Part shown: in pieces, positions 1-64,000 of the stretch
How the letters are laid out: each line of letters starts with the position of its first letter
Position numbering within the stretch: position 1 is the stretch's first letter
Assembly (NCBI RefSeq): GCF_902713615.1
Contig: NC_052147.1
Coordinates: forward strand, 166,574,410-166,638,409
DNA: 64,000 nucleotides
Reading direction: 5' to 3'
Source of the DNA: Scyliorhinus canicula
Taxonomy: Eukaryota
Notes under the pieces: generated by a model
The model's database searches: none
Told to the model about the DNA's origin: nothing
The model's input: the letters and a program-made list of their open reading frames with translations, nothing else
Position numbers and translations under genes: made by a program

Positions 1-2969
1 CTCCTACAGTAACCCCGCCTCCAGGACCTCCAAATATCTCCTATCCACCTGGAGTATCTCCCCAACCAACTTATCCATTTCTGCTTGTTCCATGGTTTCT
101 CCATGGGCCAAATCAAGATTAACTCCCCTCTAACCACTGCCTTCAGAGCTTCCCACACCGTTGCTGCCAAGACTTCCCCCGTATCATTTATTTCCAAATA
201 GTTCTGGATGGACTTGCTCACCCGCCCGCACACCCCCTCATCTGCTAATAGTCCCACATCCAACCTCCATAGCGGGCGCTGCCCTCTCTCCTTACTCACC
301 CGTAAATCCATCCAATGTGGGGCATGGTCCGACACAGTGAGCGCTGAATACTCGGTATCAACCACCCCCAGCACTAACACCCTGATCAGGATAAAAAGGT
401 TGATCCTAGAATATATTTTGTGCACATAGGGAGAAAAAAGAAAGCTCCTTCACTCTTGGCCGTCCAAACCTCAATGGATCAACCCCCCAAACTGCTCCAT
501 GAACCCCTTTAGTTCCTTCGCTACGGCTGGCACCCTCCCTGTCTTAGATTTTGACTGGTCCAACCCTGGGTCAATGACCGTATTAAAACCTCCTCCCATG
601 ATCAACTTATGTGACTCTAGGTCCAGAATCTTACCAAACACCCGCCTCATAAATTCAACATTGTCCCAATTTGTTGCATATATATTCACAGGTACCACCC
701 ACTCACCATGATGTACCTGCCACCCCCCCCCCCCCCCCCCCCCCCCCCCGCCACATCCTACACAATTCTCCCTGCCTCGAATGCCACCCATTTGCTGATC
801 AGGATCGTGACCCCCCGGTCTTAAAGTCCAGCCCTGAATTAAATGCTTGGCCGTTGCACCCCTTCCTCAGTCTGTTCTGGTCTATAACGTTCAGGTGTGT
901 CTCTTGTAACATTGTCACGTCCACCTTCAGTCCCCTCAGATGCATGAACACATGAGCCCTCTTAACTAGCACATTTAGCCCTCTGGCGTTCCAAGTGATC
1001 AGCCTAGTCGAGGGGCTTCCTGCCCCCTCCTCGTGCCGATCAGCCATCACCCTTCATAGGTCAGCCTCCAGATCACGACCCTCGCTTCCGTGGGCCTGCC
1101 CTCGGGCATCTGCCGTCCTTGACCTCCCTTTTGTCCCCAAGCAACAGTTCCTCCCCTGTCAGCAGAGCAGCTCACCCCACCCCTATTAGCAGCATCACAA
1201 TCCCAACCCCCCCATACCAAGCGTATCACCTGCTCACCCCCCACTGCGCTTCCGTGAACTAGCTCACCTAGTAGCCTGGTAGCTCCCGCCCATGACATCA
1301 GACACCCTATCTCCCTACTGTTCTCCCTCCTTCCCCCCGCTCAGACATCCATATTCAGAGCATCACAGTCCCCAGTAAACAAACAGCAGAAAAAATCCCC
1401 CCACCCATCACCCATCCAGAACAGATTTAAATTACATTTCTGAGCAACTGCTCAAACACTTTATCAAACTAAAACCAAAGAAAAAGGAAGGAGCAAAAAA
1501 ACAAGATAATCCCTTGTTGCAGAGAGCATTGCATATCCAGAACCTTACATAAATAAATTTAAACCAAATCGATCCTGCAATGCCCTCCCCCAAGATTCAG
1601 TCTCCTTCGACCCCTGCCAGCCTTTTGTCCTTGATGAAGTTTATTGCTTTGCCTGGTGATTCAAAGTAAAGTTCCTGGCCCACAAAAGTGACCTACAGAC
1701 ACGTTGGATATAACATCCTGAACTTCACCCCCTTCTTGAAGAGGGCTGATTTTGCCCTGTTAAATCCGGCTCGCCTTTTGGCCAGTTCCACGCCCAGGTC
1801 CTGGTAGATGCGCAACTCACAGTTCTCCCAGTTGCAGCTCTATCTCTGCTTGGCCCACCGCAAATCTGTTCCTTGTGCAGGAACCGGTGCATTCATAGAA
1901 CATAGAACATAGAACAGTACAGCACAGAACAGGCCCTTCGGCCCTCGATGTTGTGCCGAGCAATGATCACCCTACTCAAAACCACGTATCCACCCTATAA
2001 CCGTAACTCAACAACCCCTCCCCCCCCCAACCTTACTTTTTTTTTTAGGACACTACGGGCAATTTAGCATGGCCAATCCACCTAACCCGCACATCTTTGG
2101 ACTGTGGGAGGAAACCGGAGCACCCGGAGGAAACCCACGCACACACGGGGAGGACGTGCAGACTCCACACAGACAGTGACCCAGCCGGGAATTGAACCTG
2201 GGACCCTGGAGCTGTGAAGCATTTATGCTAACCACCATGCTACCGTGCTGCCCTATCACCATCGCCCTCGGCGGTTTGTTAGCTCACGGCTTTCTTGCAA
2301 GCGCTCTTTGCATTCTGTCCACCTCCAAGGGTCCAGTAAATGTCCCCTCTCACATCAACTTTTGCAGCATACTTTGCCACATATTCCCTCGCGTCCGATC
2401 CCTCACTACCCTCCGGGAGGCATATGATCCTCAGGTTCTGTCTCCTGGACCTGTTCTCAAAATCCTCAAACTTCTCCTGCAGTCTTTTCTGGTGGTCCTT
2501 CATCAGCCCCACCTCAGCCTCCGACACAGTTAGATAGTCCTCGTGCTTGGACACCTTTTCCTCCACCTTCTGGATCGTCCATCCGTGGGTTTCTAGCCCC
2601 TGTTCAACCCGATCTATCGATGCCTTAATCTTGTCTAGGGTATCCTACTTTAGCGAAGCTCTCCTCAAAGAACTTCACCAGCTGTACCATCGACCACTGT
2701 GCCACCGCACCAGGATCCTGCGCACCCGCCATGCTTTCCTGTGGTGCCGTTTCTGCACGCGCCTTCTTTGCTCGACTATGTCTGCTTGTGAAGCCACTTC
2801 TAGTCCACTGCTCCATATACTGGTTGGGACTTTTTCCCCACTGTCTCACTCTCCACCGATTATTCCAATAAAATTCTGACAAAATCGGGAGGAAAGTTCC
2901 AAAAGCTCCGTCGCAAGCGAGTGCTACCAAATGTGCGATCACCTACTGCATGGCCGCCACCGGAAGTGT
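1..2969 (-). mobile_element. L1-clade LINE, 5' part (5'UTR, ORF1, endonuclease of ORF2); decayed; continues off window start
   Basis: ORF1 remnant FENRSRRQNLRIICLPEGSEG (2279-2566) and RIYQDL..ELAKRR (~1770-1815); APE motifs RLITWNARGLN..KR and MLQETHL (799-1050), VNIYA..LIMGGGFN (471-791); frameshifts and stops; 5' end CACTTCCGGTGGCGGCCATG at ~2969. Confidence 0.85.
1893..2253 (-). mobile_element. HE1-like tRNA-derived SINE with CR1-type 3' tail (TTCTATG)n, inserted in L1 ORF1
   Basis: GGGCAGCACGGTAGCATGGTGGTTAGCA head, B-box GGTTCAATTCC, GGGTTTCCTCCGGGTGCTCCGGTTTCCTCCCACAGTCCAAAGATGTGC core, tail matching CR1 3' ends in the window. Confidence 0.85.
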
Positions 2970-5900
2970 CAAGTCTGTCTTTTCCAACCATCTCTCATGC
3001 TACCATCTAGGGATTACTTAGTTGTTACTTCTAAACATTACCCTTTATATACATACAGGTGTGCAGATTACTACATCCCCTTTTTTTTAACACATTTTCT
3101 GAACTGGTTAAAGAAAATTGTACAACAAGAAAATATAAATAAGGATGTGTATAACTGTACAAGTTATGACAATATTGATAATTATACAAAGTTAAGTATC
3201 ATTTTAGAGTCCAATATCTATAAATTGAATTGGTTGGGTTTCTTTCTTCTTCTATTAGATTTTTATACCTGTTGAAATGATGATGTGGATAATTTAATGC
3301 CATTGTGAACGTCGTCTGTCGTCTTGCTGTGAAGTAAATTTTGTCAAATGAGTAGCTCATTTAGATTCAATGTAGGAAATCTGGTGATTGAAGTCGAATC
3401 TTCAGTAGATCTTGCCGGTTGCGTCAAAAAATCAGCTGATTTGGCGATGTAGGATCGCGGGGCTGTTTGCCTGTGTACAGTGGCTGGAGCAGACCATCCT
3501 CCCTTTGGTTTTCTTAGTCTGACAGTCTCATCTTTTGTCAGTGGGTTTGAGCTTGATCGTGTGCTGATCATAGCATTGTCACTGTTTAGAACATTGTTCT
3601 TTGATTTTTTGAGAACATACACGTGATCAGGATCGTTGAGTTTTATTGCAGGTAAAGTTGTTCGGCCGTCTCTGTTAAAATGTATCTGAGCTAGTGACAG
3701 TCCTGAGCTTAATGGAGTTGCTCGGTACGATAACAAAGCCAAACGTATGTCAGATTGTTAATCATTCACTTTACTGATAAGTTGTTTGATGATGTGAAAA
3801 CCTTTTCCAACTTTCCCATTGGATTGTGAGTAGTGTGGATTAGATGTCACATGACGAAAGTTGTAGTTATTTGAAACCTCTGTCCATTCCCAATTCGCGA
3901 AACATCGAACATTACAGTGTGCGGAATCCCATGTCGCGAAAAAAGCCTTTATGACAGATGAAGAAGTAAGATCAGGAAGTTTCATAACCTCCGGAAAGTT
4001 TGAGTAGTAGTCCATGATGAGAACGTAGTCACGACCAGTAGCATGGAACAGATCGATGCCTTCTTTTGTCCGTAGTGACGTTGTTAACTCATGTTGCTGA
4101 AGTGTCTCTTTACACTACAGGTTGATGCTTCCGACAGGTATCACATGTCATGACCATGTCAGTTATCTTTATGTTGATGCCAGGCCAGTAAACTGTCTGT
4201 CATGCTCTCCTCTTACATTTCCCAATTCCGAGATGTCCCTTGTGAATCTTGTGTAGCATCTCAGAGCACAGACTCAGTGGAATTAATATTTTGTCATTGG
4301 GTAACAATAGACCATCAATTACTTTTATCTCGGTCTGAATGTTTTGATATTGTAGGCATTGTCCCTTTGGCCAACTATGCTGGAAATGGTGCATCACCCT
4401 TAGCAAGGTTGCATCTTTCTATGTTTCTTGACCAATCAGTTGGAGCGTCTCTTCAGATGCCGGAAGATTCTCCGCGCATAACTGCGTTTGAGCTTGTCTC
4501 TAATAAATTCTGGTGGTGAACTTTCTGTGTCAATTGATCTGGATAACATATTAGCAATCATGAGATCTTTTCCCGCAGTGTATACCAAGTTGAAATCATA
4601 CCTCCTTAACTTCATCATGATGCACTGTAGGCGAGGAGTCATGTCATTTAAATTCTTCTCAATGATGTGGACCAACGGCCTGTGATCCGCTTCCACTATA
4701 AAGGTTGGAAGCCCATACACATAGTCCTGGAATTTCAGTATTCCCGTGAGTAACCCAAGACATTCCTTTTCTACCTGTGTATATCTGCATTCTGTTGCAG
4801 TCATAGCCCTTGAAGCATATGCAACAGGAACCCAATCAGATTGGTCATCTTGCTGTAAAGGAACTGCGCCTATTCCATCCTGACTTTCATCAGTGGGCAT
4901 CTTGGTTGCTCTAGTTGGGTTGAAAAAGCAAGAATTGGTGCAGTCATTAGTTGATGCTTGAGATCCACCCATTAATAATATGGTGACTTTGTGTCCATTT
5001 AAAGTTGGTGGTCATCCTTATCAAATTGTGTAAAGCTGACGTCCTCATGGATAGGTTCAAGATAAACTTGCCCTAGAAGTTTACAAAGCCCAGAAATCTT
5101 CGCACAGCCTTTTTATCCTGGGGCATTTTCATATTCTGGATTGCAGAAATCTTCGCATCATCTGGCCTGACACCTTGACTGGATATGGTACCTCCCAAGA
5201 AGTTTAACTATGCTTGTGCAAATGTACACTTTGATTGGTTTAGTTTCAATCCAAACTTATGGACTCTTTGAAACACCATGTTCAAATGACAAATGTGTTC
5301 TTCTTCAGTCGTGGATCAGATGATTATGTCTTTGACGTAGACTCTTACACCATCGATACCCTCTGTCATCTGCTCCATTATCCTATGGAAAATCTCTGAA
5401 GCGGATATTATCCCAAAGGACATGCGGTTAAAGCAGAAGCATCCAAATGGAGTTTTGAAAGTGCACAATAACCTGTATGAGTCGTCAAGCTGCATCTTTC
5501 AGATTCCCTGAGAAGTTTTGAGTTCAGCGAAGATTCGAGCATTGGCTCGTCACATGTGATCTCTTCATACTTAGGAATGGGATAACGAATATTTTTGGTC
5601 ATATTCTTTGGATCTAGGCAGTTTCAAAGATCTCCAGATGATTTCTTGACACATACTAGAGAGCTGACTCAGTCAGTCGGTGGTGTGACTTGAGAGATGA
5701 TTCCTTGTGATTGTAGTCGGTCAAGTTCGAGTTTCAACCTCTCTCGCAAAGGAGCAGGAACCCATCCAGGTAGATGAATTACATGTTTTACATATTTTTT
5801 CAGTAAAACCTTGTACTGATAAGGTAAAGTACCCATACCTTTAAATATATCAGGATATTTTTGAAGTATCTGCTGGATTTCAGCTTCCACGTGTGAAGTA

Positions 5901-6990
5901 TCCTGAGTATTCATATAGATTCATTGAACAAGCCGCAAGTCTCCACAAGTCTGAGCGCCTGACAGTGATAATTTCTCGTTCTCCACTATCTCAAATCGTA
6001 GTGTCTTCTTGTTTGTGACTTTAAGATGGCACGATCCTCTTGAAGCGATCTGGTTGCCATTGTAGTCTTTCAGCCTACATGCAGCAGGTAGCATCTCATG
6101 TTCTCCTGGAATCATATTGAGATCTTTGTTTGACAGTAGATTGGCTGAAGCCCCAGTGTCAAGCTTGAATAATACTGGAAAATTGTTAACTTGCACTGTT
6201 GAAGTCCATTCACTGTTGGAGTTGATCATGTTGACCTGTGAGGAGGGTTGGTTATTGCTTGAGGTTCTTCACACTTTTCAATTATTCCCATGAAAAACGT
6301 GTTTTCTAAGGAAAAATGATCCTCTTCGGATGAATAATTTTGTTCAGATTTGTTCTGCTCCAATGAATCCACACTGCGAACGTTGACGTTCTTTTGTTTT
6401 GCTTTCGGAGGTTGATATTTCGCTGTAGATCTGTATTGTGAGTGATTGAGTTTTCCAAACTTTAAACATTTTTTGCCTTGAACCGGACATTTCCTTTTTA
6501 AGTGGGCGTTGCCATGTCGGTAACATGTGATGACATTGTCTCTCTGATGCATGAGATACATTCGCGCATGCGCAGACTTCTTTTATTTAGTCTTGCATTT
6601 TTGAGCCAAGTGCAAATGTCCCGGGTTGGAGTGTGCGCGCGCAAGCTAGCTGCATCCGAAACGTGCTTCTTTACTGCCTGCGACACCATTTAACACTCTT
6701 GATCTCGTGGTTGACGTTCGCACCTTTTTCACGATGATAAAATTCAAGATATTGATTTTTACTCTGTTGGGGAAATAAACACTTTTCAATTGCGATTTTC
6801 AGCGTTAAATCTTGCTGACATAACAATGCTTCCCTTAGACTCTCATCACATATTCCATACACTATCTGATCCCGGATCAGTGGCTCATGCAATCTGCAGA
6901 GTTACAAGTTTGTGCTAGTAATTATAAATCAGTGACAAATCTGGTGAACAATTCCCCATGTTTTTGCAAATGTCAATGGCAAGGATTCAC
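2968..6990 (-). mobile_element. Decayed Gypsy/Ty3 LTR retrotransposon (gag-protease-RT-RNaseH-integrase, PPT, partial 3' LTR)
   Basis: gag IRDQIVYGI (6671-6892); protease FKLDTGASANLL (5921-6229); RNaseH PVAYASRAMT..E.RY.QVEKECLG (4436-4972); integrase GHLGIGKCKRRA, TSNPHYSQSNG, ALLSYRATPL; PPT AAAAAAAAGGGGA 3076-3088 followed by TGTAGT LTR start at 3075, LTR truncated by the L1. Confidence 0.88.
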
Positions 6991-7632
6991 TCAAATTATC
7001 TGAAGCAAAATAATAGTCATGAAAAAAATAATGATACTGAAGCCTGACAAATCCTCAGGGTTAGGATTTAAAAGAAGTAGGCAAGGCCATTGCAATTCGG
7101 GATGGGCAACAGGACCAGAAGATTCCACTGGCGAGAACGGCCATCAGGGTTTGCAACATAATTGTGGGGAAAACCATTGCTCCCCGCTTTTGTGACTCAC
7201 CTCTTCTCACAACTCTTTCCCCTCTCCCCGATCAAAACTTTCAACATCACAGTTGGCCCTCACAATATTTTTCGAGAATACCTTCAGCTAGTAGGAATAA
7301 AAAAACATTCACAATTACTCTGTTTCCTGTCACTCAATCAATGTGGCCACTTTCCCAATAATTCCATGAGTGTCAATTTTACTGGCAGCTTAACATGCTG
7401 CAGTTTATCAATCACCCTTTCAAAATCCTTATAGACAAATGTTTTTCAAACATTTTTGCACGTAATCCATTTTTACCAACCGGCCATCATTCGGGACCCA
7501 TGCCGGCCAACTTTCATTACCCACGCTGACCGACCTTCGCATCCCATGCCGATGGACCTTTGCGACCCACGCCAGCCAACATTCGCGACCCACCATTTTC
7601 TATTACCTTAATGCGAGAAGTAAACCTGGGCT

Positions 7633-10600
7633 TATAGAACATAGAACATTACAGCGCAGTACGGGCCCTTCGGCCCTCGATGTTGCGCCGACCTGTGAAA
7701 CCATCTGAAGCCTATCTGACCTACATTATTCCATTTTCACCCATATGTCTATCCAGTGACCACTTAAATGCCCTTAAAGTTGGCGAGTCTACTACTGTTG
7801 CAGGCAGGGCGTTCCACACCCCTACTACTCTCTGAGTAAAGAAACTGCCTCTGACATCTGTCCTATATCTACCACCACTCAATTTAAAGCTATGTCCCCT
7901 CGTGTTGGTCATCACCATCCGAGGAAAAAGACTCTCACTGTCCACCCTATCTAACCCTCTGACTATCTTATATGTCTCTATTAAGTCACCTCTCAGCCTT
8001 CTCCTCTCTAACGAAAACAACCTCAAGTCCCTGAGCCTTTCCTCGTAAGACCTTCCCTCTATACCAGGCAACATCCTAGTAAATCTCCTCTGAACCCTTT
8101 CCAAAGCTTCCACATCCTTCCTATAATGTGGTGACCAGAACTGCACGCAGTACTCCAGGAGCGGCCGCACCAGAGTTATGTACAGCTACAGCATGACCTT
8201 GTGGCTCCGAAACTCAATCCCCCTACTGATAAAGGCTAGCACACCATATGCCTTCTTAACAGCCCTATTAACCTGGGTGGCAACTTTCAGGGATTTATGT
8301 ACCTGGATGCCGAGATCTCTCTGTTCATCTACACTACCAAGAATCTTGCCATTAGCCCAGTACTCTGCATTCCTGTTACTCCTTCCAAAGTGAACCACCT
8401 CATACTTTTCCACATTAAACTCCATCTGCCACCTCTCAGCCCAGCTCTGCAGCTTATCTATGTCCCTCTGTATCCTATAACATCCTTCAGCGCTATCCAC
8501 AACTCCACCGACCTTCGTGTCATCTGCAAATTTACTAACCCATCCTTCTACACCCTCTTCCAGGTCATTTATAGAAATTACAAACAGCAGTGGCCCCAAA
8601 ACAGATCCTTGCGGTACACCACTAGTAACTGAACTCCAGGATGAACATTTGCCATCAACCACCACCCTCTGTCTTCTTTCAGCTAGCCAATTACTGATCC
8701 AAACCGCTAAATCACCTTCGATCCCATACTTCCTTATTTTCTGCAATAACCTACCGTGGGGAACCTTATCAAACGCCTTACTGAAATCCATATACACCAC
8801 ATCAACCGCTTTACTCTCATCCACCTGTTTGGTCACCTTCTCAAAAAACTCAATAAGGTTTGTGAGGCATGACCTACCCTTTACAAAACCGTGTTGAGTA
8901 TCGCTAATCAACTTGTTCTTTTCAAGATGATTATAAACCCTATCTCTTATAAACTTTTCCAACATTTCACCCACAACCGAAGTAAGGCTCACAGGTCTAT
9001 AATTACCAGGGTTGTCTCTACTCCCCTTCTTGAACAAGGGGACAACATTTGCTATCCTCCAGTCTTCCGGCACTATTCCTGTCGACAAAGACGACATAAA
9101 GATCAAGGACAAAGGCTCTGCAATCTCCTCCCTGGCTTCCCAGAGAATCCTAGGATAAATCCCATCTGGCCCAGGGGACTTATCTATTTTGACATTTTCC
9201 AAAATTGATAACACCTCCTCCTTTTGAACCTCAATTCCATCTAGCCTGGTCGACTGAACCTGAGTATTCTCCTCGACAACATTGTCTTTCTCCAGTGTAA
9301 ACACTGATGAAAAATATCCATTTAACGCTTCCCCTATCTCCTCTGATTCCACACACAACTTTCCACTACTATCCTTGATTGGCCCTAATCTTACTCTAGT
9401 CATTCTTTTGTTCCTGATATACCGAAAGAAAGCCTTAGGGTTTTCCTTGATCCTATCCATCAACGACTTTTCGTGTCCTCTCCTCGCTCTTCTTAACTCT
9501 CCCTTTAGGTCCTTCCTGGCTAACTTGTAACTCTCAAGTGCCCTAACTGAGCCTTCATGTCTCATCCTAACATAAGCCTTCTTCTTCCTCTTGACAAGTG
9601 CTTCCACTTCCTTAGTAAACCACGGTTCCCTTGCTCGACAACTTCCTCCCTGCCTGACAGGTACATACTTATCAAGGACACGCAGTAGCTGTTTCTTGAA
9701 AAAGCTCCACATTTCGATTGTACCCATCCCCTGCAGTTTCCTTCCCCATCCTATACATCCTAAATCTTGCCGAATAGCATCATAATTGCCTTTCCCCCAG
9801 CTATAATTCTTGCCTTGCGGTATATACCTATCCCTGCCCATTGCTAAAGTAAACATAACCGAGTTGTGATCACTATCACCAAAGTGCTCACCTACATCTA
9901 AATCTAACACCTGGCCGGGTTCATTACCCAGTACCAAATCCAATGTGGCCTCGCCCCTTGTTGGCCTGTCTACATACTGTGTCAGAAAACCCTCCTGCAC
10001 ACACTGCACAAAAACTGACCCATCTATTGTACTCAAACTATAGTATTTCCAGTCAATATTCGGAAAGTCAAAGTCCCGCATAACAACTACCCTGTTACTC
10101 TCGCTCCTGTCGAGAATCATCTTTGCAATCCTTTCCTCTACATCTCTGGAACTATTCGGAGGTCTATAGTGTTGCACGTTTTACTATGGGTGTAATACGC
10201 GTTTATTGGAGTGTATTAACACGCCTCCGTTTAAAGGCCGTGTGCTTAACACTACTAGGCTCTATGTATGTATTTTCATCTCAGGAGTCGCCAGATGCCG
10301 TATAGACACCTCACAAATATTCCAAGGTCAGGTTCAAAGTAATAAAACGATACACCGATTAGTAAGTTCCAAACGATCAATATTTATTATACAATTATAA
10401 TAAATACGCATGCACACGCTAAGGGACTAAGCTATGACTAAACTAAGCGATCAGAATACTTAACTAAACAGGAACAGGCAAGGTCAGGGAGCGAGGCCTT
10501 CGTTCCGATCTTGGTCTGCAACCTTCAGAGAGCGTGCTGGTCACTGGGGGTCTAGAGGGCCTGGTTCGCGTAGCGAGCGTCGTATTGGCACTTACGGTTC

Positions 10601-11900
10601 GGCGGCTGGTGCTCAACGGCTGGAGTCAGGATACATGTTGGAGTTCTTGGTCAAAGCCGGAGCACGAAACAACAGACAGGACCATGGGTGGGGGTCTATC
10701 TTTTATAGGGGTCCCCAATGTCCGTGCCTTCTCGGGGCGGGCTTTACCTTCAGGTATCGATTGGATCACTCCCAACCGATATCTTTTGAATTCCTCCAAT
10801 GTGAGGGTCTTTCTTGATGGCGGGGGCGGTTTCTAGTGGATACTTCTGGTGCCACTCTGTCTGGACATCCACTTAAAGTATCTTATTCACCCAAATGTTG
10901 CCATTGTGTGTGCCTAGATCTGGACTGCCTCATTAGTATGCAAAGTGTTTTGCTATTATCACCTTTGGTTTGAGATCTTCCACCTGGCCAGAAACTAGTT
11001 TTGCTGCTTGCAAAATGCTAATGAGTCTTTGCAGACTGCTGCCTTGGATAAACTGCTTTTTCCCTGCAGTCTTAGCGATTCTCCATCTTGTTTAGTCCAG
11101 TGTCCATTTTAGGTGGCTACAGTGGCTACAATAGACAACTCCCAACAGGGTGACCTCTCCTCTCCTGTTCCTAACCTCGGCCCATACTACCTCAGTAGAC
11201 GAGTCCTCAAACGCCCTTTCTACCGCCGTAATACTTTCCTTGATTAACAATGCCACCCCCCCCCCCCTCTTTTACCATCTTCTCTGTTCTGACAGAAACA
11301 TCTAAATCCTGGAACCTGCAACAACCATTCCTGTCCCTGCTCTACCCATGTCTCCAAAATCGCCACAACATCGAGATTCCAGGTACCAACCCATGCTGCA
11401 AGCTCATCCACCTTCTTCCGGATGCTCCTGGCGTTGAAGTAGACACACTTCAAACCAGCGTCTTGCTTGCCGGTGCCCTATTTCAAACTTTTAACCCTAT
11501 CCCTGACCTCACTACTCTCAACATCCTGTACACTGGGACTACAATTTAGGTTCCCATCCCCCTGCTGAATTAGTTTAAACCCCCCAGAAGAGCACTAGCA
11601 AATCTCCCCCCCAGGATATTGGTACCCCTCTGGTTCAGGTGAAGACCATCCTGTTTGTAGAGGTCCCACCTACCCCAGAATGAGCCCCAATTATCCAGGA
11701 AACCAAAACCCTCCCTCCTGCACCATCCCTGCAGCCACGTGTTCAACTCCTCTCTCTCCTTATTTCTCACTTCGCTAGCACGTGGCACGGGTAACAACCC
11801 AGAGATAACAACTCTGTTTGTTCTAGCTCTCAGCTTCCACCCTAGCTCCCTAAATTTCTGTCTCAAATCCCCATCTCTCTTCCTACCTATGTCGTTGGTA
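7633..11900 (-). mobile_element. Young CR1 LINE (3' end of ORF1 plus ORF2), disrupted by a solo LTR and a nonsense codon
   Basis: ORF 8186-10177 with DKSPGPDG, NYRPVSLTS, GVPQGSVLGP, SKFADD; stop at 8186; ORF1 esterase C-terminus DGLHLN (11570-11866); endonuclease FNARS (11244-11453); (TTCTATG)n tail at 7633. Confidence 0.93.
10170..11130 (-). mobile_element. Solo LTR (961 bp), 4-bp TSD ATAG
   Basis: TGTTGC...GCTACA termini; ATAG at 10166-10169 and 11131-11134; CR1 endonuclease frame resumes across it; related to LTR at 40953. Confidence 0.88.
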
Positions 11901-13049
11901 CACAGTACATTATATTCTGTAGTCTAGAGTAGCGAAGAATGAGAAATTACCTCATTGAAACAGGCATTATTCTCTCTGGACTCCACAGTCTAGATGCAGA
12001 ATGTAAGTTTTCCTTAGATGGGTGGTTTACAGCCTGGGGATATAGTCTGTAAATTACAGTGTGACGATTTTAGTCATAGATGAGGAGAAATAATTTAACT
12101 CAAGATATTGTGAATCTTTTAAAACTCAGGAGGATGCAATGATTCTCTCTGGGCTCAGGATGCGCACTGATGAGTGGCCATCAAGATACACGAACCCAAT
12201 TTGCTTTGAACAAAGTTTGGGTGTCTTTCATTAAGTAATCCATATTTCTCCAAGTCACGTGAAGTTTGTCCCAGATTATTGTTTATAAACGTTTGTGCAC
12301 TGTTGAGAGTAAACTGACTAGCCTGTAGTTGTTGAGTTTTCATCCTTTATTTGATAAGGATGTAATGTTTGGAATTCTCCAGACTTCTGACACCATTCCC
12401 ATATCTAAGGAAGAATGGAAGAATATGGCCAGTACCATTGCAATTTCCACCATTACTTCCCTCAACATCCTTTACAGTGGCCGGGATTTTCCGTTTGTGA
12501 GACTATGGGCTGGATACTCTGCTATCGGGATTCTCCGTTGCACCTGCAGCGCACCCACGCCCAAGGATTTCATGACGGTGTGGGGCTGCCCACAATGGGA
12601 AATACCATTGACCAAATAACTGGTGTGGTAGCACGGAGAAACCAGCACCATGTTCTCTCACCGGAGGTGAATTGGAACTGTTTTATGCTCCAAAATCAGG
12701 AAGCATTTTGGTATCCCTCACCATGCAAATTTATGGATACCGAGGAATACGAGGCATTCCTCAGGGAATTCCACTGTCGGGCCACCTACTCAAAATATCG
12801 GCTCAAAATGGGTCAATAGGACTCATTTGCATCCAATAGTGGGCGTGAAATCTGCCACCAGCAGGGGCCAGAGCATAGCAGTCAGTTCACCACTCAGCTC
12901 GAACCTCGATTTTGGCCAGACACCCAATTCTCCGCCTGAGTTTCATTCGCGGTTGAATTTAATGGAAATAAGCAGGATCTCACCAATTGGTTGGAGAACC
13001 AATGGAGTCTCACATTGCCATTTTTAGGGCAGATCCGTCACTTTAAGTG

Positions 13050-13600
13050 GCTCTTCGGCATTTATAGTTTTGGTCTCCTTACCTATAGGAGGACATACTT
13101 GCCACAAAACAAGTGCAGTGGAGATTCTCTGGAATGAGTTCTGGATTAATGGGATTGCCCAATGAAGGGAGATTGAGGAGGCTGTATTCTCCAGGGCTCA
13201 GAAGAATGAGAGGCGATTTCATTGAAACTTACAAATTTCTTTGGGGATTGACAAGGTAGATGAAGGAAGGATGTTTCCCTTGGTTGGGGTGGGGAGAGAA
13301 TGAGGTGGAGTATCAATAACCAGGGAAGATAGATGCAGAATAAATGGTAGGCAATTTAGAATTGATATTGAGATGATTCTTTTCACTCTTTGGAATTTAC
13401 TACTTCCGAGGGCTGTGAAGTCTCAGTCATTGAATATGTTCAAGACAGTGATTGATAATATCTAGGTATTAAAGATATCAGAGATATGGGGAAAATGCAG
13501 GAAAATAGCATTGAGATAGAAGATCAGCCATGGACTGGATGAATGGCGGTGCATGCTTGAGGGGTTAAATGGCCAACTTCTGCTCTGATTTCCTTTCTAA
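13050..13600 (+). mobile_element. Old CR1 3' fragment
   Basis: Degenerate RRMRGDFIETYK region and typical 3'UTR GATCAGCCATG..GAATGGCGG..GAGGGGTTAAATGGCC. Confidence 0.7.
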
Positions 13601-13872
13601 CCTCCTGTTAGGTCAAGGATCACATTGCCTGTGGTTGTCAAGATGGCTGGAGTTATAGGTTCATTTAATGGAGCTCCTGGATATGCAAGCAACATCTCAG
13701 AGTTTACATGATGAGGCTCTCTATACAAATTCATCTCCTTCTGACATAGCAAAGATAAGCATGTGGAGTGAGAACGAGGTTTTTTCAGGATTCTGAACTT
13801 TCCATGATGCAGGATGCCATTGAGTGTCAGTACATATCTTTGTGTACATCTGACCTCAACTCTCTTATGTAC

Positions 13873-14100
13873 TGGGGTCGGTTTAGTTCAGTTGGCTGGA
13901 CGGCTGGATTGTGATGCAGAGTGAGGCCAACAGCACGGGTTCAATTCCTGGCTGAGGTTATCCATGAAGGCCCCGCCTTCTCTGCCTTGCCCCTTGTCTA
14001 AGGTGTGGTGATTCTCAGCTTAAATCACCACCAGTCTGCTCTCCCCCTCAAAGGGGAAAGTGGCCTATGGTCACCTGGGACTCTGATGAGTTTACCTACT
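13873..14100 (+). mobile_element. tRNA-derived SINE (second family)
   Basis: A-box TTTAGTTCAGTTGG, B-box GGGTTCAATTCC, no CCA or cloverleaf closure. Confidence 0.65.
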
Positions 14101-14936
14101 TGATCCAAAACGCTTAAACTCCCTCAGAGGCAGAGGGAGTGATCCATGCAGGATTAAGCTCAATATCCTGGCTGTAATCCCAATGTTGTTATTCTGCTGA
14201 AGTCCTGAGTGCCAGCCATCTCAATGCCAGCCATGTAATAAGGAATAGGGGTTGTCTATTTGGCCCACTCAGCCTGTGCCACTATTCAATAATCTCATGG
14301 CAAAACAATAATATGTATCAGAGTGATAACATGCTTCACTGTGCTGTACTGTGTTCACGGACTCAGCTTTTGTCCAGGCGCACCTGCAGTGTTAAACTCA
14401 AGGGCAGTTGAGCCATTCTCTATGCATTTATCTGTGAGAACAGGGAAATAGTTTTTAAGTGAGAGAATTGCAAGGTGAATTAGAACAGCTGCAAACAGCA
14501 AATACCAATCTCATGAAATAGTTTCTAACACTTTCTTGATTCTCCTTCAGTACCTCCACCTGCACTCAGAGGGCATGAAATTTGGCACAAATTAAGAGGC
14601 CAAAGAAAAGCTGGTTGAAAATGCGACAAGTGTATCAGAGGAAGTGAGCTTCATTCTCTATCTAAACTGTGCTGTAGTTAATCTATAAATGCTGAGGTAA
14701 TGCAGTTAAGTAAGAAGATTGTCCAATCACATCTCACCTGAATGAGAATAAATTCTTCCTTCCATAACTATCACTGATCATTGTGGAGAATATTAGTTGG
14801 ATCTTTTGTTATCAGCAAGACTAAAAGTAATAAACCGTGGTATAATAATTCATATCAATCAAATGTTTTTTTAAATTATCAGACGGCTGTTGACAAGGCA
14901 GCAGTTTTGCAGTGCCATTGCTTAAATGCTTACAAG

Positions 14937-15171
14937 AGGGGCAGCACGGTGGCACAGTGGTTAGCACAGCTGCCTCACGGTGCTGAGGACCCGGGTTCGA
15001 ATCCCGGCCCTGGGTCACTGTCTGTGTGGAATTTGCACATTCTCCCCGTGTCTGCGTGGGTTTCACCCCCACAACCCAAAGATGTGCAGGATAGGTAGAT
15101 TGGCCACTCTAAAATTGCCCCTTAATTGGAAAAAATAATTGGGTACACTAAATTTAAAAAAATAAAAAATA
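14937..15171 (+). mobile_element. Short poly(A)-tailed HE1-like SINE, 13-bp TSD
   Basis: TSD AAATGCTTACAAG (14924-14936) / AAATGCTTACTAG (15172-15184); A-rich tail. Confidence 0.88.
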
Positions 15172-16689
15172 AAATGCTTACTAGCCTGTCAGTTTCACTG
15201 AACAATGATTCCCCGCTACACTCTTGCCTTGTTGACTCTGGTGAGTTCTGCACAGCTCGGAAAATATGTGTACTGCATGTTGAACACAGAATCCTGGGTC
15301 AAAGACGAAATTTGATACAGAAGTCACTCTCTTGGCATCCTGTTTGAATTTACAACATATTTCGGAAGTGAACAGACCACGTTGGGATTATGAAACACCA
15401 GCATGTTGCTGTCCACATTCTGAACCAATTCAGTCTTGGCAGATAACATTATGTAACAACCACAATGCAATTGTTGAAAAAGTAATTCCGAGAGATATAA
15501 AATATAAATGTACATTGTTTGTATGTACCAGTGAAATGGACACTCTGCAACCTATCTCACAGACAGATGTAATAAAAGATTCAGCAAGTATTCCGGCAAT
15601 GTTTTGTTTATGTTTAGGAAGCCAGGAAAATAAATATTTTGATGTAATGAGGATGGCTTACGACAGATGTGTAGAGGATTGGAAGAAATCACATGAATGC
15701 CATCATTTTAAAGACACTGACAGCCCATCACCTGGAGTGGAAGTTTTAAATCATTTACATCTTAGTCACTTCATTTTCACTTTTTGGGTTCCAATTGAGG
15801 TGGTAAGGTACCTTCATGCTTATTCCCTTTATTCCCTCTTTCTTTAATTTTGCCGTTCATATTTTGATCCACAGAAGATTAATGGACATGTATCTTTAAG
15901 GCAAGCAACATGTGTCTTTAGTTCAGTAGAAGAACCTAGAGGTTTAAGGAGAGATCATTTGCTGGTTTAAACTGGAGCTGCAGACATTTAGGCACCAGTG
16001 AGAGATGTGGGTTAGGATTCGGTTTGATTGCTTTGCCGGTGGCCAATGAATTGACCCAAAGGACTGTGCTCTGCATGATTACAGGTGGTGATTGGATATT
16101 ATCCCACTGGTATGCAGTTCAGAGTCCCAGTCCCAAGATTTCAGTTTTGATTTTGGAAGCACAGAGAAAAGATCCAGCTATCTAACTCCAAAGCGCTTCT
16201 GTAGCATTATTTCTGTGTCCAGAAATCCTGTGGGGGAGGTGGGGGGGTGAATTGCTGAAACTACAGAGGCCTGTGTACAAACCACAATTTGAAAGCAATG
16301 TTTGAAGGGAAGTAAGGTGCCTCGCCAGGAAAGTTGTGAGTGCTGCGTTTCTAAAGCACAGAGAACCTGAATGAATGGATCTACTGAAATGACTATTACA
16401 GGCTGCAAACCAAAGGTGTTAATCTGCAAGATTACTGTGAAGAAACGTGAGCGTAACCCATCATCCTAAACAAAGACCATTTTCCATTCTCTTCTGATTT
16501 TCACCCCTTTCCACCCCTCTGTTTATGTCTGTCTTGTGTGTCAGTGTAGAGGGTGGGGGCAAGTTAAAATGGGAATTCAGGAACTAGCTAATGGTTAACC
16601 AGTTGTATTTTCGGCCTCAGCTCCTTGTCGATAACAAGGGGGAGCTGTTTTTAAGTGCTTCCTCACCACTCACTCCAGTCAACATACAA

Positions 16690-16925
16690 GCATGGCAGCA
16701 CGCTGACTTGCTCCTGGCTTTGGTGATGTCGACCTGGCCAAGCTTCTCAACGCTGTGAATGAGAGGCTTGACACCCTGTTCTTCCGAGGAGGTTGGAGGA
16801 CGAGCGGCAGGGTCACCAATGCTGCCTGGCAGGTAGTGGCAGCTGCTCTTAGTTCAGGCAGCAGGACATTCTCCTTCCAATGTCAGAAGAAAACCAACGG
16901 CCCCCACCGAGCTGCAAAGATCCGT
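16690..16925 (+). mobile_element. PIF/Harbinger Myb/SANT-like ORF relic
   Basis: APGFGDVDLAKLLNAVNERLDTLF..AAWQVVAAALSSGS...QCQKKTN; homologous to the 36053-36343 ORF. Confidence 0.65.
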
Positions 16926-17295
16926 TACCACCTCTCTCCTGGCATCAGGTCCACCTGCCTCCCATCAAGTTCTGAAACCCACTCCCCACCGCCCCATCCC
17001 CCCCAACAGAGCACTATGTCTCGCAAAAAAGTGCTTGAAATACCCAGAGAAATTAGATAATCTCCTGTTGACTGCACAAACTTTAGTAAGATGAGCAGAG
17101 GATTGGCACTGGCCCAGTTTTTCTGGAGGATCAGTCCACAGATTTGCTCTGCCCACCGGATACGTTGTACTACTTTGAACAGTTTCTGCCAAGAACTAAA
17201 AATAAGTGTTTTAAACAAGGTGACAGTGTAATGGAGAGTATTTATTATGTTGACAACTCATTCAATAAAGTTAAATCATACATTATAATGAAAAA

Positions 17296-18195
17296 CTAGA
17301 AATCCCTCATGCGTCTGAAAGATCCGATAGTTGAGTTGTAGCCGCCCCAGTCACTGTATCTCTTGTATTCACCGGGTCTCATGAAGTACTGTCGGCCTCT
17401 GTAGTTGGGATGTTCATAGAAGTTCCAGTAACCGTCCATCACATGGCAGGAGTGGATGTCACGGTAACGGAAACGATCATAGACAGATGGACAGTCATCC
17501 ATGAATTCCATCATCTGTCCTCCAAAGTCAGGCCTCTCGTAAATCCTCATCTTGTAGTTTCCACCTCGGTACTGTAATAAAAATAAGATTACATTAATGA
17601 TTAAATAATAAATATACATTTGTTATACATAGGAAAAGAGAAACATTATGAAAGAAGGATTTAATGGAGCCCAGATGATGCATCAACAATGAGAGCAAAG
17701 CTGAGATAGTTTATTAACATTGATTCAATAGGTTGACTATCTTTGAAACTTGTTACAAAGAAGTAGCTCCTATCAAATGTTGAGCACACTGATCATTTTC
17801 TAAGGTTTAGAAATTGGACAGAAAATAAAAATCACCAAAAGCAACTTACATATGGGTAGGTGCGGCATGATCTGATGTTGTCATTGAATCCCATCCAGTG
17901 CTGGTAGTCAGGATATTCTCCCCTGCTCATAACATACTGGTATCCCATGTAATTGGGTTTCTCATACATCACCCACCAGTCACTCTCAACACGGACGGAG
18001 TTACAGCGGCTGAAGTAAGGGGACAGGTCAGCACAGTCACTGCTGCACTCATAGTGCCGACCCTGGAAGTTCCTGTCCTCGTAAAAGATGATCTGTGGAA
18101 AAAGTCACATGTTTCTAAATTAATAACTTGTCAAATTAGGCTATGAAGAATTCCAATTCAATATATAAACTCTGATTTATCCTTGCCTTCCCCAT
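17296..18195 (-). CDS. Gamma-crystallin G1 (shark gamma-S1-like), 175 aa; exons 18195-18187 (MGK), 18092-17850, 17571-17296
   Basis: [35 protein letters not shown]...[37 protein letters not shown]...FRRMRDF*; classic 9+243+276 nt gamma-crystallin exon structure, phase-0 introns, intron 1 GC-AG, intron 2 GT-AG; TATAAATA 18255-18262; AATAAA 17241-17246. Confidence 0.95.
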
Positions 18196-18254
18196 TTTGA
18201 GCTCAGAGTTTTAGCCGAGTAACTGACTATGCTTCACCACTTCACACAGTTTGG

Positions 18255-18356
18255 TATTTATATGTTGGACAGAATTGCCTCCCTGGACTGTACTTTTGTT
18301 ATTTTAATGATTGCAATAGTTTCAACTCAGCACAAAAGCAGCAAAACACATGTCAC
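18255..18356 (-). promoter_or_regulatory. G1 proximal promoter: TATA box, Sox-like AACAAA site, Maf half-site TGCTGAG
   Basis: TATAAATA 18255-18262; ATAACAAAAG ~18293-18302; TTTTGTGCTGAG (TGCTGAG 18326-18332); aligns with the G3/G4 promoter cores. Confidence 0.7.
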
Positions 18357-18840
18357 ATACACTAAATAGAACCATTTTAACGCACCTGTGTATCACTGAA
18401 TGTGTTTTGCCTCTGTCGCATTTTAATTGTTGTATAAAGATGGCAACAATGCATTGGAATCCATTGTGTTTCCGATACTGTACAGTGCTTTCACTGACAT
18501 TCCTGAAGAATTGGCATTACACATTCAACAGGTATGTTTCCAATAGTTCAGCCTCAGTGCTGAAGCTGACTGCAAAACCGATTACAATGCAGATGTACAT
18601 TTTCAGAATAATGTGCTTTATTTACAGCACTCTACATAATGGCTGATGCATAATTATCTGTGTTTTTTGCTTCCAGATTGTATTCCAAAGGTGATAGAAC
18701 CTTCAGCAATACATTTTAATTGTATGGGAATTAGATTTACATTAGATTTAGATTTATTGCCACGTGTATAGAGGTACAGTGAAAAGTATTGTTCTGAGTA
18801 CAGTCCAGGCACATCGCTCCATACATGAAAACATAGAACA

Positions 18841-19067
18841 GGCAGCACGTTGGCACAGTGATCAGCACAGATGTCTCATGGTGCCGAGGTCGCAGATTCG
18901 ATCCCGGTCCTGGGTCACTGTCTGTGTGGAGTTTGCACATTCTCCCCGTGATGGCGTGGTTTTAACCCCACAACCCAAAGATATGCCGGATAGGTGGTTT
19001 GACCATGTGAAATTGCCCCTTAATTGGAAAAAATTAATTGGGTACTCTAAATTTATTTTTAAAAATT
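18841..19067 (+). mobile_element. Short poly(A)-tailed HE1-like SINE, 13-bp TSD
   Basis: TSD AAAACATAGAACA (18828-18840) / AAAACATAAAACA (19068-19080). Confidence 0.85.
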
Positions 19068-19129
19068 AAAACATAAAACATACGATAAATGCATGATGTA
19101 AATACATAAACATAGACATCGGGTGATGC

Positions 19130-20095
19130 AATTTTAAAATTCATTGATAGGATGTGGGAGTCGCTGGTTAGGCCCGGATTTATTGCCCATCCTTAGTTGC
19201 TGGTGGGGAGTTGCCTTCTTGAACCGCTGCGGTACACCCATGTGTTGTTCGGGAGGGAGCTCCAGGATTTTGCCCCAGCGAAAGTGAAGGAATTCCAAGT
19301 CAGGTGGTGAGTTACTTGAAGGGGAACTTCCAGGTGGTGGGGTTCCCAGGTATCTGCTGCTCTTGTCCTTCTAGATAGTATTAGTCGTGGGTTTCGAAGT
19401 TGCTCTTTAAGGAACCCGGTGAGTTATTGCAGTGCATCTTGAAGATGGTTCACAGGGCTGCCACTGTTAGTCTGTGGTGGAGGGTTTGGCTGTGGTGGAA
19501 GGGGGAGCAATCAAGCGGGCTGCTTTGTCCTGGATGATGTTGATCTTCTTGCGTGTTGTTGGATCTTCACTCACCCAGGCAATTGGAGAGTATTCCATCA
19601 CACTCCTGACTTGTGCCTTGTAGATGGTGGACAGGCTTTGGGGGGTTCAGTCGGCAAGTTGTCCGCCGGTGGCTTCCTAGCCTTTGATCTGCTCTGGTTG
19701 CCACAGTATTCATATGGCTAGTCCAGTTCAGTTTCTGATCAATGGTAACCCCCAGGATGTTGATTGAGGGGGATGCAGCGATGGTAATGGCATTGAATGT
19801 TGAGGAGTGATGGTTAAATCCTCTCTTGTAGTAGATGTTCATTGCCTGGCACTTGTGTGGCACGAATGTAACTTGCCACTTGACTTGTCAACCCAAACCT
19901 GCATATTGTCCAGGTCTTGCTGCACTTGAACATGGCCTGCTTCATTATCTGAGGAGTCTCGAATTGTGCTGAACATTGTGCAGTGATCTGCAAACATCCC
20001 CACTTCTCACCTTATAATGAAAGGGAGGTCATTGATGAAGCAGCTGAAGATGGTTGGGGCTAGAACACTACCCTGAGGAATTACTGCAGTGATAC
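19130..20095 (-). mobile_element. Old CR1/L2-group LINE 3' fragment
   Basis: ORF 19567-19863 PHKCQAM..ILGVTIDQKLNWTSHMNTVATRA; degenerate GVVF*PQP..LHQ*P RT segment. Confidence 0.7.
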
Positions 20096-20837
20096 TCACT
20101 ATACGGAGTATAGTGCTACAACTACAGCAAATACAGATTTAGAAAGATCAGTTCAGTACATTAGAGGGCCATTCATGTATTTGATAACAGCGATAAAGAA
20201 GCTGTTTCTGAATCTATTGGTGCATGATATTATGGCTGCAGTGTTGAGGGGTGTTGTTTGTTACAGTCCAGACTCATTTTCATATTTTAACAAGTTCAGT
20301 TTACCTGAAGCCACATTAGAACAATAAACAGAACAGTAGAAAGTCAGGTGACAGAGTGATCAAAGGTATTTTTTAGAATGTTTGTTCTAAAGTGGGAAGC
20401 GAGGAGCTGGATTCTTAACCAAACAAAAATCAGTGAAGGAGGAAAGAGGCTCTGGGTGACTGAAACAGAACATAATTTTGACATAATGACAGATTCCGTT
20501 ACCAGAAGTGACATCCTCAAGCTCAGAAACAGCAATGCGACCGAGAGTTATTGAATCACAAAATGTGGATCATGGCTCATCCCACTCCACCTGCTGTGTT
20601 CTTTGAATGAGTTATCCAATTAGGGACAATCCTCCACAACTTTCCCATAGATTCCAACTTTTTCCTTTTCATCTATAAGTCAATAAAAGAAATCCAATGA
20701 TAAATAAAAAGATAAGTGACAATATTAAAATTAAGAAATTACATACAAAACTAGAATCAAAGCAATGATACGGGTGACTGGGAAAGATACAAGGAAAAGC
20801 AAAGGTGACAAACAGATGAGTTCAAAAAAATAAGTGT

Positions 20838-21000
20838 GGGGCAGCAGAGTGGCACAGTGGTTAGCATTGCTGCCTACGCCGCTGAGGACCTGGTTTCGAA
20901 TCCCGGCTCTGGGTCACTGTCCGTGAGGAGTTTGCACATTCTCCCCGTGTCTGCATGGGCTTCACTGCCATAACCCAAAAGATGTGCAGGATAGGTGGAT
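20838..21000 (+). mobile_element. HE1-like SINE truncated at the 5' end of the large CR1
   Basis: SINE head and core end abruptly at GATAGGTGGAT (21000); remainder not found after the CR1. Confidence 0.75.
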
Positions 21001-21290
21001 CGGTGGTGATAAGGAGCAGCAGCCTTCATATTTCCGCCGGGAGCAGTGGCGAGGGGTCTGTTGGGAAGGTAAGTTTACCTCTTTAAAACTTTAGAAACTT
21101 ACCTTGAAGAGTGTAGCAAAGCAGTGACCTGATTGGCTGGTAAGGAAAGTGCTCCAATTAGCAGCAGCTGGGAGAAATTTAACTCTTCCTGTGCTGGTGA
21201 GTATTGTGATTGGAAAGTAAAATCTTTATTCCTTTCACTTATTAATTATTTGATAGTATATTTTGTAGCCAGTTAAGGTAAAGGGTAAAA

Positions 21291-22238
21291 ATGGCAGGAG
21301 ATCCCAGACCCGTGTTATGCTCCTCGTGCTCAACGTGGGAGTTCAGGGACGCGGCCGATGCCCCTGACTCCTTCATTTCCGGAAAGTGTGTCCAGCTGCA
21401 ACTCCTGTTAGACCGCATGACGGCTCTGGAGCTGCGGATGGACTCACTTTGGAGCATCCGCGATGCTGAGGTGGTCGTGGATAGCACGTTCAGTGAGTTG
21501 GTCACACCGCAGATTAGGATTGGTGAGGGAGACAGGGAATGGGTGACTAAAAGGCAGAGAAAGAGCCGGAAGGTAGTGCAGGTGTCCCCTGCGGTCATCT
21601 CCCTCCAAAACAGGTATACCGTTTTGGATATTGTTGGGGGAGATAACTCACCAGGAGAAGGCAGTAGTAGCCAGGCTCATGGCACCGTGGCTGGCTCTGC
21701 TGTACAGAAGGGCGTGAAAAAGACTGGCAGGGCTATAGTTATAGGGGATTCAATTGTAAGGGGAGTAGACAGGCGTTTCTGTGGTCGAAAACGAGACTCC
21801 CGAATGGTATGTTGTCTCCCGGTTGCACGAGTCAGGGATGTCGCCGATCGGCTGCAGGACATACTGAAGGGGGAGGATGAACAGCCAGTTGTCGTGGTGC
21901 ATATAGGCACCAACGATATAGGTAAAAAACGGGTTGAGGTCTTACAATCAGAATTTAGGGAGTTAGGAGATAAGTTAAAAAGTAGGACCTCCAAGGTAGT
22001 AATCTCAGGATTCCTACCAGTGCCACGTGACAGTCAGATTAGAAATTCAAGAATAGTCAGAATGAATACGTGGCTTGAGAGATGGTGCAGGAGGGAGGGG
22101 TTCAGATATTTGGGACATTGGAACCGGTTCTGGGGGCGGTGGGAACATTACAAACCGGATGGTCTACACCTGGGCAGGACTAGAACCAATGTCCTAGGGG
22201 GTGCTTTTGCTAACACTGTTGGGGAGGTTTTAAACTAA
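21291..22238 (+). CDS. CR1 ORF1p (N-terminal Cys motif plus SGNH/GDSL esterase domain), open 315 aa
   Basis: CSSC...C; IVIGDSIVRG, VVVHIGTND, DGLHL catalytic blocks. Confidence 0.85.
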   Translation: MAGDPRPVLCSSCSTWEFRDAADAPDSFISGKCVQLQLLLDRMTALELRMDSLWSIRDAEVVVDSTFSELVTPQIRIGEGDREWVTKRQRKSRKVVQVSPAVISLQNRYTVLDIVGGDNSPGEGSSSQAHGTVAGSAVQKGVKKTGRAIVIGDSIVRGVDRRFCGRKRDSRMVCCLPVARVRDVADRLQDILKGEDEQPVVVVHIGTNDIGKKRVEVLQSEFRELGDKLKSRTSKVVISGFLPVPRDSQIRNSRIVRMNTWLERWCRREGFRYLGHWNRFWGRWEHYKPDGLHLGRTRTNVLGGAFANTVGEVLN

Positions 22239-22417
22239 TGTGGCAGGGGGATGGGAACCAGAATAGGAAGTTAGAGGTCAGTAAAGAGGCAGCAACTAAA
22301 GCCAGTAAGGTACTAGATAATAAACTCAATGTGACTAAGGGGAAGAGTAGACAGGGAAGAGATGATGAACACAAAGGGTCAGGAGGTCTGAGGTGCATTT
22401 GTTTTAATGCGAGAAGT

Positions 22418-23557
22418 TTGATAAGGTTCCCCACGGTCGGCTATTGCAGAAAATATGGAGGCTGGGGATTGAGGGTGATTTAGAGATGTGGATCAGAAAT
22501 TGGCTAGTTGAAAGAAGACAGAGAGTGGTAGTTGATGGGAAATGTTCAGAATGGAGTTCAGTTACAAGTGGCGTACCACAAGGATCTGTTCTGGGGCCGT
22601 TGCTGTTTGTCATTTTTATAAATGACCTAGAGGAGGGCGCAGAAGGATGGGTGAGTAAATTTGCAGACGACACTAAAGTTGGTGGAGTTGTAGACAGTGT
22701 GGAAGGATGTTGCAGGTTACAGAGGGACATAGATAAGCTGCAGAGCTGGGCTGAGAGGTGGCAAATGGAGTTTAATGTGGAGAAGTGTGAGGTGATTCAC
22801 TTTGGAAAGAATAACAGAAATGCGGAATATTTGGCTAATGGTAAAATTCTTGGTAGTGTGGATGAGCAGAGGGATCTCGGTGTCCATGTACATAGATCCC
22901 TGAAAGTTGCCACCCAGGTTGATAGGGTTGTGAAGAAGGCCTATGGTGTGTTGGCCTTTATTGGTAGAGGGATTGAGTTCCGGAGCCATGAGGTCATGTT
23001 GCAGTTGTACAAAACTCTAGGATGGCCGCATTTGGAGTATTGCGTACAGTTCTGGTCGCCTCATTATAGGAAGGACGTGGAAGCTTTGGAACGGGTGCAG
23101 AGGAGATTTACCAGGATGTTGCCTGGTATGGAGGGAAAATCTTATGAGGAAAGGCTGATGGACTTGAGGTTGTTTTCGTTAGAGAGAAGAAGGTTAAGAG
23201 GTGACTTAATAGAGGTATACAAAATGATCAGAGGGTTAGATAGTGTGGACAGCGAGAGCCTTCTCCCGCGGATGGAGGTGGCTAGCACGAGGGGACATAG
23301 CCTTAAATTGAGGGGTAATAGATATAGGACAGAGGTCAGAGGTGGGTTTTTTACGCAAAGAGTGGTGAGGCCGTGGAATGCCCTACCTGCAACAGTAGTG
23401 AACACGCCAACATTGAGGGCATTTAAAAATTTATTGGATAAGCATATGGATAAGGGCATAGTGTAGGTTAGATGGCCTTTAGATTTTTTCCATGTCGGTG
23501 CAACATCGAGGGCCGAAGGGCCTGTACTGCGCTGTATCGTTCTATGTTCTATGTTCT
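22418..23557 (+). mobile_element. 5'-truncated CR1 nested in the host endonuclease, TSD AAGT
   Basis: RT C-half ORF 22444-23466; (TTCTATG)n tail; AAGT at 22414-22417 and 23558-23561; host CFNARS|VAGKADEL restored on removal. Confidence 0.9.
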
Positions 23558-24110
23558 AAGTGTAGCAGGTAAGGCAGATGAACTTAGGGCTTGGATTAGT
23601 ACCTGGGAATATGATGTTATTGGTATTACTGAGACTTGGTTGAGGGAAGGGCAGGACTGGCAACTGAATATCCCAGGGTATAGATGCTTCAGGAGGGATA
23701 GAGAGGGAGGTAGAAGGGGTGGAGGAGTTGCATTACTAGTCAGAGATGATATCACCGCTGTGATTAAGGAGGACACTTTGGAGGATTCGAGCACTGAGGC
23801 AATATGAGTGGAGCTCAGAAATAGGAAGGGTGCAGTAACATTGTTAGGACTTTACTACAGGCCTCCCAAAAGCGAGCATGAAGTAGAGGTACAAATATGC
23901 AGACAGATTATAGAAAAATGTAAGAGCAATGGGGTGGTTGTGATGGGAGATTTTAACTTTCCCAACATTGAATGGGATTCGTGTAGTGTTGTAGGCGTAG
24001 ATGGAGCAGAGTTTGTAAGGAGCATCCAGGAGAGTTTTTTAGAGCAGTATGTAAATAGTCCAACTTGGGAAGGGGCCATACTGGACCTGGTGTTGGGGAA
24101 TGATCCCGGC

Positions 24111-26164
24111 CATAGAACATAGAACACTATAGCGCAGTACGGGCCCTTCGGCCCTCGATGTTGCGCCGACCTGTGAAACCATCTGAAGCCTATCTGACCT
24201 ACACTATTCCATTTTCATCCATATGTCTATCCAGTGACCACTTAAATGCCCTTAAAGTTGGCGAGTCTACTACTATTGCAGGCAGGGCGTTCCACACCCC
24301 TACTACTCTGAGTAAAGAAACTGCCTCTGACATCTGTCCTATATCTATCACCCCTCAATTTAAAGCTATGTCCCCTCGTGTTGGTCATCACCATCCGAGG
24401 AAAAAGACTCTCACTGTCCACCCTATCTAACCCTCTGACTATCTTATATGTCTCTATTAAGTCACCTCTCAGCCTTCTCCTCTCTAACGAAAACAACCTC
24501 AATTCCCTGAGCCTTTCCTCGTAAGACCTTCCCTCTATACCAGGCAACATCCTAGTAAATCTCCTCTGAACCCTTTCCAAAGCTTCCACATCCTTCCTAT
24601 AATGTGGTGACCAGAACTGCACGCAGTACTCCAGGTGCGGCCGCACCAGAGTTATGTTCAGCTGCAGCATGACCTTGTGGTTCCGAAACTCAATCCCCCT
24701 GCTTATAAAGGCTAGCACACCACCTGCCTTCTTAACAGCCCTATTAACCTGGGTTGCAACTTTCAGGGATTTATGTACCTGGATGCCGAGATCTCTCTGT
24801 TCATCTACACTACCAAGAATCTTGCCATTAGCCCAGTAATCTGCATTCCTGGTACTCCTTCCAAAGTGAACCACCTCACACTTTTCCGCATTAAACTCCA
24901 TCTGCCACCTCTCAGCCCAGCTCTGCAGCTTATCTATGTCCCTCTGTATCCTATAACATCCTTCAGCACTATCTACAACTCCACCGACCTTCGTGTCATC
25001 TGCAAATTTACTAACCCATCCTTCTACACCCTCTTCCAGGTCATTTATAAAAATGACAAACAGCAGTGGCCCCAAAACAGATCCTTGCGGTACACCACTA
25101 GTAACTGAACTCCAGGATGAACATTTGCCATCAACCACCACCCTCTGTCTTCTTTCAGCTAGCCAATTACTGATCCAAACCGCTAAATCACCTTCAATTC
25201 CATACTTCCTTATTTTCTGCAATAGCCTACCGTGGGGAACCTTATCAAACGCCTTACTGAAGTCCATATACACCACATCAACAGCTTTACCCTGATCCAC
25301 CTGTTTGGTCACCTTCTCAAAAAACTCAATAAGGTTTGTGAGACATGACCTACCCTTCACAAAACCGTGTTGAGTATCGCTGATCAACTTGTTCTTTTCA
25401 AGATGATTATAAACCCTATCTCTTATAACCTTTTCCAACATTTTACCCACAACCAAAGTAAGGCTCACAGGTCTATAATTACCAGGGTTGTCTCTACTCC
25501 CCTTCTTGAACAAGGGGACAACATTTGCTATCCTCCAGTCTTCCGGCACTATTCCTGTCGACAAAGACGACATAAAGATCAAGGACAAAGGCTCTGCAAT
25601 CTCCTCCCTGGCTTCCCAGAGAATCCTAGGATAAATCCCATCTGGCCCAGGGGACTTATCTATTTTGACATTTTCTAAAATTGCTAACACCTCCTCCTTT
25701 TGAACCTCAATTCCATCTAGCCTGGTCGACTGAACCTGAGTGTTCTCCTCGACAACATTGTCTTTCTCCAGTGTAAACACGGACGAAAAATATCCATTTA
25801 ATGCTTCCCCTATCTCCTCTGATTCCACACACAATTTTCCACTACTATCCTTGATTGGCCCTAATCTTACTCTAGTCATTCTTTTGTTCCTGATATACCT
25901 ATAGAAAGCCTTAGGGTTTTCCTTGATCCTATCCGCCAACGACTTTTCGTGTCCTCTCCTCGCTCTTCTTAACTCTCCCTTTAGGTCCTTCCTGGCTAAC
26001 TTGTAACTCTCAAGTGCCCTAACTGAGCCTTCATGTCTCATCCTAACATAAGCCTTCTTCTTCCTCTTGACAAGTGCTTCAACATCCTTAGTAAACCACG
26101 GTTCCCTTGCTCGACAACTTCCTCCCTGCCTGACAGGTACATACTTATCAAGGACACGCAGTAG
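24111..26164 (-). mobile_element. 5'-truncated CR1 (same young family as 7633-11900), nested
   Basis: ORF 24242-26224 nearly identical to 8186-10177; tail CATAGAACATAGAAC at 24111. Confidence 0.92.
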
Positions 26165-27790
26165 TGCACACTTGAAATGTGGGAGTCTTGTAAGGAAAGA
26201 TTGATTAGAGTGCAGGACAGACATGTCCCTGTGAAAATGAGGGATAAAAATGGCAAGATTAGGGAACCATGGATGACGGGTGAAATTGTGAGACTAGCTA
26301 AGATGAAAAGGGAAGCATACATAAGAACGAGGCAACTCAAAACTGATGAAGCTTTGGAGGAATATCGGGAAAGTAGGACGAATCTCAAACGCGCAATAAA
26401 GAGGGCTAAAAGGGGTCATGAAATTTCTTTGGCTAACAGGGTTAAGGAAAATCCCAAAGCCTTTTATTCGTATATAAGGAGAAAGAGGGTAACTAGAGAA
26501 AGGATTGCCCACTCAAAGACAAAAGAGGGAATTTATGCGTGGAGTCAGAGGAAATGGGTGAGATTCTTAATGAGTACTTTGCATTAGTATTCACAAAGGA
26601 GAGGGACAGGACGGATGTTGAGGCTAGGGATGGATGTTTAAAAACTCTAGGTCAAGATGTCATACAGAAGGGGGAAGTTTTGGGTATTCTAAAACACATT
26701 AAGGTGGACAAGTCCCCAGGACCGGATGGGATCTATCCCAAGTTACTGAGGGAAGCGAGGGTCGAAATAGCTGAGGACTTAACAGATATCTTTGCAGCAT
26801 CCTTGAGCACGGGTGAGGTCCTGGAGGACTGGAGAATTGCTAATGTTGTCCCTTTGTTTAAGAAGGGTAGCAGGGATAATCCAGGGAATTATAGACCTGT
26901 GAGCTTGACGTCAGTGGTAGGCAAACTGTTGAAGAAGATACTGAGGGATAGGATCTATTCACACCTGGAAGAAAATAGACTTATCAGTGATAGGCAGCAT
27001 GGTTTTGTGCAGGGAAGGTCATGTCTTACAAACCTAATAGAATTCTTTGAGGAAATGACAAAGTTAATTGATGAGAGATGGGCTGTAGATGTTATATACA
27101 TGGACTTTAGTAAGGCATTTGATAAAGTTTCCCATGGCAGGTTGATGGAAAAAGTGAAGTCATATGGGGTTCAGGGTGTACTAGCTAGATGGATAAAGAA
27201 CTGGCTGGCAACAGGAGACAGAGTAGTGGTGGAAGGGAGTGTCTCAAAATGGAGAAGGGTGACTAGTGGTGTTCCACAGGGATCCGCGTTCGGACCACTG
27301 TTGTTTGTGATATACATAAATGACCTTGAGGAAGGTATAGGTGGTCTGGTTAGCAAGTTTGCAGATGATACTAAGATTGGTGGAGTTGCAGATAGCGAGG
27401 AGGACTGTCAGAGAATACAGCAAAATATAGATAGATTGGAGAGTTGGGCAGAGAAATGGCAGATGGAGTTCAATCCAGGCAAATGCGAGGTGATGCATTT
27501 TGGAAGATCTAACTCAAGAGCAGACTATATGGTCAATGGAAGAGTCCTGGGGAAAATTGATGTACAGAGAGATCTGGGAGTTCAGGTCCATTGTACCCTG
27601 AAGGTGGCTGTGCAGGTCGATAGAGTGGTCAAGAAGGCATACAGCATGCTTGCCTTCATCGGACGGGGTATTGAGTACAAGAGTCGGCAGGTCATGTTAC
27701 AGTTGTATAGGACTTTGCTTAGGCCACATTTGGAATACTGCGTGCAGTTCTGGTCGCCACATTACCAGAAGGATGTGGATGCTTTGGAGA

Positions 27791-30700
27791 GAACATAAGA
27801 ACATAAGAACATAAGAACTAGGAGCAGGAGTAGGCCATCTGGCCCCTCGAGCCTGCTCCGCCATTCAATTAGATCATGGCTGATCTTTTGTGGACTCAGC
27901 TCCACTTTCCGGCCCGAACACCATAACCCTTAATCCCTTTATTCTTCAAAAAACTATCTATCTTTACCTTAAAAACATGTAATGAAGGAACCTCAACTGC
28001 TTCACTGGGCAAGGAATTCCATAGATTCACAACCCTTTGGGTGAAGAAGTTCCTCCTAAACTCAGTTCTAAATCTACTTCCCCTTATTTTGAGGCTATGC
28101 CCCCTAGTTCTGCTGTCACCCGCCAGTGGAAACAACCTGCCCGCATCTATCCTATCTATTCCCTTCATAATTTTAAATGTTTCCACAAGATCCCCCCTCA
28201 TCCTTCTAAATTCCAACGAGTACAGTCCCAGTCTACTCAACCTATCCTCATAATCCAACCCCTTCAGCTCTGGGATTAACCTAGTGAATCTCCTCTGCAC
28301 ACCCTCCAGTGCCAGTACGTCCTTTCTCAAGTAAGGAGACCAAAACTGAACACAATACTCCAGGTGTGGCCGCACTAACACCTTATACAGTTGCAACATA
28401 ACCTCCCTAGTCTTAAACTCCATCCCCCTAGCAATGAAGGACAAAATTCCATTTGCCTTCTTAATCACCTGTTGCACTTGTAAACCAACCTTCTGTGACT
28501 CAAGCACACCCAAGTCTCTCTGAACAGTGGCATGCTTTAATATTTTATCGTTTAAATAATAATCCCGTTTGCTGTTATTCCTACCAAAATGGATAACCTC
28601 ACATTTGTCAACATTGTATTCCATCTGCCAGACCCGAGCCCATTCACTTAACCTATCCAAATCCCTCCGCAGACTTCCAGTATCCTCTGCACTTTTCGCT
28701 TTACCACTCATCTTAGTGTCATCTGCAAACTTGGACACATTGCCCTTGGTCCCAAACTCCAAATCATCAATGTAAATTGTGAACAATTGTGGGCCCAACA
28801 CGGATCCCTGAGGGACACCACTAGCTACTGATTGCCAACCAGAGAAACACCCATTTATCCCAACTCTTTGCTTTCTATTAATTAACCAATCCTCTATCCA
28901 TGCTACTACTTTACCCTTAATGCCATGCATCTTTATCTTATGCAGCAACCTTTTGTGTGGCACCTTGTCAAAGGCTTTCTGGAAATCCAGATATACCACA
29001 TCCATCGGCTCCCCGTTATCTACTGCACTGGTAATATCCTCAAAAAATTCCACTAAATTAGTTAGGCATGACCTGCCTTTAACGAACCCATGCTGCGTCT
29101 GCCCAATGGGACAATTTCTATCCAGATGCCTCGCAATTTCTTCCTTGATGATAGATTCCAGCATCTTCCCTATTACCGAAGTTAAGCTCACTGGCCTATA
29201 ATTTCCTGCTTTCTGCCTACCTCCTTTTTTAAACAGTGGCGTCACGTTTGCTAATTTCCAATCCACCGGGACCACCCCAGAGTCTAGTGAATTTCGGTAA
29301 ATTATCACTAGTGCATCTGCAATTTCCCTAGCCATCTCTTTTAGCACTCTGGGATGCATTCCATCAGGGCCAGGAGACTTGTCTACCTTTAGCCCCATTA
29401 GCTTGCCCATCACTCCCTTCTTAGTGATAACAATCCTCTCAAGGTCCTCACCTGTCATAGCCTCATTTCTATCAGTCGCTGGCATGTTATTTGTGTCTTC
29501 CACTGTGAAGACCGACCCAAAAAACCTGTTCAGTTCCTCAGCCATTTCCTCATTTCCCATTATTAAAACTCCCTTCTCATCCTCTAAAGGACCAATATTT
29601 ACCTTAGCCACTCTTTTTTGTCTTATATATTTGTAAAAACTTTTACTGTCTGTTTTTATATTCTGAGCAAGTTTACTCTCATACTCTATCTTACTCTTCT
29701 TTATAGCTTTTTTAGTAGCTTTCTGTTGCCCCCTAAAGATTTCCCAGTCCTCTAATCTCCCAGCAATCTTTGCCACTTTATATGCTTTTTCCTTCAACTT
29801 GATACTCTCCCTTATTTCCTTAGATATCCACGGTCGATTTTCCCTCTTTCTTCCGTCCTTTCTTTTTGTTGGTATAAACCTTTGCTGAGCACTGTGAAAA
29901 ATCGCTTGGAAGGTTCTCCACTGTTCCTCAACTGTTTCACCATAAAGTCTTAGCTCCCAGTCTACCTTAGCTAGTTCTTCTCTCATCCCCTTGTAATCTC
30001 CTTTGTTTAAACACAAAACACTAGTATTTGATTTTACTTTCTCACCCTCCATCTGTATTTTAAATTCCACCATATTGTGATCGCTCCTTCCGAGAGGATC
30101 CCTAACTATGAGATCATGAATCAATCCTGTCTCATTACACAGGACAAGATCTAGGACCGCTTGTTCCCTCGTAGGTTCCATTACATACTGTTCTAGGAAA
30201 CTATCGCGGATAGATTCTATAAACTCCTCCTCACGGTTGCCTTGACCGACCTGGTTAAACCAATCGACATGTAGATTAAAATCCCCCATGATAACTGCTG
30301 TACCATTTCTACATGCATCAGTTATTTCTTTGTTTATTGCCTGCCCCACCATATCGTTACTATTTGGTGGCCGATAGACTACTCCTATCAGTGACTTTTT
30401 CGCCTTACTATTCCTGATTTCCACCCAAATGGATTCAACCTTATCCTCCATAGCACCGATGTCATCCCTTACTATTGCCCGGATGTCATCCTTAAATAAC
30501 AGAGCAACACCACCTCCCTTACCATCCACTCTGTCCTTCCGAATAGTTTGATACCCTCGGATATTTAACTCCCAGTCGTGACCATCCTTTAACCATGTTT
30601 CAGTAATGGCCACTAAATCATAGTCATTTACGATGATTTGTGCCACCAACTCATTTACTTTATTCCGAATACTACGAGCATTCAGGTAAAGTACACTTAT

Positions 30701-30964
30701 GTTGGTTTTTTTACCTCTGTTTTGAATCTTAACATCTCCAGTTTTATTCCTTTTGTTATTACTGGGCCTATTCACTGTGCTCCCCTCAGTCACTGTACCT
30801 TGTACTGTCGCCCTTATGGATTTCTGACTATGTCTTCTCTGCCTTGCACTTTTCCCCTTACTTCCTTTTGTTTCTGTCCCTGTTTTACTACCTTCCAACT
30901 TCCAGCATTGGTTCCCATCCCCCTGCCACATTAGTTTAAACCCTCCCCAACAGCTCTAGAAAAC
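27791..30964 (-). mobile_element. CR1 with complete ORF2, nested
   Basis: (TTCTTATG)n tail at 27791-27818; truncated just upstream of ORF2. Confidence 0.92.
27896..30931 (-). CDS. CR1 ORF2p (APE endonuclease plus reverse transcriptase), open 1011 aa
   Basis: LYLNARS, ITETWL, MGDFN, SDHN; DKSPGPDG, GVPQGSVLGP, SKFADD; no internal stop. Confidence 0.9.
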   Translation of the reverse strand: MWQGDGNQCWKLEGSKTGTETKGSKGKSARQRRHSQKSIRATVQGTVTEGSTVNRPSNNKRNKTGDVKIQNRGKKTNISVLYLNARSIRNKVNELVAQIIVNDYDLVAITETWLKDGHDWELNIRGYQTIRKDRVDGKGGGVALLFKDDIRAIVRDDIGAMEDKVESIWVEIRNSKAKKSLIGVVYRPPNSNDMVGQAINKEITDACRNGTAVIMGDFNLHVDWFNQVGQGNREEEFIESIRDSFLEQYVMEPTREQAVLDLVLCNETGLIHDLIVRDPLGRSDHNMVEFKIQMEGEKVKSNTSVLCLNKGDYKGMREELAKVDWELRLYGETVEEQWRTFQAIFHSAQQRFIPTKRKDGRKRENRPWISKEIRESIKLKEKAYKVAKIAGRLEDWEIFRGQQKATKKAIKKSKIEYESKLAQNIKTDSKSFYKYIRQKRVAKVNIGPLEDEKGVLIMGNEEMAEELNRFFGSVFTVEDTNNMPATDRNEAMTGEDLERIVITKKGVMGKLMGLKVDKSPGPDGMHPRVLKEMAREIADALVIIYRNSLDSGVVPVDWKLANVTPLFKKGGRQKAGNYRPVSLTSVIGKMLESIIKEEIARHLDRNCPIGQTQHGFVKGRSCLTNLVEFFEDITSAVDNGEPMDVVYLDFQKAFDKVPHKRLLHKIKMHGIKGKVVAWIEDWLINRKQRVGINGCFSGWQSVASGVPQGSVLGPQLFTIYIDDLEFGTKGNVSKFADDTKMSGKAKSAEDTGSLRRDLDRLSEWARVWQMEYNVDKCEVIHFGRNNSKRDYYLNDKILKHATVQRDLGVLESQKVGLQVQQVIKKANGILSFIARGMEFKTREVMLQLYKVLVRPHLEYCVQFWSPYLRKDVLALEGVQRRFTRLIPELKGLDYEDRLSRLGLYSLEFRRMRGDLVETFKIMKGIDRIDAGRLFPLAGDSRTRGHSLKIRGSRFRTEFRRNFFTQRVVNLWNSLPSEAVEVPSLHVFKVKIDSFLKNKGIKGYGVRAGKWS

Positions 30965-31469
30965 AGAAAGTAGAAGAGTTTCACCAGGATGTTGCCTGGT
31001 ATGGAGGGTGCTAGCTATGAAGAAAGGTTGCGTAGATTAGGATTGTTTTCATTGGAAAGACGGAGGTTGAGGGGAGACCTGATTGAGGTCTACAAAATTA
31101 TGAGAGGTATGGACAGGGTGGATAGCAACAAACGTTTTCCAAGAGTGGAGGTGTCAATTACAAGGGGTCACGATTTCAAGGTGAGAGGGGAAAAGTTTAA
31201 GGGAGATGTGCGTGGAAAGTTTTTTACGCAGAGGGTGGTGGGTGCCTGGAATGCTTTGCCAGCGGAGGTGGTAGCGGCGGGTGCGATAGCATCATTTAAG
31301 ACGCATCTGGACAGATATATGAACGGGTGGGGAACAGAGAGAAGTAGAACTTGGAAAATAGGCGCCAGGTTTAGATAAAGGATCTGGATCGGCGCAGGCT
31401 GGGAGGGCCGAAGGGCCTGTTCCTGTGCTGTAATTTTCTTTGTTCTTTGTTTCTTTGTTCTTTGTTCTT

Positions 31470-32935
31470 GATTTCTATGCCTACATCATCCTTCTCCATC
31501 ATAAACAAAAATGCAAAGTACTAATTTAAAACCTCACCTATGTCTTCCAGTTAAATACACAAATTGCCACATTGGTCCTGAATGGGCCCTACGTTTACCC
31601 CGGTCAACCTCCTGCCCTCAATATACATATAAAACATCTTTGGATTTTCCTTTATTTACCTGTCAATGCTTTATCATGCCCCCTCTCCGCTCTCCTAATT
31701 TATTTTTGAAGTAACCCTCTTCATATCCTACATAACGCCAGATCTTCTGCACTGTAGCACAAGTGGTTAGCACTGTGGCTTCACAGCGCCAGGGGTCCAG
31801 GTTTGATTTCCTGCTGGGTCACTGTCTGTGTGAAGTCTGCACGTTCTCCCCCTGTCTGCGTGGGTTTCCTCCGGGTGCTCCGGTTTCCTCCCACAGTCCA
31901 AAGACGTGCAGGTTAGGTGGATTGGCCTTGATAAATTGCCCTTAGTGTCCAAAAGGTTCGGAGGGGTTATTGGGTTACGGGGATTGGGTGGAAATGGGGG
32001 CTTGGGTGGGTTTGTGCAGACTCGATGGGCCGAGTGGTCTCCTTCTGCACTGTATGTTCTATGTTCTGCTGTTTTGAGCCCTTGGTATCTGTCATAACCC
32101 TCCTTTTTTTCCCATATCCAACCTTAGATATCCCTTGACATCCAGGGTTCTCTGGATTATTGCTCCCACCCTTCACTATCATGGGAACATGTTGGCCCTG
32201 CATGCTCTCTATTTCTTTTTGAATGAATCTCACACTTCTGGCAATGATTTTCTTACAAGTAGTTGCTCCCAGTTAACTTTGGACAGATTGTCTTACTTCA
32301 TTAAAATTAGTCCTCTCCAATTAAGAACCTCAATTTCCAGTCTATTTTTGTCCCTTTCCATAACTACCTTAAATTCTACTAAGTTATGGTCACTGTACCC
32401 AAAATGCTCTCCAACTGAAACTTTGCTGGCTTCATTCTCTAAAACTAGATCCAACACCACCACTACCTTGTAGGACTTTCTTCACATTGGCAAAAAAATA
32501 CTCTCTGCATTTAAAGAGTTCCATCCCCTTTAAGCCCTTCACACTTTGACTATCCCAGTTAATATTGGGGAAGTTGAAATCGCCCACTATTATGACCTGA
32601 TTTCTCTTACAATTCTCAGAGTTTTGCCGACAGAGTTGCCCTTCTATCTCTCCCTGACTATTTTGGGCCTATAGTACACTCCCAGCAATGTGATTGTCCC
32701 CTTTTTATCACTAAGTTCGACCCATGTCACTTCATTTGAAGAACCAACCAAGATATTACCCTGAGTACTGCTGTGATGTTCACCCTAATCAATGATGCAA
32801 TTCCTCCTCCTCTGTTACCTCCTCTGCTATCACACCTGCAACTTCCATACCCTGCGACGTTCAGCTGTCAGACCTGCCCTTCTTTCAACCAATAATGTCA
32901 TAATTCCATTTGCTGATCAACACTTTGAGGTCATC
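31470..32935 (-). mobile_element. Old CR1 ORF2 fragment interrupted by an HE1 SINE (~31750-32067, +)
   Basis: Degenerate VIIVGDFNFPNINW and DHN segments; SINE with core and TTCTATG tail. Confidence 0.7.
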
Positions 32936-33717
32936 AGTCTTACTGTCAGCCTGTCTGCTCAGTGCTCATTCACACCCATCGTTTGCGTGTGGTGTGCCTG
33001 TGGTGGTGGGGAGGGGGGAGGGGGAGTGGAAGAAGCATCCAGGACCTCCATGCACGGGGAGTAGGAGATTTGTGCTTGCCCTGCATTGCAGAAGAAATTG
33101 CCAGAGGCGTCATATTTCACGAGTCCAACTTTTTTTTAAAGACTAAACATGTGTGTCCCCAACTTCCCCAATTGTGCCATCTCACCTTCCACACCCCTCG
33201 CAAAACCTCACCCCCTCATTGCACCCTCCCCCCTCTCATTGCACCCTCCCCACCTTACCCTCAACCCCCATGCCCCCTCAGTGATCCTTGACCTGCTTCG
33301 CCTTTCATGCTCCACCATTGCGCCTAGGTGTGTCCCCAGGATGCACATCAGAGGTGGAGGCAGCCTACTATCTACCACATCCCACGGCCTTTGGTTCCCC
33401 TGGTGGGCAACTTCTGGAGGCCCTGTGGCCAGAGAGCCTCGGCCCACTTTCTGGTGACACTGCCCCGCCATGCCCCCGGTTCGAGATGCTGACTCCGAGA
33501 TGTGCTGTTGTCAGGGGGGGTGGAATGGGAGAGCTGCCATCGCCACTCTGTAGGATGGTTCCGGTTTGGTACTCAGGGTCCTCTCTTCCTGGTCAGTGCC
33601 TATAGGGCCCTGGGGTTCACCTCGGGATGGAGGGGCAGCTGGATGGAGCATTGACTGCCCCTCCGTCACCAGGCTCTGCCAGCTCTGGTGGCTCCCCAGT
33701 GTCTGCAACATGGTGTC

Positions 33718-34583
33718 TGTAAGAGATCTACCATGCGGAATTAGTGAGAAACTTGCAAGACTAAAACTCAGTAGAAATTTGAATTAAAACTTCTCGGATG
33801 CAAATAAGAATTGTTTCTTTCCTGTATTAGATTACAATTGAGAGTCACTTAAATCCTATTCTCTAATAAGTCCGGCTAGCAAAAAGGACTGAAAGAGAAG
33901 CAACTTGTACACAATTTAACTTTTAAAATAATGCGTAAATTGCATTTACTTCAAGAGTTAGAGTGGAAAAGTGATAAATAGAGATAGCGAATAGTTTAGA
34001 TCAAAGTATAGAATGATCCGGATAAAAATGGCCGTAGGGTCCTTCATGGTTATAGGAAATCATATCAGTCTTTAGCCATCTATCTACACCTCCAAGTCAC
34101 CCTAATTGATTTGGGTTACAATCAAATGAGTTTGATTTGACGGTTAGCTGTTAATCTTTAATGTGCAACATTAGCTTTAAATGTTTCATGTCTGAATACT
34201 TGTGCATGTTACGGAATGCAATTCTATGCTGTTATCACGATCAGTTTAAACTGGACTTCTGCTGACTTAGCTGTTAGACACATTGTAGACAATAGCGCCT
34301 TAATGTTGCTATGGTGCCTGCCCTGTCCTTGGATTGATATCTGGTTCAGCTTGTGTTTTAATGTCACAATGTCTTGCAAATGTATTTGCTAGAACAATGG
34401 AGCTCAGTAAAAGTGAATTGTGCTGCGCATGCTGTTTTGTGTCTCTACTGAAGCTATATGTTTTGAGATGACCTGAAGTTATGAATGAATTTAAAATGGG
34501 GATTTAAAACTGGGGCTTAATATTTTACGCTGAATAGCCATCTTTTACCTATCAGTTGTTTTAGAAAATAGTTGGTTTCTACA
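33718..34583. mobile_element. Solo LTR (866 bp), 5-bp TSD GTGTC
   Basis: TGTAAG...CTACA termini; GTGTC at 33713-33717 and 34584-34588. Confidence 0.8.
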
Positions 34584-34871
34584 GTGTCGAAACCTTTGGT
34601 GATGCTCCTCAGTGACTGGGACATAGGCTCTGGAGTGCCCAGGCAATGCCCGCCTGGGACTGTCGAGGCACTCAGCCATGGCTGCCACTGACTGAGCCAT
34701 GCTTTGGACATCTCCATTCAGGTTGCCGACATTGTGCACCAGGCTCTCCACTGCAGTCGCAGTGTTAGCCTCTGTGCCATGCATTTCCAGTGCTATCTCC
34801 TGTACCCATAGCACCTGGAATTCCTCCAATCAGCTATGGACCTGCTGGAGTGTCGCCGACATCCCTCTGTG

Positions 34872-35150
34872 AATAATAATAATAATCGTTATTATTGTCA
34901 CAAGTAGGCTTACATTAACACTGAAATGAAGTTACTGTGAAAATCCCCTAGTCGCCACACTACAGCACCTGTTCAGGTTAACAAGCCCACCATTCAGGAT
35001 TTACGCAAGAAACTGGAGCACCCGGAGGAAATCCACGCAGACACGGGGAGAACATACAGTCTCCGCACAGACAGTGACCCAAGCCGGGATTCGAATCCGG
35101 GTCACTGGAGCTGTGAAGCTACAGTGCTAACCACTGTGCTATTGTGCCAC
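34872..35150 (-). mobile_element. HE1-like SINE head with a third, (ATT)n-ending tail
   Basis: Head GTGGCACAATAGCACAGTGGTTAGCA; tail CACAGTAACTTCATTTCAGTGTTAATGTAAGCCTACTTGTGACAATAATAA shared with 46430-46625 and 50703-50880. Confidence 0.8.
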
Positions 35151-37303
35151 ATCTAGCATATGCATCAGCTCTGGGTAAACCTAGTCCTGAGGCTCAGCAA
35201 CTGTCTGGGACCCAGCAGACCTCCGACTGCTATCTCGCCTGGGTGTTCCTGCTTCCACCTGATGTGCATCGGCAGCTGTGTGGCGCTCATCAGAATGTGC
35301 CCCAAAAGCCTGACCACTACTGTCGCCCACCGAGGTGTGTGTCTCTGTGCTGGTGGAGGGTGGGATGACAGCTGTGCCGTGAATATGGTGGGCTCCTCAG
35401 AGCTCCCCTTCAAGGGGTTCTGATGGGAAGCAGGGCAGGGATCCACCCTGGATAGGACGGCACCATCGGATGAGGATCCTCCGGGAGAATGGAAAAGTGG
35501 TCAGTGGGAGGATGGGTCATTCTGTGTGGCATTAACAACTCACATGTGACAGGTCAGTAGGGTGGGGGCTGGTGGATACTCACCTCTACACCTTACACCA
35601 AACTCTACATTGGTGATTATTCTGCTCTGTTCTGGACCAACCTGTGAACTCCAGAGTCTGGTACCCTATTGCCCGCCTGGGCCCTCTTTCATCTGCTGTG
35701 TGCCAATGTCTCCTGCGGGGGCACAGAGGGCTGAATGCTTCATTCAACATGGGGACAGAGGTGGGGGGAGGAGGTAGTGAGAATGGGGGTTGATGGAAGC
35801 CTAGGGTGATAGAGAATATGGGGCGGAGGGAGTATGGGATAAGAGGAATATGGGGGCTGGGGAATTTGAGTTGTGGAGTGCATGTAGGGTGGGGAGCTTG
35901 GGGAGTATGTGGAGTGGGGAATTTGGGGGTTGGGGAGTATGGGGGGGATGGAGAGTTTTTGGGGAAATGGGGAGTTTGTGACGGGCCAGTGTGGGCGGCA
36001 CTGCCGGACATGGATGGACCGGGGCACGGAATGATGCAAGGTGACGGCTATGCTAGGCGCATGCTCGGGGATGTCGGGGGGGGGGGGGTCGTGGGCAGGG
36101 CCAGTACCATGGGGCCGGGGTCAACCCAAAGGGCTCGGTGGAGGTCGTTGACATTCTTACGGCACTGGGTGGCGCTTCCCCAGGTGACGGCGCTGGCACC
36201 TCCTCCCAGGCGACACTGGCTGCCCTGCTGCTGACCCTCTGAGCCCCTCGGGAGAACAGGGCATCCTGCCTGGTCACGACTGGATCCAACACTCTGGCCA
36301 GGTCGCCATTCTCGAATCGTGGGGCTGGTCTCCTCAGCGGCACGGCTACGGGCTGTGTGGGATTTGCTCTTCAGGAGGGGTTTACGTGCTGCTCTCCCTT
36401 GTCAGCAGGGGGCTGGCGAGTACGGTGCCAGCAGATCAGCCAGTGGGACAGTCATTTGCAGTATGAAACATGTGGGGCCTCGTTAAGTGGACTAATTAAC
36501 AGTTTTTAGCGGTGACAGCCACACCGGGCCAAGAGTCGGGAGAGTCGGGAAACTCGCTGCAGCTCCTGCTCATTCCCACACTTCGAATCTTTTCCATCAA
36601 TTCGCGCCCAATGGTTGAATGAATTTCTTCAATCCAATCATCCCATTATCTACTTACACAATGCACAGGGTTGACAAGCAGCACGGATCGCGCCGGAAAA
36701 CATGGCGCCGGCCATGCTGGAACCCTAACCCGCCCACCCCAACCCCACAGCTCACCCCCTGGCCTCCCCCCTACCCCTCCCCCAACCTGAAGAGAAGTTG
36801 CCTGGCCAGCGGCATGGATCCCGGAGAAGCGTGGTGGCATTGGACGCTGTGTGCAGCCAGCACGCCAGATTCCCAACCACTGGGATCACACGTGGCCCGC
36901 GCCATAGGGAGCTCGGCCCATTGGGGTGGAGTATCATGGGTCAAGCCGGCTGATGTCGTGCCAACTGCGTGCAGCGTGCATCATGCTCATGCCGATTTGG
37001 AGTGGTCGGAGCATCACAAACTGGTCGGAGCATCACAAACTGGTGTCAAATTGGCACTTACACCGAATCCGGTGTCGGAAGCCATTCTCTGCCTGATCAT
37101 TGTTCCCGATTTCAGCGTCGGGCTATGGAGAATCCCGCCCCCTCTTCCTGTTATTAAATTTACTCAGCTTTACTCCAATTGACAATAAAATGATCATTAT
37201 CTTTTGCATCTATTCTTATCTATCCCATCTAACCAACCAGCAATATTTTACATAATTTTTCAAATGCATAATTACTACAAATATGCTTTTCCCTCTATCA
37301 CAG

Positions 37304-37579
37304 TACCGAGGCGGAAACTACAGAATGAGGATTTACGAGAGGCCTGACTTTGGTGGACAAATGATGGAATTCATGGATGACTGTCCATCCGTCTATGATC
37401 GTTTCCGTTACCGTGACATCCACTCCTGCCATGTGATGGACGGTTACTGGACCTTCTATGAACATCCCAACTACAGAGGCCGACAGTACTTCATGAGACC
37501 CGGTGAATACAAGAGATACAATGACTGGGGCGGCTTCAACTCAACTATCGGATCTTTCAGGCGCATGAGAGATTTCTAA
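37304..37579 (+). pseudogene. Gamma-crystallin G2: orphan exon 3 (open frame); exons 1-2 not found in the window
   Basis: TATCACAG acceptor, [16 protein letters not shown]...FRRMRDF*, AATAAA at ~37629; 11/276 nt differences from G3 exon 3; no [11 protein letters not shown] exon seen upstream on +. Confidence 0.75.
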
Positions 37580-38848
37580 ATTGTTCTTCACAAATGTTTT
37601 TCTGATCTTCTGGCCAATTTGTCAGCAGAATAAATATACATAATTTAACCGTGTTTACTCTTAATTGATTGCTTGGATTGTTAGGGGAATTGCCTGTAAC
37701 GTGAATATGATGGAATTTTCTCTTTGGCAATTGCACAGGTTTGAGGATGACTTACTTCCCCACTAAAAATGAATTCCTAGGTGACTGACAAGTCCAATGC
37801 ACAACCTACTGTCTCTGGTGAGGCAGATGGCGATTAGAGGAGTGGGTGGATGGGATGACTGGGTCTCTATGCGCTCTGGGCACAATTCCTTCAGAGCATG
37901 AGATGAACCAATTTCATTATATTACAAGTCTAAGTCTCTTCTCTAAAAGGAGTCAGAATCTGTAACGTTGAAGTCAAAAGCACAAATTCCATAAAATCAT
38001 AAAATCTTGCATAATTATTAAATTATAATCTAAATAACAGCCAATGTCTGTATTCTTCTGGGTTTGCATCTAATCATAATGCTAGGAGTGACAGCAGTGA
38101 GAGCCAAATCGAGTTCAGCTATTGGCCGAAGAATCCCCGTTCGCACCGCTTTTGCAATACTCCGTCCCCTCAAAAACAGCGTACAATGGCAGCTGTCCCA
38201 CAGATGGGTGCTTCGTCAGCCTGATCTAGCAGTGCACAGACCCCGCCTTCTGATGTCAGCACGCTGCCCTAGAAACTGACTTTTTTTAATGGATGGAGTC
38301 TTCCTGCAATAATGGTGGGTCATGAAGGTCAGCTGATGTGGGTCGCAAAGGTCGGCAAGCAAGGGTCGCGAAGGTCGGCTTATGGTAAAAAATACCTGGG
38401 AAAAGAATTTGGACAAACACTGCTCTATGCTGTGATTGAAGTAATTGGTTTCAGGAATATTTCTTTTCTTTTCCTCACCACCTACTGACACAGACTGTGT
38501 TGTATACCTCTCTTAACATGTTTCAGACACACCCTGACTTAAAAAAGATAGGTTGCTTCATATCTCCAATAAAGTGACTGGCATCAAACAACCTTGAATC
38601 ACATCAAATTCTTTTCAAAACTGCCAAGCAAAGACATAATTTAATAATTACACAAGATTTTCTGATTTCATGGATTTTTTGAGTCATAGAATGGTACAGC
38701 ACAGACCATTCAGGTCCTCCTGTCTCTTTTAAATACCCGATCAAATAGGTCTTCTTCTCATTGCCCCACATAACACTGCAAATATTTTCTCTTCCTAAAT
38801 AGAAAGACTTTCCTAGTCTTATAGACTAAAATAGAAAGGCTTTACATC

Positions 38849-39072
38849 TGTAATAAATCCACAGAGGCAGAAGCCCCTTCACTAGAATCCCTTTTATTAA
38901 CAAAACCAACATCAGCAGAACCAGGTGCATTCAGCTTGCTGTCCACACTGGGAGTGCAGAGGATCTGACACTCCTGGTTCTATACAGAGAAAGGGGTTCT
39001 GTGATTGGGCCACTAATCAGGGAACTCATATTCTAATTGGCCAATCTTAAAGGCTTGGTCTAAGTCACTACA
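38849..39072 (-). mobile_element. Short solo LTR (224 bp)
   Basis: TGTAAT...ACTACA; imperfect TSD ACATC/AAATC; AATAAA on minus strand. Confidence 0.6.
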
Positions 39073-39119
39073 AAATCCACCTGAGTAATTCTGAAGTGGA
39101 GACACTCTTGTAATGTGGA

Positions 39120-39435
39120 AAAATCAGCAGTAATTTGTGCAACAAACAATGTGAATGGTAATGACAGGAAAACCTCTCGTGACATTATTTCGGTGATAAA
39201 TGTTGGCCAGGGCACTGAGGTCAATTCCTCTGTTTTTCAAAATATTGCTGTGGGATCTTGTACGTCCACCTAAAAGGGCAAAAAGAGCTTGAGTTTAATG
39301 TCTCATCGGAAAGATCCGGCAATATAGCACCCCCTCAGGACTGCAGTGGAGTCTCAGGCTGAAGTTTTGAGTTCAAGTCCTGGAGCAAGACATGAACTTA
39401 CAACCTCAGATTCAGAAGTAAGACTGGGCCATGGT
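39120..39435 (-). mobile_element. Deu-domain SINE (SacSINE1/AmnSINE-like) relic
   Basis: TTGGCCAGG..GGGATCTT.TACGTCCACC..GTTTAATGTCTCATCGGAAAGA..AGCACCCCCTCAG.ACTGCA matches the Deu-SINE pattern from memory. Confidence 0.65.
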
Positions 39436-39449
39436 TTTAAAATCTAATT

Positions 39450-40470
39450 CCCTTGTTGAAGTTATGATGGGATCTGCTTGCATCGTATTGTGTTCCAGAT
39501 AATGACAATATTCTGCATAAAAGATAATTCTCCTCACCTCCCCTCTAATTCTTTTAAATTGGTGTCCTCAGGTTACCCAATCCTCCTGCCATTGAAACCG
39601 CTCTATCTTCATTCACTCTATCAAACGGCTTCATGATTTTGAACACCTTTATTATAATCTCCCCTGAACTTTCTCTGCTCTGAGAAGAATCAACCCCAGC
39701 TTTCTAATGTCTTTGTATAATTGAAATCACACTTCTAAGAAATCTTTCTAGTATACCTCTTCCTCGTCCCTTACCACCCATCCCAAAGTAAATTCAATGG
39801 GTTGATCTTGTTTTGAACATAGACAAACAATGATTCACAGAATCATTACAGCCCCCTCATGATTTTGAACACCTCGATCAAATTTCTTCTTTGCCTTCTT
39901 CTTTCCAAGGTGAACAATTGCAACCTCTCCAATATATCCTCGTAACTGAAGTTTCTCATCTCTGGAACCATTCTTGTAAATCTCTTCCTCCACTCTCTCT
40001 AATGTGTTCACATTTTTCCTATAGTGATGAACCCAGAACTGTACACAATATTCCAGATGGGGTCTAATTAGTGGCATGTGTAAGTTCAGCATAACCTCCT
40101 TGCTCTTGTATGTGATGTTCTCTGTTGGGTCTATCTGGATGCTTCGAGAAGTAGTGTTAACAAGGAACATCAAGATGATTTATTTTACATTACTAAATTA
40201 AAAGATTCTAACCAGTCAACAAGGAATAAATTATTAAATAAAACAATATGATATCTCTTATAACAGAACTCTGTGCTATGCATTTAATCTCTCTAATGCC
40301 TGACAACCTTCTCCCAGAATCCCAGAAGTCACATGATATTTATATCACTGCTCCTTATCGCCATCTAGTGGTGAGAAGTATTATTACCTTATTGTTAACC
40401 CCTTGTATTCATTACAATACTAATTCTATGTCCTATTAATAAAGCCCAGAATACTACATGCTTTATTACC
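39450..40470 (-). mobile_element. Old CR1 3' fragments, with a putative solo LTR at 40111-40416
   Basis: YKSKEVMLNL..LIRPHLEYCVQFW ORF; insert bounded by TGTGATG...CATTACA, TSD not clear. Confidence 0.6.
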
Positions 40471-40479
40471 TGATCCCTC

Positions 40480-41935
40480 GCGGCACAGTGGCACAATGGT
40501 TAGCACTGCTACCTCACAGCTTCAGGGATCCGGGTTCAATTCCTGCCACGGGAGACTGTCTGTGTGGACTTTTCACAAAGAACAAACAAAGAAAAGTACA
40601 ACACAGGAACAGGCCCTTTGGCCCTCCAAGCCTGCGCCGACCATGCTGTCTGTCTAAACTAAAATCTTCTACACTTCCGGGGTCCGTATCCCTCTATTCC
40701 CATTCTATTCATGTATTTGTCAAGATGCCCCTTAAAAGTCACTATCGTCCCTGCTTCCACCACCTCCTCCGGCAGCGAGTTCCAGGCACTCACTAACCTC
40801 TGTGTAAAAAACATGCTCCCCGTGTCTGCATGGGTTTCCTCCGGGTGTTCTGGTTTCCTCCCATAGTTCAAAGATGTGCAGGTTAGGTGGATTGGCCATA
40901 TTAAATTCCCCTTTTCTGTCCAAAAGATTAGGTGGGGTTACTAGGTTACAGGTGTTGCTTGTTCTGGGTGAGTGTGCTTTACACTCAATTTGGCTCTGTT
41001 TTATTCCTTAGCTCTAGAGTCGCTAGGTATCATTAAGATACCGCCACAAGTTTCAAGTTCAAGTTCAGACCAATAACTCAATACACCAGTTAGTAAGTTC
41101 AAACAAGACACGTTTATTATAATCCAGTTATCTAGTACTTATGCATATAAAACTACAAGACTAGGATAATCCTACCACTAACTCTATCTAACAGGCCAAT
41201 ACTTATCTGGAATAAGGGAACTGCCGGATCGGAGAACAATGGCCTCTTGCTTTGTCCTGGATCCGCAGGCTTCCAGTCGGTGTGGACTAAAGGGGTCAGG
41301 CGTGTCTACTCTCGTAGCGTGCGTTGTATGACACTTACTTGATGGCGGCTGCTGACCAGGCCTCTCCTTCTCAAGGTTCTTCGAGAGCTGCTAAGATGTT
41401 CTGCTGGGAGGGCCGGCTAATAGAACGAATCAGTCCTGTGACCTGACTTTTATAGATCCCAGGGACTTCGCATCTTTCTGGGCGGACCCTCTATAAACCT
41501 GCAATCGATTGGGTCTCTTCCCCAATAACTGGGCCGTTCCTCAATCACCGGGCGGATCCTTCCACCTTATTGGTGCCCTTTGTTTTAGACTCCACTGGCG
41601 CCGGAATGTCTGACCTTCCATAGAATGTTGTGTCCATTGTGCCTGGGAATCACCATGAATCGCTCACTTAATATGCGCAGCTCATTAGTTACAATTCTGT
41701 CGGGTTTCTGTGGCAGCTAGAATACAGGGGATTCTGCAGACTGCTTGTTTCTTTGCCAATGTCCATTTTACCCTGTAATCTTTGGGTTCTTCCATTTTGT
41801 CTGAGGAAGTGGCCAACCCAGGTGGCTACACAGGGATATGGGCGGAGGCATAGGCTTAAGTGCGGTTCACTTTCCAAGGGCCAGTGCAGATGTGATGGGT
41901 CGAATGGCCTCCTTCTGCACTGTAAATTGTATGAT
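40480..41935 (+). mobile_element. HE1 SINE split by a CR1 3' fragment (40576-40812, -) and a solo LTR
   Basis: SINE pieces 40480-40575, 40813-40952, 41831-41935 are collinear with intact copies. Confidence 0.8.
40953..41830 (-). mobile_element. Solo LTR (878 bp), 4-bp TSD CAGG
   Basis: TGTTGC...GTGGCTACA; CAGG at 40949-40952 and 41831-41834; internal similarity to 10170-11130. Confidence 0.88.
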
Positions 41936-42038
41936 TTCACCTGCCTGCCACCTTCAAAGATCTCGACATATATACACCCACGTCCCTCTATTCCTGCAGA
42001 AAAATAATATTAAAGAATTTTACCCTTTATTTTATCTT

Positions 42039-42240
42039 GGCCGGAAATTTCCAGCCGTTCACTGGCAGTGGGATTCTCAGGCCCCACCAGCAGTGCACCC
42101 CGCCCGTGGGTTTCCCACAAGTGTGGGACGGTTTCAATGGAAATTCCCATTGACAGCGGTGGGAACAGAGAATCCCGCCGCCAGCGAACTGCTCACCGCC
42201 GCTGGGAAACAAGCAGCTGGGAGGCCGTAGAATCCCGCCC
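42039..42240. mobile_element. Harbinger-type MITE
   Basis: GGCCGGAAATTT...AGAATCCCGCCC termini. Confidence 0.55.
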
Positions 42241-42794
42241 ATTGTCTCCCATGTTCTTCCTAGCAAAATGCATCACCTCATAATTCTCCACATTGAACTT
42301 CATCTGCCATGTGTCTGCCCACTCTGCCAACTTTCTATTTCCTTTTCAAATTCCACACTGTCTCCTCACAGTTTACAGTACTTCCAAATTTTGTGTCACC
42401 TGCAAACTTTCAAATTGTCCCCTGCACACCAAGCTCTACATCATTAATATGTATCAGGAGAAGCAAGGGTCCCAATACCAATCCCTAGGGAACACCATTA
42501 CAAACCTTTCTCCAGCCTGAAAAGTATTCATTGTTTCCTATTACTCAGCCAATTTTGTATCCACATTACTACTGTCCCTTCTATTCCATGAGCCATAACA
42601 TTTCTCACAAGTCCGTTGTGTGGCACTGTATCAAATGCCTTTTGGAAGTCAATGCACAACACATCTAGATTCTACAGATCCAAACTGTTATATGGTCCTG
42701 GATCACTGGTTGTGCCAGAATGAAAGAACAGCAATGAAAGTTAGAATGCCATTTCCAAGTTACACCTAACAACAGAGGTTATATTTCAAGATAC

Positions 42795-43178
42795 TGTCAT
42801 AATATACACCAGTATATCATGGTGCAGACACACACTGATGGACACACACAGGGACCAATCAACATGTACAAACACCGCAGCCAATCACCAGTTAGAATAC
42901 ACACACTATAAAGGCAGAGGGCACCACGGTTCCCGCTCATTCTGGGTGCTGCCTCTGAGTGTAACAAGAACTCATCCAGCCCAGCACAGACTCACACCAC
43001 GTGCTGAGAGAATCAACTGGTTCGGACAAGGCTAAGGTCTCCAGTTTAAGTTAGCATCATTTAGACCCGCAGTCATCGCGTGTTAGTTAGTTAGAAGTAG
43101 TTAATAAAATTGAGTTGAACCTTCATCAGTGTTGGAAGTGTCTGTTCATCTCTCAAGTCTACACTAGCTAACACTTCA
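42795..43178 (+). mobile_element. Solo LTR (384 bp), 5-bp TSD GATAC
   Basis: TG...CA; CCAAT, TATAAA, AATAAA; GATAC at 42790-42794 and 43179-43183. Confidence 0.85.
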
Positions 43179-43299
43179 GATACCAATTACAATTTCACTT
43201 TAGTGGCCTGCCCCATGGGTGTGTGAGAAGCAATAAGACAGGAACTATGGGATCACACCAGCCCACACCAGGAAAAACATCAGGATTGAATTTTTCTCA

Positions 43300-45102
43300 G
43301 AATCAGTTAACAGAATCCTCCATTTTTTTTGTCTAAGTGCGATGGCAGGCAGTTCCGATGGCATCATTCCCGCTGGCTGGAATAGCATGAACTCGCTCTT
43401 GATTCCATGCTTGGAGCCTAATCAATTATGCATGAGTGGGTATCTCTCCGAATCACCTGGTGGGTCGGGATCTGATTCATCCGCCTGCTGTCAATGCGCA
43501 GGTTTAAAAGTCCCAGGGCCATACTTAGACACCAGTGCAACAAATACATCTCACTGTCTCCAGCCCACCTGTCCTCAGGAGACCATCCACGATGTCTAGA
43601 ACCCAGAAGCAAAAGGCGACCTCCTCCAAGAAGATGGCAACACCCTGCTTCAGTCATCAGGTCTTCAAAACTGTGGTGAGCGCTGGTGCTTCGCATCGTT
43701 TGACAACATCTGACTCCTCCCACAGTAGCACTTACCACTGGCCATCTGGGTGATTCCTGCATGCGAGCTGGCCATTCTATTACACGGTCCCATCGAACCC
43801 CTAGGGGGCAGAGGTGAAGCTGATTGTGGGGGGAGGTGGGGGGCATATGCAATGCAGAGGGATGGACGAGGACAGCGGAGCGTTGAGCACTGGCTGAGCT
43901 GGGATTCCTTGCCAAGTCCACCCCAACATCCTCCCATCTTCCCGCCCCCCCCCCCCCCTAGTGCCCACTCTGCAACCGGCTCAGACCAGGCCATCCCTCA
44001 CACCCTTCTGTCAAAGCACTGAGGCTGGTTGAAATGTTGTGAACAAGTGTCTATTGTGAAACAGTGAATATTTATCTACAGGTTTATGCCCTAACCCCTA
44101 ACACTATACTGTGTGCTGCATCTGTGTGCCAAAGTAACAGGTGTCTACCTTTCTGGCCTTACAGGCCCTAACACTATGTTTAGGTGGGCCCCAGATGGTA
44201 CATCAGGAGTGGAGGCGGCCTGCTGTGGTTCTCGTCCTGTGACCTGAATCCCCTTTGGCAGCCGGCTTCTGGAGCGACTGAGCCTGGGTGTACCCGGCTG
44301 CTGCTCGAGTGTCCCAGCTGGCGTGGTGCCACCCTGTAATGCCCATTACCTATTGGATGCGCCAGATACAGGAGGGGGAGAGTCCGAGGTTATGTTGTCT
44401 TCCGGCACGACTCGTGCGGGAGTCACAAGCACAGGCCCCATCACCTCCTCCTCCCTCGGGGTGCCCAATGGCCCCCGGGCTACCTGGGCAGCATGGCGAT
44501 GCAGTGCATAGCATTGCTGCCTCACGTTGCCGAGATCCCAGGTTCAATCCCGGCTCCGGGTCACTGTCCGTGTGGAGCATGCACATTCACCCCGTGATTG
44601 TGTGGGTTTTGCCCCCACAACCCAAAGATGCAGCACACATGGAATGGCCATGCTAAATTGCCCCTTAATTGGAAAAAATGAATTGGGTACTCTGAATTTA
44701 TATTTTAAAAAAGCAGCGCTAACCCCTGAGGCTCCTCTGCCACCTGGCACTGCCAGTCCTGGACGCCCGCACTTGCCCCGGACCACGCCCCCACAGTGCA
44801 CCCCCGCGGATTGGCCTTTCCCTGACTGTAGAGGCACTGGACTGAGTCCACAGCCACCACGCCGAGTTCCCGACGGGTGAGACCATGAGAAACCCGGCCG
44901 GTCGGGGGCGGAGCTTCGGGGGGCGAGCCTCAGGCAATGTCTTGAGGTCGTCGATATGTGGCGTGGTGTACTCCTCAAGTACGCCGGTTTGGAGGGGGCG
45001 GAGCATCGCAAAAGCGGCGCTACCCCAGATTTGGTTGGAAACTTGGATTCTCCGGCCTGTAGCAGGACGCGATTTTGGCGTTGGCGACGGAGAATCCAGC
45101 CC
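43300..45102. mobile_element. GC-rich Harbinger-like relic with an internal poly(A) SINE (44485-44712, +)
   Basis: Terminal GGAGAATCCAGCCC ~45089-45102; similarity to 33140-33700. Confidence 0.5.
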
Positions 45103-45776
45103 TGGTTGTCTCATTGTGGGATTAATTTCTGGTGTATTGTTGAGGAATCTATGGAATCTGTTTTCGTTACATCTGTCATTTACTCCGTGGGTGGTGTGGC
45201 CAACCACAACTCCTCTGTTAAATAACATAGACCTGATACTTACACTGAATGTTACAGTATAAGATTCATATTGTAACTTATTTTAACTTTCTGAACATGT
45301 ATAGTAAAGTTTGTTTTTGTTTGTTCAAAACCTGTGGAATCGTGTGGCTTTATTCCAAAAGCAGGTGTCTTGCGTCTGAACCTTTGCATATTTCAAAGAA
45401 AATGTCATTGGTCCCCAACCAGATTCCCCCACCACCACCCTCCCCAGCCAGGCCTTTCTCGCCGGCAAGATTCAAACCACCTCTGTAACCGGCAGGACTG
45501 GCGGCGCGGGCGGGCTCTGGGGTCCTGGGGGGGGGGGGGGGGGGTGCGGGACAATCTGACCCCGGGGGGTGGCCCCACGGTGGCCTGGCCCACGATTGGG
45601 GCCAACCGATCGGCGGGCGGGCCAGCACCGTGGGGGCACTCTTTTTTTTCCGACCCCGCCTTGGCCTTCACCATGGCGGGGACGGAAGAGACCCCCTCCC
45701 CTGCGCATGCGAGAGCTGAGTGGACTGCTGGGGGGTGGATAGTGGTTGTTCTGTGGGGCAGCATGTGGCAGGTTGG

Positions 45777-46195
45777 TGTAGTGATATTCAGATATCAATA
45801 TACATGATCAATGTATGTAAATGTAGTACAGTCATTTCAACACTAGATGGCTCACAGTCAGATACTATAAGAACTGGTTACCTGCCTTTTCTAAGTCAGA
45901 TTATGATATGATGATGTTATTCAGAACAGTGAACAAGCAAGACATAGAATAGAATGAGAGAAGTTAGAACTAGTTTGTTATAATAATGTATAGTTATGTA
46001 GTTATCTGTATTGTACTTTAATTCTTTATTGTGAGTTTAGTATAGAGTAAAAGGACTCACAGTTTACTGTTTTATTACTCATTAAATAGTTCACCTTTCA
46101 ACAAGAAGACTATTGGTCATTTTATCATCCTGATGGATTCAAGAGTAATATATATATTTGAGTGATGTAATTTCAAATATATTTAAAATATAACA
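45777..46195 (+). mobile_element. Solo LTR (419 bp), 5-bp TSD GTTGG
   Basis: TGTAGT...TAACA; GTTGG at 45772-45776 and 46196-46200; shares TGTAGT start and CTAGATGG with the Gypsy LTR at 2968-3075. Confidence 0.85.
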
Positions 46196-46429
46196 GTTGG
46201 GTACGTGCACGACCAGCATCTTGTTGTACAGCACAACCGCTGCAGGTCATCACTGTGCGCATGCGGGGCCATGAACCCGGCCATTCTCTGGCCATTTTTG
46301 GCGTGGGAACCAAGGGTTTTACCCAGCTCCACTGCTAGCCCCTCACCAATCCCAGAGTCGGTAAGGGTTTGGCACCGATTTTGGCATCGTAAAACTCCAC
46401 AGTTCCCATACTGGCATCAGCAATTATAA

Positions 46430-46625
46430 ATATATATAATCTTTTTATTGTCACAAGTAGGCTTATGTTAACACTGCAATGAAGTTACTGTGAAAATCCC
46501 ATAGTCGCCTGTTCGGGTGAGGGAGAATTCAGAAATCTCAGCTGGTATGGGAATTGAACCTGTGCTGCAGGCCTTGTTCTGCATCACAAACCAGCTTCCT
46601 AGCCCACTGAGCTAAATTAGCCGCA
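46430..46625 (-). mobile_element. tRNA-derived SINE (family of 50703-50880)
   Basis: TTTAGCTCAGTGGGCTAG head, GGTTCAATTCC, shared tail. Confidence 0.7.
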
Positions 46626-46819
46626 AATTTGGAGAATCTAGCCCCATTCCTGTTTATTTACAGCGACTACATACATGTTGGGACCTCTGAACGAGGTTGG
46701 AATTTTTGCTCCCTCACGATCTCTGTTACTCAATCATGTGATGTTACATCGTCATTACTTCAGCATTATGCACTTCTGATATGCTTCTCTTTACCCCACA
46801 TTAATCTGCATGATTTTAT

Positions 46820-47910
46820 CGAATCATAGAATGATTATAGCACAGGAATTGGCCATTTGGCCTGTCATGTCCGTGCCTACTCTCTCCATGAGCAACTCAC
46901 CGAGTCACACTCCGCTGCCCTTTCCTGTCACCCAGCAAATTAGTTTTCACTTCAAATAGTTATCTAATTCCCTTTGAAAGCTTTGATTGAAACTGCTTCC
47001 ACCACACTCTCAGATAGAATATTCCAGGCCTTAACCACTTGCTGTGTGAAAACCTTTTTTCCCCTGTTGCTGTTATTTTTCACCAATCACCTTTAATCAG
47101 TGTCCACTGCTTCTGCTGCCAATGAAAAAAAAGGTTGACTAGACTTCTTATGATCATGAACACTGCCTTCAAATCTCTGCTTAATCGTCCCTTCACCAAG
47201 GAGAACATTCCCCATCTGTACACGTGGCTGAAGTTTTTCATCCCTGGAAACATGCTGGCGAATCTTTTTTGAAACCTCTGATGCCTTCACATTTTGTCCA
47301 AAGAATGGTGACCAGAATTCGACACAATACTTCGACTGAGGACAAAGCAGGCTCATCATAATTTCCGTGTTTTTATACTCAGTGCTCCTAATTATAAAGC
47401 CAAGGAACTCGTATGCTTTAGAAACTGCTTTCTTAACCTGCCCTGCCATCTTCAATGATTTGTACACATGCACCCCAGATCCCTCTTCCCCTGCCCACTC
47501 CTATGCTTGATTGTTTATTGCATCTCCCTGTTCTTCCAACCATAATGAATCACTTCATACTTTTCGGCATTAAATTACATCTGCCATATACTCACCCATT
47601 CAATTGGCCTGACTAAGGTCATTTAAAGTTATACACGATCCTTCTCATGGCTCACAATTCGCAAATTTTGTGTTATCTGTAAATTTTTAAATTGTGCCCT
47701 GCACAGTGAAGCTAAGGTCATTAATATTGATCAGGATAAGCAGTTGCCCTAACTCTGTGCCCTGGGGAACCCCATCATATCTTATTCCTGTGTGACAAAG
47801 ATCGCCACTATTCTGTCTCTTACTGCTCAGTCAACATTGTGCTCCTTTGACCACTGTCCCTTTCATTCCATGGCCCTCATTTGCTGACAAGTTTGTTATG
47901 TGCTACTTTA
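46820..47910 (-). mobile_element. Old CR1 fragment upstream of G3
   Basis: ORF 47093-47473 VYKSLKMAGQVKKAVSKAYEFLGFI..YCVEFWSP. Confidence 0.7.
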
Positions 47911-48194
47911 TCAATGAAAACTCCAAACAATAAAAAAATAACATTGCAGATGGAGTCTGAAAGTACAGAAGTAATAGATATGACAATGAGCAAAGCAATT
48001 AGTGTGGGTTTTTCTTCTTCACGTTGGTTAATTTAGGAACTGAGCTGGCTGGGTATACTTTGGGAATAGGTTCTAGGAAATAGATTTTGTAACCATTGCT
48101 GTTTTGAAACAGTTTGAATGTAGAAAGCACGATGGACTCTCCCTCTTTGTTTTGACACGACAAATAAAATGAAACTAAAGCAAAGTGAAGAGAA

Positions 48195-48320
48195 TCAGTG
48201 ACATGTCAAGCAACATGTCAAGTGATGTGTTTTGTTCTCTTTTTGCTGATGTTCAGCATCAAATCATATGAATAACAAAGGAACAGAGTAGAGAGCATTT
48301 TGTACAGCATATATATATCA
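48195..48320 (+). promoter_or_regulatory. G3 proximal promoter: ACATGTCAAG tandem, palindromic MARE-like TGCTGA-TGT-TCAGCA, Sox site AACAAAG, TATA
   Basis: 48201-48222; 48244-48258; 48274-48280; TATATATA ~48310-48317. Confidence 0.7.
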
Positions 48321-48376
48321 CACTGTACAATGTGTTGCTCTGTTAAAGCAGTTACTCATCTAACTGTGAGCTCAAA

Positions 48377-50264
48377 ATGGCAAAGGCAAGAATCAAATTG
48401 TTTTTTTCTCAGGATTTAAGAGTTCTTGATTACTGTCGCTAGATTTTCAGTTTATTAATTTATCTTGTCTTTTTCCACAGATTATCTTTTACGAGGACAG
48501 GAACTTCCAGGGTCGGCACTATGAGTGCAGCAGTGACTGTGCTGACCTGTCCTCTTACTTCAGCCGCTGTAACTCCATGCGTGTCATGAGTGACTGGTGG
48601 GTGATGTATGAGAAACCCAATTACATGGGATACCAGTATGTTCTGAGCAGGGGAGAATATCCTGACTACCAGCGCTGGATGGGATTCAATGACAGCATCG
48701 GCTCATGTCGCACCTACCCATATGTAAGTTTGTTGTTTACACATTCTGCTCTGATTGACATCAAATTGACTCACTGAGTGGATGAATTCTAGAGTCATTT
48801 AAATTCAATACACATTTCGATTTGAAAAAGCTTATTGAATTGGAGGTTTAGAATGTTGATTTAGACTGTGAATCTGTTGGATTTAATTTTTCATGCAAGT
48901 TGTTATTGTTACATAGTGGGCTGTTTACTTATTCTAACTTGTTGTGATATTTCAAGGCCAGTTTTCTGATGAAATACCTCAGTTTCAGTGTGAGCATAGC
49001 ATCGAGACACTTAGTCCCACTTTATATTGCAACAAAAATACATAAAAGTGTGTTCAGACAGACATCATGTGCTCAATAATAATTCACAGCATTAGACTTC
49101 TAGTCAAATTATTCTATTGTTTATGTTGCCCTCACACATTCTTCCCATTTCCCATAAACATATAATGGTGAGGAAGTTAATATGTTCCAGACAATCACAG
49201 ACATTGCTGAGTAAATGGTTCCCAGTCCACCAGCCCATTATCTGTGACAATGTCCTTACCTCAAGCACATTTATACAATGCATTACTGCTCAGCAGAACG
49301 ATGGGGTGGGCGTTTTCGGCTATGCCCTCCCAGCGACTGGAAATTCCCGTCCAAGGTCAACAGACCTTTACATCGTCCTAGTCCCGTCCATGGCGATCTT
49401 GCAGCGGGTATGGCCAAAAACCTTGGGGCTATAACTTCCTGGCTCCACAGCATAGAATGTGAGGAGTTTGCCAAAGATATGCTGGGGAATTCTTCTCAGA
49501 TGTCCACAGCTTTGTGTGGCAATTGTGCAGAAGTCCGAACATTCCCCAGACAATTGAGTTGGAAATCGCCTAACAAAATTTTAAAGTTACTAACTTTGGA
49601 TGGATCTGCCAGTTTTACATCAATAACTACCTGACTGGACCCAACCTGCTCCCTCCTCCCTGCCCACCCCACCCAGGAGCTTACCCAACCTAACTTGATC
49701 CAACCACCCCTCCACCACCCCACCACCGCCCCAACCCTTCCCCCGCGGTGGAGGAGAACCGCCCCCACCTCCTGGGGTTCACCAGAAACCCCAACATCCC
49801 TGGAGTGGATTTGATCCACCTTGTCCTCCCTCCCACCGCCCCACCTTTTCCGAAACTTTGCTTAATCCTCATTGGTAATGAGATGATACTTCAGGTATTC
49901 CCTTCACACCTACCAGCTCCATTTCTATGCCTATATCAAATATATAATTCATGCTATCGTCACAAATATGCTTTTCCTTCTATCACAGTACCGAGGTGGA
50001 AACTACAAAATGAGGATTTACGAGAGGCCTGACTTTGGAGGACAGATGATGGAATTCATGGATGACTGTCCATCTGTCTATGATCGTTTCCGTTACCGTG
50101 ACATCCACTCCAGCCATGTGATGGACGGTTACTGGACCTTCTATGAACATCCCAACTACAGAGGCCGACAGTACTTCATGAGACCCGGTGAATACAGGAG
50201 ATACAGTGACTGGGGCGGCTTCAACTCAACTATCGGATCTTTCAGACGCATGAGGGATTTCTAG
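48377..50264 (+). CDS. Gamma-crystallin G3 (shark gamma-S1-like), 175 aa; exons 48377-48385 (MAK), 48481-48723, 49989-50264
   Basis: Open frame across three exons; intron 1 GC-AG (95 nt), intron 2 GTAAGT...TCACAG (1265 nt); AATAAA 50314-50319. Confidence 0.95.
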
Positions 50265-50702
50265 ATTGTTCCTGACAAATATGGCTTTGTTTTTCAGACA
50301 AAAGTGTCAGCAGAATAAATATACATAACTTAACTGCTTTTTCTCGCAATTTGTGTTTGGATTGAGTGGGAAGAATACCTGGCACAATTGTTTCAAAATA
50401 TCTTCAGGATGATAAAAGGCAAATTTGGGCGAATGTGTGATGACTTCCCATTATACACCCTGCCTAACTTTCCATTGATGCTGAATTGAAGTTGAGAATG
50501 GCATGCTAATTATCTCTACGATGATGACGATTAGATAATCCAATTTCATGATCACGCAAAACTAATCTCTATGCCACTTCTCTAGGAGCAGGCAGAAGTT
50601 CAGTTCCTTATGATTACTGAGTCTAAAATATGGAAGTCAGAAGAAACATCGGTTAAATAAATAACAGTCGATGGCTGTGCCCTTCTGGATTTGTGTTTAA
50701 TC

Positions 50703-50880
50703 TGGGGCTGGTTTAGCACAGGGCTAAAGAGCTGGCTTTTAAAGCAGACCAAGGCAGGCCAGCAGCACGGTTCAATTCCCGTACTGGCATCCCCAAACAG
50801 GTGCTGGAATGTGGTGACTAGGGGCTTTCACAGTAACTTCATTTGAAGCCTACTTGTGACAATAAGCGATTTTCATTTTT
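50703..50880 (+). mobile_element. tRNA-derived SINE
   Basis: GGGGCTGGTTTAGCACAGGGCTA head, GGTTCAATTCC, tail CACAGTAACTTCATTTGAAGCCTACTTGTGACAATAAG; absent from the paralogous G2 flank. Confidence 0.75.
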
Positions 50881-51636
50881 CATAATCACAATGTTAATGG
50901 CGATAGCAGTGAGAACTTTGTGCTTTGCATTAACACATGAAAAATTAACTCTCAGTTGCCGTGAATAGTAAAAACCCAGTTCATCTGGGTTCATACACAT
51001 CTGACTCTTTTTTTCCACCAACATTCTCACCAGAACGTCCCAGTCCCAGAGCTTTTCTGGTTTTGACAATTTTGTTACAACTCATTTCTATAAATCTTTT
51101 CCATGAAACACAGTTCAGCCCTGATACACCCTCAACTCGATAGAGGGAATATTTATTTTAAATGAATAAAGCAAAGGAATGGAGCAAAAAAAATTTCTTC
51201 ACAACAGGCATTGACCTAATTCCACCATTCGTGCAAAATACATCAGCTGTGACTCCTGCCCTGAACTGTGATTCAAATACATTATTTTCTGAAATATTTA
51301 TTTCCTTTTTCTCACCGTCCACTGACACCGTCTGAGCTATATATTTCACTTTAAAGGTTTCAGACAGACCCCGATTTAAACAAAGCAGCTTGCTAAATAT
51401 CTCCAATAAAGTGACTGACATCAAACTACCTGAACCACAACAAATTATTTTTAAATCTGACAGCCAAACTCCTTCTTGATAATTGCAGAAGATGTTTCTA
51501 TTTCTTAGAGGACTATTTGTGACCAGCAAGCTCCCACAAACTGTAAAGTGATAACGTCACGATAATCTGTTTTTTGTTCCATAAGATGGGTAATAAATAT
51601 TGGCCAGGGGACAGGGCTTAATCCTACTGTTCGTGA

Positions 51637-53335
51637 TGTGGAAGACATGAGTAATATCCCAAAAATTATAGAGGGTCAGGGGGCTGAGTTGAGTATGGTT
51701 GCCATTACAAAAGAGATGGTGCTAAAAAAGCTAAAAGGTCTTAAAATTGCCAAATCTCCTGGCCCCGATGGGCTACACCCTAGAGTTCTGAGAGAGGTGG
51801 CTGAAGAAATAGCGGAAGCGTTGGTTGAGATCTTTCAAAAATCACTGGAGTCAGGAAAAGTCCCGGACGATTGGAAGATCGCTGTTGTAACCCTCTTGTT
51901 CAAGAAAGGATCAAGACAAAAGATGGAAAATTATAGGCCAATTAGCCTAACGTCGGTTGTTGGTAAAATTCTAGAATCGATCGTTATGGATGAGATTTCT
52001 AAATTCTTGGAAGAGCAGGGTCGGATTAGAACAAGTCAACATGGATTTAGTAAGGGGAGGTCGTGCCTGACGAACCTGTTAGAATTCTTTGAGGAGGTGA
52101 CAAGTAGGTTAGACCAGGGAAACCCAGTGGATGTGGTCTATCTGGATTTCCAAAAGGCCTTTGATAAGGTGCCACACAGGAGGCTGCTGAGTAAGGTGAG
52201 GGCCCATGGTGTTCGAGGTGAGCTACTGGCATGGGTTGAGGATTGGCTGTCTGACAGAAGGCAGAGAGTTGGGATAAAAGGTTCTTTTTCGGAATGGCAG
52301 CCGGTGACCAGCGGTGTCCCACAGGGTTCAGTGTTGGGGCCGCAGCTGTTCACCATATATATTAATGATCTGGATGAAGGGACTGGGGGCATTCTAGCAA
52401 AGTTTGCCGATGATACGAAGTTAGGTGGTCAGGCAGGTAGTGCTGAGGAAGTGGGTAGGCTGCAGAAGGATCTAGACAGTTTGGGAGAGTGGTGCAGGAA
52501 ATGGCTGATGCAGTTCAACGTGAGAAAATGTGAGGTCTTGCACTTTGGAAAAAAGAATCCAAGCATAGACTACTTTCTAAACGGTGAGAAAATTCATAAT
52601 GCCAAAGTACAAAGGGATCTGGGAGTGCTAGTCGAGGATTCCCTAAAGGTAAACATGCAAGTTGAATCTGTGATTAAGAAAGCGAATGCAATGTTGTCAT
52701 TTATCTCAAGAGGGTTGGAATATAAAAGCAGCGATGTGCTGCTGAGCCTTTATAAGGCTCTGGTTAGGCCCCATTTGGAGTACTGTGTCCAGTTTTGGGC
52801 CCCACATCTCAGGAAGGACATACTGGCACTGGAGCGTGTCCAGCGGAGATTCACACGGATGATCCCTGGAATGGCGGGTCTAACATATGATGAACGGCTG
52901 AGGATCCTGGGATTGTATTCATTGGAGTTTAGAAGGTTAAGGGGAGATCTAATAGAAACTTACAAGATAATACATGGCTTAGAAAGGGTGGACGCAAAGA
53001 AACTGTTTCCGTTAGGCGAGGAGACGAGGACCCGTGGGCACAGCCTTAGAATTAGAGGGGGTAAATTCAGAACAGAAATGCGGAGACATTTCTTCAGCCA
53101 GAGAGTGGTGGGCCTATGGAATTCATTGCCGCGGAGTGCAGTGGAGGCTGGGACGCTAAATGGCTTCAAGGCAGAGATAGATAAATTCTTGACGTCGCGA
53201 GGAATTAAGGGCTACGGGGAGAATGCTGGTAGGTGGAGTTGAAATGCCCATCAGCCATGATTGAATGGCGGAGTGGACTCGATGGGCCGAATGGCCTTAC
53301 TTCCACTCTTATGTCTTATGTCTTATGGTCTTATG
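51637..53335 (+). mobile_element. 5'-truncated young CR1 (RT ORF 51638-53242 open)
   Basis: KSPGPDG, GVPQGSVLGP, AKFADD; (TCTTATG)n tail. Confidence 0.92.
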
Positions 53336-53776
53336 CTCTGGTCTTTGACATCCACCGCAAATGACAGACAGGACCTCGGTTTACAGTCGCATCTGAAAAA
53401 TGACAGGCGTGATTGAGCAGCCTCATCGTGCCCGACTTGCTGTTGGGTCGAGGCTATTGAATATCACAAAAGTCCTGCAGTTCGATTCACTCTGCAAAAT
53501 CCGGTAGAATCTCGCGAGACGTTTTGAGCTGGACCAGATCCAGGCACACATATTTAAATGAGTCAGGTGCCATTGCTGGAGTGCTGAGGGGGGTCAAAAG
53601 ATTGTTCTGCCTTTAAAAACGGTGCCCCAATTCGCAAGTAGTCTTCCTGCACTGAAGAGTGGCCTCTACAGGGACTTCCTCATTGAGGCCAAAAAAACTG
53701 ACCGAGTGCCATTGAATAGTGGGGTCTTTACCGGCACTGCAGGCACCTCCAAAATGCAGCACTCCTTCAGTACTGC

Positions 53777-54545
53777 TGTAGCCATCTAAGATGGTCACCT
53801 GCAAAGGACCATGGGAATTATTGCCAACCCAGGACTCAGACAGATACAGAGCCTATGTGTATCTGAAACACAGGTAACCAGACCTGATCGAAACCCCGCT
53901 CGTTTGCATTTGAATGGGCCATTGTCTCAGGACAATAGAACTCCAATCAAGCAACCGGTACAGCCACAGACTGATCGGCGCCGTTCTCCTTACTCAGAAA
54001 GCCCAACTGCCAAGGTCAATGACCGCTAAGGACCCGCCCAGCCACCAAGGCACCCACCCCTTTATTGGCCGACATCAAAGTGAGTGATCAGAGCCCTGTT
54101 GAACTATTGGGTCCAAGGTTAAGGACTGCCCCAAGGAGCATGGAATCCCAGAGGGATAAAAGAGAGCACAGCCATGTGTTCTGTCACCTTTGGATCTGGC
54201 CTGTGCCAACCCAATCGTAGCAGGAACAGCCAGCCAAGTTCAAGACCAATGATCGCTACCTGATGGATGAGCCAAGCAGAGACAGAGCCACTTTCTTCGA
54301 ACCAGCCAAGTGAAATCCAGATAAAGGCCTTATCCATTTGCTCAGTGCCGGTCGCCCTGAAGTTAAGTATAGGTTATTGTAGCTGATAGGTGTAGTTTAA
54401 CTCGTATTAGATATTGTGTTTGCATGTTGACATAACTCTTGTGTATGTAAATAAACCATCTTTTGAACCAACTAACTGGTTGTGTGGTCATTTGATTGAT
54501 ATAAGGGAAGGCTTGTGGTTCACCAACATTATTAATTGAGCAACA
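53777..54545 (+). mobile_element. Solo LTR (769 bp), 4-bp TSD CTGC
   Basis: TGTAGCCA...GCAACA termini (same as LTRs at 10170 and 40953); CTGC at 53773-53776 and 54546-54549; AATAAA ~54450. Confidence 0.85.
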
Positions 54546-54605
54546 CTGCTCTGGATATCAGCCTGGATTGTTGCGTCTGAGTCTTAGATTGGGACTTAAA
54601 CTCAT

Positions 54606-54841
54606 TTTTTGTTTCTTTTTTAAAAAAAATTTAGATTACCCAATTATTTTTTCCAATTAAGGGGCAATTTAGCGTAGCCAATCCACCTACTCTGCACATT
54701 TTTGGGTTGTGAGGGCGAAACCCACGCAGACACGGGGAGAATGTGTAAACTCCACACAGACAGTGACCCAGAGCCGGGATCGAACCTGGGACCTCAGCGC
54801 CGTGAGGCGGTTGTGCTAACCACTAGGCCACCGTGCTGCCC
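54606..54841 (-). mobile_element. Short poly(A)-tailed HE1-like SINE, perfect 16-bp TSD
   Basis: TGGGACTTAAACTCAT at 54590-54605 and 54842-54857. Confidence 0.9.
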
Positions 54842-55915
54842 TGGGACTTAAACTCATGCTCTCCGGCCCAGAGATGACACTGTAATGCCTGAGCCAGCAC
54901 TCTATATTTGAATTCCCTTGTTAAAGGTTTGATTAAATCTGCTTCCAGCACTATTTCAGGTAGTGTGTTCCAGATCATGACATTCTTCTGCCTGAGAAAC
55001 AATTCTGCTGGTCTCCCCCTGAATTCTTTTATTTTAAATCTGTGTCCGATGATTACCCAACCTCTCTGCCTGAAACCAATTCATCCTTATTCACTCAACC
55101 CAAAGGCTTCATGGTTTTCAGTTTCTTTATTAAAATCTCCCCTGAATCTTTCCTGCTCTAAGAAGAGCCAATCCAAGCTTTCTAATGTCTCAGTGTAATT
55201 AAGATCCCGCATCACAGATACCATTCCAGTTAAACCCTTTGTCATTGCTTCAAATACTTGAAATCCCTTCTAAAGTAAATTAAGAATGATTATATCTTGG
55301 CTTGAACATAGACAGATTATGATCAAGGGGTGCAAGATGTTGTCATGTCCAGGCTCACTGACGGAAACATTATTAATGTGACAATGCCCAAAAGTTCCAG
55401 TCTCTATAGATCTTCAGAAGAGGACATGTGATGGAAGCTAAGCGTTAGGACCCTGAAATTCTGATATGTGGTCACACGTGGGAATTGCCTGGGGAATTCA
55501 CAGTGCTGATGGGCAATTCTCTGCTGCCCAGGAATTTCTCCAATTATGAGCTAGCATTGGAAGCTTGCACAGAACCTTGCAACTTCCCTTAATAGATACC
55601 CAAGAAATGTTAAACAGCCCATCCTGATCCTACTTCCCAACTCAATTAGGCCCCCCCCAGACTCAACTATACTAGACCACCTGTTTACCCCACAACTACC
55701 CAACTGTGCCCACAACCATACCCGCCTACCCACAGATAACGTGTTTACACCCTGACCAAAGGCAGTGCAAATAGTGTGACAGGCCGAGCTTAGGAAGCAA
55801 AACAAACCACTTGCTCGTGGCAATAGTGTCATCCTTTGGAGTAAAATGAGTGAGGTCATCAAATATAAATAAGAGAAAGTGCAATGAAGCAAAAGCCGTG
55901 AAGCCGAAAAATAGT

Positions 55916-56457
55916 GGGCGCGATTCTCCCAAAACGGGAGAAATCGTAAAGCTGCAGTTTGGAAGATTCTAACCCGCGCGTGCGCGGGTGACGTCATCGC
56001 GTTTTGCGCGAAACCCGCGCATGCGCGGGCCGGGTTGCCCCTCAGCCGCCCCGCGAATGGATACTGCGGGGCGGCGGAAGGACAAGTAGTGCACGGGCAT
56101 CGGGCCCGCTGCCCGCGATCGGTGCCCACCGATCGCGGGCCCATGGCACCCTTGGCACGGCCGTGCCAATCGGTGCCATGGTTATTAATAGCGAGTTTGT
56201 GACGCCGTTTTTACGAACGGCAAGACCAGGTGTGTTTGCCGTTCGTAAAAACGGCGGAAAGGGCTGGGACTTCGGCCCATCTAACAGCTGAGAATCGCTG
56301 CCGGCCGTAAAAAAACGGCGGCAGCGATTCGGGTCGGGACTTCGGCGGGGGGGGGGGGGGGGGGGGGGGGGGGGGAGAATAGCGGGAGGGCGGCAAAAAT
56401 GTCGGGAAGGCCCTCCCGCTATTCTCCCACCCGTCGTGGGGGCGGAGAATTTCGCCC
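55916..56457. mobile_element. Young CpG-rich Harbinger-type MITE, 3-bp TSD AGT
   Basis: TIRs GGGCGCGATTCTCC / GGAGAATTTCGCCC; AGT at 55913-55915 and 56458-56460. Confidence 0.8.
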
Positions 56458-58070
56458 AGTGTACCAACAGCCATCTTTCTTTTTTCTTTCATGGAATGTG
56501 GGCATTACAGGCATCATTTATTGTCCACCCAAATTGCTTTTGAAGTGAATGGCTTGTTTGACCATTTCAGAGGGCATTTAAAAGACAACCATATTGTTGT
56601 GGGTCTGGAGCCATATGTAGGTAAGGATGGCAGATTTGCTGCCGTAAAGGACATTAGCGAACCAGATGAGATTTCACAGCAATTAACAATGGTTTCATGG
56701 TTATTATCAGACCCTTATTTCCGGATTTCCTTTTGAGATGATCTTGGTGTGACAGGAATACCTGATCCAAGTGGAAAGCATGCCCAGCAGGAAGAGCAGA
56801 GTGCCGCCAGGGTGCTTTAAAAATGTCTGCGAATCTAAATTACATGTAGCTCACAGACAGAAAGAGAAAATAACAAGGCCAAATCAAATCCATGAAGTGG
56901 AAAAGCCACAGATAAAACAAATAATCTTCAGAGGAGAAGTTAAATAGTTGAAAATAATTATCGGAGCATTAAATTGAAAGTTGATGGTCATCCCACAGAA
57001 TTCAAACCAACTACATCTTGGTGCTGGTGATCCGGTATTACCTGATAGAGTAAATTGGCTTAAAATGATCATGTTACTGCCATTCTGCATCCAGTTGCAA
57101 GGCTGGGGAGGGGCTACACTAAATGCAACAGGCAAGATTAAGAGATAAGGGGTGCGATCTACTGTCCACGTTGCGCCCGAACAGGATCGCGACGCAGCCG
57201 GTAGATGCTTCCAGGAGAGACCTCTCCAGGCTTCCCGACAGTTGTTGCGCATTGCGAGATCTAACCAGATCTCATGAGATGTCGCAATCTGGATCCCACC
57301 TATGACGGATGAGTCCAATCTTACAGGGTGAAGTTGGCTTATAAGATGACTTTCCACTCCATTCACAGGATCGAGCAGCCACCCAGAATCTACTGGCCTC
57401 ACCGAGGAGACCCAGCCGGGCGCCGTTCAGCACTGGTCCCCACAAACGGGGACCAGGTGGAATTGTACCTGGGGGCTCCCAGACAATCGGAGACTCCCCG
57501 GTGTTTTATTTTGGTTAGATCGCGTCCAAGGATAAAGCAATTATGGAACCCCTGTATATTACACAGAACTGAGATTCATCATTATTGAACAGAAAAACAT
57601 GCTTAAGTTGTAGATAATTGATGAAATTGTTGAAGCGCTGCCCAGTAATGTATGGGAAATGAATTCCCACCCCTATTTTAAGGCTCAAGAAAGCTGAAGA
57701 TAGAATATCACATACCAGTAAGGATAGATGCCTATATGTCTCTTCATCGTGAGGATAATCCCCACCCACTCTTGGACAGAGTCAAGGGCGAATTGTTATA
57801 TCTCTCCAGAAACCATACTGAAAAAGGGTGCTCTGGAATGGTCACAGTACCAAAGGCTAATGACTCAATAAGAATTTGTGTGGAGATAGCCAATTAAATT
57901 ACAGTGGAGCACAAGATCCACCCAATGGCATCAGTGGGTGAAGGTCTCGCCAACTTAGCTAAAAATCACCTTTTTCACAAAATTGGATACGGACAGTGTT
58001 AATTGCCTCTGGACAAATAATCAACGTAGCTAACAACTCTTGCCCCCCCCCAATTGGTTGTTATTGTTTT

Positions 58071-58295
58071 TTAAAATAAATTTACAGTACACAATTATTA
58101 TTTTTTTCCAATTAAGGTGCAATTTAACATGGCCAATCCACCTAACCTGCATATTTTTGGGTTGTGGGGGCGAAACCCACGCAGACATGGGGAGAATGTG
58201 CAAACTCCACATGGACAGTGACCCAGGGCTGGGATTCAAATCCAGGTCCTCAGCGCCGCAGTCCCAGTGCTATCCACTGCGCCACCGTGCTTCCC
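58071..58295 (-). mobile_element. Short poly(A)-tailed HE1-like SINE, 16-bp TSD
   Basis: TGGTTGTTATTGTTTT (58055-58070) / TGGTTGTCATTGTTTT (58296-58311); TT/AAAA site on minus strand. Confidence 0.85.
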
Positions 58296-58364
58296 TGGTT
58301 GTCATTGTTTTAATAAGTTACCATTCGGAAATGCTTCTGCTTCCGTAATATTTCAAAGAACGAT

Positions 58365-58546
58365 GGGGTGAATTCCTTGTCTCCCCAGCCATGTGTTCCT
58401 CGGTGGCGTGCTGTCACCAGCAGCGGAACTCTCCATTCCTGCAGTCAGTCAACGAGATTTCCCATTGTGACCACACTGTGTCGCCGGGAAACCTGTAGGG
58501 AAGCTGCTGGCAGAATGGAGAAACCTGTCAGTGGAGAAATCACCCC
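58365..58546. mobile_element. Harbinger-type MITE, TSD GAT
   Basis: GGGGTGAATTCC / GGAGAAATCACCCC; removal restores Gypsy FQRTMS. Confidence 0.75.
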
Positions 58547-58619
58547 GATGTCTTAGACGCTGAAAGGCATAGAAGAAGTAATATGCCATTTGGACGCTTA
58601 TCCTGTACATGGTCAATCA

Positions 58620-59180
58620 AATGTCGAGTCATACAGCACAGAAAAGGCCCTCTGTTTGTCGCATCTGCACCTGTCAGAAACAACCATCTATCTAACCCCA
58701 TTTTCCAGCACTTGGCCCATAGCCTTATATGCCTTGGGATCGACAATGCACATCTAAATACTTAAATGTCATGAGGGTCTTTGTCTCTGCCATCCTTTCA
58801 GGCAGTAAGTTCCGAACCTCCTGCCCCTGCCCTTAAATCAATGTCCCCTGGCCATTGATCCCTCCACCAAGGGAAAAAGCTTATTCTTGTCTACTCTATC
58901 TGTGCCCTTCATAATTTTATACATCTCCATCATATAGCCTGTAGGTCTCTTCTGCTCCAAGGAAAATAACCCAAGTCGAGCCAACATTTTTTCATAACTA
59001 AAACTCTCCAGCCCAGGCAACTACCTGGTAAATCTCCTCTGCACCCTTTCCAGTGCGATCACATCCCTCCTATAATTTGCATTCCAGAACTGCACACAAT
59101 ACACTAGCTGTGGCCTAACCAATGTTTTATGCAGTTCCAGCATAAACTCTCTGCGCTTGAACTCTATGCCTGTGAGGGCA
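58620..59180 (-). mobile_element. Old CR1 3' fragment
   Basis: GIEFKRREFMLELHKTLVRPQLVYCVQFW; LGLFSLEQKR. Confidence 0.75.
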
Positions 59181-60184
59181 AACTTTAAGGTTCCACAAGA
59201 AACAGATTTGACATTGAATGACAAACATGAATTTATGACGGGCATGATAACATTCTTCAGGCATTGTGCAGGATTTGGGAAGTTGTGCTAACCCGCAGAA
59301 AAGCTAGGTGATTAGAGTATTTGCAGTCTAGAAACCAGCATAAAATTACAAAGACTCCTTGGATAGTCAATCAAATCTTGGGTTGCTCTTTTTCACCTAA
59401 AGAAAATTGCAAAAAATAACACCGACTATTCTCATGAGATATGATTCAGTTGTCGAATATGTTGAAGGGAAGTGCGAGACAACATTAGATGCACTGTCGA
59501 GATTACCAGTGGAAGGAGTCAAAGTGGAAGATATACATTTATTAAGGAAGTGGAAGTATATACTTTCCTCATTGCCAAACACTTGCCAGCTGCTGAGTTT
59601 ACAAGATATTAAGTAAGCACAACAACAGAATTACAAAAGCATCTAAATAAAAGGGTATTGACAGAACAGATGCCTGGATTATATTCCAAATAACCCAGAA
59701 TTTTGCCAATTCTCAGGATGTAGAAAAAAACATCTCACAATCATGGATAATTCCTTTGTTTTTAACCTCTAAAACACTTTGATTTGACAGCCTGCAGACA
59801 ATCCACCAAAATCACTTGGCAATAGTGAAATGCTGAGTAAGACCCAATAATAATTTGAGTGGCCAGCCATCAGTCACCCCATTCTCAAATTGCCATACAT
59901 GTGCAATGAATAGTTAACAGTAGAGCGAACAACTGGCACCCTCCACTTTTTCTTCGAGGACATAGCAGTTCTTGGGAATGGATTTATTGAGTTTCAAAGG
60001 CAAAGTTTTCACCATTTCTGTTAATTATTATTCTAGATGGTTTGAAGTGAGTAGACGAAACATCATCTTGATGGAGGCAGTCACTAAGAAGAAACTTTGC
60101 ACACATGTCATGCTAGATGTTGTGGTCAGACAATGGTCCTGACTTCGCTAATGATTTGTTCCACAACTTTGCACAGGAATATGT

Positions 60185-61250
60185 GGCTGGATTCTCCGTT
60201 TCAGCGGCTAAGAGTAAGCCTCGATCATAAAACCAGGGACGGGATTCTCCGTTGCCCAACGCCAATATCGTAATCGATGATAGGGCATAGAATCCCTTCA
60301 AATGTTCAAATCGGGGGCGGCACTGGTTTGATGCCGGTTTTCAAGTTTCTGCCCCCCTTGGAAATGACATAATTGCGATGAACGCCGTTGAAACAGCATG
60401 CTCCGTCCCTGATGGGCTGAGTTTCCAGACCGCGCAGTTGACATATGGTCTGAGTGGTTGGGAACCAGGTCAAAATCAGCGCCGAAACCTCAGCGATTCC
60501 GGAATGGTGAGGGTCTAGCAGCAGCAGCTCCCATGCCAAAAATGGCCGGAGATTGACAGGGTCCGTGGCCGTGCATGCACACGGCTGACAACCTGCAGCG
60601 TGTGGTGATCCAACCACTGTATATATGTGTGCTTGCAGTAGGGGGATGTATGACCGTACCTGTATTACAGGTTTCTCCGGTAAGCCCCTGCCGACTAGCT
60701 CCGTCCACAGGGAGCTGTATAAATATTCGTAAGTTTCACTGAGATGCCATTCTACAGCTGCCGCCGGAGGAATAGCATCTCACTGTAATAAAGCCTCTCT
60801 TGTACATCACTCGGGTCTCTGTGTGCAATTGTTAGCGCCACACAACGGTCGGCGTACAACATGCGACCCCACAAGCCACCTCCTGGCCACTCATTGGCCG
60901 CTCTCCACCAGACCCCCCAGCCCTCGTGGAAGCAACTCTTCCCGGCCAGTAGCACGGATCCTGGCCGAGTGTGGTAGCGCTGGACACAGTCCGCAGCTGC
61001 CACACCGGGTTCCTGACTGCTCAGACCACATGTTAACCGAGCGGTCGGGAACTTGGCCCATCAGGGACGGAGCATCACCAGAGGGGCTTCCGATGACGCG
61101 CCAATGCCGTTTCAATGGCGTGTGGTGCATGATGTGATGATGCCATTTCAGACGGGGCGGAGACTTGAAAACCGGCGCCGCCCCCGATTTGAACATCTGA
61201 AGGGAATCACCGATTACAATCTCGGCTTCGGGCAACGGGGAATCCCGCCC
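60185..61250. mobile_element. Long-inverted-repeat (foldback) Harbinger-type element with an internal solo LTR (~60618-60842)
   Basis: ~240-bp imperfect inverted arms 60237-60470 / 61005-61250; internal TG-start segment with TATAAA and AATAAA. Confidence 0.7.
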
Positions 61251-61795
61251 CTGGTTTTATGCACAGGGCGTGTTAGTTAAAAGGGTTTTCAAACAATCAA
61301 GGAATTGATGGAAAAAGAATGAAGATATTAACTTAAATCTTAACAACAGAACCACCCCATTAAAAATGGGTTCTCATGATCAGAACTGGTGAGCTGTTGG
61401 CTGAAAACACAACTTCCAGCTCTACAGCAAATACTAAAACCTAACATTACCTCAAATGATCACGAGAATCAGGAAGTGTGAGGAGCAACAAAGAGACAGT
61501 CAAACTCTGGATTTCAACTTCAGGCACAAAGCACAACACCTTCCGCATGTTCCCCGCTGAGGCTTCTCATAAAACATAGTCAACTGTTTCTTACAAAACA
61601 CGGGCTAAGCATGCTCGCTACGAGACTTTGTTCCCAAATGGTTGAATCGAGCCCCACTAGTCCAAACTATCGCATTCTGGTAGCAGCACTTCCATTGTGT
61701 GCAAGCACCATGTGTGCCCATGTGCTGCATACTGGAATCATCAGCAGATAGAGCTTGTTGCCTAGTAACCACCCTCTGTTTTGACCTGAGTTTTC

Positions 61796-61886
61796 AGAGT
61801 AAGAAGTCTGACAACACCAGGTTAAAGTCGAACATGGTTGTTTCAAACACTAGCTTTCGGAGCACTGCTCCTTCCTCGGGTGAATG
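61796..61886 (-). mobile_element. Penelope-like element terminal fragment with a degenerate hammerhead motif
   Basis: Minus strand CCGAGGA-A-GGAGC-AGT-GCTCC-GAAA-GCTAG followed by ..CTTTAACCTGGTGTTGTCAGACTTCTTAC. Confidence 0.55.
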
Positions 61887-61948
61887 AGTTTTCAGATGCA
61901 GCTGTCACAGCGGACGGCTGAAGGGTGAAGACATCATGACATTTGTTA

Positions 61949-62295
61949 GGACAGTACGGTAGCACAGTGGTTAGCACAGTTGCTTGACAGCTCCAGGGTT
62001 CCAGGTTCCATTCCTCGCTTGCGTCACTGTCTGTGCGGAGTCTGCACGTTCTCCCCGTGTGTGCGTGGGTTTCCTCCGGGTGCTCAGGTTTCCTCTCACA
62101 GTCCAAAGATGTGCAGGCTAGGTGGATTGGCCATGCTAAATTGCTCTTAGTGTCCGATAAGGTGAGGTAGGGTTACTGGGTTACTGGGTTACGGGGATAG
62201 GGTGGAGGTGTGGACTTAAGTGGGGTGCTCTTTCCAAGAGCTGGTGCAGACTCGATGGGCCAAATGGTCTCCTTCTGCACTGTAAGTTCTATGAC
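61949..62295 (+). mobile_element. Full HE1-like SINE with CR1-type tail
   Basis: Head, core and GATGGGCCAAATGG.CTCCTTCTGCACTGTAAGTTCTATG tail. Confidence 0.85.
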
Positions 62296-63489
62296 ATCAG
62301 ACATCAACCAACATAATTTCATGGAACCATTAAACAATTCCAGCTCTTGAACCAGCAAGTCATGTTATGAGCGCGTTCACCCTTCAAGAGCAACACTCCA
62401 AGTTCCTCTTTGCTTCATTTTTCACTACTGCTCCAATCGTCCAATTCCCTTGGAAAATCTCAGAGTGGAGCATTCCAGATCATTTATTCTTAATGCCCTT
62501 GTTTAGAAAAGCCTCAGAACACAAACTGCTTTAGTCACCACCTACATAACCTGCCCTCCCACCTACAATGATGTGTGCCAATACACCACCGGGTACATCT
62601 GCTCATGCAGATACCCCTGTGATTAGTATCCTATATTTTATGTGGCCTCTTTATATTCTTTTGACCAAAATCAATCGCTTCACACTGCTTTCGATTAATT
62701 TTCATTGTGTTTGCCCATTCCAGCCTGCCTCGGGCCATTTGAAGTTGAACACTATGCTTCTCATAGTTCGGCACCATGGTCAAGCTCATTAACATATATT
62801 AAGAATATCCAAAACTAAACATCGCAGCGAACACCGCTATATATCTTCCCACAGTGTTTCACAGAACTGTTCGCCAACACTCTGTCTCCTTCACCCATGG
62901 GTTTCAAATTTGCTAAAAGTTTGGTTCTATATCAATGAAAATTATGAACAATATAAGACCATAAGTATAGAAGCAGAGTTAGGCCACTCGGACCATCGGG
63001 TCATCTCTGCCATTCAATTATGGCTGATATTTTTCTCAGACCCATTCTCCTGCCTTCTCCCCATATCCCCTGATCCCCTTATTAATCAAGAGCCTATCTA
63101 TCCCTGTCTTAAAGATAAAATTGGAGATGGATTCTTAAAATATAACAATACTGGTTGGTGCACCTGTACATTGCCAGCTAAACTACTCCACCATCATTCA
63201 CATGCATCATCACATTGATGTCAACTTATGTGAAAATGGACAAAAACAGAGCAACAAATCCATTTACCGTTGTACTGTCACTGCTAGTAGTTACGCCAAG
63301 GAGCAAAAACACATTTTAGTTAATTTAGCAACCGAGCTACCTGGATATATGTTGGAAAGAAATTATTGAAAATTGATTTTGTAACCATTGCTGTTTGAAA
63401 ACAATTTGAATGTAGAAAAAACAATAGACTCGCCCTCTTTGTTTTCACACGACAAATAAAATGAAACGAAAGCAAAGTGAAGAGAATCA

Positions 63490-63615
63490 GTGACATGTCA
63501 AGCAACATGTCAAGTGATGTGTTTTGTTCTCTTTTTGCTGATGCTCAGCATCAGATCATATGAATAACAAAGGAACAGAGTAGAGAGGTCATTTTGTACA
63601 GCGTATATATATCAC
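63490..63615 (+). promoter_or_regulatory. G4 proximal promoter (near-identical to G3)
   Basis: TGCTGA-TGC-TCAGCA 63536-63550; AACAAAG 63566-63572; TATATATA 63604-63611. Confidence 0.7.
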
Positions 63616-63670
63616 ACTGTAGAACGTGTTGCTATGTTAAAGCAGTTACTCATCTAACTGTGAGCTCAAA

Positions 63671-64000
63671 ATGGCAAAGGCAAGAATCATGCTGTTATCT
63701 CTACACTTTGTGCTTACTATCACTAGATTTTCAAGCTTATTAATTTATCTTCTTCGTAGCCTAGTTTGACAAGTTATTAATTTAAAAACCTGTGACTTTT
63801 TCCACAGATTATCTTTTACGAGGACAGGAACTTCCAGGGTCGGCACTATGAATGCAGTAATGACTGTGCTGACCTGTCCCCTTACTTCAGTCGCTGTAAC
63901 TCCATGCGAGTCATGAGTGACTGGTGGGTAATGTATGAGAGACCCAATTACATGGGATACCAGTATGCTCTGAGCAGGGGAGAATATCCTGACTACCAGC
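63671..64000 (+). CDS. Gamma-crystallin G4, partial: exon 1 63671-63679 (MAK), exon 2 63808->64000
   Basis: [64 protein letters not shown] open to window end; intron 1 GC-AG (128 nt). Confidence 0.92.

Follow-up and report, generated by a model that had tools for sequence, protein, structure and literature searches.

The analysed stretch of Scyliorhinus canicula DNA (64,000 nucleotides, called the window in the following) carries four gamma-crystallin copies, G1 on the minus strand, G2, and G3 and G4 on the plus strand, of which G1, G3 and G4 display a GC dinucleotide at the start of intron 1. In G1, the TATA box TATAAATA (18255..18262, minus strand) is situated about 60 nt 5' of the ATG and aligns with TATAAATA of all elasmobranch paralogues. 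It is followed by the coding part of exon 1, ATGGGGAAG, encoding Met-Gly-Lys (18187..18195), and by the 94-nt, phase-0 GC-AG intron 1, which reads GCAAGG...TTTTTCCACAG in sequence and alignment (18093..18186). Exon 2 comprises 81 codons for the first beta/gamma-crystallin domain (17850..18092; Pfam PF00030, E 2.6e-30), while exon 3 including the stop codon encodes the second one (17296..17571; PF00030, E 1.1e-34). The same order is found for G3 on the plus strand, with a TATA-like box TATATATAT recognized by sequence and alignment (48310..48318), the coding part of exon 1, ATGGCAAAG, for Met-Ala-Lys (48377..48385), the aligned 95-nt, phase-0 GC-AG intron 1, GCAAGA...TTTTTCCACAG (48386..48480), exon 2 with 81 codons (48481..48723; PF00030, E 4.2e-31) and exon 3 including the stop codon (49989..50264; PF00030, E 4e-34). 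G4, also on the plus strand, has a TATA-like box supported by sequence and alignment (63604..63612), the same exon 1 coding part ATGGCAAAG for Met-Ala-Lys (63671..63679) and a GC-AG intron 1 of 128 nt, GCAAGA...TTTTTCCACAG (63680..63807), which is a chimera with a G3-like 5' part and a G1-like 3' part according to alignment and tree. Its exon 2 is cut at the window end (63808..64000; PF00030, E 1.2e-24). The fourth copy, G2, is an orphan exon 3 (37334-37561). Hence, from the three genes regarded as intact in a previous, sequence-only reading of this DNA, G1 and G3 indeed possess all three exons, whereas G4 leaves the window after 64 exon-2 codons.

G1 and G3 can be regarded as two-domain gamma-crystallins, with PF00030 matched on each of exons 2 and 3 at E values of 1e-30 to 1e-34, and their 175-aa products share 86-96% identity with shark proteins named 'gamma-crystallin S-1-like'. 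Across eight other species, 23 further genes had the same layout of three exons, with phase-0 introns and a coding exon 1 of 9 nt. After the 9-nt coding exon 1, the donor context is ATGGGGAAG/GCAAGG in G1 and ATGGCAAAG/GCAAGA in G3 and G4 (the slash marks the exon border), and the acceptor end of intron 1 is CTTTTTCCACAG in all three, i.e., a polypyrimidine tract plus AG, directly followed by exon 2 that opens with ATC or ATT and then ATC TTT TAC GAG. These GC donors and the shared acceptor read exactly as previously described; of the three genes, the tripeptide MGK, which had been named as part of the standard layout, is encoded by G1 alone, since G3 and G4 encode MAK. At intron 2, both G1 and G3 have the canonical donor TAT/GTAAGT. 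G1 deviates strongly from G3 and G4 in promoter sequence and in the 5' half of intron 1, yet the GC is common to all three.

The use of the GC donor is documented by RNA. Contigs from the runs X1, X3 and X5, which belong to three different studies, join 48385 to 48481, as expected from the sequence-only reading. The joint was called as 48383 to 48479 with two ambiguous letters, which is equivalent to 48385/48481, and the GC..AG ends occur only in the latter placement. The contigs were aligned to G3. As G3 and G4 do not differ over the 26 letters 5' of the joint, it demonstrates that one of the two genes, at the least, uses its GC donor. The intron-2 joint 48723/49989, found in contigs of X2, X3 and X5, has GT..AG ends. 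RNA depth begins in the bin 48241-48371, and 5' of this bin none was found in X1, X3 and X5, the three runs that carry the joint; among the RNA contigs at G3 there was neither an exon further upstream nor a competing GT joint. Moreover, all GTs inside the three introns were checked, and none was in-frame, consensus-like and common to the three genes, nor was any of them an RNA joint. One contig of X1 follows the genomic sequence through GCAAG up to position 48390. Other X1 joints at 48386 with extra letters (TC, TCAC and others) were considered as alternative splicing of G3 and rejected, because the extra letters are absent from the G3 locus; these joints belong to paralogous mRNAs (MAK-V-I/T-FY...) that share the G3 5' end. 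Collectively, the GC donor is the site used in the mRNA of a G3/G4-type transcript, and by homology G1 would be spliced as a GC-AG intron as well.

The sequence-only reading also proposed that a GC donor could serve as splicing or intron-retention control. The word depth of X1 exceeds 1 million on exons 2 and 3, where words are shared with paralogues, and the depth on intron 2 is 72 compared to approximately 1.2-1.8 million on exons. The bin containing intron 1 reaches a depth of 207,646, which is not above the value expected from its 22 exon-2 letters alone at approximately 1.7 million. The depth of the bin is thus fully explained by exonic letters, which is not the picture of a retained or 'detained' intron, and there is no sign of an intron-retention control, whereby the contig depths are a crude measure that does not quantify splicing efficiency and would let modest intron retention escape detection.

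The description of the site as a weak donor was not supported either, whereas the strong consensus reported around it was confirmed. All GC donors of our survey (7/7) show AAG/GCAAG, while the corresponding context AAG/G.AAG occurs in 7 of 19 GT donors (p = 0.006). For the GC donors, a U1 duplex energy of -4.8 to -5.3 kcal/mol was predicted, compared to -5.4 to -6.8 kcal/mol for several GT donors of the family and -5.4 kcal/mol for the intron-2 donor of G3 itself. The GC donors are hence predicted to pair with U1 as well as several functional GT donors of the family do. The motifs of U12-type 5' splice sites and branch sites ([AG][TC]ATCC and TCCTTRA) were found in none of the three introns, and the possibility of a U12-type GC-AG intron was rejected on this ground. 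Judging from these motifs, intron 1 of G1, G3 and G4 is probably an ordinary U2-type GC-AG intron that would be removed by the major spliceosome.

The intron-1 donors of 26 gamma-crystallin genes were then compared, with two to four genes per species taken from much larger clusters; coelacanth, amphibians and a second catshark lie outside this sample, and the Lepisosteus gene L005:10013 was left out because no exon 1 was found (its annotated start is an in-frame ATG just 5' of exon 2). Among the elasmobranch genes, 7 of 11 have GC (3/3 in catshark, 1/3 in whale shark, 1/2 in thorny skate and 2/3 in sawfish), compared to none of 15 other genes, namely four from the chimaera Callorhinchus, two from gar (Lepisosteus), four from paddlefish (Polyodon), three from tarpon (Megalops) and two from a mammal (Fisher test, p = 5e-4). 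The AAG/GCAAG donors elsewhere are those of Amblyraja L002:11187, Rhincodon L003:11698 and Pristis L004:12434 and 23511. The permissive context AAG/GTAAG is present in 5 of the 15 non-elasmobranch genes, all with GT. The clusters of whale shark, skate and sawfish contain GC-donor genes next to GT-donor paralogues that encode similar proteins, which contradicts the assumption of a cluster-wide GC state. The suggested lineage restriction to elasmobranchs is supported within the sample, and the case in which GC would be the general state of fish gamma-crystallins does not apply (0/15 outside elasmobranchs).

The history of the donor was analyzed with a tree based on the promoter and intron 1, from which the donor columns had been left out. 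The GC genes cluster in this tree: two changes are needed compared to 4.9 expected under shuffling, and its starred branches force only one. The sawfish gene Pri_12434 falls outside the main GC group, and a single GC clade is not rejected at a borderline value (AU p = 0.068). The coding sequences group by species instead, and here the single GC clade is rejected (AU p = 0.0002). Such species grouping is expected from gene conversion restricted to exons, i.e., from concerted evolution, hence the coding tree is a poor guide to the intron history and was rejected for this purpose. Extended similarity was found among the promoters of G1, Rhincodon 11698, Pristis 23511 and Amblyraja 11187, suggesting that the four genes might be orthologous. 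As a rough estimate, the subtree with all GC genes comprises approximately 3 substitutions per site in total, over which a neutral C/T site would switch about once, while one to two switches are seen. The agreement with the neutral expectation leaves a selective retention of GC unsupported.

How the GC donor originated and why it persists can be explained in different ways. An assembly or sequencing error, or a true first exon elsewhere that would deprive ATG-NNN-AAG/GC of any role as splice site, is hardly credible, because GC occurs in three separate copies of the window and at the homologous site of four genes in the assemblies of three other species, the X1 contig runs through the site, and the spliced joint was found in three runs with no RNA upstream. 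It is unlikely, but of more weight, that GC was gained repeatedly, or copied by gene conversion within each lineage, as a T-to-C change at position +2 tolerated wherever AAG/G.AAG is given. Switching between GT-AG and GC-AG introns has been reported to be common among vertebrate orthologues (PMC1557818), gene conversion is strong in the cluster as seen from the coding tree and the chimeric G4 intron, the permissive context already exists in GT donors, and the non-coding tree with its outlying sawfish gene requires at least two changes. Given the borderline AU value, two independent gains or a spread by gene conversion are possible instead of a single origin. However, frequent gains should have left some GC among the 15 non-elasmobranch genes, five of which are permissive, and both the clustering of the GC genes on the non-coding tree, where one clade is not rejected, and the promoter similarity suggestive of orthology point in the other direction.

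It is also conceivable that GC is kept by selection, such that a sub-optimal 5' splice site of the first intron tunes the splicing rate, retention or promoter-proximal U1 effects and thereby the output of the lens genes. The preservation of GC in genes of sharks and batoids with intron interiors too diverged for easy alignment, and within the window despite the strong differences of G1 from G3 and G4 in promoter and intron 5' half, would fit to this assumption, as would the enrichment of GC-AG among first introns, for which a regulatory role has been proposed (PMC7242645). Nevertheless, we regard it as improbable, because GT-donor paralogues with similar proteins are located next door, the very deep, possibly lens-derived library X1 gave no sign of intron-1 retention, the predicted U1 pairing is no weaker than that of GT donors used elsewhere in the family, and the number of switches is close to the one roughly expected under neutrality. 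A more specific version, in which the GC donor is a maintained brake or timer in one elasmobranch subfamily and GC and GT paralogues differ in processing rate or lens-fibre timing, appears very improbable; if true, dosage control in this tandem gene array would include a layer encoded by splice sites.

Hence, the likely explanation is a U2-type GC-AG intron that goes back to an old, roughly neutral T-to-C change with a single origin in early elasmobranchs and was spread by tandem duplication. The pre-mRNA would be cut at AAG/GCAAG, where the 9-nt coding micro-exon ends, and the micro-exon would be linked to exon 2 in phase 0. With C at position +2, one base pair with U1 is lost, for which the full consensus at positions -3 to -1 and +3 to +5 compensates; we propose that due to this compensation intron removal is efficient and needs no special regulation. 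Most likely, a single transition in an early elasmobranch gamma-crystallin gene gave rise to the GC state before the split of sharks and batoids. It might then have spread within the cluster by tandem duplication and gene conversion, and may since have been subject to approximately neutral drift, with a return to GT in some cases.

The proposed class is well known. In human and mouse, approximately 0.8% of introns in general and 1.2% of first introns are of the GC-AG type (PMC7242645, PMC1557818). The occurrence of GC in intron 1 of 3/3 window genes is more than expected by chance from this background of approximately 0.8-1.2%, whereby the genes are paralogues and not independent. With the U2-type GC-AG introns described by Sheth et al. 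(2006, PMC1557818) and Abou Alezz et al. (2020, PMC7242645), the window introns share the GC..AG ends, the match of the other donor positions to the U1 consensus (AAG/GCAAG), which is a documented property of GC-AG introns (PMC1557818), the position as a short first intron in line with the known first-intron enrichment, and the alternation of GT and GC among homologues, which is also seen in elasmobranch gamma-crystallins; there is no mechanistic difference. Compared to known GC-AG introns, the novelty is confined to the place: a tandemly amplified family of lens genes, where duplication has multiplied the variant and both sharks and batoids possess it. A literature search on crystallin genes combined with GC-AG introns found nothing relevant. 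U12-type GC-AG introns resemble the present ones in the terminal dinucleotides and in nothing else, because their donor reads GCATCC rather than GCAAG and their TCCTTAAC-like branch site is absent here. The canonical vertebrate gamma-crystallin gene, as seen in the sampled mammalian, gar, paddlefish, tarpon and chimaera genes, has the same three exons with a 9-nt coding exon 1, a phase-0 intron 1 of approximately 100 nt, a TATA promoter and one two-motif domain per exon, corresponding to the PF00030 matches on exons 2 and 3 in the window. It differs by its GT donors (15/15) from the three window genes and four other elasmobranch genes with GC, and by MGK from the MAK of G3 and G4.

The sequence-only reading had predicted that gene predictors miss exon 1, which is borne out by public models. 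Exon 1 is missing from P0008 (Scyliorhinus torazame), P0025 (Amblyraja) and P0036 (Pristis), where MGK or MAK is replaced by translated intron or spurious upstream exons, and P0008 and P0025 visibly translate the intron-1 tail into protein, while P0023 (Rhincodon) and P0002 (S. torazame) contain the MGK or MAK junction to IIFY. The practical value of our finding lies therefore in annotation, and the curation of shark and ray lens genes should permit GC-AG at this donor. A new splicing mechanism is not indicated; the GC donor represents an old variant that ordinary splicing tolerates. It provides a simple derived character of sharks and batoids, absent from the sampled chimaera and bony-vertebrate genes, which may help to sort paralogues where gene conversion scrambles the exons.

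The gamma-crystallins encoded in the window have their best protein matches in Scyliorhinus torazame (95-96% identity, other sharks 86-92%), and the genes are gamma-crystallin genes of cartilaginous fish. A tblastn search with the exon-2 peptide located three copies of exon 2 (18092-17850 on the minus strand, 48481-48723 and 63808-63999) and three of exon 3 (at about 17544, 37334 and 50019). G1 on the minus strand (exons 18195-18187, 18092-17850 and 17571-17296) and G3 on the plus strand (48377-48385, 48481-48723 and 49989-50264) each encode an open 175-residue product, in which Pfam PF00030 matches exons 2 and 3 with E values of 1e-30 to 1e-34. G4 (plus strand, exon 1 at 63671-63679) cannot be called intact from the window, as the sequence-only reading had done, because its exon 2 runs from 63808 into the window end and exon 3 lies outside. 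G2 is an orphan exon 3 on the plus strand (37334-37561) with an open reading frame; tblastn and pattern searches upstream found neither an exon 2 nor an exon-1 motif.

Re-reading the sequence confirmed the GC donors of intron 1 at 18186, 48386 and 63680. The 9-nt coding exon 1 reads ATGGGGAAG/GCAAGG in G1 and ATGGCAAAG/GCAAGA in both G3 and G4, so that the latter two encode MAK and not the MGK previously named for this micro-exon. Intron 1 measures 94, 95 and 128 nt in G1, G3 and G4, ends in each case with CTTTTTCCACAG abutting exon 2, and contains no U12-type donor or branch motif, while the intron-2 donor of G1 and G3 is canonical (TAT/GTAAGT). The intron 1 of G4 (63680-63807) is chimeric: over the first ~70 nt it aligns with the G3 intron up to TTATTAATTTATCTT, and over the last ~55 nt (TTCGTAGCCTAGTTTGACAAGTTATTAATTTAAAAACCTGTGAC...) it corresponds to the G1 intron in its 3' half. 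The two intron types may thus have undergone conversion or unequal exchange.

Contigs from four RNA runs of the same organism (X1, X2, X3 and X5) were placed on 46800-50700. A joint reported from 48383 to 48479 with two ambiguous letters occurs in X1, X3 and X5, which come from three different studies. It can be placed in three ways, with AG..AC, GG..CA or GC..AG as the intron ends, and only 48385/48481 combines a G at +1 with an AG acceptor. G3 and G4 do not differ over the 26 letters 5' of the joint, hence it derives from G3, G4 or both; the GC donor is the site used in at least one of them and, by homology, presumably in G1. There is no upstream exon, because X1, X3 and X5 have zero depth upstream of the bin 48241-48371; X2, which lacks the intron-1 joint, shows a mere trace there. 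Among the GTs inside the three introns, none combines an in-frame position with a consensus-like context and presence in all three, and RNA joints at any of them were absent. The intron-2 joint 48723/49989 (GT..AG) is present in X2, X3 and X5. Further joints from 48386 with inserted letters were rejected as paralogous mRNAs (MAK-V-I/T-FY), and a loose contig end ...ATGGGAA running into 48479 onward represents an MGK-II paralogue. At 48241-48386, X1 contains far commoner mRNAs (contig depth 16,700-21,600 vs about 100 for the G3/G4-type joint), which carry the last 25 nt of the G3 5' UTR and exon 1 followed by GTC ATC... or GTC ACC...; these are highly expressed paralogues outside the window. 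Exons 2 and 3 exceed a word depth of 1 million in X1, which would fit a lens-rich library, albeit with words common to paralogues.

A role of the GC donor in splicing or intron-retention control had been proposed; no evidence of such regulation was found. In X1 the bin 48372-48502 has a mean depth of 207,646, while about 284,000 would be predicted from its 22 exon-2 letters alone, at a depth of about 1.7 million, therefore intron 1 adds nothing measurable; X5 behaves likewise (1,153 observed vs about 1,330 expected). Intron 2 of G3 is covered by one 1,310-nt contig at depth 72 vs 1.2-1.8 million on exons. One contig of depth 113 matches through GCAAG to 48390 and resumes at 48472, which shows trace amounts of unspliced RNA, or of DNA, from a related copy. 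Contig depths are crude, and on this scale large intron-1 retention is excluded while small retention may occur.

GC-AG introns, a minor class within the U2 type that has been well described, account for about 0.8% of introns and 1.2% of first introns. They are shorter than GT-AG introns and show a compensating consensus at other donor positions, and vertebrate orthologues frequently switch between the two types (PMC1557818, PMC7242645). The present donors resemble GC-AG donors generally in this compensation (PMC1557818): AAG/GCAAG occurs in 7/7 GC donors, the equivalent AAG/GTAAG in 7/19 GT donors (p = 0.006). The predicted pairing to the U1 5' end is -4.8 and -5.3 kcal/mol, and would be about -9.5 and -10.0 kcal/mol with T at +2. 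Working GT donors of the family pair at similar predicted energy (Rhincodon 6560 -5.8, Megalops 15883 -5.6, Polyodon 5550 -6.5, G3 intron 2 -5.4 kcal/mol), hence the suggested weakness holds only in relative terms.

Gamma-crystallin loci of other species (L001-L008) were scanned for exon 2 and then for an upstream ATG-NNN-NNN/GT or GC behind a TATA box. Besides the catshark (GC 3/3), GC donors were found in Amblyraja radiata (L002; AAG/GCAAGT at 11187, AAG/GTAAGG at 21011; 1/2), Rhincodon typus (L003; AAG/GCAAGA at 11698, GTTGAG at 6560, GTAAGA at 18858; 1/3) and Pristis pectinata (L004; AAG/GCAAGA at 12434, AAG/GCAAGG at 23511, AAA/GTAAGG at 3721; 2/3). Only GT was seen in Callorhinchus milii (L001; GTAAGT, GTAAGA, GTAAAA, GTAGGT; GC 0/4), Lepisosteus (L005; GTAAGA, GTAAGC; 0/2), Polyodon (L006; GTGAGG, GTAACT, GTAAGG, GTAACT; 0/4), Megalops (L007; GTAAGA, GTACCT, GTAAAG; 0/3) and a mammal (L008, located via an Ovis aries protein; GTGAGC twice; 0/2). 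The GC donor is common to sharks and batoids, in 7/11 elasmobranch genes vs 0/15 others (Fisher p = 5e-4, descriptive only, as genes are non-independent). It therefore occurs beyond this genome but does not represent the general state in fish. A cluster-wide GC state, as had been supposed, is not supported: GT paralogues adjoin GC genes in the whale shark, skate and sawfish clusters. In one Lepisosteus gene (L005:10001-10255) the annotated product begins with an ATG located 12 nt upstream of exon 2 (MTLK/IIFYE) and the locus contains no upstream ATG-NNN-AAG/GT micro-exon with a TATA box; its exon 1 is either lost or replaced, or situated further away.

The history of the GC state was analyzed with two trees. 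In the tree of exons 2 and 3, genes group by species (Polyodon, Lepisosteus, Callorhinchus and catshark each together) and a GC clade is rejected; such grouping of coding exons is the signature of exon-restricted gene conversion. Across L001-L008, clustering by species (paddlefish, gar, chimaera, catshark) is confined to the coding exons and absent from promoters and introns, and exon-restricted concerted evolution seems to be general in vertebrate gamma-crystallin clusters, beyond this genome. The tree of promoter and intron 1, with the six donor letters left out, unites six GC genes and one GT gene (Rhincodon 18858) with support 91/91, and Pristis 12434 (GC) falls just outside this main group. 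The GC label requires 2 changes on it vs 4.9 when shuffled (4/500 shuffles as low), its starred branches force 1 change, and a single GC clade is not rejected (AU test, p = 0.068). Extended promoter similarity also connects G1, Rhincodon 11698, Pristis 23511 and Amblyraja 11187. The simplest reading is a single T-to-C change that predates the split of sharks and batoids, after which duplication multiplied the GC genes, with one or two events of reversion or conversion; recurrent gain of GC is the less likely alternative. Branches of the subtree with all GC genes sum to about 3 substitutions per site, over which a freely toggling C/T site would, by a rough estimate from branch lengths, switch about once; 1 to 2 switches are seen, which gives no evidence of selection holding the C.

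In the promoters (18255-18330, 48255-48320 and 63545-63615; L002-L004) a GCTGA block is invariant in all elasmobranch genes, and most have a AATAACAAAG/AACAAAAG block 20-50 nt upstream of TATAAATA. These blocks resemble a Maf half-site (TGCTGA) and a SOX site (AACAAAG) of mammalian gamma-crystallin promoters and are candidates for such sites.

The expectation that gene predictors miss exon 1 was borne out in part of the public protein models. In P0008 (S. torazame) IIFYED is preceded by residues translated from the end of intron 1 of the G3 type (its 3' part), P0025 (Amblyraja, GC gene) reads MAAAYLFPQ/IIFYED, and P0036 (Pristis, a GC gene) has 48 unrelated residues in place of exon 1. The MGK/IIFYED or MAK/IIFYED junction is kept in the other two: P0023 (Rhincodon) reads ...ELKMGK/IIFYED across a GC-AG intron, and P0002 (S. 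torazame) starts MAKIIFYED, yet fuses exon 2 of two genes. In P0023 (L003:10001-13729, RefSeq-type, 217 aa) the TATA box and 5' UTR are translated (…TYKYQAVGDIETFSYEANCELK) before MGK: this GC-AG model extends too far upstream, but its splicing is otherwise correct. A full-text literature search for crystallin and GC-AG returned no report of a gamma-crystallin intron-1 case. Collectively, the GC donor makes intron 1 a GC-AG variant of the standard gamma-crystallin form, inherited and restricted to elasmobranchs, and is of use for annotation and as a paralogue marker.

What the first reader, a model, noticed from the sequence alone, without database searches (positions are those of the whole stretch)
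17296..50264. Exon-restricted gene conversion: exon relationships contradict flank relationships
Seen (counted by eye): exon 3 of G3 differs from the inverted G1 at only 5/276 nt (1 synonymous, 4 replacement: C/S, N/T, K/R, Y/F), yet their introns 2 (278 vs 1265 nt) and 3' flanks barely align. G3 and G2 share the acceptor region and more than 2 kb of alignable 3' flank, yet differ at 11/276 nt (7 silent). Inference: coding exons are repeatedly homogenised by non-allelic conversion, even between opposite-strand copies 32 kb apart, while a few amino-acid differences persist. This could maintain a set of near-identical but non-identical crystallins.
Basis: partly seen in the sequence, partly recalled or inferred. 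Interest (0 to 1): 0.7.

Follow-up and report, generated by a model that had tools for sequence, protein, structure and literature searches.

The report
Exon-3 gene conversion among shark gamma-crystallins
In a shark (probably small-spotted catshark) lens gamma-crystallin cluster, the last coding exon of old gene copies has been overwritten by copying between copies while introns and flanks kept their separate histories; this is a well-known process, but it means that copies which look like recent duplicates may be ancient.

Summary
Exon 3 of G1 (17296-17571, minus) and G3 (49989-50264) differ at 5/276 nt (1 silent, 4 replacement). G2 (37304-37579) and G3 differ at 11/276 (7 silent). G1 and G3 lose homology within about 67 nt upstream and 3 nt downstream of the exon. 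G2 and G3 share the acceptor (24/25 nt) and about 2.4 kb of patchy 3' flank.

Exon-limited gene conversion is supported for exon 3, mainly by sevengill shark (Heptranchias) copies I fetched.
- The immediate flanks of G1's exon 3 group with two Heptranchias genes (98/99 support); a G1+G3 flank clade is rejected (AU p 0.00016).
- The exon 3 sequences of G1, G2 and G3 cluster by species (96/93).
- G1-G3 silent divergence in exon 3 (0.02) is 6-13 times below every other pair with comparable promoter divergence.
- A PHI-like test finds mosaicism in exon 3 but not in exon 2.

The within-window three-copy "contradiction" is not significant alone (AU p 0.19). G2's greater distance is private silent changes. 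Exon 2 shows no recent homogenisation. A direct G1-G3 exchange and selection for the persisting residues are not shown.

This is a new member of a known kind (mammalian gamma-crystallins). First readers noted the same pattern in other windows of this cluster; I did not check those.

The parts
17296..17571 (-). G1 exon 3 (276 nt including TAG). It is the homogenised tract, 98.2% identical to G3 exon 3.
   Evidence: Pfam PF00030 E 1e-34
17572..17849 (-). G1 intron 2 (278 nt). It is barely alignable with G3 intron 2. It aligns end to end with the ends of intron 2 of Heptranchias H_g and H_h.
17850..18092 (-). G1 exon 2 (243 nt). It has 13 differences from G3 (3-4 silent, 9-10 replacement) and is not recently homogenised.
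18093..18445 (-). G1 intron 1 (GC donor), 9-nt exon 1 (18187-18195) and proximal promoter with TATA box. The promoter is 63-71% identical to G3, no closer than to Heptranchias copies (72-77%).
17166..17295 (-). G1 3' UTR and flank (AATAAA at 17246-17241). It is 55-63% identical to G3 and groups with Heptranchias H_g/H_h.
37304..37579 (+). G2 exon 3 (TAA stop), intact, with no exon 2 anywhere upstream in the window. It carries 6 private derived changes (5 silent).
37277..37303 (+). G2 acceptor region shared with G3 (24/25 of the last 25 nt).
37580..39986 (+). G2 3' UTR (AATAAA at 37629-37634) and flank, collinear with the G3 flank in patches of 60-77% identity.
48377..48723 (+). G3 exon 1 (48377-48385), intron 1 with GC donor (48386-48480) and exon 2 (48481-48723).
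48724..49988 (+). G3 intron 2 (1265 nt).
49989..50264 (+). G3 exon 3 (276 nt including TAG).
50265..55323 (+). G3 3' UTR (AATAAA at 50314-50319) and flank, homologous to the G2 flank. It is interrupted by a LINE reverse-transcriptase ORF (51638-53242) and a SINE-like repeat (54603-54844).
63421..64000 (+). G4 promoter, exon 1 (63671-63679), intron 1 (63680-63807) and the first 193 nt of exon 2, cut by the window end. G4 is a young tandem duplicate of G3 and serves as a control pair: promoter 95.6% and exon 2 95.3% identical. The last ~58 nt of its intron 1 are 93% identical to G1 and absent from G3.

Best explanation
These are three-exon lens gamma-crystallin genes in a large tandem or inverted cluster, probably that of the small-spotted catshark. 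The G1 locus and the G2/G3 loci are old duplicates. Their introns, UTRs and flanks belong to lineages that had already separated before this shark and the sevengill shark Heptranchias diverged.

After that divergence, exon 3 (276 nt, encoding Greek-key motifs 3-4) was overwritten by non-allelic gene conversion, either between these loci or from other members of the cluster. As a result, all three exon 3 copies now carry the same species-specific silent changes, and G1 and G3 differ at only one silent site.

Inferred, not shown: the exchange is confined to the exon because the flanking sequence is too diverged to support heteroduplex extension. This leaves a ~276-nt island of homology that perpetuates itself.

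Exon 2 of G1 and G3 did not take part in the recent event. Donor, direction and number of events are not resolved.
For: 1. Flank tree (60 nt of intron plus 90 nt downstream, 151 columns): G1 groups with Heptranchias H_g/H_h at 98/99, and G2 with G3 at 99/97. AU rejects a window-only clade (p 0.043) and a G1+G3 clade (p 0.00016).
2. Exon 3 tree: G1+G2+G3 form a clade at 96/93. AU rejects the flank grouping G1+H_g+H_h (p 0.027).
3. blastn: the G1 locus aligns with H_g continuously through 210 nt of intron 2, exon 3 and 127 nt downstream (83%). G1-G3 homology ends 67 nt upstream and 3 nt downstream of the exon.
4. Pair table: 20 pairs with promoter p-distance 0.19-0.33 have exon-3 silent p-distance 0.13-0.26. 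Even the recent duplicates H_g-H_h (promoter 0.05) have 0.10. G1-G3 has promoter 0.29 but silent distance 0.02.
5. HKA-like Fisher tests against the interspecific pairs give p 0.001-0.004.
6. Three silent sites and one replacement site are fixed in all three window copies against all Heptranchias copies.
7. PHI-like mosaic test: exon 3 p 0.0004-0.003, and 0.005-0.011 in Heptranchias alone.
8. Control pair G3-G4: promoter 95.6% and exon 2 95.3% identical, so real young duplicates show no exon/flank contrast.
9. The last 25 nt of intron 2 in G1 match Heptranchias genes at 20-22/25 but G3 at 16/25.
Against: - Only one outgroup species could be used, and its copies are not proven one-to-one orthologues.
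- The flank grouping that was tested in exon 3 was named after seeing the tree.
- With third codon positions only, the rejection weakens to p 0.074.
- The promoter and concatenated non-coding trees are unresolved, and W monophyly is not rejected there (p 0.10).
- The PHI-like test could be helped by clustered multi-base changes in two hypervariable codon runs.
- No read-level check of the G1 and G3 exon sequences was made, so a polishing artefact is not formally excluded.
Confidence: 0.8

Rival explanations
1. Purifying selection alone explains the pattern. Exons stay alike because of protein constraint plus codon or mRNA constraint at silent sites in very highly expressed lens genes, while unconstrained flanks saturate. 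No sequence exchange is needed.
For: - The exon 3 peptide is 85-93% conserved across sharks.
- Silent divergence is modest everywhere in the family: 0.04-0.26 even between species.
- Exon 2 silent divergence is the same within and between species.
Against: - Silent sites are not frozen. Window-versus-Heptranchias exon-3 silent distance is 0.17-0.26, against 0.02 for G1-G3.
- Three silent changes are shared by all window copies although their flanks are of different trans-species lineages.
- The exon tree clusters by species with third positions alone (90/89).
- There is a mosaic signal in exon 3.
Confidence: 0.07
2. G1 and G3 are recent, lineage-specific duplicates (birth-and-death evolution) whose non-coding parts were then scrambled by deletions, insertions and fast drift. 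This is how the catshark genome paper reads the species-specific clades.
For: - PMC11979771 reports a monophyletic group of 30 catshark copies and interprets it as duplications after the split from the white shark lineage.
- G3-G4 and H_g-H_h are real young duplicates.
- The concatenated non-coding tree weakly joins G1 and G3 (67/55).
Against: - G1's intron 2 and 3' flank are recognisably orthologous to Heptranchias H_g/H_h and not to G3. A G1+G3 clade in the flanks is rejected (p 0.00016).
- G1-G3 promoter divergence (29%) is at least as large as that between the window and Heptranchias (23-28%).
Confidence: 0.05
3. Assembly or polishing artefact: short reads from about 40 near-identical exons were mis-mapped during polishing and flattened paralogue-specific variants in the exons only.
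For: The pattern (exons alike, flanks untouched) is what such an artefact would give.
Against: - RNA-like contigs of an independent 2011 run match G2 exon 3, with its private variants at 51, 57 and 87, exactly (X25).
- The copies keep distinct variants (5-12 differences).
- The same exon/flank contrast and the same mosaic signal are seen in the independent Heptranchias assembly.
- A catshark protein in the database has an exon-3 peptide identical to G1's.
Confidence: 0.04
4. RNA- or cDNA-templated conversion: a processed crystallin transcript served as the template, which would explain tract ends at exon borders.
For: The 5' end of the homogenised tract lies within 4 nt of the splice acceptor.
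Against: - A cDNA template would also carry exon 2 and the 3' UTR. Exon 2 is not co-converted (silent distance 0.094 against 0.02), and the UTR is 55-63% identical from the first base after the stop.
- The introns are retained.
Confidence: 0.02

Closest known systems
Concerted evolution of the mammalian gamma-crystallin cluster (CRYGA-F): den Dunnen et al. [quoted passage not shown] Only the titles were seen, in reference lists. The contents are from my own memory.
   Same: The same protein family and the same three-exon layout (9-nt exon 1, one two-motif domain per exon), in a clustered gene family, with homogenisation by gene conversion. As I recall the rat paper, the third exon evolves in concert while the second diverges, which is what I see here (exon 3 converted; exon 2 not, and rich in replacement changes).
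   Different: This is a cartilaginous fish, with a cluster reported at about 40 genes rather than 6, and it includes inverted copies. Here the age of the loci is anchored by flank orthology to a distantly related shark.
Catshark gamma-crystallin cluster as described by Mayeur et al. 2024 (Mol Biol Evol 41:msae246, PMC11979771).
   Same: Very probably the same locus: 40 genes in 1 Mb of chromosome 2, recent copies about 5% apart, and one crystallin-like non-coding RNA pseudogene expressed in the eye.
   Different: The paper reads species-specific clades as recent duplications from a 'duplication hotspot' and does not mention gene conversion (0 occurrences). The evidence here says that at least G1 versus G2/G3 are old loci with a converted exon 3.
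Exon-limited conversion between other tandem paralogues (a textbook case is the human fetal globin genes HBG1/HBG2, from my own knowledge). In this same genome, ISG15-like paralogues were reported by an earlier follow-up of this scan (s1-200277).
   Same: A short island of near-identity inside otherwise diverged duplicates, with incongruent exon and flank trees.
   Different: Here the tract coincides with a single 276-nt exon, and it joins copies whose flanks are trans-specific lineages.

Membership tests
Non-allelic gene conversion / concerted evolution | In the tract, paralogues within a species are closer to each other than to any copy in another species. | tested here: met
   Exon 3: the window clade has 96/93 support, and 90/89 with third positions only. 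There are 5-12 differences within the window against 18-26 to Heptranchias.
Non-allelic gene conversion / concerted evolution | Sequence flanking the tract shows an older, different history (trans-species orthology of flanks). | tested here: met
   In the flank tree G1 groups with H_g/H_h at 98/99. AU rejects the window clade (p 0.043) and G1+G3 (p 0.00016). blastn gives a continuous G1/H_g alignment through intron 2 and the 3' flank.
Non-allelic gene conversion / concerted evolution | Silent-site divergence in the tract is significantly below neutral divergence of the same pair, and is not explained by constraint seen between species. | tested here: met
   Silent sites 1/50 against promoter 66/226, p 6e-6. 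HKA-like test against the interspecific pairs gives p 0.002-0.004. G1-G3 is an outlier among 21 pairs. This holds for G1-G3 exon 3 only. G2-G3 (0.12) and exon 2 (0.094) are not outliers.
Non-allelic gene conversion / concerted evolution | Mosaic (recombinant) site patterns among paralogues. | tested here: met
   My own PHI-like permutation test: exon 3 p 0.0004-0.003; exon 2 not significant (0.17-0.36).
Non-allelic gene conversion / concerted evolution | An identified donor and recipient, and tract end points. | tested here: inconclusive
   Only 3-4 of about 40 cluster genes are in the window. Site patterns hint that G1 was a recipient over sites 9-228, and that the G2/G3 type resembles the G1/H_g type at sites 229-246. 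The G1-like 58 nt at the end of G4's intron 1 may be a tract edge outside an exon.
Non-allelic gene conversion / concerted evolution | GC-biased signature of conversion. | not tested
   The four window-fixed changes show no obvious direction (T, T, C, A against C, C, T, T). That is too few sites for a test.
Beta/gamma-crystallin (gamma type) | Two Crystall (PF00030) domains, one per exon, with a 9-nt first exon. | tested here: met
   PF00030 E 1e-30 to 1e-35 for each exon-2 and exon-3 peptide. Gene structure was read. The nearest proteins are shark gamma-crystallins, up to 97% identical to Scyliorhinus canicula.

The most novel reading that the evidence does not exclude
The species-specific clades of gamma-crystallins reported in sharks, and by extension in other aquatic vertebrates, are largely products of concerted evolution of exon 3 on ancient, positionally conserved loci, rather than of repeated recent bursts of duplication. 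In addition, a few paralogue-type residues (Asn50 and Tyr78 of the G1 type, shared with its Heptranchias flank relatives) have been held against conversion since before the two shark lineages split.
Probability: 0.35. Interest if true: 0.55.

Novelty: new member of a known kind. Interest (0 to 1): 0.4.

Why it matters
Gene trees built from coding sequence are used to date crystallin duplications. The catshark genome paper, for example, argues for 30 copies younger than the split from the white shark, and for a 'duplication hotspot'. If exon 3 is homogenised by conversion, such trees underestimate the age of the loci and overestimate turnover. Flank-based orthology would then be the right yardstick.

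The finding also gives a concrete case in which one domain-encoding exon (motifs 3-4) evolves in concert while the other (motifs 1-2) is free to diverge. That bears on how a set of near-identical but not identical lens proteins is maintained.

Tried and rejected
Two Heptranchias proteins were not on record. Only Heptranchias could therefore serve as the second species.
- The three-copy within-window topology test is not significant (AU p 0.19).
- The promoter-only tree and the concatenated non-coding tree are star-like and do not decide orthology. Only the immediate exon-3 flanks, after adding H_g and H_h, gave a resolved answer.
- Global alignments with cheap gaps inflate the identity of unrelated non-coding DNA, so I rely on blastn extents and ML trees instead.
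- The first sequencing-run run failed because the service was busy.
- The Plotnikova 2007 paper is not held. Searches for fish or shark crystallin gene conversion found nothing relevant. Kappe et al. 2010 does not mention conversion.
- A cDNA-templated conversion and a polishing artefact were considered and judged unlikely (see the rival explanations).
- G2 as a dead, neutrally drifting exon was rejected. Its private changes are 5 silent to 1 replacement (P 0.001 under neutrality), and it appears in RNA-like contigs.


Full report
**What is in the window.** tblastn and blastn with the exon 3 ORFs find three copies of gamma-crystallin exon 3 and three copies of exon 2. I read the sequence to set the gene models.
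- G1 is complete, on the minus strand: exon 1 18195-18187, exon 2 18092-17850, intron 2 of 278 nt, exon 3 17571-17296.
- G3 is complete, on the plus strand: exon 1 48377-48385, exon 2 48481-48723, intron 2 of 1265 nt, exon 3 49989-50264.
- G4 starts at 63671 and is cut by the window end.
- G2 is an exon 3 alone (37304-37579). No exon 2 lies anywhere upstream of it in the window.

Each exon peptide is a Crystall domain (PF00030, E 1e-30 to 1e-35). The nearest database proteins are shark gamma-crystallins. G1 is 97% identical to two Scyliorhinus canicula proteins, one of which has an identical exon-3 peptide. The window is not Heptranchias perlo, whose exons are about 91-92% identical to it.

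- G1 and G3 exon 3 differ at 5/276 nt: one silent change plus C42S, N50T, K70R and Y78F. G2-G3 differ at 11/276 (7 silent, counting TAA/TAG). G1-G2 differ at 12.
- G1-G3 homology ends 67 nt upstream and 3 nt downstream of the exon. Their introns align only weakly over the last ~120 nt. Their 3' flanks share nothing but a dispersed SINE-like repeat.
- G2 and G3 share 24 of the last 25 intron bases. Their 3' UTRs are 77% identical, and collinear patches of 60-76% identity run over ~2.4 kb, interrupted on the G3 side by a LINE and a SINE.
- By partition, G1-G3 identity is: promoter 63-71%, intron 1 68-71%, exon 2 94.7%, end of intron 2 54%, exon 3 98.2%, 3' UTR 55%.

**Is it selection or exchange?** I fetched four stretches of the Heptranchias perlo crystallin cluster (L001-L004) and extracted nine copies.
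- Silent sites of exon 3 are not frozen. Silent p-distance between the window and Heptranchias is 0.17-0.26, and within Heptranchias it is 0.13-0.26.
- Even the young duplicates H_g-H_h, whose promoters are 95% identical, have 0.10.
- G1-G3 has 0.02 although its promoters differ by 29%. That makes it the single outlier among 21 pairs.
- Fisher tests of silent sites against the promoter, the intron end or the UTR give p 6e-6 to 4e-10. HKA-like tests against the interspecific pairs give p 0.001-0.004.
- The pair G3-G4 is a useful internal control. Real young duplicates show the same divergence in promoter (4.4%) and exon 2 (4.7%), so there is no built-in exon/flank contrast.

**The decisive test: exon tree against flank tree, with a second shark.**
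- In the 60 nt before and 90 nt after exon 3 (151 aligned columns), G1 groups with Heptranchias H_g/H_h (98/99) and G2 groups with G3 (99/97). The AU test rejects a clade of the three window copies (p 0.043) and a G1+G3 clade (p 0.00016).
- blastn agrees. The G1 locus aligns with H_g from the promoter into intron 2, and again continuously through 210 nt of intron 2, exon 3 and 127 nt of 3' flank.
- In exon 3 itself the three window copies form a clade (96/93; 90/89 with third positions alone). The flank grouping G1+H_g+H_h is rejected there (p 0.027; p 0.074 with third positions).
- Three silent sites and one replacement site are fixed in all window copies against all Heptranchias copies.

So the G1 and G2/G3 loci separated before the two shark lineages did, and their exon 3 sequences were made alike afterwards. 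A PHI-like permutation test finds mosaic site patterns in exon 3 (p 0.0004-0.003; 0.005-0.011 in Heptranchias alone) but not in exon 2.

- With the three window copies alone, the exon tree (G1,G3),G2 has weak support, and the flank topology is not rejected (AU p 0.19). Polarised by Heptranchias, G2 simply carries six private derived changes (five silent) plus TAA, and each possible pairing has about one synapomorphy.
- G2-G3 silent distance (0.12) is ordinary for the family.
- Exon 2 of G1 and G3 (silent 0.094; 9-10 of 13 differences are replacements) is as diverged as interspecific pairs and shows no mosaic signal. The recent event was therefore exon-3 specific.
- A direct G1-G3 exchange across 32 kb and opposite strands is not shown. 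The catshark cluster is reported to hold 40 genes in 1 Mb (PMC11979771), and other windows of this genome carry more copies (first-reader notes).
- The 4:1 excess of replacement differences is not significant (p 0.13). However, Asn50 and Tyr78 of G1 recur in its Heptranchias flank relatives H_h and H_g, which is compatible with retention.

**Mechanism.**
- Shown: discordant histories of a 276-nt exon and its immediate flanks, species-specific shared silent changes, and mosaicism.
- Inferred: non-allelic gene conversion whose heteroduplex cannot extend into flanks that are about 55-70% identical. The exon therefore remains a self-perpetuating island of homology.
- A cDNA template is unlikely, because the UTR and exon 2 were not co-converted.
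- One possible tract edge outside an exon exists. The last ~58 nt of G4's intron 1 are 93% identical to G1, while the rest of G4's upstream region is G3-like, and G3 lacks that stretch.

**Comparison with what is known.** Gene conversion in gamma-crystallin clusters is established for mammals (den Dunnen 1986; Plotnikova 2007). I saw only the titles; from memory, the rat study found the third exon concerted and the second divergent, as here. The catshark genome paper describes this cluster, reads species-specific clades as recent duplications, and never mentions conversion. I found no report of conversion for shark or fish crystallins in the held library. The finding is therefore a new member of a known kind, with the practical consequence that duplication dates from coding trees are suspect.

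**Side result on G2.** RNA-like contigs (run X1) cover G2's exon 3 and its own 3' UTR up to about 37642, near the poly(A) signal. They give no cover over 35946-37127 or after 37719. A contig end at the acceptor (37304) carries the last 18-21 nt of a crystallin exon 2. An independent 2011 run (X25) has contigs that match G2's private variants exactly. G2's private changes are 5 silent to 1 replacement (P 0.001 under neutrality). G2 is therefore not a silently decaying relic. It is either part of a transcript with distant upstream exons, or the crystallin-like non-coding RNA mentioned in PMC11979771. The contigs cannot tell paralogues apart at the junction.

Noticed in passing
window 18186-18181 (G1), 48386-48391 (G3), 63680-63685 (G4); L001, L003: Intron 1 of all three genes starts with a GC donor (AAG|GCAAG). 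The same GC donor is present in Heptranchias H_a, H_b, H_c, H_g and H_h, while H_f, H_i and H_j have GT. It is therefore a conserved GC-AG intron in one subfamily.
   Followed up: partly
window 37304-37650: G2's orphan exon 3 and its own 3' UTR are present in RNA-like contigs (X1 UTR contig depth about 4460, ending near the poly(A) signal). A contig end at the acceptor carries an exon-2 end. No exon 2 exists upstream in the window. G2 may be the eye-expressed crystallin-like non-coding RNA reported for the catshark.
   Followed up: partly
window 32400-35755: Run X1 also covers about 3.3 kb upstream of G2 at an even depth of about 105-117, then nothing until the G2 acceptor. This could be an intron or an upstream part of the G2 transcript, or an unrelated transcript.
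   Followed up: no
window 63750-63807 versus 18150-18093: The last ~58 nt of G4's intron 1 are 93% identical to G1's and are missing from G3, while the rest of G4's upstream region is G3-like. This is either a conversion tract edge in an intron, or a deletion in G3 between two TTATTAATTTA repeats.
   Followed up: partly
window 17850-18092 versus 48481-48723: Exon 2 differences between G1 and G3 are mostly replacements (9-10 of 13). Across the family, pN/pS is about 0.4-0.5 in exon 2 against about 0.2 in exon 3. The N-terminal domain is the freer one.
   Followed up: partly
window 21291-31378 and 51638-53242: There is a pile of LINE fragments with reverse-transcriptase ORFs between G1 and G2, including an uninterrupted 1011-aa endonuclease-plus-RT ORF (27896-30931, minus). 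Another RT ORF is inserted in the G3 3' flank.
   Followed up: no
window 14939-15176, 18841-19078, 44483-44713, 54603-54844, 58064-58299 and others: A SINE-like repeat of about 235 nt occurs in many copies at 72-88% identity. It is the only thing the G1 and G3 3' flanks share.
   Followed up: no
window 42245-42634 versus 47523-47914: A 68% match between sequence 4.7 kb downstream of G2 and the region 460-860 nt upstream of G3 suggests a remnant of the tandem duplication unit, possibly the upstream region of a lost gene.
   Followed up: no
L003 655-2589 and 15235-17189: Heptranchias H_g and H_h are young tandem duplicates (promoter 95%, UTR 93%) that nevertheless differ at 13 sites of exon 3. 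One carries Tyr78 and the other Asn50, the two states combined in the window's G1.
   Followed up: partly
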